A program made the translations under genes and the position numbers. Shown here piece by piece: positions 1 to 64,000 of a DNA stretch of 64,000 nt. Within the stretch, counting starts at the first letter, position 1. Every line of letters starts with the position of its first letter. The notes beneath the pieces are model-generated. The model worked only from the letters and a program-made list of their open reading frames with translations, was not told the DNA's origin and searched no databases. The DNA lies in the IMG/VR virus record IMGVR_UViG_3300037183_000141, positions 12,464-76,463 of that record; one strand, written 5' to 3'. The DNA is from a virus. Lineage: Duplodnaviria; Caudoviricetes.

Positions 1-178
1 TGGCCCGGGCCACGATCCTGGCCAGGCTGGTCTTCCCGCAGCCCTTCGGGCCGCTGAACATCATCGACTGGTCGGCCAGGGTGTGGCCGCGACTCCGGGA
101 CAGGATCAGCCTCTTGATGCCGTCGTTCCCAAGGACGTCGGAGAAGCGGCGGGGCCTGTAGGCAAGGTCAAACGGCAT
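1..178 (-). CDS. dnaX: DNA polymerase III gamma/tau clamp-loader subunit, 5' end only (runs off the window)
   Basis: Not in the ORF track. Manual translation from ATG at 178 gives MPFDLAYRPRRFSDVLGNDGIKRLILSRSRGHTLADQSMMFSGPKGCGKTSLARIVARA: the DnaX YRP..F.DV.G start and a Walker A GPKGCGKT. The start overlaps the stop of the upstream ORF. Confidence 0.9.
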   Translation of the reverse strand, partial: MPFDLAYRPRRFSDVLGNDGIKRLILSRSRGHTLADQSMMFSGPKGCGKTSLARIVARA

Positions 179-1889
179 CGGGAGGCCCGAGTAGAACGTA
201 TTTCATCTTCTGTTTCCCGAAGACCTTCACATAGCCATGCTTGACAGCATACTCTGATTCTTTCTGCCCCATGCGTGAGGCATGAGAGTATAAAGTTTTC
301 TTATGCATTATCCATCCGTCAGAGTTTACATAATAATAGTCAGGCTTGACGACGGAATGGAGAGCCCATCCGGCAGCCTTATATATGACCCCGGTGTGGT
401 CGAAGGTCGTGTCTGCGAAAGAGACGATGGCCTCCGTTTTTCGGGCCGAGAAGGCAAGTGCGGAAGACCTAGATAAAAACCATGAGGCGAAATTGCGCTT
501 ATGGCGAGATGGGTGTATGCAAAATCGGTCGAGCTCAAGCACAGATGAGTACTTCATCCCCATGGAGGTGGCAACCTCCTTCCGGACCGGCGTGGAGAAC
601 TTAGCGACGGCCAATAGATTATCCCCGAGAAAAGCTCCGACCGAGACGAAGGCGGACCTACCATATCTCCCGTAATGGAAAGAATTCAGAAAATCTTCAG
701 CCAGCCTGAATTTCGACGATGGGGAAGACTCTCTAGTGATCAGCCTTACCATGACATCACGCATGGAGAAGTCTTCGAGAACTGACGCTGCGTCCCCATG
801 AATGAAACCGAGGATCTTCTGGCGAACGCCATGAGGGTTCAGGTAGTCGCGTTCATCAAGGTAGAAAACATGATGATCAGGATGAGAGGCGGACACGTAC
901 GAAAACTTGGAGGCATCGTTATGCTTAGCCCGCGGGAGCGAATGCCAGTATTCACCTTGGACCTCGATGAGAATTCGGTGGTCCGGAAGGAAGAAGTCGA
1001 AGACGTATGGGCCTATGGCCTTCTGCTCTTCCCATCGGATCGCAAGAGAATCAAGTATCCGAGCGGTCACGATCTCCGGCATAGATCTCCTGCCAGAGGC
1101 AAGAGATGAAGCCCTAATGGCAGCGAACCTGTCACGGAACGAAGGGTCATCCCATTGCGCCCGAGAGGCCTTGACTATCTTGGAACGATATTCATCTCTG
1201 GTCCAAAGCTGTCTCAAAGCCTCACTTTGACAAGCCCTGTAGATTGGATCCGACCAGAGAAGATTAGCGGTGGCCCGCTTCATGGAGCGAAACCCATCGC
1301 CGGACATGAGACAACGCATGAGGACGCCGTAATCCTGTTCCCACTTATTCTTGACGGAGTCGGATATTCTCTTCCTGTAAGAATCATTCGACCACATCTT
1401 CTTCATCCTATTGCTCTGAGATAGGGCGAAAGAGCCGTCATCGAGGAGTTCTATCATGGCGTTCGAGTAAGCGTTCATATACTCTGGCGACTCCATGACA
1501 GAACGTAAAGAAACAGCCCTCTTTGAGGCATATGTCTGATCGCCCCACAGAATAATGGAAGCCTTACTTCGTGCTTCCCTAGATCCAGGAAGAGCCCAGT
1601 ATTTTTTCGAAGAACAGAGCTGAGAAGCCCTGTACTCATCGGATTCCCATAGCTTCTTGGATCTAATTGATTTCCCGGAGACGAAAGAAGGGTCAGTACG
1701 TCTACACTTCGGGCACAGATAGTTACCGAACTTCGAGAAGGTTCGGAAAAAACATCTCTTTGTCGTGCGATGAGTTAGCAAGCAGGACGGGCACAAGAGG
1801 ATCACTCTTGAAGTCCCCTTGTTAGGGGGTCCGAACTCTGTCTCAGTCTTCTCAGCGTCAATATGTGCGAGAAGTGCGTCCATATTCAT
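168..1889 (-). CDS. Multidomain protein: Zn finger, W-x4-[YF]R helical repeats, DUF559/Vsr-like endonuclease and C-terminal Mom-like GNAT domain
   Basis: CPSC..CPKC; about 11 repeats such as LWESDEYR, MWSNDSYR, LWSDPIYR; YVFDFFLP..ILIEVQGEYWH; FLNSFHY..LELDRFCIHP..NFASWFLS..IVSFADTTFDHTGVIYKAAGW, as in the Mu Mom family. Lower GC than its neighbours. Confidence 0.75.
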   Translation of the reverse strand: MNMDALLAHIDAEKTETEFGPPNKGTSRVILLCPSCLLTHRTTKRCFFRTFSKFGNYLCPKCRRTDPSFVSGKSIRSKKLWESDEYRASQLCSSKKYWALPGSREARSKASIILWGDQTYASKRAVSLRSVMESPEYMNAYSNAMIELLDDGSFALSQSNRMKKMWSNDSYRKRISDSVKNKWEQDYGVLMRCLMSGDGFRSMKRATANLLWSDPIYRACQSEALRQLWTRDEYRSKIVKASRAQWDDPSFRDRFAAIRASSLASGRRSMPEIVTARILDSLAIRWEEQKAIGPYVFDFFLPDHRILIEVQGEYWHSLPRAKHNDASKFSYVSASHPDHHVFYLDERDYLNPHGVRQKILGFIHGDAASVLEDFSMRDVMVRLITRESSPSSKFRLAEDFLNSFHYGRYGRSAFVSVGAFLGDNLLAVAKFSTPVRKEVATSMGMKYSSVLELDRFCIHPSRHKRNFASWFLSRSSALAFSARKTEAIVSFADTTFDHTGVIYKAAGWALHSVVKPDYYYVNSDGWIMHKKTLYSHASRMGQKESEYAVKHGYVKVFGKQKMKYVLLGPPDAV

Positions 1890-1898
1890 GGACGCACT

Positions 1899-2372
1899 TT
1901 ACCGGCGAAGACACTTCTCGATTTCCACCAGGCCTTCATTCCATTGACCATGGCGCTCAGCGATCTCGGTGAACTCCTGTACCTCGGGAAGGACGATCTT
2001 ATATTTCATCGTCCCATTCTCCTCATCCTCTTCACCGACGATGCGGGTCAGAAGATGATCGACCAGGGCGATGCGCTGGTGCGGCTGAAGGTCGTTCCAG
2101 ACCTCGAGGGCGACCTCGACGGCCAGGTCCCTTTCAGTGAGATACTCCCACTTCCCGGTCATCTTGTAGACGTTGCCGGCCACGGGACGTCCGCCGCGCT
2201 TTGCGGCGATGTTACGGCACATGTATTCGATGCGGGCCGTGGAGAGATGCGGATGGTGCTTCGGGATTAGCTTCTGGGCTATCTCCGCCACCGAGTCCAT
2301 CTCGCCGAAGAGCAGGGGGACCTTCTCCGACTTCTTCTCTTTGTCACGCACTGCATCGTTCTCTTGGGACAT
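1899..2372 (-). CDS. Phage putative-metallopeptidase family protein with degenerate HExxH
   Basis: Family-like layout (AGNVYK..D..VEVALEVWNDL...IALVDH), but HExxH reads HLLTR. Confidence 0.6.
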   Translation of the reverse strand: MSQENDAVRDKEKKSEKVPLLFGEMDSVAEIAQKLIPKHHPHLSTARIEYMCRNIAAKRGGRPVAGNVYKMTGKWEYLTERDLAVEVALEVWNDLQPHQRIALVDHLLTRIVGEEDEENGTMKYKIVLPEVQEFTEIAERHGQWNEGLVEIEKCLRR

Positions 2373-2376
2373 TGCT

Positions 2377-3177
2377 TCAGAACTCCGTTCTTATCTTGTC
2401 GAGAAAATACTGGCGGAAGGCCTCGTCGCCCACCCGCTTCCAGAAGTCGCCAAGGTCTTTCTCCTTGGGCTTGCGGCAAGGATAGCGTACGTCTCGGACA
2501 TTCATTCGAGACGCATTCCTCTCGCGGAAAGCGGCGAAGCCGTCTCTTCCGGCCTTGTCCATGTCCAGGCACATGTTCACGGAGGAGGCAAAGCGACGGA
2601 CAAAGCGGACCTGGTCGAAGCTCGGGGCGCTGGTCGTGAGGGCCAGGACGTTTGGGGCGACCAGGCGCTCGAGGACGAGATGGTCGGGGGCGCCCTCGAC
2701 CAGAAAGACCTCCTTCCGGGCCCAGATGGGGGATACGGCCATGGAGGTTCCGAAGAAGTAGCCCTCGGGCCGTCGCTTAAGAAGGAAGGTATCATACTCC
2801 TTCTCGACCAGGGAGCGGATTTGTATTCCGACCATGGAGCCGGAGTAGCTCGTCAGCGGAAAAACGACACAGCCGTTGAGCTTCCGGCCCGGAAGCGGGG
2901 TCTTCTGCTCGTCGTCCTCGGACTCCTTCTCCCACTTCGTGGACCAACGGAGGAAGCGGCAGCTGTCACACCACTCGCGCCGCCGGTCCATGTCGCCGCA
3001 GGCGACGCCGTGCTCCGGGTCGCGGCCGATCTCCGGCATGTAGTCGCCGCCGGCATAGCCGAGGCGGTGCCGGGCCACCTGGTCATCGGACACCCCGCGG
3101 CCAAGAAGGTATGAGCGACCCTCCTCGGAGTCCGTCAGGCATCCGGCGGACCACTCGAGGAAGGCGTCAAGGAACAG
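2377..3177 (-). CDS. DNA primase-like Toprim protein (start uncertain, likely upstream of the GTG at 3093)
   Basis: Toprim motifs FLVEGAPD and CLDMDKAGRDG; SYLLGRGVSDDQVARHRLGY typical of primases; CxxC insert. The frame is open back to CTG at 3177. Confidence 0.75.
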   Translation of the reverse strand: MFLDAFLEWSAGCLTDSEEGRSYLLGRGVSDDQVARHRLGYAGGDYMPEIGRDPEHGVACGDMDRRREWCDSCRFLRWSTKWEKESEDDEQKTPLPGRKLNGCVVFPLTSYSGSMVGIQIRSLVEKEYDTFLLKRRPEGYFFGTSMAVSPIWARKEVFLVEGAPDHLVLERLVAPNVLALTTSAPSFDQVRFVRRFASSVNMCLDMDKAGRDGFAAFRERNASRMNVRDVRYPCRKPKEKDLGDFWKRVGDEAFRQYFLDKIRTEF

Positions 3178-3180
3178 AGG

Positions 3181-3849
3181 TCACCCCTGGGGGCAGAAGG
3201 CGAGGCCGAGCTCCACATTGTGGAGCAGGATGGCGGCCCCTCCGTTCATGAACTGCGTGTACATGCCGACCATGTCTGGCCGGGAGAAGAACACGGGCAT
3301 GGGGACGTCGTGGAATATGACCCGGCAGCACTTTGCGAACTTACGCTCCCCCGGGTCGTACTCGATCCCGAAGAAGACCTTGGCGGCCTTCTCGTCCCAG
3401 GAGGTCGGAACGAGGCACGCATGGGGCTGGAACTTGAGCCCGGAGTTCTCCTGGACGTACTCGAACGCTTTCTTGGCGGCGCCCTTTCCGGTGAAGGAGT
3501 TCTTGAACGTCCCCTGGACCGTCTTCTCGATAGGGACGCCTACCATCTTCCCGCGCACGCGGCGCTTGACCCTCTCCAGGACGGTATGAGATCCGCCGAC
3601 CGACAGGCCGAAGGCGACGGAGAGCATGGGCCCTATGACGGCGTCCAGCTTGTCGGAGTCGCAGTCGAACACGCCGACGCCGGCCAGGCCGCTCTCCTGA
3701 GGGCCCTTGGAGATCAAGAACTTCCCGCGGGTGCCGCTGACAACGGCCGGAAAGCTCTCCTTGGACACAGGGACCTCAAGCATTAGGGGGATGGGGGTCC
3801 CGCCGCGCGAGCGGTGGAGGTCATGGTCAAGAAGCTCGGTCAGAAGCAT
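3181..3849 (-). CDS. Hypothetical protein
   Basis: 222 aa, high GC3, abuts neighbours in the minus-strand operon. Confidence 0.6.
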   Translation of the reverse strand: MLLTELLDHDLHRSRGGTPIPLMLEVPVSKESFPAVVSGTRGKFLISKGPQESGLAGVGVFDCDSDKLDAVIGPMLSVAFGLSVGGSHTVLERVKRRVRGKMVGVPIEKTVQGTFKNSFTGKGAAKKAFEYVQENSGLKFQPHACLVPTSWDEKAAKVFFGIEYDPGERKFAKCCRVIFHDVPMPVFFSRPDMVGMYTQFMNGGAAILLHNVELGLAFCPQG

Positions 3850-3850
3850 A

Positions 3851-4420
3851 TCACTCCCTCCATATATCCTCGAGCTCCCGGTCTACCTCCCCGGAAGCGC
3901 CAGGGGGAGGGAGAACGGGGACCTTCGGAAGATACTTTCCGACGAAGAAAGCCACCAGGCGCCGATACCAGGGAAGGCGGGGCCGACGGTCCCCGAGCGC
4001 CCACTGGAGGGCAGCCAGGTCGCGCAGGTTATCGAAGACGTACTTGTCGTCCGCGAGCAGGGACATGAAGTCGTCCGTGGCCTCCTGGGCGGACCTAAGG
4101 GGGATAAAGAACCTGCAGGTCGGGGCTATGGACTCGTCGTCGCAGACATCGCCGGACCACTTGGCCGGATTATCGGCCCCGTACATGCAGATCCGGACCG
4201 GACGGTCCTCCTGAATGACGAGAAGTGTCGTGACCTTCCTCGGGGCCAGGTCAAGCTCGGTCGAGAGGTCGGACTGGGAATAAGGGAGATTCCGGACGGC
4301 CACCTCTTTATTGAAGACACAATTGTCGTGCCGCCTCTCTTGGGAGAGGACGACATACCTTCGAAGATACCTGTCTCGAAGGCGCTCAGCCCTCTTGCGG
4401 ACGACGGACTCTGGCTTCAC
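3851..4420 (-). CDS. Hypothetical protein
   Basis: 189 aa in operon context with scattered Cys. Confidence 0.6.
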   Translation of the reverse strand: MKPESVVRKRAERLRDRYLRRYVVLSQERRHDNCVFNKEVAVRNLPYSQSDLSTELDLAPRKVTTLLVIQEDRPVRICMYGADNPAKWSGDVCDDESIAPTCRFFIPLRSAQEATDDFMSLLADDKYVFDNLRDLAALQWALGDRRPRLPWYRRLVAFFVGKYLPKVPVLPPPGASGEVDRELEDIWRE

Positions 4421-4429
4421 GGGGAAACC

Positions 4430-5065
4430 CTACGCGCGACGGCGAAGACGGAGGGACTTCATCTCCCCGGGGGGCTGATCGACATACCCCTCGTAGGAGA
4501 GGTGGGCGTTCGACATGAATTCGTCGTTATGGGTGACCATGAAGATGTTGATCCCGGTCTCCTCAGAGAGCTGCTTCATGAAGTCGGCGGCCGACGGGAC
4601 GTACCGGTTGGCCAGAGCGAACATCGACTCGTCGAGAAGCAGAAGGTTCGACATCTTCAGACGAGCCATGATGGCGACGCGGAGGACGAAGGAGGCTACG
4701 ACGGCTGCGCCGCCGCCGAACGAGGACATCGGGTCGGCCTCAACACCATCCTCCTCGATGGAGAACCTCATGGCGAGACGGTTATACTTCGGCTCCTGGA
4801 TGATGCGGAACGTCAGCTGCTGGTCGTAGATAATGTGGCGAAGCGCGGTCGTGACGAGGGACGCGATGGAGTCCACGTTCGAACGCAGAAGGTCCTCGAG
4901 CCAGTTCTTGACGACCTCGGAGCCCTTCTGGTTCAGGTCGGCCTTATGCCTGGCGGCGGCGATGAAAGTGGTGGCCGTGGACATCTGAATGCGAAGGACA
5001 TCCCGGTTTGCCTTGACGGCGGCGATGTCCTCCCGCAGTCTCTTGAGACGCTCCACCCTGGTCAC
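4430..5065 (-). CDS. SbcC/Rad50-like ABC ATPase, C-terminal half only
   Basis: Coiled coil, then signature-like SFGGG, Walker B LLLLDE and H-loop MVTHN. No Walker A. Confidence 0.75.
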   Translation of the reverse strand: MTRVERLKRLREDIAAVKANRDVLRIQMSTATTFIAAARHKADLNQKGSEVVKNWLEDLLRSNVDSIASLVTTALRHIIYDQQLTFRIIQEPKYNRLAMRFSIEEDGVEADPMSSFGGGAAVVASFVLRVAIMARLKMSNLLLLDESMFALANRYVPSAADFMKQLSEETGINIFMVTHNDEFMSNAHLSYEGYVDQPPGEMKSLRLRRRA

Positions 5066-6180
5066 CGCTGCACCATCGCCTTCATATAGTGGAAGACAGA
5101 GAAGCCCGAAGGTTGGTCCTTGGGGGAAAGACAGAGGAGAGTCGGGTCCTCCGGATGGTTGTAGGAGATCCGGACGTCGCCGTCGATGTGGTCGACGATG
5201 TGCTTGAAGTTCTTGACCTGGAAGTCGGCGTCGAGCTCGCCGCGGTCATAGGAGTCGAGGGCGAAGTCCGATATCTTCTCGTTGTTGTAGTCCATCACCA
5301 GGCGGTCGGAGCTCGACTGGAAGCGGACGCGGCTCGTCCCCTCGTCCTGAACCACGGTCCCGGCCCAGGCCAAAGCCTTCGAGAGCTGGTCTTTCTTGAT
5401 GACGGCTGAATAGTGGAATAGGCTATTGTCGGCCAGGACAGCCGGGGGCCGCCTCCCGGAGACGCGCGTCAAGGACAGGCAGGAGAGCCCGTCCGAGACA
5501 TACATGCGGTTCTTGTCCTGTGAGAACTGGAGAAGGCCGACCGAGGCCCTGGAGGCGAAAGTGCGGATGGCCGGGGCGTCCGTGCCGATGATGCTGAAGT
5601 CGGGGACGTCGATATCGTTCAAGCGGACGACGGTCCCGTAGAACCTCGTGGTGGAGACGGCGCAGCGCTTGTCGGAGTAGAAGTGAATCTGGTTTATCCG
5701 CATCTCCTCCTCCGTCTTTCCGACGACGGCCGAGCACATGAGGTGTCCCAGGACAGGCTCTATAACGTCTTTGCGGACGGCCAGGACGGACTCGACGTCG
5801 GCCGGGACGACGCCGTTCGGGACGGCGGTCCTCTTGGACCGCTTCGCGCGGCGCTTGAGGCTTGCCTGACGGCTCTGCCCGCCCCCCTCGGCCTTGACCG
5901 AGAGGGATCCCTCGTTGATCTTAATGGTGACCGACTCGAGGTCGGAGTCGAACAGGGAGGTACGCTCCGGGGTCACGTAGAACTCCTCGGATCGGAAGTC
6001 AGCCGGGACGTCCGCGGAGACGTAGCTGACGGAAGACCGGACATAGCGCCGCTTGTCGTACGAGAAGACGACGAGGCCGTCCTTCTCGAACCGCATGCAG
6101 AAGTCCCCGGCCTCGGGCTTCACGATCCTGGCCATCGTGAAGCCGTCGCCAACGGCCTTGGAGCTAAATACGAACTTCAT
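5062..6180 (-). CDS. dnaN: DNA sliding clamp, Pol III beta-like
   Basis: 372 aa (beta-clamp size), repeated beta/alpha pattern, AVVGKTEEEMRINQIHF..AVSTTRF resembling beta domain II; dnaX, holA and holB are in the same block. Confidence 0.6.
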   Translation of the reverse strand: MKFVFSSKAVGDGFTMARIVKPEAGDFCMRFEKDGLVVFSYDKRRYVRSSVSYVSADVPADFRSEEFYVTPERTSLFDSDLESVTIKINEGSLSVKAEGGGQSRQASLKRRAKRSKRTAVPNGVVPADVESVLAVRKDVIEPVLGHLMCSAVVGKTEEEMRINQIHFYSDKRCAVSTTRFYGTVVRLNDIDVPDFSIIGTDAPAIRTFASRASVGLLQFSQDKNRMYVSDGLSCLSLTRVSGRRPPAVLADNSLFHYSAVIKKDQLSKALAWAGTVVQDEGTSRVRFQSSSDRLVMDYNNEKISDFALDSYDRGELDADFQVKNFKHIVDHIDGDVRISYNHPEDPTLLCLSPKDQPSGFSVFHYMKAMVQR

Positions 6181-6482
6181 CCCTTCCTGATCTCTTCCAG
6201 CATCGGGCGCACGACGGCCTCGGAGGTGGCCAAGTCGGACTCCAGGACCTCGAGCTTGGTACGCTCGACCTCGATCTTGTGGAGCAGGTCGGCCTTCAGG
6301 TTGTTCGGGTCGAAGCCCTCTTTCTCGACGTCATCCATCAGCTTCTTCAGGCTGCGGCGACGAGCCTCGAGCTCGGCCAGGATGGTCTGCTTGTTCTGCT
6401 GCAGGGTCTCCCTGCGCGCGAGCAGAGTCTTGGAGCGCTTGGAAAGAGTCTCGATCTCGCTGACGATATCTAGTTCGCTCAT
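6177..6482 (-). CDS. Small coiled-coil protein
   Basis: 101 aa heptad-rich helix; GTGA/ATGA-type overlap with the clamp gene. Confidence 0.6.
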   Translation of the reverse strand: MSELDIVSEIETLSKRSKTLLARRETLQQNKQTILAELEARRRSLKKLMDDVEKEGFDPNNLKADLLHKIEVERTKLEVLESDLATSEAVVRPMLEEIRKG

Positions 6483-6497
6483 CTGGGGTCCTTCAGG

Positions 6498-7334
6498 TTA
6501 CATCTGATCGAGGTCGAACGTCGTGCTCACGACCCGGGCAGCCTCCACGCGGACGGAGGAGACGAACTCGGTCCCCTCCTCGCACCCGGAAAGATAGTCG
6601 CAACGACGGCAGTTGATGGACGGAGTGGCGCCGAAAACCTTCAGACGGACCTTCTCCTCGGTATCGAAGGCGCGATCGATGACCTCGCGCATATCGTTCG
6701 CCCCGTAGTCAACCCACTGGAGCGGGTCGCTCGGAAAGCGCCAGTAGATAAAGCCGATGCGGTCCGGGGCAACCCTGTACTTGAGATAGTGGAGCGTCGC
6801 GTACCAGATGAGCTGCATCGAGTCGACGTAGGCCTCCCGGTACTTCGAGCCCTTTCCGTCCTGGATGGTGACGCTCCCCTGCCCAGCCCGGTGCAGGAAG
6901 TCGGCGCGGCCGCCAAACTTCATGGTGATGTCGCCCCTCGTGTACTCCTGGGTGAGGTCGAACTCGGCCACGGAGCCCGGGGTCACCAGCCTGTGCTGAC
7001 GGATGACGTCGACGGTGGTCGGGACGTAGGTCTCGATGTCGTTCTTTAGGGAGACCGCGAAGTGCCGGTCTTCCGCGAGGTCATACTTCTTCTCGGCGCA
7101 AACCTGGGCGATGGCGGCTTTAACCCACGACATGACGAGGGCGGTCGGGTTCTTCTTCAGGTAGGCCTTTCGTTCATAGAACCACTCGAACAGCTTGCCC
7201 ATGACCGAGCCGAACAGGGAGTTCTTGGGGTCCGAGAACACCCGGAGCTTGTCCACGTACTGAAGCCGATACTTCTTCGGGCACAGCCGATAGGTGGACA
7301 TCCCGGAGTAGCTGAGGTAGAACGGCTCCTTCAT
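6498..7334 (-). CDS. PD-(D/E)XK RecB/AddB-family exonuclease with Fe-S-type cysteines
   Basis: YLSYSGMSTYRLCPKKY, GRADFL..IQDGK, QLIWYA, C-terminal CRRCDYLSGC. Confidence 0.8.
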   Translation of the reverse strand: MKEPFYLSYSGMSTYRLCPKKYRLQYVDKLRVFSDPKNSLFGSVMGKLFEWFYERKAYLKKNPTALVMSWVKAAIAQVCAEKKYDLAEDRHFAVSLKNDIETYVPTTVDVIRQHRLVTPGSVAEFDLTQEYTRGDITMKFGGRADFLHRAGQGSVTIQDGKGSKYREAYVDSMQLIWYATLHYLKYRVAPDRIGFIYWRFPSDPLQWVDYGANDMREVIDRAFDTEEKVRLKVFGATPSINCRRCDYLSGCEEGTEFVSSVRVEAARVVSTTFDLDQM

Positions 7335-8326
7335 GCCTCGACGTCACCGGTCTCGGCGGCCTCCATGGCGTCCAGGATGACGTTACGGAGCTCGTCCGGA
7401 TAGTCCGGGGAGGTGCGGAGGTGGGCGAGCTTCTCGTCCAGGCCGTAGTTCTCCATGGTCGTAGACTTGAGCTGCTTAATGAAGTCGTCGAGGCTCTTTC
7501 GGGAGCGCTCAACCTCCTTCTTCTTGTCCAGATCGAACACCTTGGAAGCGTCCTCGCACGGGATTTCATGGACGTCGACCGATATCCCGGACGAGGTGCA
7601 CGTGATGCTAGAGACCTTGGGACGGCGCTCGAGGTTCTCGAACGTCAGGGCGCCACGGGAGACGGCCCCGAGGTTTATAAACTGGGTCCCGAGGTGCTCC
7701 CGGACGCCCTGGTCCTTATGGTAGTGGCCGAAGACGTAGACGTCCGGGCAGCCGTCGAAGACGAGGTCGCGATAGTCGAACACAGTCTCGTTGAAGAACG
7801 ACTGAATGCGCTCCTCCGGGGCGTAGGCAGCCAGGGCGTGGACGACAGCTATCGTGTATGTGTCCCCGTCCTTCTTCCGGACGAGGTCCCTGAGCGTGTC
7901 GTGCGCCAGGTCGGTCGTGTAGTCGACGCCGACGACCCGGACGGACATTGAACCCGAGACGAACGTCTCGTCCTTCAGAGGGCGGAAGACGCCGGATTTC
8001 AGGAGCACGCCGAGCGGCTGACGCGGGATGGACTCCGGGTCGTTGAAGCTCATATCGTGGTTCCCGCATACCGAGTAGGTGGGGCACGAGTACCCGCGGT
8101 GGATGGCCGCCGCCTTGGCGAGCGTACCCATCGTGGTCTTATTGGCAGGCTTCACATGAATGAAGTCGCCCCCGCGGTGGACAGCGGCGCACTCAAGCCT
8201 GCGCGCGAGCTCGCCCTGCCATTCGAGCTTCGCGAGGATGGCGTCCTTATAGGAGTCTTTCCTATAGCCGGGGTTCTGGTCCGCCAGGTGCTCGTCGGTG
8301 GACGTGAGAAAGCGTATCGAGGACAT
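7331..8326 (-). CDS. SbcD/Mre11-like metallophosphoesterase nuclease
   Basis: STDEH, GGDFIH, GNHD, VVH, FGHYH motifs. Confidence 0.85.
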   Translation of the reverse strand: MSSIRFLTSTDEHLADQNPGYRKDSYKDAILAKLEWQGELARRLECAAVHRGGDFIHVKPANKTTMGTLAKAAAIHRGYSCPTYSVCGNHDMSFNDPESIPRQPLGVLLKSGVFRPLKDETFVSGSMSVRVVGVDYTTDLAHDTLRDLVRKKDGDTYTIAVVHALAAYAPEERIQSFFNETVFDYRDLVFDGCPDVYVFGHYHKDQGVREHLGTQFINLGAVSRGALTFENLERRPKVSSITCTSSGISVDVHEIPCEDASKVFDLDKKKEVERSRKSLDDFIKQLKSTTMENYGLDEKLAHLRTSPDYPDELRNVILDAMEAAETGDVEA

Positions 8327-8367
8327 ACCCCCGAGAGTACACCACGATGGCGTCCCTTACGAGGGGA

Positions 8368-10587
8368 TCAGGCCGTGGCTTCCGTCCGGAGGGAGGCGGA
8401 TATCAGCGCCCCGAGGTCCGAGTTCCGGACGGTCTCCCGCTCGTTGGCCGCGGCGTATGTGAAGGCCGTAGGGTCCCCGAAGAGGAAAACTTTCTTCTTG
8501 GCGCGCGTTATGGCCGTATACACCAGGTTCCGATAGAGCATGATGCCGTATTGCATCGTCATCGGCATGATCACGTAGTCGAACTCCTGTCCCTGGACCT
8601 TATGGGTGGTGCAGGCATAAGCCACGTTCATGGCGGACTTGCACTCCTCGACCTTGAACGTGAAGACCTTGTCGACGTACCTCGGAATGGACGACTCCTG
8701 GTCGAACCAGTTGAAGACACGGACGTCGACCTGGTCGTCCTTCAGGGAGATACGCTGGACCTTCCCGACGTCCCCGTTGAAAATAGCGCGCTCGTAGTCG
8801 TTCCGGACCAGCATGACGCGGTCGCCCTCATAGAGATCGCAGGAGCCGTGCTTTATTTTGGCGGCGCGGCCGGATATGAACTCAGGGTTCAGGACCTCCC
8901 GGAGGCGCCTATTGAGGGTGTTGACGCCCAGGTCCCCATCATACTTCGGCGCTATGACCTGGAAGTTCGATCCCTTCTCGAGCATGAGCTTGGTGAGGGT
9001 GCAGATCTCGTCCACGACGTCCGACTGCTTGTAGTTCAGGAAGACGAACTGGGAGCCCGCCGGGCGCTCGATGTCGATGCGCTTCCCAGCCAGTATATCG
9101 TGGGCGATGGTAATGATGTCCGACTGCTGCTCCTGGCGGTAGATTTTCGTCAGGGCGACGTGCGGGACGTCCAGGCACTCCATGAGCGCGTTCAGGACAA
9201 AGCCGGCGCCGACCGACGGGAGTTGGGCTCGGTCCCCGACCAGGATGAGGATGGTAGCCGGCGAGAGAGCCGAGATGAGGCGGTAGAAGGTCTCGCCATC
9301 CACCATGGACATCTCGTCGACAATGACGGCGTCGGCATAGAACTTATTGGAGGAGCAGAACTCCCAGCCGCCGTCCTGCTTATAACCGAGGGCCCGGTGA
9401 ATGGTCGAGGCGGGCTTTCCCGTAACCTGGGAGAGGCGTTTGGCGGCGATGCCGGTCGGAGAAAGAAGATAATAGTCCAGATTGTTCACGTCGAACAGGT
9501 GGACGAAGGCCGAGATGAGGGTGGTCTTGCCGGTCCCGGGGTAGCCGGAGACGACGCAGAGTCTGGAGGCGGCCAAGAGCATGAAAGAGCCGCGCTGCTC
9601 CGGGGACAGCTCAATGCCGCGAGACTTCTCGTAGTCGGCCAGGATGACGGCCAGATCCCCGAGGTTCTTCGGGCCATTCTCCAAGAACATGGAGACGGCG
9701 GAGGCGGCGGAGGACTCGTGCTCCCAGTTTTCACGGAGGTAGAGCTTAGTCCCGTCGGAGACAATGGACCCGGAACGCTTGAGCTCTATGAGGGCCGGAT
9801 AGTACGCGGACTCCGCGATATAATCGCCGTGCGAGAAATGGTCGAGACCATGCCGGAAGAGCCTCTTCGAGTGCTTCAGGATCTGGTCGGAGGTCACGAA
9901 CATGTGGCCCTCCGAGTGGGAGAGGTCCGACATGCAGTACTGGATCATAGCCAGCACGCGGCGCGGGTCGTCCCTCCCGATCCCGAGCTTCCGGGCGGCG
10001 TTGTCGGCTGAAGGGAAGCCGATGCCGGGACACTCGTACAGACAGTAGGCGTTCTCCTTGACCATGGAGGTCGTGGCCGCGCCGAACTTCGTGTAGGCCG
10101 ACCGAACCTGAAAGGAGGTGAGCCCAAGGTCGGTCAGGAATATGGAGACCGAGCGCTGCTCGGACGACTTCTTCCACTCCTCGACGATCGACTCTATCTG
10201 CTTTCCGGTGAGGAAGTCGCATTCCGAGAGGCGCTCCGGGGAGCTCTCGAGCACGTCGATGAGACCGTCGCCGAAGTGGCCGTAGAGCTTTCCGGCCGTC
10301 ACCGGGCCGATGGAGTTGACGTTGCTCACCAGATAAGTGATGACGCCGTTCCGGCCCTTCTCGACCAAGATCTCGCAGGAGCGGGCGGACAGCTGCTTTC
10401 CCCACTTCGGATGGTCCACCCAGTCGCCGGAAAACTTCGCCCTGATGCCCTCAGCTATCGGGAAGCCAGGAAAGTTTCCGCAGACGACCGCCTTGCCGCC
10501 GCCGTCGACGGCGATGCGTAGGGCATAGTACGCCGTCCCCTTATTGGCGAAGAGAAGCCCGCTGATTTTTCCTACGACGTCTTGCAC
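8368..10587 (-). CDS. recD2: RecD2-like ATP-dependent helicase
   Basis: N-terminal OB and HhH region, GYPGTGKT, VIVDEMSM, LVGDRAQLPSVGAG, AYACTTHKVQGQEF, YTAITRAK. Confidence 0.92.
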   Translation of the reverse strand: MQDVVGKISGLLFANKGTAYYALRIAVDGGGKAVVCGNFPGFPIAEGIRAKFSGDWVDHPKWGKQLSARSCEILVEKGRNGVITYLVSNVNSIGPVTAGKLYGHFGDGLIDVLESSPERLSECDFLTGKQIESIVEEWKKSSEQRSVSIFLTDLGLTSFQVRSAYTKFGAATTSMVKENAYCLYECPGIGFPSADNAARKLGIGRDDPRRVLAMIQYCMSDLSHSEGHMFVTSDQILKHSKRLFRHGLDHFSHGDYIAESAYYPALIELKRSGSIVSDGTKLYLRENWEHESSAASAVSMFLENGPKNLGDLAVILADYEKSRGIELSPEQRGSFMLLAASRLCVVSGYPGTGKTTLISAFVHLFDVNNLDYYLLSPTGIAAKRLSQVTGKPASTIHRALGYKQDGGWEFCSSNKFYADAVIVDEMSMVDGETFYRLISALSPATILILVGDRAQLPSVGAGFVLNALMECLDVPHVALTKIYRQEQQSDIITIAHDILAGKRIDIERPAGSQFVFLNYKQSDVVDEICTLTKLMLEKGSNFQVIAPKYDGDLGVNTLNRRLREVLNPEFISGRAAKIKHGSCDLYEGDRVMLVRNDYERAIFNGDVGKVQRISLKDDQVDVRVFNWFDQESSIPRYVDKVFTFKVEECKSAMNVAYACTTHKVQGQEFDYVIMPMTMQYGIMLYRNLVYTAITRAKKKVFLFGDPTAFTYAAANERETVRNSDLGALISASLRTEATA

Positions 10588-11015
10588 TTGCCCGGGGACA
10601 GTACATTAGAACCCGGTGAGGCCATCACCCCGGACTCGCCAGTCCTGTTTTCAAGGACATGATCAAAGCCTCGGGAAATGATCTCGGCGAGGACCGAATG
10701 TCCGATGGGCGCCGAAAAGCCGTAGCTCGGAAGCTTTTCGCGAGCGATCTTCAGGACCTTGGTCGCAAACCAAGTCCGGAGTATAGGCCACTCGGGGGCG
10801 CGACGGCAGTAGTCGGCGGAGGCCTTCACCGGCGCCTCGGCGGCCTTCAGGAGGGCTTCTTCGGCCTCCATGCATGGATGCTCAGGATCGTCCAGATGAC
10901 GGGCCAGAAGGGCGTGGCGGACCAGTCGGTCCGCATAGGTTTCCATGACTTCGGGAGCGAAGGGCTGCTTGGGCATATTGGGACCGTTAGCAATGTACGT
11001 GCCGGTAGTATCCAT
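10572..11015 (-). CDS. Hypothetical protein
   Basis: 147 aa between ligase C-half and recD2. Confidence 0.5.
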   Translation of the reverse strand: MDTTGTYIANGPNMPKQPFAPEVMETYADRLVRHALLARHLDDPEHPCMEAEEALLKAAEAPVKASADYCRRAPEWPILRTWFATKVLKIAREKLPSYGFSAPIGHSVLAEIISRGFDHVLENRTGESGVMASPGSNVLSPGKCKTS

Positions 11016-11127
11016 TTACGGGCCGGAGCCCGAGAAGGCTTGGAGGACCAAGAGAACCCTGGAGAATGTGGCGTGACTTTCTTGCAGCCACGCGGCGGGA
11101 CGGCGCTAAAAAAGCTCGCAGCCTCTT

Positions 11128-11931
11128 CTAAGAGGACTTCCCGTCCAGGAGCGCGACAAGGTCGGCCTCGGATATGACGGGAACGCCGTGCTTCTTGGCC
11201 GCGACCATCTTGCTGGTGGTGGCGTCCGGATAGTTCGTGACGAGGTATGACGTGGTCTTCGAGACAGACCCCTTCGGGATCCCGCCGGCGTCCATGATCC
11301 GCTTCTCCAGCGCCTTGCGCGGGACCGAGGTCGCCTCGGTGATGCATACTGTCTTGCCGACGAGGGGTCCGACCGCTATCGGCGCCTTCAGGGAAACGAC
11401 GGTCAGGACGTCCAGGAGGACGTCCCGCTTAGACAGGAGGCCTTCCTGGATCTGCCGAGCGGTGATGTCGCCAACGTTCTGGACGGACTTCAGGGCCTCG
11501 AAGTCGGCGGAGAGCATCTTCTCAGCGGTGTCGATACCGCCCTGGACCAGGTCGGTGGCCGTCGAGAGGCCGAAGTTCGGGATGTTCAGGGACGAGACCA
11601 CGAGCTCGAGAGGGAGCTCTTTGTTCCCGTGCAGGGCGGCGTGACACTTCGCCGCCATCTTCATGCCGGAGCAATGGAGGGCCCAGTCCTCGACGGAAAG
11701 GCGGTAGAGGTCGGCTATTGAGCCGATGGCCGGAGGGTCGCCGGCAGTCAGGGAGTCGATGGTGGCCTCCCCGATATGCAGGAGTCCAAGGTTGCGGACC
11801 CAGACCTTCACGGAGCCGGACAGCCGGGACGGGCAAGACTCGCTGACGCAGTAGAGAAAGTCGCCGCGCTCGGCGGTCGGGCCGGAGCAAACGGGACAAA
11901 GGGTCGGTATCTCGAAAAGGTCTTCCGCCAT
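11128..11931 (-). CDS. ligA: NAD-dependent DNA ligase, C-terminal half (Zn finger, HhH, BRCT)
   Basis: IPTLCPVCSG..YCVSESC, GLLHIGEA, HhH repeats, BRCT GKTVCITE..GSVSKTTSYLV. Confidence 0.9.
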   Translation of the reverse strand: MAEDLFEIPTLCPVCSGPTAERGDFLYCVSESCPSRLSGSVKVWVRNLGLLHIGEATIDSLTAGDPPAIGSIADLYRLSVEDWALHCSGMKMAAKCHAALHGNKELPLELVVSSLNIPNFGLSTATDLVQGGIDTAEKMLSADFEALKSVQNVGDITARQIQEGLLSKRDVLLDVLTVVSLKAPIAVGPLVGKTVCITEATSVPRKALEKRIMDAGGIPKGSVSKTTSYLVTNYPDATTSKMVAAKKHGVPVISEADLVALLDGKSS

Positions 11932-11952
11932 TGCGGAAAGTACGCCGGGAGA

Positions 11953-12546
11953 CTACTTCTGCTGTCCCTGACCCTGCTCGTCGTCGCCCTTCTTCTCGTC
12001 TTTCTTCTCGTCCTCGTCGAAGCCCTTGAACTCTTCATCATCGCCCTCGAGGTTGAGCTCGGTGTCGAAGTCGCCCTCGGGACGCTTGAACTCGGCCGGG
12101 ATGGCGGGAGGAGGGGTCCCGGGAGGGGCGCCGCCGCCGGAGCCGCCGCCGCCGGAGCCGCCGCCGAACTGCTTTTCCTTCATCATTGAGGCGTCGCCCT
12201 CGTGGAAGGCCTTCATGAACGTCGAAAGACGCTCACCAAGATCGAGGACGACCGACGAAATCTTCTCGAGCTCGGAGAGCTCGCCACCAATGAAGTCGCC
12301 CTGAAGGCGTGCGAGCTTCGAATAGAGGACGTGAGTGTCTTTGAGAACGTCCGCGATATAGGAGTTGACCCTCTGCCAGTCCGCGTCGTGCTCCGACGGC
12401 TGCTGCGGCTCCTCACCGAAGGCTAGGACCGGGCTTCCGGCGATCTCCGCGGCGATTCGGGAGAAGCTGGTCGGCCGACGGGGGAGGTCACCCGAGAGCT
12501 TGGCCGACATGGCGGCAGCCTGCGTCTGAAAGCTTGATATGCTCAT
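11953..12546 (-). CDS. Hypothetical protein with Gly/Pro linker and acidic tail
   Basis: Likely ATG at 12546 (MSISSFQ); helical N-domain, GGGSGGGGS/PPGTPPP linker, D/E/K/Q tail. Confidence 0.6.
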   Translation of the reverse strand: MSISSFQTQAAAMSAKLSGDLPRRPTSFSRIAAEIAGSPVLAFGEEPQQPSEHDADWQRVNSYIADVLKDTHVLYSKLARLQGDFIGGELSELEKISSVVLDLGERLSTFMKAFHEGDASMMKEKQFGGGSGGGGSGGGAPPGTPPPAIPAEFKRPEGDFDTELNLEGDDEEFKGFDEDEKKDEKKGDDEQGQGQQK

Positions 12547-12593
12547 GGGGCTAGGGACTATCAGACACCAAAGGCCTAAGTGTAAAGGCAGAG

Positions 12594-12959
12594 ATGAGCG
12601 ATGGCATGAGCGACGGATATAGGGAAAGCCTCGAGGAGCGCGCCCGACAGTGGAAGCTGGCCAACTACGGAATGGAAGCCTGCTACACCTGCGGGAAGAA
12701 GGGCCAACTGCTGAGCACAGACCCATATTCCTTCGAAAAGTACAAGCACGTGGACCACCTCTCTGGCGAGGTCCCGGTAAGGGTCAAGTTCTGCTCCCAA
12801 CAGTGCCTGGACTCGAACAACGCGATGTTGGGGATGGTGAAGGCCTTGGAAGCCTTCATCGGGGAGGCGTCGGTCCACGCCTTCTCCCCGGCCCTGCGGG
12901 TGACGGCCAGGAAGCTGGTAGAGGACGTATTGAGGAAGTCGAGGAGGCCGAATGTCTGA
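12594..12959 (+). CDS. Small Zn-binding protein (TRASH/MYM-like CxxC..FCSxxC)
   Basis: CYTCG and FCSQQC; overlaps the ligase N-half start. Confidence 0.55.
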   Translation: MSDGMSDGYRESLEERARQWKLANYGMEACYTCGKKGQLLSTDPYSFEKYKHVDHLSGEVPVRVKFCSQQCLDSNNAMLGMVKALEAFIGEASVHAFSPALRVTARKLVEDVLRKSRRPNV

Positions 12960-14181
12960 CTATGCGAAGAACTCGAAGGGCGAATGCGTCCACTGCAAGG
13001 ACACAGGAACACACGGTGACGAGTTCACGGGCGGAGAAAGCTATTGTTCCGGGTGTCCGAACGGCGAGGCCGCGAAGCTCCGGGATGAGCTAAAGGTCCT
13101 CCGGGAGGCCTACTACAACCTCGAGCCGAAGGCGTCGGACGCCGTCTACGACGCGAAGCTGGCGAGGCTCAGGGAGCTCTCCCCGAACGACTTCGAGGTC
13201 AAGGCTGTGGGTGCCTCCGTCCCGAGGCTGTCGGTCTGGGAGAAGGTCCAGCACAAGATCCCGATGGGCTCGCTGTCCAAGGTGAACTCGGAGGCCGAGC
13301 TCCGCGAGTGGGCCGCCAGGGTCGGGGCGAGGACAAAGATCGGGGACCTTCAGACCGAGTTTCTCTTCACGTACAAGATAGACGGGTCGAGCATGGAGCT
13401 CGTCTACGAGGGCGGAAAGCTGGTCCGGTGCGTCACTCGCGGGGACGGAGTCGTCGGAGAGGACGTCACCGAGAACGTCCGGAAGATCCCGGACGTCCCG
13501 GCGACCATCCCGATCACAGAGGAGGTTACGGTCCGCGGGGAGGTCGTGATGACCAAGGAGGTGTTCGAGCGCGTCTACGCCGCCGAGTACGCGAACCCGC
13601 GGAACACGGCGAACGGGAAGGTCCGGGAGAAGAAGGGCGGAGGGGAGGACTGCCGGAACATGCAATTCATCGCCTACACGCTGATGTCGGACACGGCCCC
13701 GAACAAGGAGGCACTCCGGTTCAAGATCCTGGAAAAAATGAAGTTCACGGTCCCATTCTGGCAGGTCGTGACCCTGGACGAGGTGCAAAAGCTCCAGGAG
13801 AGGCTGGCCGCGGGAGAAAGGGAGAAGATCCCGTACGAGATCGACGGGACGGTCATCCGCCTGAACGACATAGCGAAACAGGAAGAGCTCGGCGACCTGA
13901 ACATGCGCCCGCGGGGCCAGATAGCCTACAAGTTCGAGGCGGCCACGGGCGTCACGACGGTCGAGGACATAAAATGGCAGGTCGGGAACTCGGGGCGCGT
14001 GACGCCGGTAGCGAGCGTGGCCCCCGTGAACATCGGCGGGGTGACGATCACAAGCATCTCGCTCCACAACCTGTCGATGTTCCGGAAGCTGGCCCTATGC
14101 CCGGGCGACGAGGTCCTCGTCGAGCGATCTAACGACGTGATCCCGTACTTGAGGAAGAACCTTTCCCGCCCGGGAACTTGA
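12952..14181 (+). CDS. ligA: NAD-dependent DNA ligase, N-terminal half (Ia, adenylation and OB domains)
   Basis: AYYN..SDAVYD, HKIPMGSLSK, KIDG, TRGDG, EVRGEV, NPRN, DGTVI, WQVGNSGRVTP, RSNDVIP, then a stop. Confidence 0.92.
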   Translation: MSDYAKNSKGECVHCKDTGTHGDEFTGGESYCSGCPNGEAAKLRDELKVLREAYYNLEPKASDAVYDAKLARLRELSPNDFEVKAVGASVPRLSVWEKVQHKIPMGSLSKVNSEAELREWAARVGARTKIGDLQTEFLFTYKIDGSSMELVYEGGKLVRCVTRGDGVVGEDVTENVRKIPDVPATIPITEEVTVRGEVVMTKEVFERVYAAEYANPRNTANGKVREKKGGGEDCRNMQFIAYTLMSDTAPNKEALRFKILEKMKFTVPFWQVVTLDEVQKLQERLAAGEREKIPYEIDGTVIRLNDIAKQEELGDLNMRPRGQIAYKFEAATGVTTVEDIKWQVGNSGRVTPVASVAPVNIGGVTITSISLHNLSMFRKLALCPGDEVLVERSNDVIPYLRKNLSRPGT

Positions 14182-14947
14182 TCTTATACTGCATGCAGGG
14201 AATCTGAGATACGGTAGATTCAACAAGTTGCATAAAACATGGGACCTCAGGCCTTGAGAGTGAGATGACGGGACCATGTTTACTCTCTTGGACAAAGCTA
14301 GTGAAACCGAAATTTTGTAGCTTCGAACGTAAGAGATTGATCTCATTGAGAGAAAAAGAATAAGTCGAAAAACGGACGACGACTGAATTTCCGACGAAAC
14401 AGGATGTTCCGTCATCCATGAACCAATAAGCAAGAGCAGCCGGAGTTAGGTATAAAATCCATTTAGCGGTAACAGTTTTCTTCCGTTCAACCATGACGTG
14501 ATCCCAAATGTCACCTAAGGCCCCCTTGTTTCGGTAGGCAAATCGGTGAACAGGATTTCCGATCTTATATCCACTATCCTGGATACGGGTATATATGTTC
14601 CCCATCGGAAGAATGGATTTCATATGTTCGACGTATCCGAACTGCGCATCACAATGCGAGTTTGAGAACACAATCGTGTATTTCGGCCCATTTCCCTCCG
14701 GAGCAGCCGGCCCGTATGAGGAAAGGCTGGAATCACCAAGGAGTGATCCATAAATAAGGTCCCTCTGGGCCTGAGAAAGAATATGTTTATTAGCTTCCAT
14801 CCTACGGAAGCTGGAAAGACGGGCAGCCTCTCCTGCGAGGCGAGATCGCCCACGAAGAGCGACCTTTATATCTCTCCAGGCATAACCCGCGTTATGGATA
14901 TCTTTTTGAGATAATCCGGAAGCGTATAAAGATATGATCTTCTCCAT
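14129..14947 (-). CDS. Free-standing LAGLIDADG homing endonuclease
   Basis: LIYGSLLGDSSL and ALAYWFMDDG; AT-richer than flanks; directly downstream of nrdB. Confidence 0.85.
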   Translation of the reverse strand: MEKIISLYASGLSQKDIHNAGYAWRDIKVALRGRSRLAGEAARLSSFRRMEANKHILSQAQRDLIYGSLLGDSSLSSYGPAAPEGNGPKYTIVFSNSHCDAQFGYVEHMKSILPMGNIYTRIQDSGYKIGNPVHRFAYRNKGALGDIWDHVMVERKKTVTAKWILYLTPAALAYWFMDDGTSCFVGNSVVVRFSTYSFSLNEINLLRSKLQNFGFTSFVQESKHGPVISLSRPEVPCFMQLVESTVSQIPCMQYKIKFPGGKGSSSSTGSRR

Positions 14948-14983
14948 GTTCCGAGATACGGAACAAGAGTCTAACACCTTTAT

Positions 14984-16006
14984 TCAGAACTCGTCGTTCA
15001 GCGAGATCGCGCCCTCGACGCCCATCTGATAAGCTGACGGGCGCCGCTCGAAGAAGTTCGTGACCTCCTGGACGTCCTGCGAGTCGAGGAAGGAGAACGG
15101 GTTCTTGGAGCCGAAGCGGCGGGGAAGCTCGAGGCTCGAGAGGCGCTGGTCGGCGCAGTACTCGAGGTAACGGCGGACGTCGCCGGTCGACAGGCCGATG
15201 ACGCCGCCGGAGAGCATATCCTCGGCGAACTGCGTCTCACAGGCCACGGCCTCCTCGAGCATCGTGACGACGTCCTTGGCCAAGACGGAGTCGAAGAGAC
15301 CCGGGTCCTCCCGACGGACCGTGTTCACGATCTGGAAGGCGAAGTTCATGTGCATGGACTCGTCCCGGAATACCCAGTTGGTCCCGGAAGCGAGGCCCTG
15401 CAGCAGGCCCCGCGAGCGAAGGAAGTAGACGTAGGCGAAGGCGCCGAAGAAGAACAGGCCCTCAATGCAGGAGGCGAAGCAGATGAGGTTGAGAAGGAAC
15501 TGCTTACGGTCCCCCTTGGTCCTCAGCTTGTCGATCTCGCTGATCGAGTTCAGCCACTTCATGCAGAAGTCCGCCTTATGGCGGATGGAGGGAATATTCT
15601 CGACCGCCGAGAAAGCATCATTCCGGGCCTTCGGGTCCGGCACGTACGTGTCGAGGAGGGTTAGGTAGAACTGGACGTGGAGGGCCTCCTCATACAGCTG
15701 CCTCGACAGGTACATCCTGGCCTCGGGGGCGTTGATGTGCTTGTAGAGGTTTAGGACCAGGTTGTTCGAGACTATCGAGTCCCCCGTGGCGAAGAAGGCG
15801 ACGAGCCGGTTCACCAGGTGGCGCTCCGAGTCCGTCATCTTGTGCGCCAGATCCTGGACGTCGGTGGAGAAGTCGACCTCCTCCACCGTCCACGTGTTCT
15901 TCACCGCGTTGCGGTACATGTCGAAGAACTCGGGGTAGACCATGGGCCTCAGCGTGAGGCAGAGGCCGGGGTCCAGGATGTTCGAGGGACGGGATATCAG
16001 GCTCAT
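14984..16006 (-). CDS. nrdB: Class Ia ribonucleotide reductase beta subunit
   Basis: WTVEEVDFSTD, FFATGDSIV, QLYEEALHVQFY, IEGLFFFGAF, FRDESMH. Confidence 0.95.
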   Translation of the reverse strand: MSLISRPSNILDPGLCLTLRPMVYPEFFDMYRNAVKNTWTVEEVDFSTDVQDLAHKMTDSERHLVNRLVAFFATGDSIVSNNLVLNLYKHINAPEARMYLSRQLYEEALHVQFYLTLLDTYVPDPKARNDAFSAVENIPSIRHKADFCMKWLNSISEIDKLRTKGDRKQFLLNLICFASCIEGLFFFGAFAYVYFLRSRGLLQGLASGTNWVFRDESMHMNFAFQIVNTVRREDPGLFDSVLAKDVVTMLEEAVACETQFAEDMLSGGVIGLSTGDVRRYLEYCADQRLSSLELPRRFGSKNPFSFLDSQDVQEVTNFFERRPSAYQMGVEGAISLNDEF

Positions 16007-18387
16007 TGGCAGGATTCACAAGACTCAGGGTTCTCGAGGGAGCAGACGACGGCGGCGAGGGCTGCCTCGTCAGACTGTGGCATGGTGGACTTGGTCTCGA
16101 CGGTCGCCTTCGCGATCTTCGTGGCCGGACGGGACCTCAGGTAGTAGGTCGTCTTGAGCCGCTTCTGCCAAGCATAGTTGTACATCGAGGACAGAGGCCC
16201 GATGTTAGGGCTCTCTACAAAGAGATTCAGGGACTGACTCTGATCGATGAACGCGCCGCGGTCCGCGGCCATGTCTATGAGCGAACGCATCGACATCTCC
16301 CAGGCGGTCCGGTAGACCAGCTTTAGGCCCGAGGGGAGCTCGTCCATGGCCTGGACGGAGCCCTCGGACAGCTTCAGACGGGACCTGGTTGCCTCGTTCC
16401 AGAGGCCGAGGTCCTTCAGGTCGTTGACGAGATATTTGTTGACCTGAATGAAGTCCCCGGACATCGTCTCCCTCTTAAAGAGGTTGGATACCTGGGGCTC
16501 GATGCACTCGTAGCAGCCGAGGATGGAGGCGATGGTGGCCGTGGGGGCTATGGCGATGAGCAGGGAGTTCCGGAGGCCGGAGGCCTTGATGCGGGCCTTG
16601 AGGTCGTTCCAGCGAGTGCCCTCGGGAACCACGCCCCAGGCGTCGAACTGGAGCTCGCCGCGGGCGGCGCGCGTCTCCGAGAACCCGGGATGGGCGCCCT
16701 TCTCCTCGGCGAGCTCGACGCTCGCCGTGATGGCGCCGTAGTAAATCTCCTCCGAGATCTTCTTGGAGATCTGGCGTGCCTCCGGGCAGTCGAAAGGGAT
16801 CCGCATCTGAAAGAAGACGTCCTGAAGGCCCATCATGCCGAGGCCGACGGGGCGCCACTTCATGTTCGACGACCTCGCCGTGGGGATCGTGTAGTAGTTG
16901 ATGTCGATGACGCGGTCGAGCTGACGGACCGCGGCGCGGACAGTCTTCGCGAGCTTCAGGTAGTCGAACATCGGCTTGCCGGCGACGTCCATCATGTGGC
17001 GGCCGACGTTGATAGAGCCCAGGTTGCAAACGGCCGTCTCGTCGTCCGACGACAGCTCGAGGATCTCGGTGCAGAGGTTCGAGAGATGGACGGTGCGGCC
17101 GGGGAGGGCCGTCTGGTTGCAGGCGAGGTTCGACTTGTCCTTGAAGCACATCCAACCATTGCCGGTCTGGGCGAGCGTGCGGACCATGCGGGTATATAGA
17201 GCCTGGGCCTTGACGACCTTGACCGCGCGGCCGGAGGCCTCGGCGGCCTCGTAGGCGACCTGAAAGTCGTCGCCGTAGAGGTCGGTCAGGGCGGGGAACT
17301 CCTTCGGGTCGAAGAGGCTCCAGTCCTGGTTAGCGTTGACGCGCTCCATGAACAGATCGGGGATCCAGTTTGCGATGTTCAGGTTATGCGTGCGGCGGGC
17401 CTCGTCGCCGGTGTTATCGCGAAGCTCGAGGAACTCCTCGACGTCCGAGTGCCAGGTTTCAAGGTAGACGCAGCAGGCGCCCTTCCTCTTGCTGCCCTGA
17501 GACACGGCGGCGACAGACGCGTCGAGGGTCTTAAGCCATGGGACGATGCCGTTCGACCTGCCGTTGGTTCCCTTGATGTGCGAGCCGCGCGAGCGGACCC
17601 TGGAGTACGAAATGCCGATGCCGCCGGAGAACTTCGAGAGGCGGGCGACGTCCGCATACTTATTGTAGATCGCCTCGAGCGAGTCCTGGGGCGAGTCGAG
17701 GAGGAAGCAGCTGGAGAGCTGCTCATGGCGGGTCCCGGCGTTGAAGAGGGTCGGGGAGCTCGGGACGTACTCGAAGGACGAGAAAGACGTATAGAGCTCG
17801 ATGGCCTCGGCCACGGTCTCGGACAGGGCGCACGCGATGCGCATGAAGAACTGTTGGGGGGTCTCGAGCGCCATACGGGTCTTCGGGTGCTTCAGGAGAT
17901 AGCGGTCGTAGACCGTCTGCAGGCCGAAGTAGTCGAAGTTGTCGTCGCGGTGCGTCCGGATGGCGTCGTCGAGCTTGCGGGAGTTCGCGCTCACGAAGGA
18001 CTGGAGACGCTCGTTCGCCATGTCAAGGGAGGCCACCATCAACACGGACTGAGAGAACGTCTGGATGCCCTGACCGCGGACCTCCTTGCTCATATACTCG
18101 GAGAGGAGGCGGGCGGCGAGCTTGGCATACTGGGGGTCCTCGACGGTGAGGGAGGCTGCCGTCTGTATGGAGAGCATATCGAGCTCGCGGGATGAGGTCC
18201 CGTCGAAAACGCCGTTTATCGTCTTAGAGGCGACGCGCATCGGGTCAACGTCCGGCAGGCCGTCGCAGCAGCGACGGACGGCCTTGATTATCTTGTTGAT
18301 GTCGGTTGGCTCGAGGGTCCCGTTCCTCTTCCTCACGCGTATCACGGGCTCCGGAGGCGGGGGAGCACTCAGGACAGCGGACATCAT
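16003..18387 (-). CDS. nrdA: Class Ia ribonucleotide reductase alpha subunit with ATP cone
   Basis: VRKRNG ATP cone, SPTLFNAG, LSSCFLL, SNLCTEI, AVCNLGS, IAPTATI, C-terminal CESCQ. Probable start at 18387, just after the holA stop. Confidence 0.95.
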   Translation of the reverse strand: MMSAVLSAPPPPEPVIRVRKRNGTLEPTDINKIIKAVRRCCDGLPDVDPMRVASKTINGVFDGTSSRELDMLSIQTAASLTVEDPQYAKLAARLLSEYMSKEVRGQGIQTFSQSVLMVASLDMANERLQSFVSANSRKLDDAIRTHRDDNFDYFGLQTVYDRYLLKHPKTRMALETPQQFFMRIACALSETVAEAIELYTSFSSFEYVPSSPTLFNAGTRHEQLSSCFLLDSPQDSLEAIYNKYADVARLSKFSGGIGISYSRVRSRGSHIKGTNGRSNGIVPWLKTLDASVAAVSQGSKRKGACCVYLETWHSDVEEFLELRDNTGDEARRTHNLNIANWIPDLFMERVNANQDWSLFDPKEFPALTDLYGDDFQVAYEAAEASGRAVKVVKAQALYTRMVRTLAQTGNGWMCFKDKSNLACNQTALPGRTVHLSNLCTEILELSSDDETAVCNLGSINVGRHMMDVAGKPMFDYLKLAKTVRAAVRQLDRVIDINYYTIPTARSSNMKWRPVGLGMMGLQDVFFQMRIPFDCPEARQISKKISEEIYYGAITASVELAEEKGAHPGFSETRAARGELQFDAWGVVPEGTRWNDLKARIKASGLRNSLLIAIAPTATIASILGCYECIEPQVSNLFKRETMSGDFIQVNKYLVNDLKDLGLWNEATRSRLKLSEGSVQAMDELPSGLKLVYRTAWEMSMRSLIDMAADRGAFIDQSQSLNLFVESPNIGPLSSMYNYAWQKRLKTTYYLRSRPATKIAKATVETKSTMPQSDEAALAAVVCSLENPESCESCQ

Positions 18388-18391
18388 GACA

Positions 18392-19300
18392 TCAGTTTGC
18401 ACGGCTTCGCTTGACATTGTTCTTGGCCTCCTCGGACAGTCTAATAACCTCGGCCTCAAGGCCGAGGGCTGCATATTTCTTGCCGCGCTTGTGTGCCAGG
18501 TCGAGGCGACATAGCTCGGCCAGGCTAGTCTTCAGGGACGAAGGGCTCCACAGGCCGAGACGGGGCTCGACCACCTTCTTGAAGACGAAAGGGTGCATTT
18601 CGATGCGCTTCGCCACATCCTGCGGAGCGAGGCCGGACGCGGACAAAAGCTCCACGCGAAGCTGCTGGATCACGTGCCTCTGGAGAAAGGCTATGATCCA
18701 CCCAGTCTCATCCTGCGCCTCCTGGAGCCGGTCCACGTAGGCGACAGCTTTGACGGGGTGTCCTTCACACACGGCTTCCACTATCTCCTTTGGTGTGAGG
18801 TCCGCTGAAAACGGCAGAACCGATCTAACATCCTCGGGAGTAACCGGCCCCGAAGGCACTAACACTGACAGTTTGCGGACCTCAGAAGCGAGCTTTCTGA
18901 GACTCTTTCGGCTGTTCACAAAAAGGCCCAGCGCGACTCTTCTTAGATCGATGTTATAGCGCTCGCCTTCTTTTACGACCCATGCGACCACCTCGTTTTT
19001 ATCGTCGTACGTCTTGAGTTTCGGGAAGTCGAGACGGCGCGTCGCGGTGGCCAGCTCGAGCTTCTTCTTCGAAATGACAATAAGGACGTCCGGGTCGTTC
19101 GGGAGCTTCGGGACGGAGGTCGCCCGGACGACGAACACGCGACGGCCTCCGCCTATCGGACGGCACGACATCTCCTCCACGTAGGCGGCCTCCTCGTCGA
19201 ACCTGAGGACCGAGTCCGGGAGCATCGAGGTCGCCTCGCCGAGGGCGGCGCGCTCCATGAGGAGCTCCTCCTCACCGCTTATCAAGATAACTGTAGCCAC
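18392..19300 (-). CDS. holA: DNA polymerase III delta subunit-like
   Basis: ILISGEEELL, LASEVRKL, VTPEDV, LCRLDLAHKRG: the HolA pattern. Confidence 0.75.
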   Translation of the reverse strand: MATVILISGEEELLMERAALGEATSMLPDSVLRFDEEAAYVEEMSCRPIGGGRRVFVVRATSVPKLPNDPDVLIVISKKKLELATATRRLDFPKLKTYDDKNEVVAWVVKEGERYNIDLRRVALGLFVNSRKSLRKLASEVRKLSVLVPSGPVTPEDVRSVLPFSADLTPKEIVEAVCEGHPVKAVAYVDRLQEAQDETGWIIAFLQRHVIQQLRVELLSASGLAPQDVAKRIEMHPFVFKKVVEPRLGLWSPSSLKTSLAELCRLDLAHKRGKKYAALGLEAEVIRLSEEAKNNVKRSRAN

Positions 19301-19311
19301 CGAAGGGTAGC

Positions 19312-20112
19312 TTACATCTTCAAAGATAATATAACAGCGTTGCGCCAGTGGATCTCCGCGTTCGCGGACGGGACGCGGACGATGTCGGCGGCGAAGCGGA
19401 GGAAAGCGAGGGCGCCCTCACGGGCGGCGGGGTCCGCCATAAGCGATAAGGCGGCCCTCCGAACGACGAGGGAGACCGCGGTCCGATCGGGGGAGCGGCC
19501 GGACTCGAGGTCCTTGACGACGGACGGGACGGCGAGCTCGAAAGACGGGTCCGCGACGGAAGAGAGGACCGACTCGTGCAGGGCGACGAAGCCGCGAGTA
19601 CATAAGACCGGATAGAGGCCAGGCCTCCCGCAGGACATACTGACAGCGAGGTCGTCCACCTCCTTCCCGAGGGAGAAGGCGAACTCGGACACCTCGGAGT
19701 CGGACAGGGGGAACCAGCGGACGTCCCGGACAACCCTAGAGAGCAGGGGAGGGAGGAGCGAGCGCGGGTCCGAGGAGACGGCGACAATACACGAGCTATC
19801 CGGGGCCTCCTCACACAACTTAAGCCACGAGTCCTGGGCAGGCTCGCTCAGCACGTCGATGTCGTCGATCAGGACCGCACGGAACGGGCTGAACGACGGG
19901 CGGTCGGAGAGGAAAGGCCGGGCCTGACGAGCGCCGTCCGGGCCGGACTCGGCGACGAGGAGGTCCGCCTCGTCGAGCGCGGACTCGAGGTAGGCCCTGA
20001 CGAACGAGGCCTTCCCGACGTGCTCAGGCCCGCTCAGGGTCAGGAAGCGCGGGACGCTCTGTATCGCCGTCTCCGTCTCCCGCTGGGAGCGCTGGTTTCC
20101 GAACGTCGTCAA
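19312..20112 (-). CDS. holB: DNA polymerase III delta-prime subunit-like
   Basis: LSGPEHVGKA, VLIDDIDVLSEPAQDSWLKLCEEAP, LLPPLLSRV (SRC-like motif). Confidence 0.8.
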   Translation of the reverse strand: MTTFGNQRSQRETETAIQSVPRFLTLSGPEHVGKASFVRAYLESALDEADLLVAESGPDGARQARPFLSDRPSFSPFRAVLIDDIDVLSEPAQDSWLKLCEEAPDSSCIVAVSSDPRSLLPPLLSRVVRDVRWFPLSDSEVSEFAFSLGKEVDDLAVSMSCGRPGLYPVLCTRGFVALHESVLSSVADPSFELAVPSVVKDLESGRSPDRTAVSLVVRRAALSLMADPAAREGALAFLRFAADIVRVPSANAEIHWRNAVILSLKM

Positions 20113-20257
20113 GACGGCCGATCTCCACCATATGGACGGTCACCTCGTAGATCCTCCTGCATGAGGAGCAACCCATTTTGTTCACGGCCCCGAACGAGGT
20201 CAGGGGCTCCCCGAGCGTGCCGCGAGGGCGCACGCAGACAGGGCAGTAGAACATCAT
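20024..20257 (-). CDS. Small Zn-finger protein
   Basis: CPVC..CSSC; the tail overlaps the holB start. Confidence 0.4.
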   Translation of the reverse strand: MMFYCPVCVRPRGTLGEPLTSFGAVNKMGCSSCRRIYEVTVHMVEIGRLDDVRKPALPAGDGDGDTERPALPDPERA

Positions 20258-20455
20258 CTAGACGTTGAAGCTGCCGCCGAGGCCGACCGAGAACACGTGA
20301 GAGCACTTGGTGCACTTGTACATCGGCGAGCGGTGTCCGTCAGAGGAAAGCTTGTAGGCTTGCCTACCGTTGCAGCTCTGGCCCTTGGTCACCGGGTCGG
20401 AACCCTTCGTGCAACGGACAAAGACGATGGGGTGGGCTGGTTTCTCTTCGGACAT
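20258..20455 (-). CDS. Small Zn-ribbon protein
   Basis: AAGGAG RBS before ATG 20455; C..C..CTKC. Confidence 0.55.
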   Translation of the reverse strand: MSEEKPAHPIVFVRCTKGSDPVTKGQSCNGRQAYKLSSDGHRSPMYKCTKCSHVFSVGLGGSFNV

Positions 20456-20469
20456 ATGAGTCTCCTTTT

Positions 20470-20811
20470 TCAGGGGAACTCTACGGCAACCCGGGCCGCA
20501 ATGCGAGCGAGGATGGAGCCTTCCGAGTCGGTCGCGAAGAGAGGGACAGCGACAAGGGCGGCGACCCTCCGACATTTCTCGAAGTCGGAGTAGAGCATGG
20601 TCCAGGACTCGCCGGTCCGGCCCGGGCTCGAGGCGCGAAGGACGCGCGGGCCCTCGACCGCGTCGGGGACGCTGACGGAGAGGGCGTTCTGCTTCAGCCG
20701 GAGAATGAAGAGCGGATAGGAGGCGAGGGCCACATTGTGCGTGGCCGGCCTGAGCTGGCGGGGTCCCGGGCGGCCGGTCAGGCCGTCGTAGGCCGAGCCG
20801 TCAAAGGCCAA
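20470..20811 (-). CDS. Hypothetical protein
   Basis: 113 aa ending ILARIAARVAVEFP. Confidence 0.5.
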   Translation of the reverse strand: MAFDGSAYDGLTGRPGPRQLRPATHNVALASYPLFILRLKQNALSVSVPDAVEGPRVLRASSPGRTGESWTMLYSDFEKCRRVAALVAVPLFATDSEGSILARIAARVAVEFP

Positions 20812-22039
20812 GGTCCGACCTGCGGAGGCCGCGGCGGGAGGCGAGGGCCGATGCCATGACGATCACGGAGGCGGCCTGGGAGGCCTTGTCCTCTGACTTC
20901 GACTTCTTGGGCTTGTTCGCGCCGGCGCCGGAGTCGGGCTTGATGGCGTCTACGTCGACGCCCATACCCTTCAGCTTCTTGGTCAGGCGGTCGAGCTCGT
21001 CCTGCTTGGAGAAGGAGGAGCCCTTCTCCTCGGCCTCGGCCTTCAGGCGGGCGACCTTGCGCTCGTCGATGCCCTTCTGGTAGTCGGCTTTACCCTGGTC
21101 CTTCTTTTGCTCCAGCTTCTCGGCCTCCCTCGGGTCGGCGCCGTGCATGTCGTACAGGGTGTCGTAGACGGACTCGGGGAGCTCCTCCTCGGCGAAGTCC
21201 GTGATCTTCTTGAGAAGCTTCTTCTTCGTGTCGCCGACGAAGCCGGACCAGCGCTTCTCATACTTCGCGTAGACGTCGGGGAGCTTCTCCTGAAACTTTT
21301 CCTTCAGGAGGGAGGCATGCCCCATGTTCTCCTTGATGTCGGAGCCAAAGCTCCCTCCGTCGTCGTTCATTATGGACTCGAAGATGATCTTCTCCTCCGG
21401 GGAGAGGGTCTTCTCGAGCTCCGGGATCCACTCCTCGATGGCGGAGAAGAACTCCTTGGCGGCCGCGTGGTCGTCCAAGGCCTTCCCGAGCTCGGTCGTG
21501 TCCGGCGTCGGCATGCGGCCCTCGCCGTTACCCTTCGCGCCGCCGTCCTCGTCGCGAGTGCCGAACGCGTCGTCGACCGAGCGCTCGTTCTTCTTGCGGT
21601 GGGACTTCCCCATTGACCCGCTCATAGCAGTAGTCCGAAGGTTGTTGAACATGGCCTTCAGGGCACCGTCCCATGTCGGAAAGTCCTTGGCGAAGTCCCA
21701 GGGCTTGCCGGTGGAGCGCATGATGGGCTCGCCGTCTTCGTCCCGCTTGACCACGCCCTTGTCGTTCGTCTCGTACGTGGACCCAGTGGCTATATACGAA
21801 AGGAAGTTCTGGATGGCGTCCATCGAGTCCGAGTCGTTACCCTGAAGCTGCTTCCGAGCGACGGCCATGAGCTTTGCGCCGATGGACCCGGCGGTCTCAG
21901 TGATAGTCTGTCCCGGATACTGCTTACGCAGAATGTTCAGGATTGCCTTCCCGGCGTCAGACTCAAAACCTGCAAAAAGGCGCATCATCGCAACGATAAA
22001 GCGGATGGAGGTGGCGATGCGCGGGCGTTCGACCGTCAT
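20801..22039 (-). CDS. Hypothetical charged protein (possible virion/internal protein)
   Basis: Long ORF, high GC3, K/E/D-rich helical composition. Confidence 0.65.
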   Translation of the reverse strand: MTVERPRIATSIRFIVAMMRLFAGFESDAGKAILNILRKQYPGQTITETAGSIGAKLMAVARKQLQGNDSDSMDAIQNFLSYIATGSTYETNDKGVVKRDEDGEPIMRSTGKPWDFAKDFPTWDGALKAMFNNLRTTAMSGSMGKSHRKKNERSVDDAFGTRDEDGGAKGNGEGRMPTPDTTELGKALDDHAAAKEFFSAIEEWIPELEKTLSPEEKIIFESIMNDDGGSFGSDIKENMGHASLLKEKFQEKLPDVYAKYEKRWSGFVGDTKKKLLKKITDFAEEELPESVYDTLYDMHGADPREAEKLEQKKDQGKADYQKGIDERKVARLKAEAEEKGSSFSKQDELDRLTKKLKGMGVDVDAIKPDSGAGANKPKKSKSEDKASQAASVIVMASALASRRGLRRSDLGL

Positions 22040-22053
22040 ACCACCACCAGACA

Positions 22054-23703
22054 CTAAAGGGCTACATTCTTCAGAATTTTTTGACCCCTGACAACGGCCG
22101 CCGAAATCTTCTCCCGGGAGTAGGAGAAGTGCGAGGACATGTCCTCCTCGCTCATACCCGCAGCGTACAAGGTGGCAAAAAGGTCAGCCCGGGCCACAAC
22201 AGAACGACCGACAAGACTGGTTCCGAGAATCTGATCCTCGCTACAGTCATGGCGGTCACACACCTCCCGCATCACACGATCGGCGAAGCCGGTGCCGACT
22301 GTCGCCGACCGAAGCTTTTTGAGAGCCGAGGTGTGAAGACGATGAACACGCTGGACGGGAATCCCGCTATTCCGGGCATAATCTCGGACCGTAACATCCA
22401 GAAGACTGATAGCGGATATAACGTCCGACTCCTCGGCCGACAGGGCCGCCTCACCGAGAAGAGATGCTATATCTGACCTATGCTCGACCACACGAAAGTC
22501 GGCAACGGCGTCGGCGTCGCAGATGACCCGCTGGGACCCCTCCTCAGAGTCCAGGTCGTACGCAACGACCTCGGAGTCGGAGGTCTCGGGCGAGACACCG
22601 TTGTTGTGGACATTACGGGACATGTCGTCCGTCCGGGTGAGCTGTTTGAACTCGTTAATGACCTCATTCCCGATAATGCGGTCCGCATACTTTAGCAGAC
22701 CAGCGTCGATCCCGTGCGGCTCTGTGCCCGGAACAGCCGGTCGCATGATGAAACGTGGTTGATTGAAAACACGGTTCTTCCCCTGCCATCCGCGGAGGTA
22801 AGAGACACTGTTCTTGTTGGGCTTTTGGCAGAGCTGAGAATCATTCCACCGCATCTTCCGGATTGCGTCCAACATGGACGGGGTCAGAGCTGGGTTCAGA
22901 GCCTGAACGCTCTCCTTAGGGTGCTTCCAGCCAGGACATTGCTCGGATTGGGCAAGAGAGATCCCCTTGGATCGAAGAAGAGCAAGCCCACGAGCGCACT
23001 CTGGGCACGTCTTCGGAGCAGCCTTATTTCCTCCAGACACATGGCTCGGACGACCGCGGGGACACTCGTGTTCCGTGAGCTCTGCCGGAATGATGCGATC
23101 TTGGCGCCACAAAGACTGAAGCTTCCAATACTCGCCCGGACCATGCCCGAGGAGGTAGAGCATCCGGTCGCTGTCGATAGTGTGGCCTTGGGCTGAGTAG
23201 AAGTACCTCTCGAAGTCAAAGCCCACGTAGGCCAAGACGTCGGACACTCTCCAAAGAGAGTTCGGGTCGATATTCATGCCGACCCTGGGGGAGATAATCG
23301 TGTCGCTAATGAACTTTAGCTGAACAGGCGGACCGTCCGGGTCCCAGAGCATGTGCTCGGCCTCAGTCCGCGTAACGAGATCCTCATGAAGGTACTTATA
23401 GAACCAGCGGGAAGTGAACTCCTTCTGAAGGAAGCGGGCGCAGACGCGCTGCGTGGCGTCCGGTATGCGGTCATGGTCGCGCTTGAAACGCTTCCGGACC
23501 TTGCTGCGGACCCAGTTGAACCATTGCTTTAGGAAGGACCTGTCATCGGGAATGCAGACAGGAGCATAACGAACTCCCGGCGCATCCTTACAGGATGGAC
23601 CTATTCTGGGGTAGCGCTTAGCTCCTCCACAGACAGCCTTGTCCCTCTTACAGACAGCGCAGAACTCTATGGGGGCACATGCCCCTCCCATACCAACGTT
23701 CAT
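22054..23703 (-). CDS. Divergent sigma-factor-like protein with a C-terminal DnaA_C-like HTH
   Basis: Region-2-like WVRSKVRKRF..PDATQRVCARF; region-4-like LSAEESDVI..VRDYARNSGIPVQRVHRLHTSALKKLR; then VMREVCDRHDCSEDQILG..VVARADLF. Confidence 0.55.
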   Translation of the reverse strand: MNVGMGGACAPIEFCAVCKRDKAVCGGAKRYPRIGPSCKDAPGVRYAPVCIPDDRSFLKQWFNWVRSKVRKRFKRDHDRIPDATQRVCARFLQKEFTSRWFYKYLHEDLVTRTEAEHMLWDPDGPPVQLKFISDTIISPRVGMNIDPNSLWRVSDVLAYVGFDFERYFYSAQGHTIDSDRMLYLLGHGPGEYWKLQSLWRQDRIIPAELTEHECPRGRPSHVSGGNKAAPKTCPECARGLALLRSKGISLAQSEQCPGWKHPKESVQALNPALTPSMLDAIRKMRWNDSQLCQKPNKNSVSYLRGWQGKNRVFNQPRFIMRPAVPGTEPHGIDAGLLKYADRIIGNEVINEFKQLTRTDDMSRNVHNNGVSPETSDSEVVAYDLDSEEGSQRVICDADAVADFRVVEHRSDIASLLGEAALSAEESDVISAISLLDVTVRDYARNSGIPVQRVHRLHTSALKKLRSATVGTGFADRVMREVCDRHDCSEDQILGTSLVGRSVVARADLFATLYAAGMSEEDMSSHFSYSREKISAAVVRGQKILKNVAL

Positions 23704-23780
23704 TTAAAGCCTCCTTGCGGCGATCGCTACGCCGACTGATGGAGAGCGCCCATGAAACCCGTGGGCAGGCAGAAACTATA

Positions 23781-24662
23781 TCATATGAAAAACGTTTGAA
23801 CAATATCTTTCGGAGCACCGAAGAACAGGAACGCACCCTCCCCCTGAGGGGGAACGGGAATGTCAGACCAAAGAAGATCCAAAGCTTGTGCGTCCAACAT
23901 TGGCGGACGGCTCTTCCACAGCCACTGCTGGGCACGAGACACTCTCCGGCGAGAAGCGTCCTCGCCGACCTCACACCTGCCGGACGCGTACATACTAAGT
24001 CGGTCTTGAACACCAAGCTTAGAACAGGACCCGAAGGAAAGACGAGCTATGCGAAGAGCGACACGAAAACACTTCGTGCGATCCTGGACGAGGTCCTCGC
24101 CGCCCCACGCGGTCGCATACCCGGGCTCCCTCTCGCTCGAGACGAACCGGAGGCCGCCGTTCGGCCCGACGACGACGCGGAGCTTCGTCCTTCCGGTGTC
24201 CTTCTCGAGGGTCCCGAGCTTCACCTGCATGAGGCACCAAGACTTGCCGGAGTCGCCCTGGGCCTTCGGCCCGACGCCGGTGTCGACGTCCTTGCGGTAG
24301 GCGCTCTCGTAGAAGGCGATCGAGGTCAAGAGGGCGGTCGTCATAGCACGCCCGTTGGCGCCCTGGAAGATGGGGCGTTCGGCCGGATCGTACGTGACGG
24401 TCATGATGTCGTTGGCGATATCCTCATACCTTCTCCTACCCTCCTCCTCGGACTCCTTCGCCTCCTTGACGTAGGAGAGGCCCGGAGGGGCCCAGGTCAC
24501 CATCCGGTCCACGACCCACTGATGTAAAGAGGTGACCCTGAACGAGGGGAGCGAACGGTCCTGGACGGTGTCCGACGACGCGAAGCTCACCCCGGAAAGG
24601 GTAAGGACGCACGCCATGACCGCCACGAGGCGCTTCCAGAGGAATAGTCGATTTTTCAGCAT
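23781..24662 (-). CDS. Secreted lysozyme-like / lytic transglycosylase-like protein
   Basis: Signal peptide ending SFA/SS; LLTSIAFYESAY..GDSGKSWCLMQV (SLT ES..xLMQ pattern). Confidence 0.6.
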   Translation of the reverse strand: MLKNRLFLWKRLVAVMACVLTLSGVSFASSDTVQDRSLPSFRVTSLHQWVVDRMVTWAPPGLSYVKEAKESEEEGRRRYEDIANDIMTVTYDPAERPIFQGANGRAMTTALLTSIAFYESAYRKDVDTGVGPKAQGDSGKSWCLMQVKLGTLEKDTGRTKLRVVVGPNGGLRFVSSEREPGYATAWGGEDLVQDRTKCFRVALRIARLSFGSCSKLGVQDRLSMYASGRCEVGEDASRRRVSRAQQWLWKSRPPMLDAQALDLLWSDIPVPPQGEGAFLFFGAPKDIVQTFFI

Positions 24663-24691
24663 GTTTCGGCCAACCGATTCAAAGGCTACCC

Positions 24692-24952
24692 TTAGGTAGC
24701 TGGGGAAAGCTCCAGATACTGGAGCAGCCCGGACGACGTTGAGTAAACCAGACGTTTGTTCATTATCGTATATTCACCTTCTACGATCCGAACCCTCCTC
24801 CGGTCCGATGGATCTCTGAGTGATATCCGGTCAATTCTGAGGACAGTCCCCTCAGGGACCAGGGGCATTGGATGAACTTTGTACTCGACATGTTTGGGCA
24901 AGTCCATGAAGACAAAGAAAGTCTTCACGCTCCCGGAAGCTTCAGAGGGCAT
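24692..24952 (-). CDS. Hypothetical protein
   Basis: 86 aa, first gene of the leftward block. Confidence 0.45.
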   Translation of the reverse strand: MPSEASGSVKTFFVFMDLPKHVEYKVHPMPLVPEGTVLRIDRISLRDPSDRRRVRIVEGEYTIMNKRLVYSTSSGLLQYLELSPAT

Positions 24953-25075
24953 TTCCTCTTCCTCCCGCCATGGGCTCCTCCGCGTCCAGATCCCGTTATG
25001 AGACTGGGTTTGTCACTTACACTGCACACGCTCAACACTTGGCCGTCTTTGTCACTGTCGTCTCTTCTGACTTCG

Positions 25076-25106
25076 CTACTACTACTACTACTGCTACTAC
25101 TGCTAC
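25076..25106. repeat. Imperfect (CTA/CTG)n microsatellite in the divergent intergenic region
   Basis: ctactactactactactgctactactgctac. Confidence 0.85.
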
Positions 25107-25423
25107 CATCGCCACTGCTTACTCTTACTCCGACTTCGTCTCTGTTCGAGAAGCAAAAGAGGGATCGAAAGGAAAAAGGAAAAGAAGAAAGATCTTCCGT
25201 AGAACGGGCGACGAGGATGAAGACCTCGGCTAGCTCTACTTCGGCATTAGGGACGATGGACCGTTCCCTCAAGCCAATTCTCACGTTCTCCGACCTTCCG
25301 CGTCGATACGCGACTCCGAAATCTCGGGTCCGGACCAGGGGAGCAGCGGTCGTAGCCCCCGTAGATCCGGACAGGCATCCACGACGTATCGTGTTACAAG
25401 ATGCCAAGGTCCGCTCCATTGCG

Positions 25424-26299
25424 ATGGCACTCTACATTGAGCCTGCCGGGGACGTCCTCACCATGACCGGACGGAAGACCGGCAAGAAGGCCACGAAGAA
25501 GCCCGCGGAGAGGCCTTGGAGAGCCCGAAAGCGCGCCGCCATGCGGGAGGAGCGACGCCTCGAGAAGAAGGCCCTCGAGGCCGAGGGCAGGAAGGCCCTC
25601 ATCGACGAGTGCGTTCAGCGCGTCGGCAGGCCGACGGACCGGGAGGCGTTCCGGGAGATCCTGACCGCCCTCGTGGAGAACAATGCCATCCCGGCGGGCC
25701 TCCTGACCACGGTCCCGCAGCGCTCGACGAAGGCCGGCAAAACGCGCTTCGACCAGATCTTCGACGCCTGCATGTTCCTCGCGTTCCCCGAATACCGCCC
25801 GATCGTGCGGGATAAGGCCTTCGGGCCGATAGCGTCACCGGACATGCGGCTGTGGCGCGCGCTCTTTCCGAAGGAGTACGGGCTATCGCACGTCGTCCTC
25901 CGGGCCCGGTCTTTCCAGGAGGCCTTCGCCCTGGCCTGCGACTACGCCTGCCGGCTCTCCCTCCGGGAGAAGCGCCGTATCCCGACCGACATGTCCATCC
26001 GCGTCCAGTTCATGTCGGACCCGAGCGTCGCCCGCATGCTGGACATCCGGCATGCCGTGAAGGACCGGACGCGCAAGGCGTCGAACCTCCGGGGCCGGAG
26101 GTACTCGGCCAAGGCCGTCGCCGGCGCGCGCCTGGTCGCGATAGGCCGTAAGGACGGCAACAACTACAGCATTTTCAAGTACGCGGAGGACAAGGACCTC
26201 AAGCGGATCGCCGAGCTTCGCGCCGAGGTGAGGGTGTCCGCGGTGGAGATCGAGACATTCCGTCCGAAGGAGACCCCCTCGCCGTACGATGTCCCATGA
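25424..26299 (+). CDS. Hypothetical basic protein
   Basis: Coding-like GC3 begins near ATG 25424/25463; ATGA overlap with purZ. Confidence 0.6.
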   Translation: MALYIEPAGDVLTMTGRKTGKKATKKPAERPWRARKRAAMREERRLEKKALEAEGRKALIDECVQRVGRPTDREAFREILTALVENNAIPAGLLTTVPQRSTKAGKTRFDQIFDACMFLAFPEYRPIVRDKAFGPIASPDMRLWRALFPKEYGLSHVVLRARSFQEAFALACDYACRLSLREKRRIPTDMSIRVQFMSDPSVARMLDIRHAVKDRTRKASNLRGRRYSAKAVAGARLVAIGRKDGNNYSIFKYAEDKDLKRIAELRAEVRVSAVEIETFRPKETPSPYDVP

Positions 26300-27477
26300 T
26301 TGAAGGCAAGTTCAACGTGATCCTGGACCAGGCGTGGGGCTCGAGCGGCAAGGGGAAGACCTCGGCCTGGCTTGCCGACCGCTTCAACGTCACCGCGGTC
26401 TCGAGCTCCAACTTCCCGAACGCCGGCCACACGGCCCGCTTCGCGGACGGGACGAAGTTCGTAGCCAAGGCCATCCCGACCGCCGCCATCCTCCGAAAGG
26501 TCAAGGGGCTCGGCGTCGAGTGCTTCGTCTCCCCGGGATCCGGCTTCGACCCCGTCCAGCTCATCAAGGAGTGGGAGGAATGCGGCCATCCGAAGATCCG
26601 GATCCACGCGAGGGCGAACCTCGTGACGGCGGAGCACAAGCGACGGGAGTCGGACGGCAGCGAGTCGACGAAGCACGTCGCCTCCACGATGCAGGGGACG
26701 GCGGCGGCCATGTGCGACAAGATCCTCCGCCGCCCGGACGCCCTCCTCGCCGACTCCATGTGGGCCCCGGCGTACGGCCTGGACGTCGACGGCCTCGAGG
26801 GACGCCTCGGCGAGCTCGTCGACAACGTCCGGGTCCACGACGCGCTCGAGTTCCGGACAATGACCCGGAACATGATCCGCGCCGGGCAGACCTGGCTGCA
26901 CGAGGGCTCCCAAGGGTACGCCCTGTCCATCGACCACGGCTCGCACTACCCCCAGTGCACCTCCCGGAACTGCACGCTCCAGGCGCAGATGGACCACATG
27001 GCCATCCCGCCGGCGCTGGTCGGCGACGTCTACCTGAACCTCCGCTCTAGGCCCATAAGGGTCGGGAACGTGGTCGAGAATGGAAAGCAAGTCGGATATT
27101 CGGGTGACTTCTATCCAGACTGTGAGGAGATGACATGGGCTGAGGTGGCTGAAAAAGCCGGCATGCCCCCGGAAGAGGCGGCGTCTTTGGCCGAAAGAGA
27201 GCGGACGACCGTCACGAAGCGGATTCGACGAGTAGCAACGTTCAGTTTCGACGGCCTCAGAGATGCCGTGGCGGTAAATGGGGCCACAAAGCTCGTCATG
27301 AACTTTATTCAGTATATCGATTGGAAAGATGCCGGTCTCAGAGGCGGAAAGAGCGCATTCGAACGTCTTTCTTCGAAGAGTCGTGCCTTCATCGACCAAG
27401 TTGAAGAAGCAGCAAACCTTCCCGTAGTCTTGGTTGGTACCGGCGCTGACCATGAGGAGATGATAGAACGTTTTTGA
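26296..27477 (+). CDS. purZ: Adenylosuccinate synthetase homologue of PurZ type (probable 2-amino-deoxyadenylosuccinate synthetase)
   Basis: QAWGSSGKGK (Ser where PurA has the catalytic Asp in GDEGKG), NAGHT, EGSQGYALSIDHG..YPQCTSRNCT, RSRPIRVG, ERTTVTKRIRRV. Confidence 0.8.
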   Translation: MIEGKFNVILDQAWGSSGKGKTSAWLADRFNVTAVSSSNFPNAGHTARFADGTKFVAKAIPTAAILRKVKGLGVECFVSPGSGFDPVQLIKEWEECGHPKIRIHARANLVTAEHKRRESDGSESTKHVASTMQGTAAAMCDKILRRPDALLADSMWAPAYGLDVDGLEGRLGELVDNVRVHDALEFRTMTRNMIRAGQTWLHEGSQGYALSIDHGSHYPQCTSRNCTLQAQMDHMAIPPALVGDVYLNLRSRPIRVGNVVENGKQVGYSGDFYPDCEEMTWAEVAEKAGMPPEEAASLAERERTTVTKRIRRVATFSFDGLRDAVAVNGATKLVMNFIQYIDWKDAGLRGGKSAFERLSSKSRAFIDQVEEAANLPVVLVGTGADHEEMIERF

Positions 27478-27974
27478 TGTTCCCTATCATGAATAGGGAA
27501 CATCAAATTAAACATGGGCATTATGTCGGGGACAGACCGAGTCCTGAATATTATTCATGGAGATCCATTAAAGCCCGGTGTTTAAGGCAGAGTCACCATA
27601 GCAACGATGTGTATGGAAAGATACCTCTGCATCCCGAGTGGGCGTCCAGTTTTTCGACGTTCTTAGCAGCAGTTGGGCCTCGTCCTTCGAAAAAACACAC
27701 TCTAGACAGAATCAAAGGTGAGCTGGGATACGTCCCCGGGAACGTCCGCTGGGCACCTCGCCGTGTTCAGAACAGAAACCGGAAAGATAATGTTTGGATC
27801 GAGGCTGATGGGAAGAGGATGTGTCTGGAGGACTGGGCTGCCCATTTGGGCTGTTCTCCGGCTGCCATCAGGACGAGGATAAAGAGAGGGTGGGACCCTG
27901 TGAGGGCCGTCACGACCGTCCCAGACAAGCGCTTTCAGCTCCAGAACTTAACCCCAAATCGTAAAGTGCAGACG
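27474..27974 (+). CDS. HNH-type homing endonuclease, no stop, in frame with the next gene
   Basis: EYYSWRSIKARC..HTLDRI..GYVPGNVRWA..QNRNR, plus a C-terminal HTH-like tail; lower GC. Confidence 0.7.
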
Positions 27975-28700
27975 ATGAGCGAGCTCACGGTGTCGATCTC
28001 CGACAGGGGAGAGGTCAAGGTCTTCGTGGACGGCCTCCAGGTCGGCCTGATCCAGGAGCTGACCGTCAGGGCGGCAGTGGATAGGCCGATGCCGGCCGTC
28101 GAGGTCCGCCTCCCGAAGAGCTCGATCATCGAAGCCTCGGGGGAGGCGGTAAGGGACGCCCATAAGGGGTATCTCGAGCTCCTCCGCAGGATCCCGTCGG
28201 TCGTCCTGATGAGCGGGGATGAGCCGACGGGGACGGACAGCGAGGTCATCCTCTACTTCCTCGACCAGGCGGTCGACGGCGGCGGCCGGACGCTGACCCA
28301 GGTCATGCAGAAGGACAACTCGTGGTTCGAGCGCGCCCACGACTACATCCAGTGGATGCTGCCGACGCGCCGGCGCAGCAAGTACGAGCCGTCCGCGCCG
28401 GTCCTCACGGACCGGGATATTCAGGTCTTCCAGGTTAGGCGCGACCTCCGGGAGGCCTACTCGTTCGGCGTCGACCGCGTGAAGCGTTTTCTCGAGCTCG
28501 ACCAGATGTGCCCGGTCTGGGTCCGCCGGAAGGACCATAACCACAAGCGGATCTCCCGCCTCATCGAGAGCCTCATGGACCTCGGGTTCGAGGAGCGCGC
28601 CCGCCGCGTCCTCGAGCAGGTCCTCCGCATCGAGCGGGCGAACCCGGACATCATCGACCCGGAGGCCGTGGAGCACTGGAAGCAAGCCTGTGCCCGCTGA
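27975..28700 (+). CDS. OGFr (opioid growth factor receptor)-like domain protein
   Basis: FERAHDYIQWMLP..SAPVL..HNHKRISRLIESL; own ATG at 27975 preceded by CGTA-N11. Confidence 0.7.
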   Translation: MSELTVSISDRGEVKVFVDGLQVGLIQELTVRAAVDRPMPAVEVRLPKSSIIEASGEAVRDAHKGYLELLRRIPSVVLMSGDEPTGTDSEVILYFLDQAVDGGGRTLTQVMQKDNSWFERAHDYIQWMLPTRRRSKYEPSAPVLTDRDIQVFQVRRDLREAYSFGVDRVKRFLELDQMCPVWVRRKDHNHKRISRLIESLMDLGFEERARRVLEQVLRIERANPDIIDPEAVEHWKQACAR

Positions 28701-28932
28701 CCGCCCGAGGGTCTTTCAGCCGGGGACCCTGACCGTGGTCTACGGTCCGGACGGCAGGGCGGTCTACGCCGGCGCCGTGCTCCTGACGAAGGCGGACTAT
28801 GTGCACGCGGGCGCGACCGTGAGGACGCAGGTCTTCTTCCGGATGGCGGGGCACGGCGAGGAACTCCTGCTGGACGAGGAGATGCGGGCGGTCCTGGCCC
28901 TCGGCTACGACGCTATTCGTCTGTCGTACTGA
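28690..28932 (+). CDS. Hypothetical protein
   Basis: 80 aa, high GC3. Confidence 0.5.
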   Translation: MPADRPRVFQPGTLTVVYGPDGRAVYAGAVLLTKADYVHAGATVRTQVFFRMAGHGEELLLDEEMRAVLALGYDAIRLSY

Positions 28933-29428
28933 GCGGGTCGTCCGTCTTCCGCTTGCGCTTGAGGTGGATCCCAATCTGGTCCGGGTTGTCCACCATGTAC
29001 CTATGCACGCGCTCGAAGTAGCCCTTGAGGGGCTGCGCCGCGTCGCGCATGAGAAGGCGCTCGAACATGAGGAAGCCCTCCGGGTCCTCGGTCCAGAGCC
29101 AGTCCTCCGTGATGGGGACGCCGGGCGAGACCTGGCTCCAGGTGTTCCCGTGCGGGAACATGAGCAGTATGTACTCCGTCTTGGCGAAGTGCGGGTTGGG
29201 CATCGCCACGAACTTCTCGTGGCGCTTGACGGAGAAGAACGTCCCAGGGGGGAGCTCGACCCCGTCGTGCGAGGACGTGACCCAGCGCTTGATGCTCATC
29301 CACTTCGTCTCGGGCGTCTTTATCCCGGACGACTTCCGGCACTTGAGGGAGCAGCTGTAGAGGGCGGACGGCGAGAGGCCGCACGTCCACGGCCTGAAGT
29401 CCTCGGGTATGCCCGGCACGCGGTGCAT
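28913..29428 (-). CDS. Hypothetical protein
   Basis: High GC3 from ATG 29428. Confidence 0.55.
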   Translation of the reverse strand: MHRVPGIPEDFRPWTCGLSPSALYSCSLKCRKSSGIKTPETKWMSIKRWVTSSHDGVELPPGTFFSVKRHEKFVAMPNPHFAKTEYILLMFPHGNTWSQVSPGVPITEDWLWTEDPEGFLMFERLLMRDAAQPLKGYFERVHRYMVDNPDQIGIHLKRKRKTDDPLSTTDE

Positions 29429-29510
29429 GGAGTCGACCCAGTACGACTCTTTCGAGATCCTCTGTTGTATGCTCGACCTAATTTCGTTGTCCATCATGGA
29501 GGTATCGGAT

Positions 29511-30848
29511 ATGAGCGCTACGGACGTCTTCTGCATCACCGACCAGGACGGGAGACTCCTCCCTCCGGCCGTACAGGCCACTGTACTGGCTAAGTACTCG
29601 AGATCGCCCCTCTCGGCCCGGGAGCTGGTACGAGACCTTACAGAGGCGGCGGCCGACAAGTTCCAGGAGAAGTGGGTTGTCGGCTACGGGCACAACTCGG
29701 TGGCGGAGCTCGCCGTGGTTCCCGTGTGCTTCGAGGGCGTCTCCATCGTGGCCTCCAAGTTCATCGAGGGCTGGCAGCGCGCGGGCTACTCCGAGAAGAG
29801 CACCCGGTACCAGGTGTTCTCCCGGGACTCGTTCATCACGCCGCCCGGAGCCCCGGCCACTATGAAGAAGTTCGCGGAGCGCTTCTACGACGCCTACGAG
29901 CGCCTTCTCCCGAAGGTGACCATGCATGTGGCAAAGCTCGTCGGGGACGACATGGACAACCCGAAGGCCTCGACGAGGGCGCGAGCGTTCGACAACGTCC
30001 GATACCTCCTCCCGGCCGGGACCGGGACGAACGTCGCCGCGGTCGTGAACATGCTCGACGCCCGCCGGATGGTCTCCGGGCTAAAAGGGCATGCCAACCC
30101 GGAGTTCCAGGCCCTGGGCGAGAAGATGGAGGCCGCCGTCACGGCGCTGGCCCCCACTCTGGTCCGCCACACGGAGCCGGACGGGTTTCAGCTGCCCGTG
30201 AAGGGCCTCGGAAACCTGCCCGAGGACTTCAGTCACGACGACCCTACGCCGTACGTCAAGCTGAACAAGCCTTACCTTCTGCCCGCCCCGGCCCTCGAGC
30301 AGGCCGCCTTCGAGTCCGCGGTGGTCGACCTCCACGGGATGGACTGGGCGAGCTTCTCCGCCTTCATGGAGACGCGCCCGGCCTACTCGGAGGTCCCGAA
30401 CGTTTTCAAGACCGTGAAGCTCTCGTTCGAGGTCATGATGGACTACGGCGCTTACAGGGACCTCCAGAGACACCGGCGCTGCGAGCAGTTTGCCGAGCCG
30501 CTCGGGATCCACTATGGCTACGTCGTCCCGGAGGACATCGTCGGCACGGAGTTCGAGGGCGAGTACCGGCAGGCCATGGAGGCCATCGACGCCTACGACG
30601 ACGAGGCGGTCATTCATGACCAAGACCTCTTTCAGTACATGATCCCGCTCGGCTACCTGCATCGCTCCCTGTTCCAGATGGACCTGAAGGAGTGGTACTA
30701 TCTGACCGAGCTCCGGACGAAGCCGCAGGGCCATATCTCGTACCGTCGGATTGCCTACGAGATCTTCCGGATCGGGAGTGAGCGCTTACCGGGCCTCACC
30801 GGATGGTGTCGTGCCATCAAACCCGACGCCGTCGGGGTCCACCACTGA
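29511..30848 (+). CDS. thyX: Flavin-dependent thymidylate synthase, tandem Thy1-domain type
   Basis: GYGHNSVAE, SEKSTRYQ, ARAFDNVRYLLP, second-domain RDLQRHRR. Confidence 0.8.
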   Translation: MSATDVFCITDQDGRLLPPAVQATVLAKYSRSPLSARELVRDLTEAAADKFQEKWVVGYGHNSVAELAVVPVCFEGVSIVASKFIEGWQRAGYSEKSTRYQVFSRDSFITPPGAPATMKKFAERFYDAYERLLPKVTMHVAKLVGDDMDNPKASTRARAFDNVRYLLPAGTGTNVAAVVNMLDARRMVSGLKGHANPEFQALGEKMEAAVTALAPTLVRHTEPDGFQLPVKGLGNLPEDFSHDDPTPYVKLNKPYLLPAPALEQAAFESAVVDLHGMDWASFSAFMETRPAYSEVPNVFKTVKLSFEVMMDYGAYRDLQRHRRCEQFAEPLGIHYGYVVPEDIVGTEFEGEYRQAMEAIDAYDDEAVIHDQDLFQYMIPLGYLHRSLFQMDLKEWYYLTELRTKPQGHISYRRIAYEIFRIGSERLPGLTGWCRAIKPDAVGVHH

Positions 30849-31033
30849 AGCTTGTCCGCCCTCCGCGCCGGCCGCACGCCCAGTACGAGTGTGCGGCCTG
30901 CAGCTCGAGCTGGTCGCAGGTCCAGTCCCAGACCCCCTGCCCGACTTGCGGGAATATCTACGTGAAATGGATGAACTTCGCCGAGTGGCGAGCGGCCGCA
31001 GTCTACCCGGGCCGCGAGGGGAAGAAGGACTAG
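30845..31033 (+). CDS. Small Zn-ribbon protein, probable CTG start
   Basis: CAAC..CPTC; the CTG overlaps the thyX TGA. Confidence 0.5.
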   Translation: MKLVRPPRRPHAQYECAACSSSWSQVQSQTPCPTCGNIYVKWMNFAEWRAAAVYPGREGKKD

Positions 31034-31848
31034 CCCTTCTCGTCGATCGGCCAGCCGCGCTTCTTGAAAAAACTGTTGACGCGCTCGAGGACCTGGCCGA
31101 CGGGCTCCCCCGTCCTCTTCGACATCGAGCGCACGAGGTCGTTGATCTCCGTGCGGTTGACCTCGGTCCGGTTCTGCTTGACCAGCCACTGGAGGAGCGT
31201 CCTCTCCGACGTCGTCGGCGGCATCGACTTCCGGCGGCGCGAGGCGGACACGGCCTCGTCCGGCGGACTGTCGTTCACCTTCCGGATGAGCCCGGTAATG
31301 CCGGCCTCGAACGCCGGCTCGTCGTCGATCGACGCCTCGACGACCTTCTCCTTCGCGTCGAGGAGGACGGTGCAGGTCCCGAGGTCCGCGCTCCCGTCGA
31401 CCCCGCCGCCGAGCGTCTTGTTGTAGTAGCCGGCCGTCATCGTGAGCGTGATCGCCGCCTCGCCCTTCGAGTGGGCGGCGTCGTCCCCGTACCCTTCCTC
31501 CGGGCTCTCCGACTTGAAGTCCCCCGGGTTGTACCGGCACATGAAGAGGATTCCGCCGATGATGCCGGCGTTCTCCCACGTGTTCGGGTCCATGGCCCAG
31601 GAGACGTAGCCGCCCTTGAAGCCCTTGCCCTTGTCGGCCGTGTCGTAGGTCTCCCCGTTGAACTCTTCCGGCATGAGCGCCGCGACCTGGGCGGCGAGCG
31701 CCTTCCCGACGGCCTCCGACAGGGACCGGTCGGTCGCGAGGACCGCGGCCGCGAGGCGGGAGGAGACGAGGCGGAGGGACGGGCGGCCCGAGCTCTCGAC
31801 GTAGGAGGCGATCTGGCGGAGGTGTGCGGACAGCTCGGACGGTCCCAT
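31030..31848 (-). CDS. Hypothetical protein (possible virion protein)
   Basis: ATG 31848; N-terminal LRQIASYVESSGRPSLRLVSSRL segment. Confidence 0.6.
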   Translation of the reverse strand: MGPSELSAHLRQIASYVESSGRPSLRLVSSRLAAAVLATDRSLSEAVGKALAAQVAALMPEEFNGETYDTADKGKGFKGGYVSWAMDPNTWENAGIIGGILFMCRYNPGDFKSESPEEGYGDDAAHSKGEAAITLTMTAGYYNKTLGGGVDGSADLGTCTVLLDAKEKVVEASIDDEPAFEAGITGLIRKVNDSPPDEAVSASRRRKSMPPTTSERTLLQWLVKQNRTEVNRTEINDLVRSMSKRTGEPVGQVLERVNSFFKKRGWPIDEKG

Positions 31849-31871
31849 GCCCGGTTCGGGACATTGAAAGC

Positions 31872-32299
31872 CTACTCGTTCATCACGGTCTCGAGCGCGA
31901 ACTCTTCCGGAGTGGCAGGACGGAACTTGACCAGCATTCTCTTGACCGTCCTCCCCCAGCTGTCCCAGTGCCTTGCCCAGACAACGATGTGGAGGGAGTG
32001 GAGGACGGTCTTCCTCTCCCCGTCCCCGAAGTTCTCGTGGCCGACGTCCCACACGAACATCCCTGGCTCCACTTCGTGCTTGCCGTGCTCGACCATCACC
32101 TTCCGGTCCTTGCACTGACCGACCAGGTTGTTGATCCCGAACCTCTGCTGTCTCTCGTAATAATGGAGCGTTACCTGCCTCTGGACTGCCTTCCTCACCG
32201 CTCCCCTTCCCTGCGGGCCGAGATGGTGCCGAAGATCGAGCTCGCGTACCACCCTATTCCGGAAACGAACAAATAGTTCATCTTGTACTGTGTGTTCAT
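31872..32299 (-). CDS. Hypothetical protein with C-terminal VMNE tag
   Basis: Probable ATG 32299. Confidence 0.55.
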
Positions 32300-33158
32300 G
32301 ATAGACATTCATGAAGTCGCTAGACTTTACGGAATGGGTCTTACTCAGGAAGAGGTGGCCGTCCGTCTCAGGTGCCACGTAAACTCAGTGAGAAGACTCA
32401 TGAAGTCCCTTGGCCTCAAAGTGCGCCCGAAAAGCCGTATCTACGGACTCAATGAATCGTTCTTCGAGACGATAGACTCAGAAGAAAAAGCATACTGGCT
32501 CGGCTTCGCCTTGGCCGATGGATCAATAAAGAAAACCAAGTATGGAACCCCATGCTCTTTGGTCGTCGGCCTGAGCTCGGTAGACTCGCATCATCTTGAA
32601 TCGCTCAAGACAGCCCTCAGATACACAGGACCTGTGAAGACAATAAACTACTTCGACAAGAGGTACGGGAAATGGTACAGACGAAGTCAGCTGGAACCAT
32701 CAAGCAGAAAGCTTTGTTCTGACTTACTCGACAAGGGCTGGGACGACTTCAAAAGAAAAGGTTATATCAGAATATTAGGAGAAGTTTTGGAAAAATTTAT
32801 GTCAGCTCTCCTACGGGGTCTCGTTGACGGGGATGGGTGTTTATTGCTGAATAAATATGGATCAAAGACAATAACTCTTTTTCATTTCACAGATCTTCAT
32901 CAGTCGGTTGTTGAATGGGTTGCCGTTCGGGTTAAGGAGCAACTACACATACCGATTCCAAAGTTTTTGAAAAATGGGAACGGGACAAGAAAAGGTTTCC
33001 ATATACGATATGCAAGACATGAACATGTTCGAGCTATAGCTCGTTTTCTTTACTCCGGACCTCCTAGCCTGGAAAGAAAACAGACTGTCGCCGATAGATT
33101 ATCGTCCGCTGTCTTTTTTCATCCAGGTTGTCGAAAAAGTGGATGCATAGAACCATAG
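32298..33158 (+). CDS. Free-standing double-motif LAGLIDADG homing endonuclease with N-terminal HTH
   Basis: AYWLGFALADGSI and LRGLVDGDGCL; AT-rich; opposite strand to its flanks. Confidence 0.85.
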   Translation: MIDIHEVARLYGMGLTQEEVAVRLRCHVNSVRRLMKSLGLKVRPKSRIYGLNESFFETIDSEEKAYWLGFALADGSIKKTKYGTPCSLVVGLSSVDSHHLESLKTALRYTGPVKTINYFDKRYGKWYRRSQLEPSSRKLCSDLLDKGWDDFKRKGYIRILGEVLEKFMSALLRGLVDGDGCLLLNKYGSKTITLFHFTDLHQSVVEWVAVRVKEQLHIPIPKFLKNGNGTRKGFHIRYARHEHVRAIARFLYSGPPSLERKQTVADRLSSAVFFHPGCRKSGCIEP

Positions 33159-33821
33159 GCAGAGGTCGACGATCCCGAGCGGCATCTCCGCGGGCTTCAT
33201 CGCCAGGCACATCGCGTCGCAGTCCTTGAACCACCAGTGGTCGGCCAAGCGCACGAGGTGGAGGTCGGGCTTCACGCACTCGAGGATGCCGATGTTTCGG
33301 GCGAGGTGTTTGCACGTGATCTTCCCGACGTACGGGAGCTTCGTCAGAAGCTCGGGGGAGGAGAGCCGGCGCTGGCGGAAGTCCTCCCACGACTCCGTCC
33401 TCCCGACGTCGGCCGGGAACATAGCGCCCGCCATGAGCTTCGCGGTCGAGTGGACGGCCTTCGCCTTCTGCGGGTTGTTGCAGACCTTCAGGACCCGGGA
33501 GAGCATTAGGTCCTCGTCCTCCCTGCCAAGCCTATCCCACCCGCTCCCGTCCTCTCCGATACCGTAGGCGGCGGTGAGCCTCGGCATCAGCTTCGCCACG
33601 ACCTTAGAGTTGAAGCCGGTGGCATGGATCACCCACGTCAGCTCAAGGAAGAAGTGGTTCGGGCCGACCTCCTCGAACTTCGTGGACCAGATATGGTCCA
33701 TCTCCCTTCGGTAGTGCTTCTCCGTGAACGCTCGCGCCTTCCGGAAATACTCTTCTGGCGAGTCGGACGGCGTCGGCCCATCGGCCATCTCTTCGGAGGT
33801 CAGATCTCTCCTCGGCTCCAT
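33099..33821 (-). CDS. HhH-GPD-like DNA glycosylase
   Basis: LTKLPYVGKITCKHL HhH followed by VKPDLHLVR. Confidence 0.6.
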   Translation of the reverse strand: MEPRRDLTSEEMADGPTPSDSPEEYFRKARAFTEKHYRREMDHIWSTKFEEVGPNHFFLELTWVIHATGFNSKVVAKLMPRLTAAYGIGEDGSGWDRLGREDEDLMLSRVLKVCNNPQKAKAVHSTAKLMAGAMFPADVGRTESWEDFRQRRLSSPELLTKLPYVGKITCKHLARNIGILECVKPDLHLVRLADHWWFKDCDAMCLAMKPAEMPLGIVDLCLWFYASTFSTTWMKKDSGR

Positions 33822-33836
33822 GGGCCAAGATTACGC

Positions 33837-34079
33837 TCAGGCGGCCCGCGAAGGCGAATCGGACGCCGAGAACTGGAACGTGACGCACTCGTCGTCCGAC
33901 CAATCTTGGCTCGACATGACGTACGGGCTCTGATCGCGGCTCCAACAGGCGAAGCAAAAAGTCCTGACTCGGCCGCAAGACGAGTACCTTCGGACGAGGC
34001 ACCCATCGTCTCCGCACTCGGTGCAGGTCCCACGCTCTGGTTCCCAGAGGATGTCCATAATGTTGTTCCCAATATTCAT
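33837..34079 (-). CDS. Small Cys-rich protein
   Basis: CTEC..C..C..CFAC. Confidence 0.5.
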   Translation of the reverse strand: MNIGNNIMDILWEPERGTCTECGDDGCLVRRYSSCGRVRTFCFACWSRDQSPYVMSSQDWSDDECVTFQFSASDSPSRAA

Positions 34080-34221
34080 AGGAGGGCCCTCCCTCTCGTC
34101 GGTTGGCCTCTTTTGAAGCACGACTCTGCACTCTCCGTGCCGGACGGGCCTGAAGTTCCGAGGGCTGCAAGGCGGGAAGATTGTGGCGTCCGCCGACGCA
34201 CACGATGGCAGGCTGCCGCAG

Positions 34222-34398
34222 TCAGCGCTTGGCGGTCGCCATCTCGCTCAGTGTCCTCATGACGTCGACTGCGGCCTTGCCGGCGGTCGCGGGCCTCAGG
34301 CCGTTCCTGCGCTTCACCTCGCCGGAGACCATGTCCAGGAGATCGAGGAGCTCGCCGTCCTGGAGCGTCCCGAGGTCGGCGGCGGTTGGCATCTGCAT
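34222..34398 (-). CDS. Small hypothetical protein (58 aa)
   Basis: Not in the track; MQMPTAADLGTLQDGELLDLLDMVSGEVKRRNG.., high GC3. Confidence 0.5.
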   Translation of the reverse strand: MQMPTAADLGTLQDGELLDLLDMVSGEVKRRNGLRPATAGKAAVDVMRTLSEMATAKR

Positions 34399-34407
34399 GT
34401 GGGTACT

Positions 34408-35124
34408 TTACGCCACAGCGTCGGCGTAGACCTGGTCGCGGTCCTGGCCCCAGTCGTATGCGTGGTTGAGCGAGTTGCCGATGATCGTGGCGCGGATGAG
34501 CTCCCAGTCGAGGTCGACCGTCTGTGCCGCGGGCCATTCCTTGCCCTGGAGCTTAGCCTTGAACTCGGCCTGAAGGGACTTCACGCCCTTGCCGTAGACG
34601 GCCGGGTCGGCCGTGAAATAGCCCTTGTCGTGCAGCGCCTTCACATAGCCGTCCGAGTCGCCGACCAGGAGCTCCTCCCACGCGTCAACGTAGCGGCCCG
34701 ACGCGACGAAGTCGACGTACTCGTAGGCGCCGTCATATTGGTTCGCGTACGCCCTGAACCGGGTCTGGTAGTGGCCCGGCGGAACAGGGCTCGCCTCGGC
34801 GACAACAGCTCCGCCCTTCTTGTCGAGCCGGCCGCCCGGCGCGAACCAGACGACCTTCCCGCCGAGGACCTCGTTGCAGGCGAACGAGGTATACTGGCCG
34901 ACGTACGCCGTCCCGGCCTTGACGTTTCCCCAGTTATAGCAGTGTATGTACTTCCATCTTCCGGTCTCGAGCGCGGTCTTCGCCAGCGCGAGGGAGAGGG
35001 TGTCATCGGTCGGGTGTTGCCCCTTCAGAGCGTCCATGAGCGCCGCGCGCATCGCCTCCGCGGCGACGTCGAAGGAGAAAGGGGTCAGCTGGTCGTCCGT
35101 GAACGTGGCCGTCATCTGGTCCAT
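34408..35124 (-). CDS. GH73/FlgJ-like peptidoglycan hydrolase (glucosaminidase family)
   Basis: ALAKTALETG..YNWGNVKA..FRAY..YVKALHDKGYFTADP. Confidence 0.75.
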   Translation of the reverse strand: MDQMTATFTDDQLTPFSFDVAAEAMRAALMDALKGQHPTDDTLSLALAKTALETGRWKYIHCYNWGNVKAGTAYVGQYTSFACNEVLGGKVVWFAPGGRLDKKGGAVVAEASPVPPGHYQTRFRAYANQYDGAYEYVDFVASGRYVDAWEELLVGDSDGYVKALHDKGYFTADPAVYGKGVKSLQAEFKAKLQGKEWPAAQTVDLDWELIRATIIGNSLNHAYDWGQDRDQVYADAVA

Positions 35125-35171
35125 GACGGGGATCGGGCATGAAAGGCTCGGAGTGTAACTATCCGGGCCGG

Positions 35172-35633
35172 ATGACATCCTTCAACGCCTACTATAGCAA
35201 CATAAGCGCGGTGAACTCGTTCGTCCGACAGCATCTCCCGTCCGTCGAATGGCTGGTGTCGACCCGGGACGAGGACCGTGGGACCGGGAGGACCACGGCG
35301 CTCGCCCTCGCTTTCCTTCGGAACTCCTTCTCCTCAGCGCACCCGACAAGGGCCTTCGACCACGCCGATGGAGGCGGGTTCGACTCAAAACAATGGATCA
35401 AGATGAAGCTCCAGGAGATGTCGCCCGGCCTCTTCATCGGACAGGACGGGACCCTGGAGAGCCAGCCGGCGTACGCCGCCAGCCCGTCGAGCCCACAGTT
35501 CAACGACACCCTCTTGAAGGTCCGGCAAGACTTCATGAGCGTGGTCACTTCCGCCGTAAGACTCGGGGTCGACCCGACCTGGATGATGAAGCAGCTCCAG
35601 AACGCCCTGGCCGAGTCGGTGATGAACACATGA
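35172..35633 (+). CDS. Hypothetical protein with C-terminal VMNT tag
   Basis: Contains RGTGRTT (P-loop-like remnant). Confidence 0.55.
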   Translation: MTSFNAYYSNISAVNSFVRQHLPSVEWLVSTRDEDRGTGRTTALALAFLRNSFSSAHPTRAFDHADGGGFDSKQWIKMKLQEMSPGLFIGQDGTLESQPAYAASPSSPQFNDTLLKVRQDFMSVVTSAVRLGVDPTWMMKQLQNALAESVMNT

Positions 35634-36181
35634 AGGTCGTGCTCGACGTCGACGGACCGCTGACGGACTTCCACACCAAGGCGAGGCTGGTCATCAAGTC
35701 GGAGTTCGGCTACGATCTCCCCATCTCCGCGTACAAGGAATGGGACGTCACGAGCGTCCTCCCGACGCAGGCGGAGAAAGACCGGATGAACGAGCTGATC
35801 GCAAAGCCCGGCTGGGCCTCGTCCATGATCCCGGACCAGGAGGCCATGCGAGCGGTCCGCACGATGCGTAGTTACGGGGCCGACATCCTGTTCGCGACGG
35901 CCCCTCACCCGAAGAGCAAGACGTGGAAGGAAGAGCGGGAGGCTTGGCTAATCGAGCACTTCGGCGCGCACCACCTCGAGGTCGCCCACATTCATAGAAA
36001 GGACTTCCTCACCGGAGGCGTGTTCGTGGACGACAAGCCGTCGAACGTCCGCGGGTGGCAGAAGAGCAACCCGGACGGATACGGGTTTCTGTGGGCCAAG
36101 GACTACAACAGGACGGAGGTCGGCCTCATGTTCGCAGAGTCCTGGGATCCCGTTCTCTCAGAAGTCCGGGACTGGAGGTAG
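35630..36181 (+). CDS. HAD 5'(3')-deoxyribonucleotidase (NT5C-like)
   Basis: VLDVDGPLTDF, FATAP, FVDDKPSN; ATGA overlap. Confidence 0.85.
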   Translation: MKVVLDVDGPLTDFHTKARLVIKSEFGYDLPISAYKEWDVTSVLPTQAEKDRMNELIAKPGWASSMIPDQEAMRAVRTMRSYGADILFATAPHPKSKTWKEEREAWLIEHFGAHHLEVAHIHRKDFLTGGVFVDDKPSNVRGWQKSNPDGYGFLWAKDYNRTEVGLMFAESWDPVLSEVRDWR

Positions 36182-36182
36182 T

Positions 36183-36656
36183 ATGGCGAAGGAGATAGAG
36201 CGGCGTTTTCTGGTGTCGGACTCGGTCAGGGAGCAGGCCCTCGGGAGGAAGACGGATATCGTCCAGGGGTATCTGTCGGCCGAGCCGGCGGTGCGCGTCC
36301 GACTGGTCGGCGGCTTCCTAGGGCAGAAGGGCTACCTGACGGTCAAAGGGCCCGGCTCCCTGAGCCGGCCGGAGTTCGAGTACGAGATCCCGGCCCTCGA
36401 CGCGAAGGAGATGCTCGCCCTCTGCAGGTTCAGCCTCGAGAAGGAAAGGCGGCACGTCCTCGTGTCAGGACACATGTGGTCTGTCGACTTTTTCACCGAG
36501 GCGAGGATGAACGGTCTCATGTTGGCCGAGATCGAGCTCAAGAGCGAGGACGAAAAGTTCGTGATGCCGGACTGGGCTGGCGAGGAGGTTACCGAGAACC
36601 CATACTATTCGAACGTCTCGCTGGCGAAGATAGGGGCGCTGGTCAGGACTCCATGA
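36183..36656 (+). CDS. CYTH/triphosphate tunnel metalloenzyme
   Basis: EIERRFLV, IVQGYL, VRVR, LTVKG, EFEYEI, LAEIEL, YYSN. Confidence 0.9.
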   Translation: MAKEIERRFLVSDSVREQALGRKTDIVQGYLSAEPAVRVRLVGGFLGQKGYLTVKGPGSLSRPEFEYEIPALDAKEMLALCRFSLEKERRHVLVSGHMWSVDFFTEARMNGLMLAEIELKSEDEKFVMPDWAGEEVTENPYYSNVSLAKIGALVRTP

Positions 36657-37206
36657 CCTCAAGGAGGATGCGACGATCCCAGCACTCGCGGACCTTCTCC
36701 GTGCTGATGCGACGGGAGACGTGAGCGTTATACGCTATCGACATGTTCGTGATGTGAATGGCGATGCAGCAGCCGAGGACGGAGTCGAGGATGCCCTTTG
36801 CGTCATCCGTGTATGCCTTCGTCAGTCTTTCGTCCCGTCCCCCGTCTCTCTTTTCGCAGTGAAGCCGGTCCACTCGCGAAAGCGGCATTAGGCCCTCGTG
36901 GTTGACGATAGCGGTCGTGATGATCCAGTTGGCGACCTGGATCGGGCTTGCCGCGGTCATGTTCCCCTCGTCCGTCCCAGTAATCTGGTTCTTCGAGCGG
37001 CTGTACCGGAAATGTTTAGTGAACGACGAGTTGTTGTGCGGGTGTCCATGCCGACGGAGTGGGCCCCTCGTCGACCTGAGCTCGATTTGGGACATTATCT
37101 GCCCGCCGCCAACGTTCTTGGCCTCGACGTCGACCACAAGGTCTCCGAGCTCCTGCTGCATGAGGATGACCTGGTCTTTTTCGGGGTGGATCCAGCTCGT
37201 GTCCAT
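36643..37206 (-). CDS. Hypothetical protein with C-terminal VMES tag
   Basis: 187 aa, high GC3. Confidence 0.55.
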   Translation of the reverse strand: MDTSWIHPEKDQVILMQQELGDLVVDVEAKNVGGGQIMSQIELRSTRGPLRRHGHPHNNSSFTKHFRYSRSKNQITGTDEGNMTAASPIQVANWIITTAIVNHEGLMPLSRVDRLHCEKRDGGRDERLTKAYTDDAKGILDSVLGCCIAIHITNMSIAYNAHVSRRISTEKVRECWDRRILLEVMES

Positions 37207-37260
37207 GGGGCCGTGTACTGAGGCTAGGCCTCGACTTGCGCCGAGGTGTATTCTCGGCAG

Positions 37261-38199
37261 ATGTCGTATTCTCTAAAGCAATTCATGGTGTGCATTTCCG
37301 GGTACTCCGGCTCCGGGAAGGACGAGTTCGCCCGGATATTCGCGGACGAGATGCAAGCGCCGAAGGTCGGCCTGGCGGACCCGGCGAAACGCCATATGGC
37401 GGACCTCTACGGGTTCACCGAAGACCAGCTCTTCGGCCCAAGCGCCTCCCGAAACGCCGGCGACCTCCGGTATCCGAAGCCGAGCTTCACGTCCTCCGGG
37501 CTGTGCATTTCCAGCGCGACCGCGGAGGAGCCCCCGGCGGAGCTCAGGGGAGAGCTGAAGCCGGGCGTCCCGTACTGGGAGATGAGCTCTAGGAAGGTGA
37601 CGCCGGAGGCACACGAGGCCGTCCGAAAGCTTCCGTTCGTCCTCGGGCAGCTCGGGGACGCGACCGTCTACGTCCCGGAGGGGCACCCGTCGTTCTGGCT
37701 CTCCCCGAGGGAGAGCCTGCAGCTCTACTGCGAGCTCATGAACACCCTGTACAGGGACACCTGGATCCGGAAGTCAGTGCACACGCACATGCGGCTCGGC
37801 GGGACCACCGAGATCGCCGGGCACCGCTTCATGTCGTTCACCTACGACAGGATGTTCGGCCTCATGGTCCCGAGCCCCGACAAGCTAATCCCGGCCCCGG
37901 AGGACGGCGGGACGTTCTTCTCGTGCTCGGCCGACTTCAGGCATAGGCACGAGTTCAACCTGGCCAGAAAGATGAGGACGGACGACTTCATCCCGGTCAT
38001 GGTCCGCGTGAAGAGGCCGAGCGTGCCCGTGCCGCCCTTCGACCATCGGTCGGAGACGGAGCAGGCGACCATCCCGGACGGGTTCTTCGACTTCGTCGTG
38101 GACAACGACAAGACGGTGGAGGACCTGCACGATCAGGCGAGGGAGATCATCAAGACTGTCCAGATCCCGGGCTGGCGGCCGCTCCGGGGGTCGCTGTGA
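37261..38199 (+). CDS. Phage deoxynucleoside monophosphate kinase
   Basis: ISGYSGSGKD, ADPAK, SPRESLQ, DFRHRHE, HRSE, VVDND. Confidence 0.75.
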   Translation: MSYSLKQFMVCISGYSGSGKDEFARIFADEMQAPKVGLADPAKRHMADLYGFTEDQLFGPSASRNAGDLRYPKPSFTSSGLCISSATAEEPPAELRGELKPGVPYWEMSSRKVTPEAHEAVRKLPFVLGQLGDATVYVPEGHPSFWLSPRESLQLYCELMNTLYRDTWIRKSVHTHMRLGGTTEIAGHRFMSFTYDRMFGLMVPSPDKLIPAPEDGGTFFSCSADFRHRHEFNLARKMRTDDFIPVMVRVKRPSVPVPPFDHRSETEQATIPDGFFDFVVDNDKTVEDLHDQAREIIKTVQIPGWRPLRGSL

Positions 38200-39152
38200 A
38201 GCCCACGGTCGATCAGCTGATGGAGGTCGACACCATCCTCAGCCACAGCTTCTGCCCGGACGGAACGGCGTCCGCGATGATCTGCCTCGCCGCCTACGGC
38301 GCTGTGGGGAGGACGCCGGAGGTCAAGATGGTGATGTACGACACCGTCGACCATAGCGCCGCGCCGGCGGCCCCGAAACAGCTGTGGGCGGACATCACCC
38401 CGCCGATAGCCAGATGGCAGGACTGGGCTGGGATGAGCCCGATCGTGCTCGACCATCACGAGACGGCGATGCCGGTGGTCGAGGGCCTCGGGGGCGTCTA
38501 CGGAGGGCTCGACGACAGCGGGGCCAGCCTGGCGTTCAAGAACGTCATGCGAGTCCTCTCTCGCGACCGGGACGACATCGAAGAATGGGCGAAGTTCGCC
38601 CATCTCGCCATGATCCGGGACACGTGGAAGGACGCCCACGAGGACTGGGAGGAGGGGCTCGCGGTCGGCGAGGCGCTCAACTTCTACACGCAGAAGGCGC
38701 TCTTCATCTCCTCCTCCGAGGGGAAGATGAACGTGAACGAGATGATCCGGTTCGGCAAGGTCCTCGTCCAGAAGACCGCGAACAAGGCGTTCAAGCTCGC
38801 CCAGGGCACGACGTTCGTGGAAGCCGGAGGCCTGAAGTACGGGTTCTTCAACTGCACGGAGAAGGCGGTGTCCGAGACCGGGCATGCCCTGCTCGAGAAG
38901 CACGGGTGCAACGTCGCGGCCGGCTTCTTCTTCACCCAGGAGGGCGGGACGACCAACCTGTGCGTCTCCCTCCGGTCGAAGAAGGGCGAGGTCCCCGTCA
39001 ACAAGATCGCCGAGAAGTTCGGCGGAGGAGGGCATCAGCCCGCGGCCGGCTTCCGGCTGAAGGACGCCGGGGAGATCAGCCTGAACGGGCTGATCAAGAT
39101 CGTCCTCGGCGCCGCCGAGGTGGTCTTCGCGCAGGCGGTGATGGAGACGTAG
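38196..39152 (+). CDS. DHH/DHHA1 phosphoesterase with C-terminal VMET tag
   Basis: SHSFCPDG, LDHHET, SLRS, FGGGGHQPAAG. Confidence 0.85.
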   Translation: MKPTVDQLMEVDTILSHSFCPDGTASAMICLAAYGAVGRTPEVKMVMYDTVDHSAAPAAPKQLWADITPPIARWQDWAGMSPIVLDHHETAMPVVEGLGGVYGGLDDSGASLAFKNVMRVLSRDRDDIEEWAKFAHLAMIRDTWKDAHEDWEEGLAVGEALNFYTQKALFISSSEGKMNVNEMIRFGKVLVQKTANKAFKLAQGTTFVEAGGLKYGFFNCTEKAVSETGHALLEKHGCNVAAGFFFTQEGGTTNLCVSLRSKKGEVPVNKIAEKFGGGGHQPAAGFRLKDAGEISLNGLIKIVLGAAEVVFAQAVMET

Positions 39153-39202
39153 GCTCTTTGTCGGGCGTGAGTCCGATGACCACGGGTGTAAGAGTATCCG
39201 CC

Positions 39203-39985
39203 ATGACGCCCCTGTCCGACGTGAAGGCCTACTTCCGGGGCAAGGGCTTGGAGGGTCACTGGAGCGGGGACTCGTTCGAGGGCTCGGTCTCCGTCGTCGA
39301 CGTCAAGATCAAGCCCTCGGGGAAGTCGTACTCGGTCAAGATCGAGTCCGTCGACGACCCCTCCGACTCCGACGAGGTGACGACCGGCGAGCCGCTCAAG
39401 GCCATCGCGGACTTCCTGGGACAGGACATCCCGGGCGGCGAGCACTTCGAGAAGATGTCTTCCTTCCCGTCGTTCTTCGCCCACTCTATCGCCATGGCGG
39501 CCGAGCTCGTGGGCGCCGGGATGGTCGGCAGGCGCGCTGCCGTCCGCATGCTGCGCCGCCTATCCTCGTTCCGTCCCGTCGCCGACTCGCAGCCTCAGCG
39601 CCCCGGGACCGACCTCTCGGAGCTCGAGAAGGATGCCCGGAGGAAGGGCTGGAAGGCGAAGCTGAACAAGGACGGGTACGGGGACGACGTCCTCGAGATC
39701 GACGTCTCCGGCATCTACAAGGCCGAGGTCACGCTCGACGCCATCATGTACGACTACAAGTTCGAGCTCCGCGGCGAGTCCAGCGTGGACGAGAAGGGGT
39801 CGACCGACGACCCGATCCGCGACTTCGAGAAGTGGGCGGCCAGGTCGGACGTCAAGGAGGCGCTCGAGAGGGCGCAGTCCGCGGGCCGCGACCAGCACAC
39901 GGTCCAGGCTCCCGCCGAGCCGCCGAAGAAGAAGGCGCCCCAGGCGCCGACCCGCCGTGCCCCGGCAGAAGAGCCGCTCTCGTAG
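39203..39985 (+). CDS. Hypothetical protein with an internal domain duplication
   Basis: LSDVKAYFRGKG..TTGEPLKAI and LSELEKDARRKG..STDDPIRDF. Confidence 0.6.
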   Translation: MTPLSDVKAYFRGKGLEGHWSGDSFEGSVSVVDVKIKPSGKSYSVKIESVDDPSDSDEVTTGEPLKAIADFLGQDIPGGEHFEKMSSFPSFFAHSIAMAAELVGAGMVGRRAAVRMLRRLSSFRPVADSQPQRPGTDLSELEKDARRKGWKAKLNKDGYGDDVLEIDVSGIYKAEVTLDAIMYDYKFELRGESSVDEKGSTDDPIRDFEKWAARSDVKEALERAQSAGRDQHTVQAPAEPPKKKAPQAPTRRAPAEEPLS

Positions 39986-40014
39986 GTCCCGACCGTCCGT
40001 CCGTAAGGGCGGAC

Positions 40015-40401
40015 ATGCCACAGTCTTCCATCACAGAGAGCGGGTTCGCGGAGGTCCAGGTGTCCCCGACGGAGGCCCAGCTCCTCCTGGGCATGATGAA
40101 GGCCCGCATCCGGCGCCTCTCTCACCTGGACTCCGCCGGGCCCGACGTGTTCGCCGAGGTGTCCCGGCTGGCCCGCATGTGCTTCGTCCTCTCCAGCGGG
40201 AAGCCGGGCGACTGGGTGACCATCCGGCGCATGTCGAAGGAGGACGTGGAGGCCGTCTACGTCCTGAACCTGGGTCAGGAGACCGAGAGGCTCCTCGCCG
40301 CCCTGAACAACGTTCGGCAGAGGGTGCGGCAGACTGGGCCGGTCGACCTGGACGTCTCCGACCAGGCCGCCAAGTCCGTGATCGAGGTGATGGAGACCTA
40401 G
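40015..40401 (+). CDS. Hypothetical protein with C-terminal VMET tag
   Basis: ATG 40015 preceded by the AGGTC-N15-TA motif. Confidence 0.6.
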   Translation: MPQSSITESGFAEVQVSPTEAQLLLGMMKARIRRLSHLDSAGPDVFAEVSRLARMCFVLSSGKPGDWVTIRRMSKEDVEAVYVLNLGQETERLLAALNNVRQRVRQTGPVDLDVSDQAAKSVIEVMET

Positions 40402-41321
40402 GGGAGAATGTGGACGTTCCAATGTTGCAGTATATATTGGAACACCATGGCTAGTGTCGTGACGACGAAGATTGGGACGGTGACCTTTCGCGACAGCCCC
40501 TTTCCGGACTTGGACGCCTGAAGCTCGATGGCTTTCACGGCGGTCTCCGTCGTTTTCTTGACATGGTTTTCGTAGGTTTTCAGACGCTCTTCGTGGACAA
40601 TGTCGGCTCGGATGAGGCGGAGGATTTCGGTCGTCGCCTCCGAGCTCTGCTCTTCGAAGGCGTCGAATTTCTCGAAATGGCTTTGCATATCCTCCTTCGT
40701 TGCGTACTTCCGGATCTCCTGTTGCGTCGCGAGCGAAGCGTTTTTCGCGGCGATGGCGTCGGCCGAGGCGGCGAGGGCCGCCTGCTCGGCCTTCTCGAGG
40801 CTTTTCTGAACGGCCCACATATCCCGGTCGACGCGAGCGATCTGGTCTCCGACCCACTTCTCGAGGTCGCCTATACGTCCTTCAAGGTCGGCCTGACTGT
40901 TCGCCATATCGACCTGCATCGACATGAACGAAAACTCCGGCCCCGACTGCGGTGTGTCCTGAATGTGGTCCGCGTAGGCCCAGCGCCGTGAGTCCGAAGT
41001 CCGGACCTTGAACACGTACCACCAGGCCACCTTGCCCTCGACGGTCTTCGTCGGAAATATATGGCGCCGCGTTTTCTCCGGGTCTTCCTCGGTCAAATCC
41101 TCCCGGATTTGGTCATGGAAGCGCTCCGGCGACACGTCGAAGACGGACATCGACGCAAGCTGCTCCTCGGTGCAGCCCATTATCTTGAGCGCAAACTCGT
41201 TAACCCACTCTATGGAGCCGGAGGAAGTATCGACCTCGAAGACACCACGTTCCTTCATATCCTTTCCGAGCTTTCGGCCCTCAAGTACCCCCGGATCATG
41301 GTTCTGCTTCTGTTTCAGCAT
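40398..41321 (-). CDS. PAS domain, coiled coil and C-terminal membrane anchor
   Basis: IEWVNEFALKIMGCTEEQLASMSVFDVSPE (PAS); tail VTVPIFVVTTLAMVFQYIL. Confidence 0.65.
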   Translation of the reverse strand: MLKQKQNHDPGVLEGRKLGKDMKERGVFEVDTSSGSIEWVNEFALKIMGCTEEQLASMSVFDVSPERFHDQIREDLTEEDPEKTRRHIFPTKTVEGKVAWWYVFKVRTSDSRRWAYADHIQDTPQSGPEFSFMSMQVDMANSQADLEGRIGDLEKWVGDQIARVDRDMWAVQKSLEKAEQAALAASADAIAAKNASLATQQEIRKYATKEDMQSHFEKFDAFEEQSSEATTEILRLIRADIVHEERLKTYENHVKKTTETAVKAIELQASKSGKGLSRKVTVPIFVVTTLAMVFQYILQHWNVHILP

Positions 41322-41384
41322 GGCTTCAGATGACGGATGAATAAAAGACCGACGTCAGAAAGAACATATTGGTAAGGTCTTCGA

Positions 41385-41756
41385 ATGCCGCCCTCGAACG
41401 CTCTATCCCTTCATTGTTCAAAATGTAAGATATCCGAAACCTGCCCGAGAAGGGGATCGAGTCCCCTCCAAAAGGGTGGTCGGTCCCTCCCACTATTATG
41501 TCGTATTGTCGGAGGATACGCAACGAGGCCCATCGACCTAGAACGACTGTCGGACGATGGGAAGGCCCGGGCGGCCAAGGACGGACCGTGCATGAGCATC
41601 GTCGAGGTCCCGACCGTCGAGCCGTCAGGCCATGTCCACTTCGAGATGGTAAAAGTCTTCCACCATGCCATCGTCCACCCCCGGTCGACGACGACGCTCC
41701 AGGCGGACGCCATGCTGACGCGCTCTCACAGGCAGGAACGCCCGACCCGGAGCTAG
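41385..41756 (+). CDS. Hypothetical Cys-containing protein
   Basis: 123 aa; CSKC..C. Confidence 0.45.
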   Translation: MPPSNALSLHCSKCKISETCPRRGSSPLQKGGRSLPLLCRIVGGYATRPIDLERLSDDGKARAAKDGPCMSIVEVPTVEPSGHVHFEMVKVFHHAIVHPRSTTTLQADAMLTRSHRQERPTRS

Positions 41757-42037
41757 GAAGTCAGGACATGGTGGGCCAGAACGAACTCCCTGGCCCCCTC
41801 GATGACAGACTGAATCTCCGCCTCCCGCGACTTCCAGTCGAAATACCACTTACGGATTGACCCGTCCGTCATGATGAGGCACACGACGGAAGTGTTCATG
41901 TCCACGATTTTAGTCCGGAGAAGATAGCTTTTCCAACCCTTCCGGAAGACAGCCCCGTGAATATAGAAGTGGCCGACCCTGGGGATGGTCCTCTCCCACT
42001 CGATCTTCGATCCGGGAGGTGCAGGCCTGGGAGTCAT
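41753..42037 (-). CDS. Hypothetical protein with C-terminal VLTS tag
   Basis: Probable ATG 42037. Confidence 0.5.
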   Translation of the reverse strand: MTPRPAPPGSKIEWERTIPRVGHFYIHGAVFRKGWKSYLLRTKIVDMNTSVVCLIMTDGSIRKWYFDWKSREAEIQSVIEGAREFVLAHHVLTS

Positions 42038-42102
42038 ATCATCACTACGGCAATGACCTGGTGACTTCCATCCTAGAAGTCCAGGATCCGATCCCTCGGT
42101 CC

Positions 42103-42687
42103 TCAACGCAGCTTGGCCCGGTCGAGCGCGCCCTTGACCGTGGCCCAGACGCCGTCGTCGAAGGGGCGCATAACGCGGACCATCTGCGGGTGCTCGAATC
42201 CGCGGTTCGAGGGGCCGTCGAGCATGAGGACAACTCCGCGCGGACGATGCCTGAGCCAGGCCAGCGCGAACTTCGGATAGTCGTCGAACAGGACGCGCCC
42301 GTACACGAGGCCCTTGTCATGGCCTACGGTCACCGGGAGGTCCGGAACGTGCTCGGCGCACCACTCGACCTTCTCGGTCCAGGCGGAGTGAGTCTTCCTC
42401 GGCCCTTTCGTCAGGATGGAGGTCTCGAACCCGGACTCGACGATCATGTCGAGTACCTTGAAGCCGTCCTCTATCTTCCTAAGGTTCCTCCAGAACCCGG
42501 GCTGACTCTTCACCAGCCTCATGCGGGCCTCAGCCCACGGCGGGACGCCACGGGAGTGAGCCTCATAAAGGGGCTCCCCGGGGGACATGAGTGGCTCCAG
42601 TCCCTCCCTCAGTCCTGCGTCATAGTCGGCGATCGTCCCGTCCATGTCGACAAGGGCGATCTCGGTGGCCTCCGGCGAGTTTCCCAT
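42103..42687 (-). CDS. Second HAD 5'(3')-deoxyribonucleotidase (NT5C-like)
   Basis: ALVDMDGTIADY, ILTKGP, LFDDYP. Confidence 0.85.
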   Translation of the reverse strand: MGNSPEATEIALVDMDGTIADYDAGLREGLEPLMSPGEPLYEAHSRGVPPWAEARMRLVKSQPGFWRNLRKIEDGFKVLDMIVESGFETSILTKGPRKTHSAWTEKVEWCAEHVPDLPVTVGHDKGLVYGRVLFDDYPKFALAWLRHRPRGVVLMLDGPSNRGFEHPQMVRVMRPFDDGVWATVKGALDRAKLR

Positions 42688-42720
42688 CGCCGGATTGTAC
42701 ACCGTTCGGCGGACGGCCTA

Positions 42721-42972
42721 TCAGGCGCCGTGCTTGCTGACCTTGAGCAGGTTGTCGAGTTCCTTGTGGAAGGTCGACTCGTCTCCGGAGTCGAGTGCCC
42801 CCATGACCTTGTCGAGCGCGCCCTTGACCATGCTCTTTCCGGGACCGGACTGCGGGAGCGCCTGCTGCTCCTGCTGAGCCTGCTGCTCCTGCTGCCCTTG
42901 TTGCTGCTCCTGCGCGCGAATGAAGCGAGAAGCGACCCTCTTGGCCATGTCGTCGTGGGTGATGTTTGCCAT
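42721..42972 (-). CDS. Small Gln-rich protein
   Basis: KRVASRFIRA then (QEQQ)-type repeats. Confidence 0.6.
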   Translation of the reverse strand: MANITHDDMAKRVASRFIRAQEQQQGQQEQQAQQEQQALPQSGPGKSMVKGALDKVMGALDSGDESTFHKELDNLLKVSKHGA

Positions 42973-43074
42973 GATAGTTTCCTTGGACCTCGTTCGTGCA
43001 GATCGGCGAAATGATCCGCGCCGCGGGTCTTACGGGAAATCAAAGGCCCATCGGGGAGGGCGTAAGCTCCGCCC

Positions 43075-43623
43075 ATGACGATACAGGAGGCCACGCTGGA
43101 GGAAATTAGATCGGTCATAAGGCCGGATAAGAAGAGCCTTTTACGCTGCAAGGCAGGAAGGCCGAGGAGGATAGAGACGGTCTTCCCGGCGAACGCGCTT
43201 CTCGTCTCGAAGACTCACATCCACCTGGCGAACTGGCTGGCCGCGTGGGAGTTCGACCCGACCCCGGAGCTGGAAGGCGCGATCCAAGACGGGATGTCCT
43301 ATGTGTTCAGGGCCGCGTGGACGTCCGAGACGTACGAGTTCAATGGGTGCACATACCTGTCCATGGAGCAGATATTCGACCCCGACACGGACAGATATCG
43401 TTTCCATCCACTGTGTAAACCGTCGTACGACGGGCACAGACACAGGTGGAACGGCCATAACGGAAAGCTTGAGGTCCTGTGCGAGACCAGCTCCGGGGCG
43501 ACGGGAGAGAAAATGCTGAAGCTGATGAAGGACCGATCGTTCCTGCTGAAGCGAAGCGGCCGCGACGCCGGGACCTACAGACTCCCAAGGGGGTGTTACT
43601 CCTGGGAGGAGAAGACTCTCTAA
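43075..43623 (+). CDS. Hypothetical protein
   Basis: 182 aa, GCGTA-N10-ATG start context. Confidence 0.55.
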   Translation: MTIQEATLEEIRSVIRPDKKSLLRCKAGRPRRIETVFPANALLVSKTHIHLANWLAAWEFDPTPELEGAIQDGMSYVFRAAWTSETYEFNGCTYLSMEQIFDPDTDRYRFHPLCKPSYDGHRHRWNGHNGKLEVLCETSSGATGEKMLKLMKDRSFLLKRSGRDAGTYRLPRGCYSWEEKTL

Positions 43624-43898
43624 GCCTTTCCGCCCTGGGTTAGAGTCACCATCGGTCCGGCGAGAAGGGTGAGGGGGCCGTCCTTTCCGGGGGCGGCCGG
43701 GATCTCGATACCCTGACGGGCGATCTCCGCGATAAGGGACACCACACGGGGGAGCTCGCCCATCGAAGAGCGGGCCAGAAGGACAGCAAGGTCGTCCTCA
43801 CCCGCCCTCACGACGTCCTTCCACAGGTCTTCCCAGCCGGCGAGAGCCGCCTGCGGGGAGTCCGATGGAACCCTGGCGACGCAGATTACGACCTTCAC
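43620..43898 (-). CDS. Hypothetical protein
   Basis: 92 aa. Confidence 0.5.
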   Translation of the reverse strand: MKVVICVARVPSDSPQAALAGWEDLWKDVVRAGEDDLAVLLARSSMGELPRVVSLIAEIARQGIEIPAAPGKDGPLTLLAGPMVTLTQGGKA

Positions 43899-43909
43899 GC
43901 CTTTCGAGG

Positions 43910-44302
43910 TCAGGACAGTGAAGAGGATGTCGTCCCCTGGCCGAAGACCGTCCCCCAGCTCACGGCCGTGTCCTCATTCCGGAAGCCGAGCCTCCGGAGT
44001 ATCTCGCACATAGCCCAGGCGTCGACGAGGTGCCTCGGGTGGCGCATGAGGTCGGCTACCCCGGTCCCGACCCTCTTCCGAAGCTCCACGAGCTCCATCC
44101 CGTCGGCCAGGACTAGGGCCGTGGCGAGGTCGTCGTTCACGTCGAAGGAACGGCGCTGGACGACGGACTCCGGGAGCGCCCCGTGGATCCGAAGCCCCTC
44201 TACGAGGGGAAGGATGGGGACCATCTTCCTCTCGGTCAGGATTTCCTTCGTCAGGTCGAGGATCTGGTCTAGCGCCATTCCGGACATTACGTTAACGCTC
44301 AC
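43910..44302 (-). CDS. Hypothetical protein
   Basis: 130 aa; GTGA overlap with the upstream gene. Confidence 0.55.
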   Translation of the reverse strand: MSVNVMSGMALDQILDLTKEILTERKMVPILPLVEGLRIHGALPESVVQRRSFDVNDDLATALVLADGMELVELRKRVGTGVADLMRHPRHLVDAWAMCEILRRLGFRNEDTAVSWGTVFGQGTTSSSLS

Positions 44303-44832
44303 GTGTCCATGACCTCCTTAGCAAACCGTAAGGCCACCAGGTAGGCGAGGGCCTTGAGGGACGATATGCAGGCCCTGGCGACGGCGGCCTGCTTTTCCTC
44401 CGGGTTCTTCGACGCCGCGGCCTCCATATACCTGGCCAGGCACTCCTTTCCCATCTCCCTCCAGTCGCAGTCGATCCCGGTCCCCCGGAACCCATCTGGG
44501 CCGAACATCTTCGTCCTCGTAAAGTCCTTATAGGGGTCGAAGACCTCCAGCGACATCAGGGACAGGACAATGTCGAAGGCCTCCTTGAAGTTCCCGGGGA
44601 CATAGGCCTGGTACTCCGGGAGCGCCAGGAGCTCCCAGTCGTCAGCGAGCATGTCCCGGGACTCGAGCTGGGACGACGGCCACGTGTGCTCGGAGGACCC
44701 GGCCTTCATGGTGAAGTGATCGGACCGGACACCGGCTATGAGCTCGACGGTAATATGGTGTCCGGCCGGCCAGGGCCTCCTGCGGGCCCTCCGTCCGGCG
44801 CGGAGCGCAGGAAGGGCGTCCTCTATCTTCAT
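44299..44832 (-). CDS. DUF2829 (Tad2-like) domain fused to an unknown helical domain; VMDT tag
   Basis: MKIEDALPALRAGRRARRRPW..W..SRDMLADDWELL. Confidence 0.65.
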   Translation of the reverse strand: MKIEDALPALRAGRRARRRPWPAGHHITVELIAGVRSDHFTMKAGSSEHTWPSSQLESRDMLADDWELLALPEYQAYVPGNFKEAFDIVLSLMSLEVFDPYKDFTRTKMFGPDGFRGTGIDCDWREMGKECLARYMEAAASKNPEEKQAAVARACISSLKALAYLVALRFAKEVMDT

Positions 44833-44859
44833 CACCGAGATTACACCGTAGTGTTGGCC

Positions 44860-45264
44860 GTGACCAGAAACTGTCGCCACTGCGGGAAGCCGCTTTTGAA
44901 AGAGAACGCGACGATGGCCGACGGATGCCCCTGTAATTCTGCACGAGGGGTCAACCATGGGATCGTGGACAAGCTTACCTGTACGTGTAATGTCTGCGAC
45001 CCGGCCGGAACCGGCGGATCTCGCCTCAGGTCCACAACGCCGACGATCCGCTCTCTGTCCGACTTCGGGGAAGGAGTTTATGTAGTGTATGGGGTGTGCG
45101 TGTGCGGGCTAGACACGAGCATGCAATGGTCGTACACGATGCCGGACGGGTCCGTCATCCCGAGGTGCGGAAAGTGCGTCCTCAACAGTCAGTCTGAAAG
45201 GCTTGAGAAGATCTCGAAGGAGATGTTCGACTATTTCACGGCCCTCCACGTGATGACCGCGTAG
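44860..45264 (+). CDS. Cys-rich hypothetical protein; VMTA tag
   Basis: CRHC..CPC..CTCNVC..CVC..CGKC. Confidence 0.55.
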   Translation: MTRNCRHCGKPLLKENATMADGCPCNSARGVNHGIVDKLTCTCNVCDPAGTGGSRLRSTTPTIRSLSDFGEGVYVVYGVCVCGLDTSMQWSYTMPDGSVIPRCGKCVLNSQSERLEKISKEMFDYFTALHVMTA

Positions 45265-45293
45265 GTGTGGTCGTCCGGAGCGTAAGCTCCTGG

Positions 45294-46466
45294 ATGCGCA
45301 ACCTTTTCGACGGGACGACTGCAGAGGCTAGGGACTACCAAGTCCGGATCTGCGAGAAGACTCTGGACCTGCTGACGGGCCCGAACCCGGTGAACTCCGT
45401 GCTCCTCGACTCTCCGACCGGGTCCGGGAAGACCGTCATGGGTCTGGCCCTGGCCAGACACGGGGTCTCCGTCGGGAAGACCGTCGGGTGGGTCGCGATG
45501 CGTAGGAACCTGCTCCGGCAGGCCGCGGACATGGCGACGAGGTTCGGATTCGGCCTGGAGGGCATGCGTCTGATCTCGATGTTCGACCGGGATCCCCCGG
45601 CCGGCATTGACTGGCTGTTCGTGGACGAGGCCCAGCACGACGCCACAGCGACAATGGCGCACGTCCACGCGGTGGCGAAGCCGGAGAGGGTGATCGGCCT
45701 GTCGGCAACCCCGTACCGGACGGACCGGGCGAAGCTGGCGTTCGACCGCGTGATCAAGGAGGTCGGCATCCAGGAGCTGATCGAGGCCGGGTATCTGTCC
45801 CAGTACGACCATTTCACCATTCCGGCCTGGACCCCCGAGGAGGTCGTCCGGTGCTATCTCCGGGACCCCGAAGGGTGGGGACGCTCGGTCATGTTCTTCC
45901 TCACCATGGAGGAGTGCCGCAGGACGGAGGCCATGCTCCGGGCGGCCGGCGTCCGGTGCGAGCTCGTCTGGGGCGGCTCCGACCGGGAGTCCCAGATCGA
46001 CTCCTTGCGCTCCGGGGGTGCGCAGGTGGCAATATCCATGTCCCTTCTGGCCGAGGGCCTGGACGTGGAGGAGCTGAACACCGTCTTCGTGCGCCCTTCG
46101 AAGAAGGGCCCGACCCTGCAGATGGCGGGCCGTGTCCTCCGGACCCTCCCTGGGACCCCGGTCAAGAGGATCGTCCAGTGCGGCGAGACGAAATACCCGT
46201 TCGTCCGCGCCGCGAAGCCGAGGTCGTCCTACGCTCTGTTCGGCGAACAGTTCCTCTCCATGGAGCCGAACAAGAACGTGGAGAACATCTCGAAGGCCTG
46301 CCTGGACAGGCTCGTGCACGGCAAGACCCCCGGGATCCCCCAGTTCATCATGGACGCCGGACGGGGCCGGAGGTTCGCCGAGGACCGCCGGACTAGGCGC
46401 GGGTCGCGCCGCGTAGATAGGGGAGGGTCCGGTGTAAGCTCCACGACGCCAGACGGGGCGGACTGA
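45294..46466 (+). CDS. Superfamily 2 (DExH) helicase
   Basis: SPTGSGKT, FVDEAQH, GLSATP, LAEGLD, QMAGRVLR. Confidence 0.9.
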   Translation: MRNLFDGTTAEARDYQVRICEKTLDLLTGPNPVNSVLLDSPTGSGKTVMGLALARHGVSVGKTVGWVAMRRNLLRQAADMATRFGFGLEGMRLISMFDRDPPAGIDWLFVDEAQHDATATMAHVHAVAKPERVIGLSATPYRTDRAKLAFDRVIKEVGIQELIEAGYLSQYDHFTIPAWTPEEVVRCYLRDPEGWGRSVMFFLTMEECRRTEAMLRAAGVRCELVWGGSDRESQIDSLRSGGAQVAISMSLLAEGLDVEELNTVFVRPSKKGPTLQMAGRVLRTLPGTPVKRIVQCGETKYPFVRAAKPRSSYALFGEQFLSMEPNKNVENISKACLDRLVHGKTPGIPQFIMDAGRGRRFAEDRRTRRGSRRVDRGGSGVSSTTPDGAD

Positions 46467-46484
46467 CCAACCAAGGAGAACATC

Positions 46485-47558
46485 TTGAACACTATTCCGA
46501 GCCTGAAGTACGACATCAAGCCCCTCGACTCCGTTCAGGTCCGCATGACGGCCTCCCGGACGTCCGCGGGCAAGAACAAGACGCTGGCCGACATGACGAG
46601 CCGGTGCGAGGTGAACGTCGACGGGGCGGGGTGGACTCGCTCCACCTCCCGGTTCTGGGGATCCCTGTTCTCCCTGTTCGGGATCTCCGGGAACATCTTC
46701 CGGTTCTTCGACCACCAGGAGGTGCTCGACCGCATCTGCGAGCGCCGCGGGTCGACCGACCTCCGCTTCTGCACGGACCCTGCCGGGAAGGCCCTGGCTG
46801 TATCCAGCGTCAAGCGGGAGCCCGTCGGCATCCCGGACCTGCGGGCCCTGGTCCGTAAGCACGGCCCCCGGGAGGTCGCGTACGGGGACGGCGTCGTCAC
46901 CCTGACGATGGTCCCGAAGTCCGGTATGCGCGAGAGCCGGATCGGGCCGGACACGTTCCGCGACGAGTACGTGGTGGACGTCCCGGTGGACGGCTACGGC
47001 GGCCCGTCGACCTACCTGTCGATGTTCCGCATCATCTGCTCGAACGGCGCCGTGGCGCGAGTCCCGGAGTTCCGCTCCGACATCGTTACCGGCAAGGACG
47101 AGCCGATCCACGCCCTGTCTCGGGCCCTCGACACCTTCTCGAACGAGGAGGGGTTCTCGGCCCTCCGAGAGCGCTACGAGTCCGCCCAGCGGTCCCCGGC
47201 CTCGGTCCGCGAGTGCCTGTCCGTCCAGAAGATCCTCAAGGACGTTGGGTCCACGGCGCTCGACCGATACGAGGCCGCAGTCGGCGACCTGCGCGGGACC
47301 TACGGGATGGCCAACCTGAACGGGCTGAGCGAGAAGCGCCAGCGCGTGCTCCCGGCCAAGTGCACCGTGTACGACCTCATCAACGTGGCGTCCGAGACGA
47401 CGACGCACGACGAGCGCTCGAAGGCCACGCTGACCCTCGAGGCCTGGATCGGCTCCATCCTGCGGGAGGAGTACGACCTCGAGGGCGTCATCCCGCGCGG
47501 CAAAGACTTCCAGGGGATCTTCGGCACGAAGTCCCCGGCCGGATTCGCGAAGGCCTGA
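46485..47558 (+). CDS. DUF932-like protein
   Basis: 357 aa, RIICSNG motif, AAGGAG RBS before TTG. Confidence 0.5.
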   Translation: MNTIPSLKYDIKPLDSVQVRMTASRTSAGKNKTLADMTSRCEVNVDGAGWTRSTSRFWGSLFSLFGISGNIFRFFDHQEVLDRICERRGSTDLRFCTDPAGKALAVSSVKREPVGIPDLRALVRKHGPREVAYGDGVVTLTMVPKSGMRESRIGPDTFRDEYVVDVPVDGYGGPSTYLSMFRIICSNGAVARVPEFRSDIVTGKDEPIHALSRALDTFSNEEGFSALRERYESAQRSPASVRECLSVQKILKDVGSTALDRYEAAVGDLRGTYGMANLNGLSEKRQRVLPAKCTVYDLINVASETTTHDERSKATLTLEAWIGSILREEYDLEGVIPRGKDFQGIFGTKSPAGFAKA

Positions 47559-48217
47559 GCCTGGACCGCGCGAGGTTAGTCTCCATATTGGAGACAATCG
47601 AGAAGGACGTCGGTAACTCCCCTGACGAACTGGCTGTCTGCGTCGAGGCGAGGACCGGGGATCCATTCAGGGTCCTTGTGTCCACGCTTCTCTCTCTAAG
47701 AGCTCGGGATGAGGTCACACATATCGTGACCAGGTCCTTGCTTGCGGAAGCACCTGATCCAAAGACTCTTGCTGATCTATCTCAGGAAAAAGTTGTTCAC
47801 TTGATCCGTCAAACAAGTTTTCGGAACACGAAGGCACTTCACCTGCGCGGCATTGCGAAGGACCTGATAGAAAAGCATGACGGGACTGTCCCGGAGACGA
47901 TGGGGGAGCTCTTAGCGCTTAAGGGGATAGGAAGAAAGAGCGCGAACTTGATTTTAAACCTTGGTTTCGGGAAGGGAGGCGTGTGCGTCGATACTCACGT
48001 ATTTTCCCTTTCTAATAGACTCGGTATAGTGAGGGCAAGGACGCCAGCCGAAGCGGAAAAAAATCTTCAGAAGAAACTTCCGCCCGGTTGGTGGATTAAA
48101 GTGAACGGTATTTTCATAGCGTTTGGTCGGAAGACGTGTACGCCGTTCTTACCAAAGTGCTCGAAATGTCCAGTCCATGATAAATGTCCTCAAATCGGGA
48201 TCAATAAACACAGATAA
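47555..48217 (+). CDS. nth: Endonuclease III (HhH-GPD, 4Fe-4S)
   Basis: PFRVLVSTLLS, LKGIGRKSAN, VDTHV, CTPFLPKCSKCPVHDKC; start CTG 47555 or TTG 47588. Confidence 0.9.
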   Translation: MSLDRARLVSILETIEKDVGNSPDELAVCVEARTGDPFRVLVSTLLSLRARDEVTHIVTRSLLAEAPDPKTLADLSQEKVVHLIRQTSFRNTKALHLRGIAKDLIEKHDGTVPETMGELLALKGIGRKSANLILNLGFGKGGVCVDTHVFSLSNRLGIVRARTPAEAEKNLQKKLPPGWWIKVNGIFIAFGRKTCTPFLPKCSKCPVHDKCPQIGINKHR

Positions 48218-49064
48218 CACGTTCGAGTGTTCAAAATGTGGTCCGGTTCCCCTATCTGAGTGCAAGACTTTTCGCTCTAAAAACATCAAGAGCGGATACC
48301 GGACATACTGCGGCCGGTGTTCAAGAGCGAGAAACTCGAAGTCTTACGTCGAAAACAAAGAATCGCATGACCTCGGGACAAAGCTCTGGAGAGGAGCTAA
48401 CCCAGAAGCGTCGAGGCGGATCGGACGAGACTCAAATTCGAGGTGGAGAGAGAAAAATCCGGAGCTAGCCTTGGAGCTAGAACGTCAAAATAACGCCCGG
48501 ACGAAGGACCTCGTCTGTTCCATAAAGTCTCTTGCTAGAGAAAAATATGGCATAAAGTGTCAATGTTGCGGCGAGGCAGAAGATGCCTTCCTGCGTATCG
48601 ATCATGTTGACGGCGGAGGCACACAACATCGTAAGACAGTTGGTATCAACTTTTGGTTTTGGCTCGCCGAAGAAAACTTCCCGTCCGGGTTCCGCACCCT
48701 TTGCCATAACTGCAATATGTCTTACGGGTCGTACGGAGGATGCCCACATCAGCCAGGTTTTGTTTACACGCCGGGCTCTTCTTCCGCCAAGAGCATGAGA
48801 AAAATCAGGACTGAAGTAATACTTGAATACGGGGGTAGATGTTCTTGTTGCAGCGAAAGAATTTACGAGTTCTTGGCTTTAGATCACATTAATGGCGGCG
48901 GTCGAGCCCATCTCAAGAATCTTGGGTTGAAGAGCGGTGGCGTAAATTTGGCCCGATGGGCGCGAAACAACGGATATCCAGATTCACTTCGTGTCCTGTG
49001 TCACAATTGCAATTTCGCCTCAGGACATTCCGGCGCATGTCCGCACTCGACGTTCACCAGGTGA
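48177..49064 (+). CDS. His-Me (HNH/EndoVII-like) endonuclease with two tandem nuclease domains
   Basis: CSKC..CGRC; CQCC..IDHVDGGG..LCHNCN..CPH repeated as CSCC..LDHINGGG..LCHNCN..CPH; low GC. Confidence 0.8.
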   Translation: MINVLKSGSINTDNTFECSKCGPVPLSECKTFRSKNIKSGYRTYCGRCSRARNSKSYVENKESHDLGTKLWRGANPEASRRIGRDSNSRWREKNPELALELERQNNARTKDLVCSIKSLAREKYGIKCQCCGEAEDAFLRIDHVDGGGTQHRKTVGINFWFWLAEENFPSGFRTLCHNCNMSYGSYGGCPHQPGFVYTPGSSSAKSMRKIRTEVILEYGGRCSCCSERIYEFLALDHINGGGRAHLKNLGLKSGGVNLARWARNNGYPDSLRVLCHNCNFASGHSGACPHSTFTR

Positions 49065-49065
49065 A

Positions 49066-49338
49066 TCAGAACCCGTGGCAGCCGGAGCCGGGGGTCGGGA
49101 GTTCATGTATAACGTTCTCCGGCTCCCATGGCTTCCCGCAGCCGAGGCACTCCGGCCTATCGCGCCTGAAGGCCATGTCCGCGCAATGATCGCAGCGCTT
49201 CCCGCAGTGCTCCTTCAGGATGGCACGCTTACACTTCTTCGGGGAGTGACCGGTATATCCGCATCTGGTGCAGGCCGGACCTTTCTTCAGATATCCTTCT
49301 ATGGATTCTGGCTTTTCGTCGGGCTCAGTCCCCATCAT
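49066..49338 (-). CDS. Zinc-knuckle (CCHC) protein
   Basis: CTRCGYTGHSPKKC = CX2CX4HX4C, plus further CxxC pairs. Confidence 0.6.
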   Translation of the reverse strand: MMGTEPDEKPESIEGYLKKGPACTRCGYTGHSPKKCKRAILKEHCGKRCDHCADMAFRRDRPECLGCGKPWEPENVIHELPTPGSGCHGF

Positions 49339-49355
49339 GGGAAACCCTACAACGT

Positions 49356-49979
49356 CTAACGTCCGGTACTGAGGGCCTCGGATATCTCCGTCCGGAGGGC
49401 CCCGCGCTTCCACACGGGCCCGTACGAGGAAGTAGAGCGCCCGGCGAGACAGTCCAGGGCGTAGCTTCTGGCGGTCGGGCCTATGGCCCCGCGGACGGCC
49501 AGGATGTCCAGGTCTATCTCCGCGTCCAAAGGAAGGGGGTCCGAGGCCGGCGTCGCGACAGTGTCCTCGAGCGCGGCGCCCGTCGGGCCGACTGCGCCCG
49601 CGGCGCCCTGGAGCGAGAGCTCTGACGCACGGCGCGAGTCGGAGTTGGCCATGTTCGCGCCGGTCGCTTTCGCGACCATATATATGTAGTGCCGGAGGGA
49701 GGACTTCCTAGGGTCGTGCGCGGAGGGCATGTGGTTGCGCGCGGCCATGCGGACGCAGACCTCCTGGAAGTAGTCGTCGATCTCGTACCCGGGAGGGGCC
49801 CTAAAGTACTTGCGGACGACCTCGCGCACCTCGGACGCCGCCGAGGATAGGTCGACACCTAGCTGCGTCCCGTCCTCGGCGCACCTGGGCCACGGCAGGT
49901 GCGGCGCCCTGGGGGACGCCTCGTATGTCCCGGCTTTCTTGAGGGCCCTGTACTCACGTGCTCGCTCCGCGGATGACAT
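49356..49979 (-). CDS. ECF-like sigma factor (region 2 clear, region 4 weak)
   Basis: EIDDYFQEVCVRM..HDPRKSSLRHYIYMVAK. Confidence 0.6.
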   Translation of the reverse strand: MSSAERAREYRALKKAGTYEASPRAPHLPWPRCAEDGTQLGVDLSSAASEVREVVRKYFRAPPGYEIDDYFQEVCVRMAARNHMPSAHDPRKSSLRHYIYMVAKATGANMANSDSRRASELSLQGAAGAVGPTGAALEDTVATPASDPLPLDAEIDLDILAVRGAIGPTARSYALDCLAGRSTSSYGPVWKRGALRTEISEALSTGR

Positions 49980-50003
49980 CCGGGGCCACGTTACCGAAAA
50001 CTG

Positions 50004-50318
50004 TCAGTGTGGGACTACGTGAACAATGGAGGCCGGGACCGTCAAGACCATTGTGCTCCCCCGAAAGCTGGCCGACAGGACGACAGTGCCGTCCTTGGAC
50101 ATCATGGTGACAGTCCCTCTTGTTCCGGAGTAAGAGCCTGACCTGATGGTCACAACATCGCCGACCTCCACGGGCTGTCGGCCACACTTCCAGTCTACGG
50201 TCAAATCCGTCTCGTTTGGCGTTATGAAATACCCAAGACGCGACATCATGGAAACAGCTCTCTTATAAGCTATCACACTTCCGTATGACCTTTTTCCTGA
50301 CGTCTCTTTCTTCTTCAC
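50004..50318 (-). CDS. NusG/RfaH C-terminal-like KOW protein
   Basis: VEVGDVVTIRSGSYSGTRGTV..VVLSASFRGSTMVLTV. Confidence 0.6.
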   Translation of the reverse strand: MKKKETSGKRSYGSVIAYKRAVSMMSRLGYFITPNETDLTVDWKCGRQPVEVGDVVTIRSGSYSGTRGTVTMMSKDGTVVLSASFRGSTMVLTVPASIVHVVPH

Positions 50319-50359
50319 TTAGCTATCATACACTATGGTTCTAATCCACATTTCCTCAG

Positions 50360-51259
50360 ATGACTTCCATGAAGGTAGGGGGTTGGCGGCGCGAAGACCA
50401 AAGCAGTAGAGCGGAGAAGATCGCCTCCCAGCCTGACTTCTCGGTCGTGAGGGCGAAGATGGGCTCGTACCTCGCCCCGGGTAGCGAGCCGTCTGACCTC
50501 CGACGGTTCTCCCCGCCGAAGAGGCATAACCAGCTGACGTCGAACTCGTGCGTCGCGAACTCAATGACCAGGGCGCTCGAGAATAAGCGCATCCAGAAGG
50601 CATACTATACGGCCCTGTCGACCGGGACGGCCGACGCCGCGGCGCTCGCGGCGGCGCAGTCCCAGCACGTCGCCCTCTCAAGGCTCGCCCTATACTACCT
50701 CTCCCGCGAGGAGATGAACCCGCCGGAGACGGACAAGGACGGGGGGACGATCATCTCGATAGCCGCCGAGCTCCTCCGGACCTTCGGCGTGTCGCGCGAG
50801 GACCCGGACCCGTCGGACCCGTCCGCGGCGTCATGGCCGTTCGACCTCGCGAAGCTCTTTGTCCCGCCGTCGTGGAAGGCGATGCGCGACGCCGCGGTCC
50901 ACAAGATATCGTCGTGGTCCAGGATCTCGAGCTCCGGGAGCCAGCGCGTTGACGACGTCATCGCGGCGCTCTCGGCCGGAAACGTCGTCGTCTACGGGAC
51001 GCAGGTCGGGAGCAACTGGCAGAAGTACGACGGGAGCTCCGTCATCCAGCCCGTGGTCGGGACCCCAGAGGGGGGCCATGCGACCATGCTGTGCGGCTGG
51101 GACCCCTCCGGGTTCTTCTGGGACGAGAACTCCTGGGACAACAGCTGGGGCGACGACGGGTTCTGCAAGGTCTCGTCCGACGTCGTCGCGAGCGACCAAT
51201 CGTCTGATTTTGTCGTCGTGCAAGGTGGGTGGGAGCCCTGGCACCAGCAGGCGGCGTAA
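50360..51259 (+). CDS. Papain-like cysteine peptidase (C1A)
   Basis: NQLTSNSCVANS, GGHATMLCGW, ENSWDNSWGDDG. Confidence 0.85.
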   Translation: MTSMKVGGWRREDQSSRAEKIASQPDFSVVRAKMGSYLAPGSEPSDLRRFSPPKRHNQLTSNSCVANSMTRALENKRIQKAYYTALSTGTADAAALAAAQSQHVALSRLALYYLSREEMNPPETDKDGGTIISIAAELLRTFGVSREDPDPSDPSAASWPFDLAKLFVPPSWKAMRDAAVHKISSWSRISSSGSQRVDDVIAALSAGNVVVYGTQVGSNWQKYDGSSVIQPVVGTPEGGHATMLCGWDPSGFFWDENSWDNSWGDDGFCKVSSDVVASDQSSDFVVVQGGWEPWHQQAA

Positions 51260-51268
51260 GTTCGCCAA

Positions 51269-51367
51269 ATGGGCGACAACATCCTCCGGTTCCTGCTCGG
51301 AGTCACATTCGGATACTGCATCTGCCTCCTCCTGCACCGGGAGGGATGGCCATGGCGCTGGAGATGA
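51269..51367 (+). CDS. 32-aa membrane peptide
   Basis: Not in the track; MGDNILRFLLGVTFGYCICLLLHREGWPWRWR; GCGTA-N10-ATG. Confidence 0.45.
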   Translation: MGDNILRFLLGVTFGYCICLLLHREGWPWRWR

Positions 51368-51369
51368 TC

Positions 51370-51663
51370 ATGAAGACGTTCTTTCTCGCACTGACACTCT
51401 GCCTCGCCGCATGCGGCCCCGCCGTCGAGCACCCGCACCCGCACCTCCCCACGGACACGCCGCGCTGCCCGGACGCGTGCGCGCACCTGAGGGAGCTGAA
51501 GTGCGACGAGGGGCAGCCTCTCGCTGACGGGACCACCTGCGAGGCCTTCTGCGAGAGCACTCAGACGTCCGGACACGCCCTGATGCCCTCTTGCGTCGTG
51601 AACATCAAGAAGTGCTCGGACATGGACGAGCTCGACTCGTTCTGCCCGAACCCGGCCCCCTAG
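51370..51663 (+). CDS. Cys-rich lipoprotein
   Basis: MKTFFLALTLCLAAC lipobox; 7 further Cys. Confidence 0.7.
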   Translation: MKTFFLALTLCLAACGPAVEHPHPHLPTDTPRCPDACAHLRELKCDEGQPLADGTTCEAFCESTQTSGHALMPSCVVNIKKCSDMDELDSFCPNPAP

Positions 51664-51819
51664 GACGAACCTTCGGCCGCCTTGCGCGTGGCAGCCAGCA
51701 CCCATTCTGAGGGCTTGTAGACGTCATACCCAGAGTATGGTGTCGGCCTCCCCTCTGGGCCGAGGTGTGCAGAGCATGGCCTCCCCTTTCCGAGTATGCA
51801 GGAGGAGCACCAAGCAGGG

Positions 51820-52059
51820 TCAGCGGGGATCATAGTATAGGGCGCGGATCTTCGGTTCGGCGGGACGGGCGGCCTTCACCGGCATTGAGGGCATACGCTG
51901 CGTCGGAGGGCTGTCCGTGAGGTCGTCGACGGCCTGGATCACGCGGTCCAGACGGGCGAGATTACCCTCTCCGAGGGGCATGTTGGAGACCGCCCTGGCG
52001 GCGGCCAAGAGCTCATAGAAAGTGCTCTCCAGTTTCGTCATCACGTTCGGTTTGTCCAT
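51820..52059 (-). CDS. Hypothetical protein
   Basis: ATG 52059 preceded by the AGGTC-N15-TA motif. Confidence 0.55.
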   Translation of the reverse strand: MDKPNVMTKLESTFYELLAAARAVSNMPLGEGNLARLDRVIQAVDDLTDSPPTQRMPSMPVKAARPAEPKIRALYYDPR

Positions 52060-52088
52060 ACTCCCGCCTACGAAGGCCGGGAAAGGAC

Positions 52089-52454
52089 CTACGAGGTTAT
52101 CACGAACGCGGCCAGCGCGTCGGCGCACGAGGCCGGGACCTTGAACTTGAAGTTGTTGAGGGCCTGGATGAGTATCCTGGACACCGTTGTGTTCCTCACG
52201 TAGGCGTTCGGATCCCTGTCGTCGGACGACTTGAACTGTGTCGCCCTCGCGTTCCAACAACACCCGGAGCACCGGACAACGACCGTAGCGTTCACCCCGT
52301 CTATCGAGCGGTCCCCGGTCCTGTTGCCGCTTCTCCCGCTAAACCTCTTGACGTCGGTGAAGGAGACATGGGCCGCCAGGGGACGATGGTCCCCGTGAGA
52401 GAATCCGACGACCTCCAGATCCCGGTCGGCATTCGTCCTCTCCTCAGTTTTCAC
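52089..52454 (-). CDS. Hypothetical protein with C-terminal VITS tag
   Basis: 121 aa. Confidence 0.5.
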   Translation of the reverse strand: MKTEERTNADRDLEVVGFSHGDHRPLAAHVSFTDVKRFSGRSGNRTGDRSIDGVNATVVVRCSGCCWNARATQFKSSDDRDPNAYVRNTTVSRILIQALNNFKFKVPASCADALAAFVITS

Positions 52455-52460
52455 CCGCCG

Positions 52461-52907
52461 TCACCCCTTCATCACGGTAAAAGCCACGGCGTCCCGGACG
52501 ACCGCGCCGAGATCCTCGTGACCGATGCCGGCGTTCACAAGACCGAAGACACAACTCCGGACCGTGTTGGCCAGGATCTGCGGGCCTGAGAGCTCGAACG
52601 TGGAGACGTACTCGAGGGCCTTCGACATCCCGGCCGGCATGTCGAGCTTGACTATCCCCGTCACGAAGGACGGGATGGACTCCGGGTCGTCCGGCCTCCC
52701 GACGACGGAGGGGATCGACATGTTGAACATGCGCTCGTCAGGACCCCTCCCGCCGACGATCGTGATGGCCGCCTTCGGGAGGTGTCCGAAAAGCACGGAG
52801 ACGTCGCCCGTCCCTCCGAACCGCAAGATCTCCCGTATCTCCTGGGCCGCCCGGACGAACCCCGGACGAAGGGCATCGGCGATCGGGTCGACCGTGTCCG
52901 GAGGCAT
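52461..52907 (-). CDS. Hypothetical protein with C-terminal VMKG tag
   Basis: ATG 52907 in a TGATG overlap with the upstream frame. Confidence 0.55.
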   Translation of the reverse strand: MPPDTVDPIADALRPGFVRAAQEIREILRFGGTGDVSVLFGHLPKAAITIVGGRGPDERMFNMSIPSVVGRPDDPESIPSFVTGIVKLDMPAGMSKALEYVSTFELSGPQILANTVRSCVFGLVNAGIGHEDLGAVVRDAVAFTVMKG

Positions 52908-53288
52908 CAGACGAGCTGGTTCGCGAGGAAGACCGCGAAGACGCCGCCGCTGGACGTCACGTAGAACTCGTGGCAGATCACGCCCCCGGCGTCCGCGGCG
53001 GCCTCGGACATCTGGGCCCCGAGCACCTTCGTGTCGACGGGCTCGCCCTCGAACAGCTGCCCCACCTTCACGCTGCTGAGGTTCACCGGCAGGCCGGGCT
53101 CCTGCGTGTAGCCGAGGCTGACAAGGGCGACGCCGTGCGACTCGACGAACTCGACGCCGATGCTGCGCGCACAGACGGTCGGGCCGACGAAGGAGGTGAC
53201 CTGCGAGCGGAGCTCGTCGGTCAGGTTGCCGTCCGCAGAGAGAGGGCCGGAGAAAATTTCGATTCGGGAATGGACTTGGTTTGGACAT
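52907..53288 (-). pseudogene. Coding frame lacking an in-frame canonical start (frameshifted or non-AUG start)
   Basis: About 119 high-GC3 codons (IEIFSGPLSADGNLTDELR..FLANQLV) whose TGA overlaps the next ATG; the nearest ATG (53288) is one frame off. Confidence 0.55.
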
Positions 53289-53308
53289 GCCGACGCTTAC
53301 ACCCGCGC

Positions 53309-53767
53309 TCACGTGCTCATTACGTGGTCGACGAGGGCGAGGTCGACCACGTCGTGGAGGACGGACGAGGAGACGCCCGCGGAGATCAGCGCCTTGAAGA
53401 ACTGCCGGACGCCGAGCGCCAGGCCGCGCGGCCCCTCGTCGACGACGCACTGGAGGCTCGCCCTGATCTGCTCAAGGTTGCTGTCCTCCCTCGGGTCGAG
53501 CTCGAGCTCCATGTCCTTCCCCTGCTCGAGGCCGAGACTCCCGCCCGGCCGGGTGACGAGGTACTGGGCGAAGTAGCTGATCTTCCCGTCGACGTCCTGC
53601 TGGACCACGCGGCACTCGGAGAGCCACTCCGGTATGGACACCGGCAGGTAGTGCGCCACGGCGTCGAACTCGGGCCTCGTCGACATGGACCTGTCCAGGG
53701 CCTCCTGGAACGCCGCGCGCAGCTCCGCCTCCAGCTCGTCCATCTCGCTCACTCCTCTCACCCTCAT
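53309..53767 (-). CDS. Hypothetical protein with C-terminal VMST tag
   Basis: High GC3; GCGTA-N9-ATG. Confidence 0.6.
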   Translation of the reverse strand: MRVRGVSEMDELEAELRAAFQEALDRSMSTRPEFDAVAHYLPVSIPEWLSECRVVQQDVDGKISYFAQYLVTRPGGSLGLEQGKDMELELDPREDSNLEQIRASLQCVVDEGPRGLALGVRQFFKALISAGVSSSVLHDVVDLALVDHVMST

Positions 53768-53905
53768 GCCAGAGGTTACGCCCAGTCCGGTAGGGTCTAC
53801 GATGGCGGCACCCACAGGGCAACCCGCCATCGGCAACGTCGGGACGGCCCTTGCCGCTCTGTGCAGGGTCGAGTCGAACTAGTAAATCTTCTGGGAGAAG
53901 AGTCC

Positions 53906-53931
53906 TCCGGTCGGCGAACGCGCCGACCGGA
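53906..53931. other. Perfect 11-bp hairpin upstream of cas5c
   Basis: tccggtcggcg-aacg-cgccgaccgga. Confidence 0.8.
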
Positions 53932-53993
53932 ACGTCTGCTGTCCGTAAGTGTCAGATCGGCTTATTTAGCTGTTCGGGAACCGGAGGCAGATA

Positions 53994-54650
53994 ATGAAGT
54001 TCATGATTCGAGCGAGAGGCCCGTACGCGCTTTTCACGAGGCCGGAGTTTTCCGCGGAGAGGCTCTCTTACGAGGCCCCTCCCCACTCTCAGGCCCGCGG
54101 CCTGATCGAGGCCGTCTATTGGAAGCCAGAGATGTTCTACACGATCGACAAGGTCGAGGTCCTGAAGCCGATCCGCTGGCTCAGCCTGTACCGGAACGAG
54201 GTCAAAGACTTCGGGAACGGGAAGGCGTACAGGGTCAACGACAACATGACTCAGCGAATGTCGACCGTCCTTACAGACGTCGACTATGTCATTCACGCGA
54301 CCGTCCACGTCTCGAAGAAGGGAATGGCGGACGGAGAGAAGGTGATAAAGCATTTCAAGATCGTGACGGACAGGGCGCGAAAGGGTCAGCACTTCCGCCA
54401 TCCTTCTTTCGGCGTGCGCGAGTACCGGGCTGACGTCTCCCTTCTCGAGAAGCGCTCCGACGCCCCGGAGGCGTTCCGGATCAACGTCGACATGGGCATC
54501 ATGCATTTCGACCGAAAGGGCTACTGCACCGGTGCCCTCGAAGCGAACGTCAATCTCTTCCATCACTGCTCCATTGTCGGCGGGATCCTGACATACCCGA
54601 CCTACGAGGCCGTCGAGACCAAGGGGATCGTCCTCGGGAGAGCAGCATGA
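53994..54650 (+). CDS. cas5c: Type I-C CRISPR-associated Cas5c (Cas5d)
   Basis: GPYALFTRPEF..ERLSY..SQARGLIEAVYWKP..VLKPI..RNEV..QR..VLTDVDY..KGQHFRHPSFGVREY. Confidence 0.9.
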   Translation: MKFMIRARGPYALFTRPEFSAERLSYEAPPHSQARGLIEAVYWKPEMFYTIDKVEVLKPIRWLSLYRNEVKDFGNGKAYRVNDNMTQRMSTVLTDVDYVIHATVHVSKKGMADGEKVIKHFKIVTDRARKGQHFRHPSFGVREYRADVSLLEKRSDAPEAFRINVDMGIMHFDRKGYCTGALEANVNLFHHCSIVGGILTYPTYEAVETKGIVLGRAA

Positions 54651-55885
54651 GCAGCATCCTTCGCGCCGCGTACCTGTATTCCGAGACCAGGAACCTGGTA
54701 CGGAACCCGCTCGAGACCACGTCTTACACGGTCTTGAACATCAAGAAGGATGGGAGCTTCTCTCTCGGGGAGAAGACGTCCGGAGACCTGCCCAAGAAGG
54801 TGGACCGGAGCACCAACATTCTGCCGAACTTCATGGTCGAGAGCAAGGACTGGATCCTGTCCGTCGGAAAGAAGTTCGACGCATACTGGGACGGGGTCGA
54901 AGCCGTTCTGTCGGGGCTCAAGATGGACCGCGAGTTGGCATGCATTCGGGCCTTCCGTTCGTCCTTCGCGGGAATCAACCTCGACTCCGTGAAGACGACG
55001 TGGGTCGTTCCGGCCTTCGAGGGCCGGCAGCTCACGAGCTATCCGTTGGTGGCCGCCAGGTGGGCGGACTTGTGGGAGTCGGTCATGTCGAACGACACAT
55101 CCTTCGAGAACTGGTATCAGGCCGCCGGCCTCGAGGAGTGCGAGGAAGGTCTGAAGACCCATTGCATGGTGACCGGGGACATGTGCTTCCCGGCCAGGAT
55201 CCACCGCAAGGTCCTCAACGCCCCGGACTCCGGCGGAAAGGCTGCCTTCACATCGTTCGGTGAGAGGTCCTACTCCTACCTGGACAGGGTTGAGGGCGAG
55301 AACTATTCAATATCGAAGGCAGTCTCCTTCGGGTACACCGCAGCCCTTTCCCACCTCATGTCGAAGGACGTCCGGAGCTGCGTCGGTACGAGCAGCAACT
55401 CGACTACGCTCATCTGGTCTTCGGAGGCGTCGGACGACGTCAGTGGGATCGTGGCCGCACTATCGAGGTACTCAAAGAAGGAAGAACGAGAGCGGGTCGA
55501 GAAGAGCCTGTCCAGGATCTCGAAGTCAAGCGCCAGCTTGTCCATCCTCTCCATACGGGCCGCAACGGGCCGGATCTCGGTGACAGGGTGGGACTCGATC
55601 CAGGTCGGGGACGCGGCCAGGAACCTGAAGAGGTTCACGGAGGTCATGGGCATCGTCGATTATTCGGTGGGAGGAACCATCAGCCGTCTCGGGCACGGAC
55701 GGTCGGAGATCAACGCCTCGGTCATGAAGGACGTGATCAGAGCGGTCCTCTGCGGACATCCTCTACCACGGGCGCTCGGGATCCACGCGGCGAAGAGCAT
55801 CGCGAACCCAGCGAAAGAATACGACGTCGGGGTGAGAGCCAAGCTGAACATCGGAGAAGGTATCGAACAATGGAACAGATCATGA
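54647..55885 (+). CDS. cas8c: Type I-C Cas8c (Csd1)-like, lacking the C-terminal Cas11 part
   Basis: ATGA overlap with cas5c; RSTNILPNF, CMVTG..ARIH..AFTSF..FGYTAALSHL..TLIWS..GRISV..VLCGHPLP; only 412 aa. Confidence 0.75.
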   Translation: MSSILRAAYLYSETRNLVRNPLETTSYTVLNIKKDGSFSLGEKTSGDLPKKVDRSTNILPNFMVESKDWILSVGKKFDAYWDGVEAVLSGLKMDRELACIRAFRSSFAGINLDSVKTTWVVPAFEGRQLTSYPLVAARWADLWESVMSNDTSFENWYQAAGLEECEEGLKTHCMVTGDMCFPARIHRKVLNAPDSGGKAAFTSFGERSYSYLDRVEGENYSISKAVSFGYTAALSHLMSKDVRSCVGTSSNSTTLIWSSEASDDVSGIVAALSRYSKKEERERVEKSLSRISKSSASLSILSIRAATGRISVTGWDSIQVGDAARNLKRFTEVMGIVDYSVGGTISRLGHGRSEINASVMKDVIRAVLCGHPLPRALGIHAAKSIANPAKEYDVGVRAKLNIGEGIEQWNRS

Positions 55886-56106
55886 TTCTGAGCAAAGAGG
55901 GCATCGGCTCAATCCTGGACGAGGTCCGCGGGATCAGCCTTGAGGAGCACGGAATCCTTCCGTCGTCGTTCATCGGTGGCTGCGGGGCGGTTTACGTCCG
56001 GAACAGGTTCCTCTCCCGGGACGCCGAGGGGACCCTGGCCGAGCTCGAACAGTGGGTGCTGGCCGACCGGGCCGCCGTGGAGGCCGCCGCCCGGCGGAAG
56101 GCCTAG
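55870..56106 (+). CDS. Hypothetical protein overlapping the cas8c stop
   Basis: 78 aa; no Cas11 GRLFA-like motif seen. Confidence 0.5.
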   Translation: MEQIMILSKEGIGSILDEVRGISLEEHGILPSSFIGGCGAVYVRNRFLSRDAEGTLAELEQWVLADRAAVEAAARRKA

Positions 56107-56125
56107 GTCAGGCCGGGGTTCCCCC

Positions 56126-56509
56126 TCATGGCGGCAGGACCGAGCGCCAGGCCCCGACCCGGTGGGCCAGCATGCCCCCGGCCGCAAGGGACCCCCGGAG
56201 CACCCTCTCCACGCCCTCCGGGGACACCGCCTCCGCCCGGACGCCCATGACGGACACCACGCACGGCCCGGCCGTGGTCGACGGGACAAACCCGTAGGCC
56301 AGCTCGTCCACGCCGCCCGGGTGCGAGAGCAGGACCCGGACCGCCTGCCCGTCCGAGAAGGTGTGCCCGAGCACCGCGTGGACCCGGTGCGGGCCCGGGA
56401 GCAGGGACGACAGGGAGGAGGCGAAATCCCGGAAGAGGGTGAGGCGCCGGTCGGCGGCCGGGACGGGCAGGGGGCCGTCGTCGCCGAGGAGGTCTGGCAG
56501 GTCGGACAT
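56126..56509 (-). CDS. Hypothetical protein
   Basis: High GC3 from ATG 56509. Confidence 0.45.
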   Translation of the reverse strand: MSDLPDLLGDDGPLPVPAADRRLTLFRDFASSLSSLLPGPHRVHAVLGHTFSDGQAVRVLLSHPGGVDELAYGFVPSTTAGPCVVSVMGVRAEAVSPEGVERVLRGSLAAGGMLAHRVGAWRSVLPP

Positions 56510-56743
56510 TGTCCCGGAGGAGTACACCCCGCCCGGAGGGACCCGCGACATGCCGGCATAGGGTGCGCTTCCCCTCCAAAAAGGTTTTTCCTACATATGC
56601 ACACAATGTAGGCAAGGTCTAAAAGCCCAAAAAGGGCCCGCTTCCGCGTACACCGGATGACCCCTCGAAATACCCGGGACCCGTGGGATCCGCCAAGCAT
56701 GTGTATCCGTCCCAAGAAATACTCGGACGTCAGCACTATCTCC

Positions 56744-56800
56744 ATCCCCATAGTATATATTGGTAGTATAGATCCCCTAGATCTATTATTAGTATATCTA
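56744..56800. other. AT-rich intergenic tract
   Basis: catagtatatattggtagtatagatcccctagatctattattagtatatcta in a GC-rich background. Confidence 0.7.
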
Positions 56801-56804
56801 CGGC

Positions 56805-57257
56805 ATGACCATTTGCAGAGACTGTCCGTCCCAGTTACCCTTCGAGGGACCTGATGTTCACCCCACCTCCAGAAGGATCCTGTGCGACGACTGCAAGCGC
56901 CGCGTCCGCAGGGCGGCGAAGCGGCGAAGAAAGGGACCGCCCAAGCCGGCCCCGAAGAAGAGGGAGCGGCGCCTGTCGGTCAAGCTCCCCGGCTCCAAGC
57001 AGTCACGTCTTCTCCAGAGGATAAGGTCTTACGTCAACTCTCTTAAGAACAGGCCTTGTCACGACTGCGGCCTTTCCTTTCCTCCCGTGTGTATGGACTT
57101 CGACCATCGGCCTACGGAGTCTAAAGGCCGCGAGGTGTCCGTCTGCAGGACTGTCGTCCAGGTCGACGCCGAGGTGGCCAAGTGCGACCTCGTGTGCGCC
57201 AACTGCCACCGTCTGAGGACCGAGGCGAGGAGGCTGGCCCGTCATCCCTCCTCGTAA
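56805..57257 (+). CDS. HNH endonuclease with N-terminal Zn finger
   Basis: CRDC..CDDC; CHDCG..MDFDHR..CDLVCANCHRLRT. Confidence 0.85.
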   Translation: MTICRDCPSQLPFEGPDVHPTSRRILCDDCKRRVRRAAKRRRKGPPKPAPKKRERRLSVKLPGSKQSRLLQRIRSYVNSLKNRPCHDCGLSFPPVCMDFDHRPTESKGREVSVCRTVVQVDAEVAKCDLVCANCHRLRTEARRLARHPSS

Positions 57258-57289
57258 GCCCCTCCCCGCGGGCCTCCCGGCCCCGGGGC

Positions 57290-57727
57290 CTACGGCGTCC
57301 CGGACTGCTCCCGCAGCGATGGCTCCAGGCGGACCAGGATCCCGCAGTTGACGCCCGACCCGAGGATGGTGCCGTTCTCCCAGTGCCCCATCCCGATCAG
57401 GTCCAGCCCTGTCGGGGTCTTGCGGTACACGTTGACGGTCTGGTCCGCGTGGAGGAACGCGGCGTGCTCGCTGTCTTCGGCGATGATCGTGTTTTCCATG
57501 TCCTCCCGTAAGCATGCCCCTCGTAGCGGGGCCAGCGGGTTGGGGGACGCGCTGTCTTCCGCGTGCGCGATGGCCTCGTCGGCCCCGGGCTCGGAAAACA
57601 GGATGACGCGCCCTCCGACGAGGCGCCCCCGGGCCGGGAAGAGACGCCAGTGCTCCCCGTCCTCCTCGTACACGGTGATCTCGGGATCGGATCCTTGGGC
57701 CAAGGCGACCAGGTCGGAGAGCTTCAT
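57290..57727 (-). CDS. Hypothetical small gene (cassette array)
   Basis: GGAGG RBS with the conserved upstream motif. Confidence 0.6.
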   Translation of the reverse strand: MKLSDLVALAQGSDPEITVYEEDGEHWRLFPARGRLVGGRVILFSEPGADEAIAHAEDSASPNPLAPLRGACLREDMENTIIAEDSEHAAFLHADQTVNVYRKTPTGLDLIGMGHWENGTILGSGVNCGILVRLEPSLREQSGTP

Positions 57728-57735
57728 GCCCTCCC

Positions 57736-57891
57736 CTACGCGGCCCGGGCCCGCATCTCCCGCCGGTCCGCCTGCTTGCGTCGGCTGCGCGTGGCGGCCT
57801 GCTTGCGGCGCTCCGTCTCGACGGTGCGGCCGCGCAGGCGCGCGGGGTCGTTCTTCAGGATCCAGGCCATCTCGGCGTTGCGGTGTTTCAT
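57736..57891 (-). CDS. 51-aa Arg-rich protein
   Basis: Not in the track; MKHRNAEMAWILKND..; motif upstream. Confidence 0.55.
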   Translation of the reverse strand: MKHRNAEMAWILKNDPARLRGRTVETERRKQAATRSRRKQADRREMRARAA

Positions 57892-57899
57892 GTCCTTCT

Positions 57900-58064
57900 C
57901 TAAGCGGAGGGGGCCGCGACCTTCGCCAGGACGCGGACCGCGGTCTTTCGGCCCGGCACCCGGACCATCAGGTACCTGACGTGCTCGCCGTACGACGAGT
58001 CGGGGAGGCGCTCCAGGCCCCGCGCTGCCAGGAACTCCTCGATCGCTGCCTGCTTGCTGTCCAT
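57900..58064 (-). CDS. Small hypothetical protein
   Basis: MDSKQAAIEEF..; motif upstream. Confidence 0.55.
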   Translation of the reverse strand: MDSKQAAIEEFLAARGLERLPDSSYGEHVRYLMVRVPGRKTAVRVLAKVAAPSA

Positions 58065-58093
58065 GCCCCCTCGTAAGGAGGGATGATGCCGAC

Positions 58094-58330
58094 CTACGGG
58101 GCGGCGTCGACGGCCTCCAGGACGTCGTCCCACCCGGTGTCCTCGTCCCCCGGCTCGATGCCGGCGGTCTCGCACGGGTCCGCCTCCTCGTCCCAGGCCA
58201 TGTCGTCCCCGTCCTCCCCGACCTCGAGAACGGCGTCGACGGGCCGGCCCCCGACCGTGCCCGTGATCCGGAATAGCTCGGTGCCCGTCTCCTCGTCCGC
58301 CCTCAGTCGCTCTGCCTTCAGCTTCGTCAT
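58094..58330 (-). CDS. Small acidic protein
   Basis: 78 aa; motif upstream. Confidence 0.6.
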   Translation of the reverse strand: MTKLKAERLRADEETGTELFRITGTVGGRPVDAVLEVGEDGDDMAWDEEADPCETAGIEPGDEDTGWDDVLEAVDAAP

Positions 58331-58338
58331 GTCATCCC

Positions 58339-58455
58339 TTACTTGACGATGCGCAGGATCTCCGCGGCCTTGGTGGCGACGAACGACAGGACGCCCAGCG
58401 CCCCGAGCGCGGCGCAGAGGAGGCGGGCCTGGTCTATCGGTATCAGGTAGTCCAT
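58339..58455 (-). CDS. 38-aa membrane peptide
   Basis: Not in the track; MDYLIPIDQARLLCAALGALGVLSFVATKAAEILRIVK. Confidence 0.5.
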   Translation of the reverse strand: MDYLIPIDQARLLCAALGALGVLSFVATKAAEILRIVK

Positions 58456-58488
58456 CTGATCACCCTTACGTCAGAGGAGGGCTAACCC

Positions 58489-58734
58489 TCAGACGGCACC
58501 CCCGACCCAGAAGCGGCGCAGTCCGGCCGCGAGGGACAGCCGGCTGTCGACCTGCTCGGGCTCGCCGTACTCGCGCTCGAGGCCGAGGGGCGCCCCGTCG
58601 GCCTCGGAGAGGGCCTGGACGACGTCCAGGCTCGTGTCCGGATCGCCCTCGGCCGGATAGTACGCGTACCAGGCCGTCCCGTCGTGGTTGGCGTGGCACG
58701 TCTCGAGCTGCACCGCGATCGGCTTGGTCTTCAT
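58489..58734 (-). CDS. Small hypothetical protein
   Basis: MKTKPIAVQLETCH..; motif upstream. Confidence 0.55.
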   Translation of the reverse strand: MKTKPIAVQLETCHANHDGTAWYAYYPAEGDPDTSLDVVQALSEADGAPLGLEREYGEPEQVDSRLSLAAGLRRFWVGGAV

Positions 58735-58763
58735 GCCCCTTCGTAGACCCCAGGATGCGGGAC

Positions 58764-59243
58764 CTACGCCGCGGCGCGCGCGACGAGCTCGGCGGCCGGG
58801 ACGGACGACGCGACCACGAGGCCGGACACGACCTCCCGGCCGGAGAGCACCACCATGTCGCCGACCACCTCGGCCTCCCGGACGGCCATCGTGCCGCCGC
58901 TCCGCATCAGCCAGCGCTTGACGCCGGCCACGTAGCGGGCCACGGTCGCTGCGTCGTACGGCGTCAGCATCCCGGACCAGGTCGTGCTCTCTTCGGTGAT
59001 CGTCATGTCTTCTCGTACGCGGGCGCCCCGAGCCTCGCGGGTCGGACCGAAGCCGGCCCGGACGGGGATACCTCCGGCTGAGGCCCGGGCGGACCACTCT
59101 CGGACCTTTTCGAGGGCCGGAGGATTGCCCTGCGCGACTTCGTGCGTCGTTTGCCGGATCGCAACCTTTGGTGCTTCAGTAACAAGGCCCCATTTCTTCA
59201 GGACTTTCTGCGTCAGCTCCTCAAGCTCTTGCTTCGTCATCAT
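58764..59243 (-). CDS. Hypothetical protein; probable second internal start at 59006
   Basis: Motif before 59243; CGTA-purine tract-ATG before 59006. Confidence 0.5.
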   Translation of the reverse strand: MMTKQELEELTQKVLKKWGLVTEAPKVAIRQTTHEVAQGNPPALEKVREWSARASAGGIPVRAGFGPTREARGARVREDMTITEESTTWSGMLTPYDAATVARYVAGVKRWLMRSGGTMAVREAEVVGDMVVLSGREVVSGLVVASSVPAAELVARAAA

Positions 59244-59271
59244 GCCCTCCCTTAAGCCCCCGGGCCCGGAC

Positions 59272-59490
59272 CTACGCGGCCTGCGGGCGGCGGTGGAAGG
59301 GGAGCAGCGGCCGGTCGGACAGGATGGCGGGGGCCGCCACCTCTCGGCCGCGCGGGCACAGGCTGGAGGACACGAGGTTCATGGCCGTCGGGCCGGCCTC
59401 GACGAGCTGGCCGAAGACCCAGCGGTCGTAGTCGACGGTGTAGCCGGCGGCGACGCGATGCGAGGTGAGCCCGTTCTTGCGGTTTGTCAT
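59272..59490 (-). CDS. Small hypothetical protein
   Basis: Motif upstream; the TAG stop lies inside the next motif. Confidence 0.55.
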   Translation of the reverse strand: MTNRKNGLTSHRVAAGYTVDYDRWVFGQLVEAGPTAMNLVSSSLCPRGREVAAPAILSDRPLLPFHRRPQAA

Positions 59491-59519
59491 GTCCCCTCGT
59501 ACGAGGGGGCGGGCCCGGC

Positions 59520-59711
59520 CTACGGCGCGGCCGCCTCGTCGCTCCAGGGCGCGAGGCCGTTCTCAGTCCCGGACGGGGTCGGCCTCCACTGCCCGCTGCG
59601 CCACTCGACCCAGCCGGCCCGCCTGAGCTCCTCGAGGTGGCCGTGGACGGCGGTCCTCTCGTTCCACCGCGCGGCCGCCCGCCGGAGCCTTCCCTCTTTC
59701 GCGCTCTCCAT
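59520..59711 (-). CDS. Small winged-helix-like protein
   Basis: HLEELRRAGWVEWRSGQWRPTPSG. Confidence 0.5.
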   Translation of the reverse strand: MESAKEGRLRRAAARWNERTAVHGHLEELRRAGWVEWRSGQWRPTPSGTENGLAPWSDEAAAP

Positions 59712-59728
59712 GTCCTCCCCTACGCTCT

Positions 59729-60124
59729 TCACTTCGCGACGTACGAGAACAGGCAGAGCGAGGCGATGCCCTTGAAGGTCAGGAAGCAGAGCCAGGCGCC
59801 GAGGGCCGGGATGGCGCGCAGCACGGGAAAGGTGACTGCCACGGCGCCCGAGGGCGGCAGGACGGACCCGAGGACGACGTAGACGGCGAGGGCGCAGACG
59901 ATGGCGAGGACTGTCTTGATCATTGTCTTTTTCTCCTGTCTCTTCCTACGCCCCCTGGCGGGGGACCTACGGGCCTTGCCCTTGACGGGGGCCCTCTTGG
60001 GCCTCGCGGCCGGGCGGGGCTCGCCGGGCTGCAGCGGCGCGTCCGCCGGCAGGCGGACGAAGATGACCTGCACCGGGGCGTCCGGCGTCGCCGCCCTCGC
60101 CCCGATCTCGTTCTGCGCTGGCAT
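59729..60124 (-). CDS. Pro/Arg-rich ORF reading into a two-helix membrane protein (own start 59923)
   Basis: Motifs before both 60124 and 59923; MIKTVLAIVCALAVYVVLG.. Confidence 0.5.
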   Translation of the reverse strand: MPAQNEIGARAATPDAPVQVIFVRLPADAPLQPGEPRPAARPKRAPVKGKARRSPARGRRKRQEKKTMIKTVLAIVCALAVYVVLGSVLPPSGAVAVTFPVLRAIPALGAWLCFLTFKGIASLCLFSYVAK

Positions 60125-60135
60125 CGTGCCTCCTT

Positions 60136-60430
60136 CTACGCGGGGGTGATGGCGATCTGCGCCCGGACCGCGCGCCCGATCTCCTCGGGGGTCGCGGCCG
60201 TCACGCCGTCCAGCACGAGGTGGTGGTTCCGGGCCCGGCCGGTCTCGACCTCGGCCGTCCAGGACGCCGTGCGGTCCGCGAGGCCCGTGTACGACCGCCC
60301 AGCCGCCCTTTACGGGCGCGATGCGGTGTCCGCCCTCGGCGCGCGGCTCGAAGATCGCGGCCGCGCGGTCCGCCCGCGCCTGCGTCGTGTTCCCCGTCAC
60401 CTTGAACGTCCCGCTCATCGTCGTCTTCAT
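60136..60430 (-). pseudogene. Small gene with an apparent frameshift near 60290
   Basis: The high-GC3 frame switches from GGWAV to SYTGLADRTASWTAEVET..ITPA*. Confidence 0.45.
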
Positions 60431-60550
60431 GTTCCTCCTTAAGCGGGGGTGGGGCCGACCTACGCGGTGTCGACGGCCGCCTCGATGGCGGAGACGACCG
60501 CCTCCGCCTCCTCGTCCTCACGTCTTCCTCTAAGGGGACGTGGCGCCGAC

Positions 60551-60736
60551 CTACGAGAGCCGGCCCGTCGACGGGTCGAAGGTGAAGAACTGACGGCGCT
60601 GGGCCGGCGTCCACGACGGCTCGAAGCCGCCCCTGTCCAGCCATACGCGGATGGCGTTGTAGCTTTCGCGCGCCTGGTTCGCGTCCTCCTCGAGGAGGGC
60701 GCGGCAGAAGTCTTTGTACGCTTGGTCTGGGTCCAT
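60551..60736 (-). CDS. Small hypothetical protein
   Basis: MDPDQAYKDFCRALL..; motif upstream. Confidence 0.6.
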   Translation of the reverse strand: MDPDQAYKDFCRALLEEDANQARESYNAIRVWLDRGGFEPSWTPAQRRQFFTFDPSTGRLS

Positions 60737-60744
60737 GTTCCTCT

Positions 60745-60960
60745 TTACGCGGGGGTGAGCGGGATCTCCGTGACGGTCTTCTTGCCGTCCAGCTCGTGGA
60801 CGGTGAGCCGTCCGGGCTCGCGCCTGGCCTGGTCTCGCAGGACGTTGAGGGATGCCGCCACCGCCTCGTCGCGAGTGACGTGCTCGCCGGCCTTGCGCGG
60901 CCCGTGATACCGCGTCCACACCCCGGTCTTCCTCGGAATCATCACCTTGATCGTCATCAT
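60745..60960 (-). CDS. Small hypothetical protein
   Basis: MMTIKVMIPRKTG..; motif upstream. Confidence 0.6.
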   Translation of the reverse strand: MMTIKVMIPRKTGVWTRYHGPRKAGEHVTRDEAVAASLNVLRDQARREPGRLTVHELDGKKTVTEIPLTPA

Positions 60961-61173
60961 GTCTTCCTCTACGGGGAGGGGGCCGCGATCTCCGGAGTCT
61001 CGACCGTCTCGGCCCGGGCGCAGGCGTGCCACAGGTCTCGCAGGCCCAGGTTGTTCGGCCGGGCGTCGCACGCCAGGTCGAGGACGGCCTTGAGGCGCAA
61101 GTGCTGGTCCGGCGTCAGCTTGATCACCATCGTCTTCATGTCTTCCTCTACGGGGAGGGGGCCGCGATCTCCG
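60957..61173 (-). repeat. Two identical 38-bp direct repeats (60957-60994 and 61136-61173) covering motif, purine tract and ATG
   Basis: tcatgtcttcctctacggggagggggccgcgatctccg in both copies. Confidence 0.9.
60969..61139 (-). CDS. Small hypothetical protein
   Basis: MKTMVIKLTPDQHLRLK.. Confidence 0.55.
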   Translation of the reverse strand: MKTMVIKLTPDQHLRLKAVLDLACDARPNNLGLRDLWHACARAETVETPEIAAPSP

Positions 61174-61189
61174 CGGCCCCATCTCCGGC

Positions 61190-61528
61190 TCAGTGGCCGA
61201 GCAGCTCGGCCGGGGTGCAGGTGCGGACCGACGTGCCGTTGCCGTCTCCGAACGCCCTGGTGTAGCAGACGTCGCTGGACGCCGTGATCACGGGGGCCGC
61301 GACGGCGTGGCGGACGGCGGGCTTGCGCGGCGTGACGGTCACCTCGTCGATCGTCCAGACGACGCTCACCGCCGGCTCGCCCGCATCCCGGACTACGCCG
61401 GAGGGGGCGGCACTTGCGGCCGGCGAGGCGTCCGCCGGGCGGCCGGAGACGCCGAGCAGGGCGACCGACGCGGCCGACAGGACGAGGAAGGAGAGGATGC
61501 CGACGAGACCGGATTTGCTGTTGTTCAT
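61190..61528 (-). CDS. Membrane-anchored or secreted small protein
   Basis: MNNSKSGLVGILSFLVLSAASVALLG; two Cys. Confidence 0.6.
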   Translation of the reverse strand: MNNSKSGLVGILSFLVLSAASVALLGVSGRPADASPAASAAPSGVVRDAGEPAVSVVWTIDEVTVTPRKPAVRHAVAAPVITASSDVCYTRAFGDGNGTSVRTCTPAELLGH

Positions 61529-61611
61529 GCCCCCGTCTAAGCGCGGCGACGGGTGATCTCCGAAGACGGGTGACGGCCGGAGATCGCGTCCCCCTCCCCG
61601 TATCAGGGGGC

Positions 61612-62085
61612 ATGACGACAGAAGCACAGATCACGAGGACCGAGCACATCGAGATCGTCGCGGGGACCATGTACACGAGGGTGGACGACCCGCCGCGGGA
61701 GCCGGTGACGGACGAGCGCGTCCGGGAGCTGTTCGAGGACGCGCAGTACGAGACCCGCAGCTACAGCGGCCGCTGCATGTACGGGGAGAACTGCCTCGCC
61801 GTCTACACCGACTCCGCGTCGGAGGCCGTCACCGTGATCCTGGACGTCGTCCAGGCCTGCGCCGAAAACGGCAGCGCGGAGGACGTACTAGAGCTCGTCG
61901 CCAAGCTGCGCGGCTCCCGCACCGACTCCATGGGGCGGTCGGTGGTCGTGTACTGGCCGGACATCTCGTGGGCCGACTGCGGCGGCGACGGGACCGACGA
62001 GGAAGAGGAAGACCACGACTGCGAGGGGCCGCACTGCTGCACGCCCGGCGCGAGCGACCGCGAAGACTTCCACTCGGACGGCTGA
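61612..62085 (+). CDS. Hypothetical acidic protein
   Basis: Motif upstream; RSYSGRCMYGENCL. Confidence 0.6.
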   Translation: MTTEAQITRTEHIEIVAGTMYTRVDDPPREPVTDERVRELFEDAQYETRSYSGRCMYGENCLAVYTDSASEAVTVILDVVQACAENGSAEDVLELVAKLRGSRTDSMGRSVVVYWPDISWADCGGDGTDEEEEDHDCEGPHCCTPGASDREDFHSDG

Positions 62086-62135
62086 GCAGAGACCGGGGCC
62101 CCGTAGGTCGGGGCCCATCACCCTTAGGAGAGAGC

Positions 62136-62567
62136 ATGAACAACCCGATCGTCCCCGGCACCGAAGGCCTCGTCAAGCACGTCTCGTCCCACAGCCACAG
62201 CTCGAGCGTGCGCTATCAGGACGTCACCGTCTCCCGCGTGACGAAGGCGCGAGTCTTCGCCAAGGCCTCGCCCGAGGCGCGCGAGGTCGAGTTCCGGCTC
62301 GACAACCTGCGCGAGTACGGCGAGAAGAGCTGGCGCGCCGACGAGCTCATCCTGGACCCGGCGGCCATCGCGAAGGTCCGCGCGGACCTTGCCGCCGAGC
62401 AGGCCCGCAAGGCCCTGGAGATGCGCGCCCAGATGGCCATGGCGGACCTACGAAAGCTCTTCGAGGGCTACAGCCTGCACAGCCGGACGGAGGCGGAGAT
62501 CGAGCGCCTCGTCGCCCTGCAGCTGTCCTTCTGCACCCCGGCCTCCGAGAACGCCGGGCCGGGCTGA
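62136..62567 (+). CDS. Hypothetical protein
   Basis: Motif upstream, AGGAG. Confidence 0.6.
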   Translation: MNNPIVPGTEGLVKHVSSHSHSSSVRYQDVTVSRVTKARVFAKASPEAREVEFRLDNLREYGEKSWRADELILDPAAIAKVRADLAAEQARKALEMRAQMAMADLRKLFEGYSLHSRTEAEIERLVALQLSFCTPASENAGPG

Positions 62568-62609
62568 CCGGCCTTCATCATCGTCATGTTCCCTTCTACG
62601 CGGGGGTGA

Positions 62610-62795
62610 TCAGGACCTACGGGACGCGAAGGCGTGGAGGGTCGCGTACCTGTCCGGACGTCGCTCCATGAGACGCCGCACCTCGTCCGGGGTCAGCGGG
62701 CTCGGGCCCGACTGGATCTCCAGGAACGCCTGCTGCGTTCGGGCCGTCGACACGAACGCGATGGCCATCTCTTCCTTCTGGGTCTTCATCGTCAT
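62610..62795 (-). CDS. Small hypothetical protein
   Basis: Motif and AAGGAG upstream. Confidence 0.55.
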   Translation of the reverse strand: MTMKTQKEEMAIAFVSTARTQQAFLEIQSGPSPLTPDEVRRLMERRPDRYATLHAFASRRS

Positions 62796-62817
62796 GTCTC
62801 CTTCTACGGACGGGTGA

Positions 62818-63039
62818 TCAGGACCTACGGGCCCGGTGGGCCGTCACGACGTCCGCGACGGGGATCTGCACCTCGCTCCGGACGCCGCCATCCCTCGTTA
62901 CGAGGGAGATCTTGTCCCCTCCTCCTCCGATGGCGAGGCCGGCCTTCGTGGACCCGTCCCGCATGGTGAGGATAACTTCCACGTCGCACACGTCGCCGCA
63001 CTCGAGCTTCAGCGGGTCGACCTTTCTGCCCTTGCCCAT
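62818..63039 (-). CDS. Small beta-rich hypothetical protein
   Basis: MGKGRKVDPLKLECG..; motif upstream. Confidence 0.55.
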   Translation of the reverse strand: MGKGRKVDPLKLECGDVCDVEVILTMRDGSTKAGLAIGGGGDKISLVTRDGGVRSEVQIPVADVVTAHRARRS

Positions 63040-63074
63040 CGTCGTGTTCCCTTCTACGCACACCTGACCAGGAC

Positions 63075-63335
63075 CTACGGGCGCTCGGCGAGGTAGCTGC
63101 GCAGGCCGGCGTCGTCGCACTCGCCCGGCTCTCCCATGCCGTCGCGCGTCAGGATCGTGAGCGCCTCCTTGCACGCCGTCGGGTCCGTCTTGTGGTGCGC
63201 CTCGACGTACGCGTCGACGGCGTCCATCTTCCGCGAGTCGGCCGCGTGGCTGCCCGCCCACTTGAAGGCGCGGATCTGCTCGATCGTCGGGACCACGGGG
63301 CGTGCGCCCCGCTTGCCGCGTTTGCTCGTTGTCAT
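63075..63335 (-). CDS. Small hypothetical protein
   Basis: MTTSKRGKRG..; motif upstream. Confidence 0.55.
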   Translation of the reverse strand: MTTSKRGKRGARPVVPTIEQIRAFKWAGSHAADSRKMDAVDAYVEAHHKTDPTACKEALTILTRDGMGEPGECDDAGLRSYLAERP

Positions 63336-63493
63336 GCCCCCGCGTACGCGCAGGGGAGCCCGACTCACGCACCGGCGTAGGTACGCCCTTGAAGGACATA
63401 CCGCGAAGCGGGAGGGAGCCAGTGCCTCGCGTCCCGGACGGTCCCCGGCCCTGCCCGTAGGTGCCCCGTCCTGCCGCTTAGACGGAACACGAG

Positions 63494-63997
63494 ATGACGG
63501 GCCGCGAAGACAGACGACGCCGGAAGGCGGCGGAGGTCGGGCGGCGAGACGGATACACCAAACCGGAGGCGACGACCAACATGAACAACGAGACCAACAC
63601 CACCGCGACCACCAGCAAGCCCAAGGCCCCGAAGGCCGAGCGCGTCAAGTACAACTACCCCTTCGCCACGAAGGCCCAGATCCTGGAGTCGCAGGCCGAC
63701 TTCGCCACCTGCCTCGCGCACCTGGAGCAGCTCTACGCGGCGCAGACCGCGGACGAGCAGGACCAGGAGAGCACCTTCTTCAAGAACAAGGCCGGGTTCA
63801 TGTCCTCGCACGCCGTCACCGGCAGCAAGCTCGCCGTCAAGGCCCGCTCGGGGGAAGCCCTGACGGAAGAGGAGCAGGGCAAGGTCCGCTCGATCGTCTG
63901 CCGCTACGGCAAGCAGCTCGCCGCGTTCTCCCGCCGCGAGGCTATGGAGGCAAACCCGGAGCTGAAGAAGATCGCCGAGATCTTCAGCGCAGCCTGA
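63494..63997 (+). CDS. Hypothetical phage protein (start 63494 or 63581)
   Basis: LYAAQTADEQ..T..KNKAGF..LT..RYGKQL, a pattern I recall from uncharacterised phage proteins; motif before 63494. Confidence 0.65.
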   Translation: MTGREDRRRRKAAEVGRRDGYTKPEATTNMNNETNTTATTSKPKAPKAERVKYNYPFATKAQILESQADFATCLAHLEQLYAAQTADEQDQESTFFKNKAGFMSSHAVTGSKLAVKARSGEALTEEEQGKVRSIVCRYGKQLAAFSRREAMEANPELKKIAEIFSAA

Positions 63998-64000
63998 GCC

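Follow-up and report, generated by a model that had tools for sequence, protein, structure and literature searches.

The DNA analysed here, called the window throughout, is a stretch of 64,000 nucleotides (positions 12,464 to 76,463) of IMG/VR record IMGVR_UViG_3300037183_000141, a 76,463-bp contig with no terminal repeat from an uncultured peat phage. By tblastn, the contig was collinear with 56 kb, at 365-421 kb, of a complete relative of 436,316 bp, genome G002 (50% G+C). The genes discussed below are, in window coordinates:

1..178, minus strand: N-terminal end of a DnaX-like clamp-loader ATPase (PF13177, 85 bits, at record positions 12138-12539)
5062..6180, minus strand: sliding-clamp-like processivity factor (PHROG 947, E 4e-8 only)
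14984..18474, minus strand: ribonucleotide reductase small and large subunits (Ribonuc_red_sm, 272 bits; Ribonuc_red_lgC, 635 bits)
19312..20112, minus strand: HolB/delta-prime-like clamp-loader subunit (PF13177, 31 bits)
24872..26299, plus strand: upstream ORF, function not assigned; its stop codon and the purZ start codon overlap as ATGA; conserved neighbour in G002
26296..27477, plus strand: PurZ-type succino-amino-deoxyadenylate synthetase, 393 aa (assigned by Pfam, NCBIfam, PHROG, residues, tree and Foldseek)
27474..28700, plus strand: HNH homing-type endonuclease with an OGFr_N-like C-terminal part (PHROG 3377, E 7e-37; OGFr_N, 30 bits)
29025..29360, plus strand: small conserved ORF between purZ and thyX (51% identical to G002 404633-404959)
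29409..30848, plus strand: ThyX, flavin-dependent thymidylate synthase (Pfam Thy1, 108 bits; 63% identical to G002 405130-406446)
35249..36181, plus strand: NT5C-type 5'-deoxynucleotidase domain protein (Pfam NT5C)
37246..38199, plus strand: deoxynucleoside monophosphate kinase-like protein (PHROG 139, E 8e-24; weak Pfam DNMK match)
42103-42702, minus strand: second NT5C-type copy

CheckV put the completeness of the contig at 18%, which corresponds to a genome of about 425 kb. From this value and the collinearity with the 436-kb relative we infer a source genome of roughly 400 kb, so that an earlier note's description of the source as a jumbo phage (over 200 kb) probably holds, by this indirect route. 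When 24 kb of the window were compared by megablast with 50,697 phage records, no match was obtained. Among sequencing runs, the stretch was present only in Logan contigs, from metagenomes of peat and of lakes; the two full holders belonged to a peat metagenome that may be the source of the record.

PurZ is the enzyme by which some phages exchange the adenine of their DNA for 2-aminoadenine (Z). The synthetase gene lies in a conserved nucleotide-metabolism block made up of the upstream ORF, purZ, the small ORF and thyX, the last on the same strand as purZ and in the same order as in G002. The C-terminal 224 aa of the upstream ORF matched G002 402054-402725, which immediately precedes purZ there, with 47% identity. 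This ORF had no Pfam or PHROG match, and the small ORF no Pfam match. The HNH gene is inserted between purZ and thyX, with no counterpart between these genes in G002. NT5C scores were 48 bits and 54 bits in two Pfam profile searches.

The ORF listing of the window gave a single ORF at 26296..27477, with a codon pattern usual for genuine genes (GC3 0.81 vs GC2 0.46, in a contig of 62% G+C). Both the ORF and every motif that had been quoted for it were recovered, the translation containing DQAWGSSGKGK, NAGHT, EGSQG...CTSRNCT, RPIRVG and TTVTKRIRR. The motif set is not a product of chance, because the protein matched Pfam Adenylsucc_synt (PF00709) with 102 bits (E 3e-29) and PHROG 1211, the PurZ family, with E 1e-53. 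Its best NCBIfam model was PurZ NF038379 with 188 bits, under the 300-bit cut-off of a model based on a small-phage PurZ set, and the second was PRK04293 (short archaeal PurA) with 163 bits. Identity to the PurZ of Z phages phiVC8 and S-2L was about 31-33%.

In the P-loop, Ser16 of the query (DQAWGSSGKG) replaces the catalytic Asp of PurA and is equivalent to phiVC8 S14. Each of the 120 closest homologues had this Ser, as did 124/124 representatives with a detectable motif (150 were compared, the remainder being fragments or intein-split). Taken alone the Ser proves nothing, because Ser-type PurA paralogues are common in bacterial chromosomes, and we compared the query with a published list of PurZ residues (10.1101/2025.10.22.683976). 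T304 was identical to phiVC8 T262, and F337, Q339 and Y340 corresponded to phiVC8 F295, N297 and Y298. The query pocket N336-F337-I-Q339-Y340 is identical, as N-F-x-Q-Y, to the ATP pocket of S-2L PurZ (LNFAQY, residues N305-F306-x-Q308; PMC8342488). PurA, its archaeal form, PurZ0 and the paralogues from cells all keep Asp at the position of Q339. The query has Gln where TKLD has its guanine-specific Asp, and the residues there indicate an ATP/dATP-type base pocket in place of TKLD. Y273, within the insertion after RVG, was common to the query and PurZ only. At the two E. coli PurA positions that the earlier note had singled out for checking, T271 was Ile and the R303 region held the PurZ-type TTVTK insertion. 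Of 13 positions that are differentially conserved in PurZ, four deviated in the query (W14, S36, A285 and T315); among these Trp14, the equivalent of phiVC8 F12, is aromatic and also the PurA state and so does not discriminate.

Careful IQ-TREE analysis joined phiVC8 PurZ, SH-Ab 15497 PurZ and the 26-row subclade of the query in one clade with support 100/97, a value that refers to the whole PurZ clade and not to the branching order within it. PurZ0, cellular GSEGKG proteins and archaeal PurA fell outside, and other tree runs gave the same topology. The comparison of PurA, PurZ and PurZ0 that had been proposed as a check therefore grouped the query with characterised PurZ, apart from the other two. 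An AF2 model of the query (pLDDT 90.4) had 7ODX (E 1e-29) and 6FKO as its top Foldseek matches, S-2L and phiVC8 PurZ being the first structural matches. PDB entries 6FM1 and 7ODX belong to PurZ of the phiVC8, S-2L and SH-Ab 15497 group, and 7VF6 to PurZ0. Motifs, key residues, phylogeny and fold agree with the earlier PurZ-type assignment, and at the level of sequence we conclude that ORF 26296-27477 is PurZ-type and not PurA. Reading it as a PurA-like AMG was ruled out by the residue states and the tree, and membership of PurZ0 by the base-pocket motif and the tree. The huge-phage PurZ subclade is distinct, well supported and new, and it is carried by uncultured huge phages.

Characterised PurZ (phiVC8, S-2L, SH-Ab 15497) shares with the query the Ser at the catalytic Asp position, PIRVG, TTVTK(K/R)xRR, an insertion after RVG ending Y-P/S-D and the N-F-x-(N/Q)-Y adenine pocket, as well as its well-supported clade and best structural matches. 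The query differs in its P-loop (GSSGKG vs GSTGKG), in its low identity and score below the NCBIfam cut-off, and in its separate subclade; its lineage has genomes of about 360-436 kb, whereas the compared phages have ~40 kb, its purZ does not adjoin datZ or mazZ, and its polymerase is neither DpoZ nor PrimPol. PurZ0 of Arthrobacter, Gordonia and Microbacterium phages also has the P-loop Ser, PIRV(A/G) and TTVT(Q/N)KVRR, but it reads GSEAKG, keeps the base-motif Asp, lacks the Y244 insertion and branches outside the query's clade; 7VF6 was the 16th structural match. Its partner genes are dutZ and dmtZ, not HD/MazG-like genes (PMC12884076).

Short archaeal PurA (Pyrococcus horikoshii type, PRK04293) resembles the query in its compact length of ~340-390 aa, in lacking the long bacterial insertions and in a TM-score to the query similar to that of PurZ, but has retained GDEGKG, Y-V-T-RVG and TKLD, and branches as a clade of its own. 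Cellular GSEGKG paralogues of PurA, found in >444 GTDB species (among them Terriglobus roseus, Pseudomonas putida and Paenibacillus), have in common with the query the P-loop Ser, PIRV, TTVTKKVRR and an aromatic pocket (N-F-x-D-Y). Their Ser is followed by Glu, however, the base-motif Asp is retained and the Y244 insertion is absent. In the tree they sit at the base of the viral PurZ clade, and many of them carry a fused P-loop kinase-like domain at the N-terminus. PADLOC gave no match for the query and weak kinase-domain matches only for the kinase-PurA-like fusions.

The earlier note had listed dnaX, holA, holB and a clamp gene and had taken them to mean a Pol III-like replicase. The list stood in part. 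A DnaX-like ORF of 466 aa occupies record positions 11241-12641, the window holding its first 178 nt only, and a HolB-like gene was found; the clamp was recognised by PHROG 947 only, and Pfam search of the contig found neither HolA (PF06144) nor beta-clamp PF02768. Clamp and clamp-loader subunits do not, however, imply a Pol III alpha, and the replicase was not borne out for this lineage. Of the polymerase families searched for, none had a gene in the 76-kb contig (18% of the genome), and DnaE (PF07733) was absent from the contig and from all five complete relatives (362-436 kb), each of which encoded one full-length family A polymerase of ~950-1000 aa with a 3'-5' exonuclease domain. Neither a PHP domain nor PolB was found in G002, the one relative checked. 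As judged from these genes, the enzyme that copies DNA in the complete relatives of this lineage is a polymerase of family A and not one of the Pol III type.

One of these polymerases, scanned against the DpoZ models NF038380 and NF038381, scored 57 and 35 bits, far under both NCBIfam cut-offs (500 and 350), which ruled it out as a DpoZ; phiVC8 DpoZ, as a control, scored 909 bits. Searched by tblastn against phages, it showed no affinity to DpoZ phages, its best match (35%) being an uncultured 485-kb phage. Besides DpoZ-1 and DpoZ-2, two new polymerases that favour dZ have been described (10.1101/2025.10.22.683976). DnaE-like genes did occur elsewhere: two incomplete relatives carried a 566-aa version consisting of palm and finger domains only, without the PHP, beta-binding and OB parts, and a sister lineage of huge phages had PurZ of the same subclade together with DnaE. 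The combination of PurZ and DnaE that had been envisaged does exist, in that sister lineage.

The earlier note had also suggested looking for datZ, mazZ and dnaE in the rest of the genome. The contig, with 18% of the genome searched, held none of these; DatZ-like and MazG-like genes were found in relatives. A homologue of PHROG 7076 (dATP triphosphohydrolase) was present in 5/5 complete relatives, and a MazG-like gene adjoined it in 7/7 relatives checked, co-oriented in six and partial and on the opposite strand in the seventh; in G002 the pair is located at 168.8-170.0 kb. The HD protein is YfbR-like, with the dATP triphosphohydrolase family as its best PHROG, and the MazG-like protein was only marginally similar to S-2L MazZ. 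At the HD specificity positions the relatives have Y/F20 and S/T22 (Tyr at 20 in 5/6 compared), whereas S-2L DatZ has W20/I22; Tyr20 with S/T22 has been reported only on experimentally dZ-enriched contigs (10.1101/2025.10.22.683976). It is from PHROG 7076 and this position 20/22 pattern that HD and MazG functions are predicted. PurB scored above the TIGR00928 cut-off in two of the five complete relatives. An HD gene with an adjoining MazG-like gene, together with a family A polymerase that has 3'-5' exonuclease as a domain, recalls the DatZ/MazZ/DpoZ set of known Z phages, but the Z-pathway genes are clustered in those phages and dispersed in the query's relatives, over about 230 kb in G002.

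The sequence features, phylogeny, fold and gene co-occurrence in complete relatives lead us to regard a PurZ-type enzyme with a Z-DNA pathway in the huge-phage subclade as the best explanation, one that we hold to be likely; for this lineage the pathway is probable. Against it count the score under the NCBIfam PurZ cut-off and the 31-33% identity, the four deviating residues, the lack of datZ, mazZ and polymerase genes in the 18% of the genome that the contig covers, the non-DpoZ polymerase and the dispersal of the Z genes. In such a pathway a MazG-like pyrophosphatase would supply dGMP, which PurZ would most likely join to Asp, with ATP/dATP as phosphate donor, to form dSMP (N6-succino-2-amino-2'-deoxyadenylate), the committed precursor of dZTP. 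Host PurB, or phage PurB in some relatives, would release dZMP from dSMP, and phage dNMP kinase or host kinases would carry dZMP to dZTP; the kinase-like gene at 37246..38199 is a candidate for the phosphorylation of dZMP. The DatZ-like HD hydrolase would clear dATP, and Z would be written opposite T by the family A polymerase of ~960 aa, with the phage's clamp and loader as its probable partners. The scheme predicts that the partner genes have these roles and are present in the unsampled 80% of this genome, that the enzyme uses these substrates, and that virion DNA contains Z.

It is also conceivable, though we think it unlikely, that PurZ works here without a fully Z-substituted genome, giving partial Z or mainly reshaping dGTP and dATP pools. 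Such an outcome would suit a polymerase that is not DpoZ, a DatZ-like protein without the W20/I22 pair and Z genes so widely spread, and the S-2L Z-cluster gave only partial substitution in E. coli; S-2L itself, on the other hand, is fully substituted with a non-selective PrimPol and DatZ (both PMC8342488), and the HD/MazG-like pair is kept in all complete relatives. Highly improbable, in our view, is an auxiliary purine enzyme that would convert IMP to adenylosuccinate and, with PurB, boost AMP/dATP for a very large genome. Membership of Adenylsucc_synt, canonical PurB in two relatives, the many metabolic genes of huge phages and the cellular Ser-type paralogues, whose substrates are not assigned, are compatible with it. 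The protein nests, however, within the PurZ clade and away from PurA, with Ser for the catalytic Asp, Gln for the TKLD Asp, Ile at T271 and the TTVTK insertion in the R303 region, and dATP-removing and dGMP-supplying partners co-occur in relatives.

The version put forward in the earlier note, in which Z-DNA would be replicated by a DnaE replicase of the Pol III type whose gene lies in the unsampled remainder of the genome, we consider very unlikely. The DnaX-like, HolB-like and clamp-like genes of the contig, the 566-aa gene in two incomplete relatives of the same group and the DnaE of the sister group with the same PurZ subclade speak for it, but five of five complete relatives, one of them collinear with the contig, have full-length PolA and no DnaE, and the DnaE-like genes of the group lack the parts named above. 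Beyond the preferred reading of a Z-DNA pathway served by a family A polymerase, we suggest tentatively, giving it somewhat less than an even chance, that 2-aminoadenine DNA extends beyond sipho- and podoviruses of ~40 kb and that the subclade serves Z-DNA phages of 230-436 kb, this lineage with a non-DpoZ PolA, clamp and loader and a Y20/S22 DatZ, and the sister lineage with DnaE and no recognisable DatZ. The sister lineage would then be the first case of Z-DNA made by a C-family replicase, and its Pol III alpha-type enzyme might handle dZTP.

To our knowledge, all characterised Z-genome phages are small (about 40-70 kb), have DpoZ or PrimPol and carry their Z genes in one cluster. If this lineage has Z-DNA, the pathway works in genomes ten times larger, with another polymerase, a sliding clamp and dispersed genes, and accounts of restriction and CRISPR evasion and of DNA stability in huge phages would need to consider a non-canonical base. 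No paper linking PurZ, diaminopurine or aminoadenine with jumbo phages, huge phages or megaphages was found in a literature search that covered subscription journals thinly. On the basis of PurZ homology, dZ has been predicted for more than 2000 viruses (PMC13128860). A large environmental subclade of PurZ goes undetected at the NCBIfam cut-off for this family, and the Ser substitution is by itself not enough to tell PurZ from the widespread paralogues of cells. The new PurZ, DatZ-like and polymerase sequences may be of use for engineering Z-DNA synthesis.

A single open reading frame at 26296..27477 on the plus strand of the window encodes a 393-aa protein whose translation contained every motif quoted in the earlier note. 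Its codon-position G+C (GC3 0.81 versus GC2 0.46, on a contig of 62% G+C) indicates a real gene; the start codon, an ATG, overlaps the end of the preceding ORF at its stop codon. The protein matched Pfam Adenylsucc_synt (102 bits, E 3e-29) and PHROG 1211, the PurZ family (E 1e-53). The top NCBIfam model was PurZ NF038379 at 188 bits, under the 300-bit cut-off; the models for short archaeal PurA (163 bits) and for bacterial PurA (116 bits) scored lower.

The alignment comprised 166 sequences: the query with its close homologues, 114 representatives found by searching 1.84 billion cluster representatives, PurZ of phiVC8 and SH-Ab 15497, PurZ0 of three actinophages, cellular Ser-type paralogues, and PurA (14 short archaeal and five long). 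The query and PurA compared as follows.

P-loop: query D-x-x-W-G-S-S-G-K-G; PurA G-x-Q-W-G-D-E-G-K-G
E. coli T271 position: query Ile, within P-I-R-V-G; PurA Y-(S/T)-T-R-V-G
After RVG: query insertion ending Y-P-D, common to PurZ only; PurA none
R303 region: query T-T-V-T-K-R-I-R-R; PurA T-T-G-R-R-R-R
Base-specific motif: query N-F-I-Q-Y; PurA T-K-L-D

Both sites that the earlier note had singled out for checking, those equivalent to E. coli T271 and R303, were in the PurZ state. The base motif matches L-N-F-A-Q-Y of S-2L PurZ, in which N305, F306 and Q308 bind the adenine of (d)ATP and a 2-amino purine clashes with Q308 (PMC8342488). A metagenomic association study lists 13 positions separating PurZ of dZ-enriched contigs from PurA (10.1101/2025.10.22.683976); the query had the PurZ or S-2L state at nine, including S14, T262, F295 and Y298, and departed at F12 (Trp), I34 (Ser), G256 (Ala) and S273 (Thr). 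Unlike the query, PurZ0 and the cellular Ser-type paralogues have no Y244 insertion and keep Asp in the base motif, so the query is PurZ-like and a PurZ0-type assignment was rejected.

FastTree (166 rows), a quick IQ-TREE and a careful IQ-TREE (87 rows, LG+C20+F+G4 PMSF, rooted on long PurA) were concordant. In the careful tree (ultrafast bootstrap/SH-aLRT), short archaeal PurA formed one clade and all Ser-type proteins another (100/99), within which PurZ0 (100/100) and cellular GSEGKG proteins were basal. The query joined characterised PurZ in a clade supported at 100/97, comprising the characterised group (99/86) and the query's own 26-row subclade (100/99), the order between which the trees did not resolve. 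An AlphaFold2 model of the query (pLDDT 90.4, pTM 0.91) retrieved S-2L PurZ (7ODX, E 1e-29) and phiVC8 PurZ on top, then P. horikoshii PurA, with PurZ0 as low as rank 16. Diagnostic residues, tree and predicted fold therefore agree that the protein is of PurZ type and not PurA.

The Ser substitution by itself is not diagnostic of PurZ, since over 444 bacterial and archaeal species of the GTDB have Ser-type PurA paralogues, often as fusions with a P-loop kinase-like domain. The short paralogues (loci L014-L093) have a GSEGKG P-loop with Ser replacing the catalytic Asp, keep the base-motif Asp and coexist with canonical PurA; examples are L052 (Terriglobus roseus NC_018014.1, 5.09 Mb), L091 (Pseudomonas putida) and L045 (Corallococcus). 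In many, the N-terminal kinase-like domain is of ~190 aa and shows a weak resemblance to the kinase portion of PADLOC's dCTPase defence model. That these paralogues act in a nucleotide-depleting defence would be a guess.

The source record is a 76,463-bp IMG/VR virus contig without terminal repeats, of which the window is bases 12464-76463. CheckV put its completeness at 18%, implying a genome of ~425 kb. By tblastn, 47 contig ORFs matched the relative G002 (complete, 436,316 bp, direct terminal repeats) in one collinear block at 365 kb-421 kb of G002, with 35-65% amino acid identity. The contig alone does not demonstrate size, but the completeness estimate and collinearity make the jumbo phage of the earlier note a sound inference. 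The order unknown ORF, purZ, small ORF, thyX was common to the window and G002, with an HNH endonuclease gene inserted 3' of purZ in the window phage. The window also encodes the following.

RecD2-type helicase, primase-like gene, clamp-like gene and HolB-like gene
11128-11931 (-) and 12952-14181 (+), NAD-dependent DNA ligase split into two divergent genes: C-terminal half (PHROG 3869 positions 388-652) on the minus strand, adenylation and OB parts on the plus strand
Both RNR subunits
ThyX, dNMP kinase, two NT5C nucleotidases, DHH and CYTH proteins
168-1889 (-), Mom-like protein: a 573-aa ORF of lower G+C that matched a Mom-family domain at 74 bits and, weakly, a Vsr-like endonuclease
54647-55885 (+), Cas8c (Cas_Csd1, 123 bits) in a phage fragment
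44299-44958 (-), Tad2-like (Thoeris anti-defence 2) domain protein, 36 bits
32283-33158 (+), ORF for a LAGLIDADG-type endonuclease within a stretch of low G+C (55% at 32-34 kb), probably another homing element

A Mom-type adenine N6 modifier sharing a genome with purZ raises the question of its target base.

Searching 24 large IMG/VR records with PurZ of this subclade revealed two lineages. One of them, that of the query, has PurZ sharing 58% or more identity with the query protein and includes five complete, terminally repeated genomes (362-436 kb). All five encode one family A polymerase of ~950-1000 aa and none encodes DnaE, so the Pol III-like replicase that had been implied from clamp and loader genes is not supported for this lineage; neither a PHP domain nor PolB was found in G002. 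The G002 polymerase was rejected as a DpoZ, scoring 57 and 35 bits against NCBIfam DpoZ cut-offs of 500 and 350 (phiVC8 DpoZ, run as a control, scored 909 bits). Two incomplete members, L243:4297-5997 (G049) and G059 at 164.5 kb, carry an extra stand-alone 566-aa DnaE-like protein consisting of palm (PF07733) and finger domains only, without PHP, beta-binding or OB parts; its gene adjoins a collagen-repeat protein gene, and the same phages have full PolA.

A YfbR-like HD protein was likewise present in all five complete genomes, and the copy scanned, that of G002, had PHROG 7076 "dATP triphosphohydrolase" as its top match (E 2e-18). A MazG-like gene adjoined the HD gene in 7/7 genomes examined, directly after it on the same strand in six; the seventh match was partial and on the opposite strand. 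At the S-2L DatZ specificity positions W20 and I22, the relatives' HD proteins instead have Y or F and S or T, with Tyr at position 20 in five of six compared. The Tyr-form pair was found only on dZ-enriched contigs in the association study (10.1101/2025.10.22.683976). PurB exceeded the TIGR00928 cut-off in two of the five complete genomes. Canonical adenylosuccinate lyase genes lay at these sites.

G048, 82.1-83.0 kb (L235:1031-2464), PurB, 474 bits to TIGR00928
G052, 351.3-352.1 kb (L236:808-2268), PurB, 418 bits to TIGR00928

This PurB would be the enzyme converting the PurZ product to dZMP, a step that known Z phages leave to the host. Polymerase, HD/MazG-like pair, PurB and the DnaE-like gene were all absent from the 76-kb contig, which spans only the part syntenic to 365-436 kb of G002; in G002 the polymerase and the HD/MazG-like pair map to 169-182 kb.

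The sister lineage, whose PurZ falls in the same 26-row subclade, comprises eight records (185-408 kb), of which four are complete (G060-G066 and G069; loci L173, L178, L179, L182-L185 and L168). Their PurZ shares 42-46% identity with the query; its P-loop reads D-G-Q-W-G-S-(T/C)-G-K-G and its base motif N-F-A-N-Y. DnaE was found in all eight, often in several pieces, and a DatZ-like PHROG 7076 homologue in none. It is in this sister lineage that the pairing of PurZ with Pol III alpha envisaged in the earlier note exists. A further record, L199 (G068; rated complete, 286,688 bp with inverted terminal repeats), has a canonical small-phage PurZ (GSTGKG, N-F-I-N-Y) best matched among phiVC8-side clade representatives, and PolA, DnaE and PHROG 7076 had no match in it.

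Residue states, tree, fold, synteny and the joint occurrence of the partner genes in complete relatives were observed. On our most likely reading, the gene probably encodes a working PurZ that supplies a Z-DNA pathway of a huge phage. The query would have PurZ substrate specificity, the window phage would carry the partner genes in their proposed roles, and its virion DNA would contain Z. Z would be written by a family A polymerase other than DpoZ, with the DatZ-like hydrolase removing dATP; the same logic operates in S-2L, whose non-selective PrimPol depends on DatZ (PMC8342488). Cautions are the score under the curated cut-off, the four differing positions and the dispersal of the Z genes. 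Z phages have been described as small sipho- and podoviruses in seven gene-sharing groups (PMC12884076), and we found no report in the accessible literature linking PurZ with jumbo or huge phages. Over 2000 viruses are predicted to have dZ from PurZ homology (PMC13128860), so members of this clade may already be in such lists, unremarked. We rate the chemistry and logic as known; what we rate as new is the PurZ subclade, the scale of the genome, the polymerase and how the genes are arranged.

At E<=1e-10, a word-indexed search gave 795 homologues; the best 120 were 64-100% identical, all GSSGKG, and on contigs of up to 445 kb. In the representative library, 217 clusters scored below E 1e-30, and the best 150 of these each outscored every characterised PurZ. 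In IMG/VR, at least 167 stretches encode relatives, and 24 of the contigs taken further were 183-436 kb. Several homologues carry one or two inteins with LAGLIDADG endonucleases; the intein-bearing genes P0121, P0122, P0123 and P0134 encode 750-1200 aa with Intein_splicing, Hint and LAGLIDADG matches. With these inteins and the HNH gene in the window, purZ looks like a favoured landing site of selfish elements, as essential replication genes are.

Follow-up and report, generated by a model that had tools for sequence, protein, structure and literature searches.

A short C-terminal tail, in its simplest form V-[M/L/I]-x-x-COOH, marks a class of otherwise unlike small proteins in a lineage of uncultured, giant, PurZ-encoding phages, and looks like an address label. 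It is enriched far above chance, is under selection as protein, stands strictly at the terminus, is portable between proteins and is spread throughout the lineage. In the window, the 64,000-nucleotide stretch of DNA analysed here, it ends eleven genes (Table 1); in four complete relatives (360-436 kb) it ends 17-20% of genes, or 78-120 per genome. The best reading of the tail is as the end of an amphipathic helix, covering its last two or three turns, and on balance this helix is probably a terminus-anchored docking element read by a single common partner.

Genes were called with a self-trained codon model, which gave 95 in the window and 107 in the 76-kb record; the stop positions of open reading frames are independent of the choice of start site. 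A first-pass annotation had listed eleven stop positions and C-terminal peptides with Val at -4, and rereading the sequence confirmed them all: 11 of 11 are called as genes by the codon model, with GC3 of 0.76-0.97 against GC2 of 0.34-0.49. VM stands at -4/-3 in 9 of the 95 window genes, where about 0.25 would be expected (look-elsewhere P<0.0005), and in 9 of the 107 genes of the record, where dipeptide frequency predicts 0.25 (binomial P 7e-12). V[MLI] occupies the same place in 12 of the 107 (P 8e-9), and VM was found at none of the other offsets scanned in the record (-2 to -12). The annotation had also proposed counting the motif against chance, and its frequency is indeed above it: when each C-terminus was swapped for a random internal 12-mer and the best score over all dipeptides and offsets was taken, the maximum in 2000 trials was 7, against the 9 observed. 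Only 6 of 767 non-gene stop-to-stop frames have a V[MLI]xx end. Tailed genes make up 11 of 37, about a third, between 31.8 and 53.8 kb, and there are none in 0-31 kb or 54-64 kb of the window; as had been claimed, the 57-64 kb array and the replication genes lack them.

Two parts of the original description need amending. The tag is present, but it is longer than four residues, with conserved positions extending to -8: window carriers have a hydrophobic residue at -8, A/L/V at -7, V at -4, M/L/I at -3, a polar residue at -2 and mostly T/S at -1, which places hydrophobic -8/-7 and -4/-3 on one helical face. The proteins were called unrelated, and mostly they are, BLASTP among the eleven returning no match at E<=0.01; direct pairwise comparison nevertheless shows 52461-52907 and 53309-53743 to resemble each other over the final 40 residues (38% identity, E 0.006).

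Table 1 Tailed genes of the window and the C-termini of their orthologues and homologues.
Position	Strand	Length (aa)	Features	End	Orthologues and homologues
31872..32198	-	108	No family	..ETVMNE	L003: ends ..ETVMRE at 30% overall identity; -4 codon GTG to GTC
35139..35633	+	164	No family	..ESVMNT	V-[MI]-x-[TSE] end in 10/10 database homologues (55-72% identity) and in L005 and L008 orthologues (about 30% identity)
36643..37206	-	187	No family	..LEVMES	
38196..39152	+	318	DHH/DHHA1 phosphoesterase (Pfam DHHA1, 7e-10)	..QAVMET	See text
40015..40401	+	128	Novel fold	..IEVMET	See text
41753..42037	-	94	Leu at -3	..HHVLTS	..HHILTS, ..HSVMTG, ..HSVMTG
44299..44832	-	177	Tad2-like (DUF2829) N-domain (Pfam Tad2-like, 5e-9, residues 1-68) plus about 110-aa extension	..KEVMDT	L002: ..REVMEW; L005 (36% identity): without tail
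45085..45264	+	59	Two C-x-x-C pairs	..LHVMTA	L002: ..MHVMTA, -4 codon GTG to GTC
52089..52454	-	121	Cys-rich; Ile at -3	..AFVITS	No homologue found on relatives examined
52461..52907	-	148		..FTVMKG	
53309..53743	-	144	No family in Pfam or PHROG searches; GTA Val codon	..DHVMST	

The first-pass annotation had interpreted the tail as a protein-level address, and comparison of sequences strongly supports a signal carried by the protein rather than by the DNA. The tail is retained in 18 of 22 orthologue pairs at a median protein identity of 53%, and the orthologues that keep it diverge down to 30-66% identity. Synonymous GTG/GTC switches occur at -4 inside orthologue sets, codon usage at -8, -7, -5 and -2 in the relative G001 equals genome-wide synonymous usage, and the motif is found in relatives from 39 to 65% GC. 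The strict C-terminal position and the gain of a tail by the DHH enzyme (below) point the same way. That the tail reflects a DNA or RNA signal is thus largely refuted and very improbable, be it ribosome binding for the following gene, part of a promoter that often overlaps TAG stops, or recombination at the ends of cassettes. GTGATG and ATGGAG do resemble parts of an extended Shine-Dalgarno sequence, and many genes here stop at a TAG that precedes a conserved promoter-like element; against this, synonymous sites vary freely, the motif survives the whole range of GC content, the promoter-rich 57-64 kb array has no tails, non-gene frames carry the pattern at background level, and tails are present at convergent gene ends. 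The gene at 36643-37206 is convergent and overlapping with a CYTH gene (36183-36656) and has no co-directional gene directly 3' of it, so its tail is not a ribosome-binding site; 40015-40401 is convergent with a PAS-domain gene (40398-41321), with a 4-nt overlap. An integron-like cassette site, a Shine-Dalgarno element and a promoter element were all rejected, as there is no nucleotide-level conservation.

Selection on amino acids would also be expected, and is seen, if the last 8-12 residues acted as a nascent-chain signal in the ribosome at termination, for example by a slow release that aids re-initiation in packed small-gene operons. The carriers do lie in dense arrays, the Ser codon at -1 is TCA in 42% vs 15%, which makes overlapping TCATGA stop/start junctions, and the stop codon is somewhat more often TGA (66% vs 55%). 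We consider this quite unlikely: the carriers at 36643, 40401 and 41753 end at convergent junctions, where there is nothing to re-initiate, the i/i+3/i+4 helical pattern is what a folded docking helix typically shows, and we know of no arrest peptide common to a fifth of a proteome.

The DHH phosphoesterase illustrates how a protein can acquire the tail. An orthologue of 89% identity keeps it, and those at 87%, 80% and 67% identity are of equal length and lack it; six of the last eight codons are altered in the orthologue comparison. Comparing homologues for gain of the tail, as had been suggested, thus indicates that the enzyme acquired it independently and recently, through clustered substitutions in a pre-existing C-terminus. 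DHH homologues of distant relatives have the tail too, and Tad2-like proteins occur both with and without it. Other families hold the ending over long distances: among 19 full-length representatives of the 40015-40401 family, down to 27% identity, 16 have [VI]-[MI] at -4/-3 and the remaining ones LF or TM, and the orthologue ends of 41753-42037 reveal an L/M interchange at -3.

If all carriers instead traced back to one ancestral small protein, its last helix persisting simply as the best-conserved part and without any function as a tag, this would account for the two window carriers that are alike over their last 40 residues, and for subsets in G001 and L020 that have a longer common ending of about 16 residues. 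It is an improbable explanation, given that the DHH tail arose by substitutions with the length of the C-terminus unchanged and that a Tad2-like domain protein is among the carriers. With tails removed, the 120 carriers of G001 form 117 BLAST clusters, and clustering of carrier bodies in three genomes gave 117, 73 and 93. As to folds, the unrelated pair so far is the DHH enzyme and the predicted model of 40015-40401. A single paralogous family was likewise rejected, because the bodies are without detectable homology and both DHHA1 and Tad2-like proteins are among them.

The AF2 model of 40015-40401 (pLDDT 92.5) sets the last predicted helix (residues 112-127, pLDDT 80-86) behind an 11-residue loop, and a PDB fold search with this model returned no match; the model of 35139-35633 is poor (pLDDT 57) and has a predicted terminal helix-turn-helix. 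The modelled helix of 40015-40401 may pack on its core, and hydrophobic -8/-7 and -4/-3 share a single face, as they would if the tails bound each other or their own bodies, in mixed oligomers, a condensate or a self-closing form. The tail may in this way function without any reader, but we find this unlikely: it leaves unexplained the exact four-from-end placement (of the full motifs in G001, 74 are terminal and 3 internal) and the conserved polar E/D-S/T ending, a zipper of two helix turns would be weak, and intramolecular packing would have to work on sequence-unrelated bodies.

A terminus-anchored docking helix also has to be considered at the scale of the clade, which was underestimated at first: the motif is real, and it extends clade-wide to about a fifth of the proteome. 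Scored as [VI]-x-x-[VI]-[M/Q/H]-[E/D]-[S/T]-COOH, it is found in 120/592, 78/466, 102/533 and 89/524 genes of the four complete genomes. The clade consensus is hydrophobic(-8), [A/V/I](-7), x, x, [V/I](-4), [M, also Q/H/L/I](-3), [E/D/polar](-2), [S/T](-1), COOH, and in the window and complete genomes enrichment is seen only at the -4/-3 offset, with 0-11 matches at any other. G001 carriers have S at -1 in 85/104 and E/D at -2 in 73/104. The M/L/I at -3 described initially applies to the window, but across lineages this position varies more widely: it is mostly M in G001, a mix of M, Q and H in G002, G003 and G020, with orthologues exchanging M and Q, and V/I/L in L020, while the L016 variant reads V-H-D-L. 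The sister lineage G005 has no tails. We found no published description of this tag in the literature.

Non-polar C-termini are favoured by ClpXP/ssrA, Tsp and FtsH. Polar or acidic last residues on small, presumably labile carriers could accordingly be a protective cap, an anti-degron that recruits nothing but protects phage proteins against C-terminal proteolysis by the host or against tail-specific recognition. Two or three last residues would suffice for such a cap, however, and it would not require conservation at -4 (V) and -7 (V/I/A) or a lineage-specific identity at -3, so we give it little probability. Several candidate ligands were rejected on the same region of the tail: an ssrA-like or ClpX C-motif-1 degron, as window carriers have T/S/E/G/A at -1 and a polar -2; a PDZ or tail-specific protease ligand, as the last residues of the tail are polar, and in a search of the phage genomes for readers PDZ_2 (PF13180) was absent from G001-G004 and Peptidase_S41 (PF03572) from G005-G009; and sliding-clamp motifs (QL[SD]LF; PIP box), as the logos have no conserved Q or fixed-position aromatics.

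The carriers are small, soluble and fast-evolving proteins of no assigned function, absent from structural and replication genes. Their median length is 94 aa vs 166 aa for other genes, none exceeds 400 aa, and 0-3% have TM-like segments vs 7-9% of the others. They are grouped in arrays and absent from large-gene blocks, which in G001 lie at about 190-250 and 290-320 kb, structural modules being assigned by gene size only. A packaging tag, one of the functions initially proposed, is disfavoured because the carriers sit in small-gene arrays far from the structural modules of complete relatives.

One hydrophobic face plus a free carboxyl would make the tail a terminus-anchored short linear motif, which would dock unlike carriers onto one common reader that handles them as a class; the likeliest outcomes would be that carriers are unfolded, processed or turned over in a regulated way, or are brought to one site. 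Both the existence of this single reader and its action we infer. The leading candidate combines two phage genes, one for a MoxR-type AAA+ protein and one for a metallopeptidase-vWA protein (in G001, AAA_5 at 25892-27001 and DUF2201_N+vWA at 29900-31387). The pair is co-encoded with its would-be clients in all four complete tagged genomes, occurs in two partial ones and is in none of the untagged comparison genomes, which are 58-73% complete. Such presence and absence is weak evidence, because 73 untagged protein families show the same pattern, being common to the three complete genomes with tags and absent from the single untagged sister that was compared. In every complete relative the two genes fall within the array where tagged genes are densest, and the tagged share within +-15 kb of the vWA gene is 34-46% vs 17-20% genome-wide; since the four genomes are syntenic, this position counts as one observation, not four. 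The MIDAS site of vWA domains usually contacts an acidic ligand, and the acidic groups of the tail, the conserved E/D at -2 and the terminal carboxylate, are a candidate vWA ligand.

The second candidate is a Cdc48/VAT-like AAA+ protein with a highly conserved N-domain of 235 residues and unusual Walker A (G-M-A-K-T) and Walker B (I-E-D-M-D) motifs. Its gene is found in five tagged genomes and no untagged one, and lies outside tagged neighbourhoods in three of four genomes. The window's 76-kb contig, which represents about 18% of the genome, encodes neither candidate, and a reader supplied by the host is equally possible.

Several known systems resemble a docking tail of this kind in part. vWA domains are peptide-binding co-chaperones of MoxR AAA+ proteins, as in RavA-ViaA, NorQ-NorD, CbbQ-CbbO and vWA-MoxR conflict systems (PMC7159879). 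The likeness lies in this peptide binding, in the position of both genes in the densest tagged array and in the E/D-S-COOH end of the tail; known pairs, however, serve one or few client complexes, and the phage vWA protein also has a putative HExxH peptidase domain (DUF2201_N). In ESCRT-III, C-terminal MIM helices dock on the MIT domain of the Vps4 AAA ATPase, and here too there are terminal amphipathic helices and a Cdc48/VAT-like AAA with an N-domain, but there is no sequence similarity and the phage N-domain is not a recognised MIT domain. The encapsulation peptides of bacterial microcompartments and the cargo-loading peptides of encapsulins are short terminal helices or peptides, often set on a linker and read by one shell protein. 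Like the phage tail, they are amphipathic and portable between unrelated proteins, but they mark few cargo enzymes rather than 80-120 proteins, their sequences are dissimilar, and here there is no linked shell gene and the carriers are far from the capsid module. The capsid-targeting sequence of T4 internal proteins, also a phage-encoded terminal address on unrelated, partly anti-defence proteins, stands at the N-terminus, is cleaved off by the prohead protease and marks about ten late proteins; it was rejected as a model, as the phage tag is strictly C-terminal, needs a free end and is absent from putative structural blocks. The ssrA tag, ClpX C-motifs and clamp-binding tails (T4 gp43, gp33, gp55; PIP box) are likewise short, portable C-terminal peptides whose free end is read by one hub. 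V-M-E-S fits neither group, ssrA-type tags ending in non-polar Ala-Ala and clamp motifs requiring Q and aromatic pairs, and to our knowledge neither is found on a fifth of a proteome.

Terminal address peptides are thus known for small protein sets, namely microcompartment and encapsulin cargo, T4 internal proteins, degrons and clamp partners; we found no published account of a virus labelling 80-120 otherwise unrelated proteins with one C-terminal helix. The Tad2-like sponge domain and the DHH phosphoesterase among the carriers suggest that the class contains counter-defence factors, and the latter suggests that gain of the tag recruits an ordinary enzyme into it. A bolder extension, tentative and in our view doubtful, is that the clade has its own proteome-scale sorting or turnover code: the MoxR AAA+/metallopeptidase-vWA pair would capture the tails, and the small proteins that bear them, serving host takeover and anti-defence, would be remodelled, clipped or removed as a class at a fixed point in the infection, with each lineage tuning tag and reader together. 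The tag would be a practical classifier for the class and a handle for pull-down, and could offer a first functional grouping for hundreds of unknown proteins. If one reader serves them all, most of the small unannotated genes of giant phages would come under control at a single point.

Eleven genes of the window end in V-[M/L/I]-x-x-stop, and the analysis confirmed and enlarged the proposal that this ending is a shared tag: the tail, whose positions are counted back from the C-terminus as -1, -2 and onward, is a selected, portable, terminus-anchored peptide. Re-reading the sequence returned all eleven C-terminal peptides and stop positions listed in the first-pass annotation. Because long shadow ORFs are common in high-GC DNA, we built a self-trained codon-model gene caller; it called all eleven carriers, which have normal coding signatures (GC3 0.76-0.97) and are real genes. 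Their C-termini are independent of start choice, since the sequence fixes the stop positions.

Of the 107 genes in the record, 9 have the dipeptide VM at -4/-3, where chance predicts 0.25 (P = 7e-12); the remaining offsets between -2 and -12 are free of it. The excess stands above the null: a look-elsewhere control on random internal 12-mers, in which the top-scoring pairing of dipeptide and offset was kept each time, reached a maximum of 7 in 2000 trials. A tail-type ending is found in 6 of 767 non-gene frames. Carriers make up 11 of the 37 genes at 31.8-53.8 kb and are restricted to that region, with none elsewhere in the window. Their motif spans more than the last four positions, with a hydrophobic residue at -8, A/L/V at -7, V at -4, M at -3 (except for one L and one I), a polar residue at -2 and mostly T/S at -1. 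This spacing gives a single hydrophobic face on the terminal helix. The AlphaFold2 model of the family of carrier 40015-40401 is confident (pLDDT 92.5) and places the tail at the end of the last helix (residues 112-127, pLDDT 80-86), behind an 11-residue loop; Foldseek found no match to the model in the PDB at E<=0.001. The AlphaFold2 model of carrier 35139-35633 is too poor for use.

The window covers bases 12464-76463 of a 76,463-bp IMG/VR virus record, which is 18% complete according to CheckV. The window (GC about 62%) encodes ribonucleotide reductase, an ExoV-like helicase, LigA, a ThyX-like protein and other nucleotide enzymes, and the corresponding region of its relatives has a PurZ-type adenylosuccinate-synthetase gene. 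Megablast of 31-54 kb returned no match among annotated phage records, no tRNA gene was found within the 64 kb, and a record search for a closer large relative returned a distant match only.

Coordinates of carriers, variant endings and neighbouring features (window coordinates unless another record is named)
Feature	Coordinates (strand)	Observation
DHH/DHHA1 phosphoesterase	38196-39152	Carrier
Tad2-like domain protein	44299-44832	Carrier
Carrier 35139-35633	35139-35633	
Carrier 40015-40401	40015-40401	
PAS-domain gene	40398-41321 (-)	Convergent on a tagged gene; the two overlap by 4 nt (C-T-A-G)
DNA after the DHH stop	39150-39205	Conserved at the same place in L002, L003, L005 and L008; TAG, then G-C-T-C-T-T-T-G-T-C, then a G-T-G-T-A-A-G-A-G box with the next ATG about 8 nt further on
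Two ORFs	43910-44302 (-); 43620-43898 (-)	Jointly match one 219-aa L002 gene at 90% identity; either a gene split by a frameshift/stop or a mis-assembly (43620-44302)
Low-GC segment	47600-49060	GC about 0.57, no confident gene call; may be a recent insertion; L002 counterpart has an HhH-GPD gene after a 357-aa gene instead
ORF in low-GC segment	48123-49064	Codon-position GC flat
549-aa protein	22054-23703 (-)	Weak sigma-70 region-4 match
Sigma-70-like factor	G001 152751-153953	Full-length
Cdc48-like AAA	L044 (G001) 1100-2605	With 10 orthologues: invariant unusual Walker A P-P-G-M-A-K-T and Walker B I-E-D-M-D; normal R-P-G-R-F-D arginine fingers
Variant tag array	L020 (G013) 1-20700	E-I-S-x-D-E-Y-x-T-x-x-[VIL]-[VIL]-N-S; densest array found
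G005 acidic endings (examples)	14636-15148; 304057-304302; 338244-338465	Loci L072-L089

A query with the single DHH protein returned no IMG/VR loci, while an alignment of DHH homologues returned 22. The tail is present at every locus with a DHH that shares 35% identity or more with that of the window, and is lacking at most loci with a more distant DHH. Five genomes were taken whole: four complete tag-bearing relatives (G001, G002, G003 and G020) and the sister lineage G005, 73% complete, in which the tail was not found. Genes ending in [VI]-[M/Q/H]-x-x number 120 of 592 in G001 (436 kb), 78 of 466 in G002, 102 of 533 in G003 and 89 of 524 in G020; chance predicts 2-3 at each offset, and offsets other than this one give 0-12. 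Stripped of their tails, the carriers of G001, G002 and G003 fall into 117, 73 and 93 BLAST clusters, respectively. The G001 logo reads I/V/L (-8), V/I (-7), x, E/Q/D (-5), V/I (-4), M (-3), E/D (-2), S (-1), with E/L at -10. This full motif is terminal 74 times in G001 and internal 3 times, so the free C-terminus belongs to what is selected.

Carriers are short (median 94 aa versus 166 aa for other genes, none above 400 aa) and clustered in arrays, with 22 of 27 genes tagged in a 10-kb bin close to the left end of G001; blocks of large genes are without them. Segments resembling transmembrane helices occur in 0-3% of carriers and 7-9% of other proteins. In the four complete tagged genomes carriers are somewhat rich in Cys (about 3% versus about 2%), and many show C at -12 with D/N at -11, or C-x-x-C directly before the tail, a pattern that may represent a metal-binding knuckle preceding the helix. 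No PHROGs family was returned for 9 of the 10 carriers searched, and no Pfam family for 9 of the 11 in the window or for any of ten larger ones from G001; the two annotated carriers, the DHH/DHHA1 phosphoesterase and the Tad2-like protein, are both in the window. Comparison with homologues bears out the gain of the tail: it is present in an 89%-identical DHH orthologue and missing from 87%, 80% and 67% ones, whose C-terminus is equally long and differs in six of the last eight codons. Point substitutions can thus create the tag on an existing protein. The DHH homologues of distant relatives have their own version of the tail.

That the signal resides in the nucleic acid, as a Shine-Dalgarno or promoter element, was our first suspicion: GTGATG and ATGGAG within tails look like Shine-Dalgarno sequences, and TAG is the stop of many genes, with a conserved promoter-like element behind it. 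We dropped it on codon and context evidence and now regard it as very improbable. Convergent junctions terminate three of the window carriers. In the syntenic relatives L002, L003, L005 and L008, obtained via the DHH gene, the tail is retained in 18 of 22 carrier orthologue pairs at only 30-66% identity, whereas neighbouring enzymes are 83-97% identical. Carrier 35139-35633 keeps [VI]-[MI] at -4/-3 in 10 of 10 database homologues, and the family of carrier 40015-40401 has it in 16 of 19 full-length representatives, at identities down to 27%. Orthologues switch between GTG and GTC at -4 and use varied codons at -7, and the motif occurs in relatives spanning 39-65% GC. G001 codons at -8, -7, -5 and -2 follow genome-wide synonymous usage; that for Ser at -1 alone is skewed, to TCA, which gives a TCATGA overlap with the next start. 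The tag is therefore a protein signal, as the first-pass annotation had held. The conserved stretch behind the DHH gene probably serves as a phage-specific promoter, which, placed at TAG, would account for the frequent TAG stops; similar C-G-T-A-A-G-type boxes lie ahead of other starts. Predicted sigma-70 promoters were no more frequent than in shuffled sequence, whether scanned in a tagged array or in a large-gene region, so the scan gives no information on timing.

We wondered whether one common reader binds all tails, and consider this slightly better than an even chance. The tail may instead have no reader and act through tail-tail association, a nascent-chain effect at termination or a protective cap, or be a relic of descent; together these have a considerable, though less than even, probability. 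If there is a common reader, it could lie among the 79 G001 families (73 of them untagged) that are common to G002 and G003 and absent from G005. Two candidates emerged. The first, in G001, is a MoxR-type AAA_5 gene with a gene fusing a putative HExxH peptidase domain (DUF2201_N) to a vWA domain. The vWA-peptidase gene, whose product is not related in sequence to any PDB entry, is present in all four complete tagged genomes and the partial G009 and G013 but in none of the untagged records. It sits in the densest tagged array of each complete genome, and carriers make up 34-46% of genes within 15 kb of it versus 17-20% overall. vWA domains have been described as peptide-binding co-chaperones of MoxR ATPases (PMC7159879), and the tail could present its conserved acidic residue and terminal carboxylate to such a domain. 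The second candidate is a 501-aa classical AAA whose closest resemblance is to the VAT/Cdc48/p97 D2 ring and whose N-domain, 235 residues long, is highly conserved; it occurs in five tagged genomes and no untagged one, and is not linked to the tagged arrays. An atlas search with its N-domain returned only leads <0.9, including relatives with N-terminal ClpX zinc-finger or ClpS domains. Neither PDZ_2 nor Peptidase_S41 turned up in the phage genomes searched. Both candidates are leads only: the tagged genomes share synteny, the untagged genomes are incomplete, and the contig of the window carries neither gene.

A literature search found no paper describing such a tag. Of the uses that the tag could have, unfolding, processing or turnover, and recruitment, are rated likelier than virion packaging.

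The tail varies between lineages. G001 has almost exclusively M at -3, while in G002, G003 and G020 that position is M, Q or H within the same context, with M and Q interchanging between orthologues. The tail of locus L016 reads V-H-D-L, and L020 has V/I/L at -3 and T/A at -7, in about 60% of the genes over 20 kb; the lineage of the window favours A at -7 and T at -1. About 20 of 492 G005 proteins have an ending of their own, like T-A-W-E-x-L-L-D-D-D, aromatic and then acidic. Lineage-wide joint shifts of whole carrier sets are what a shared reader would produce.
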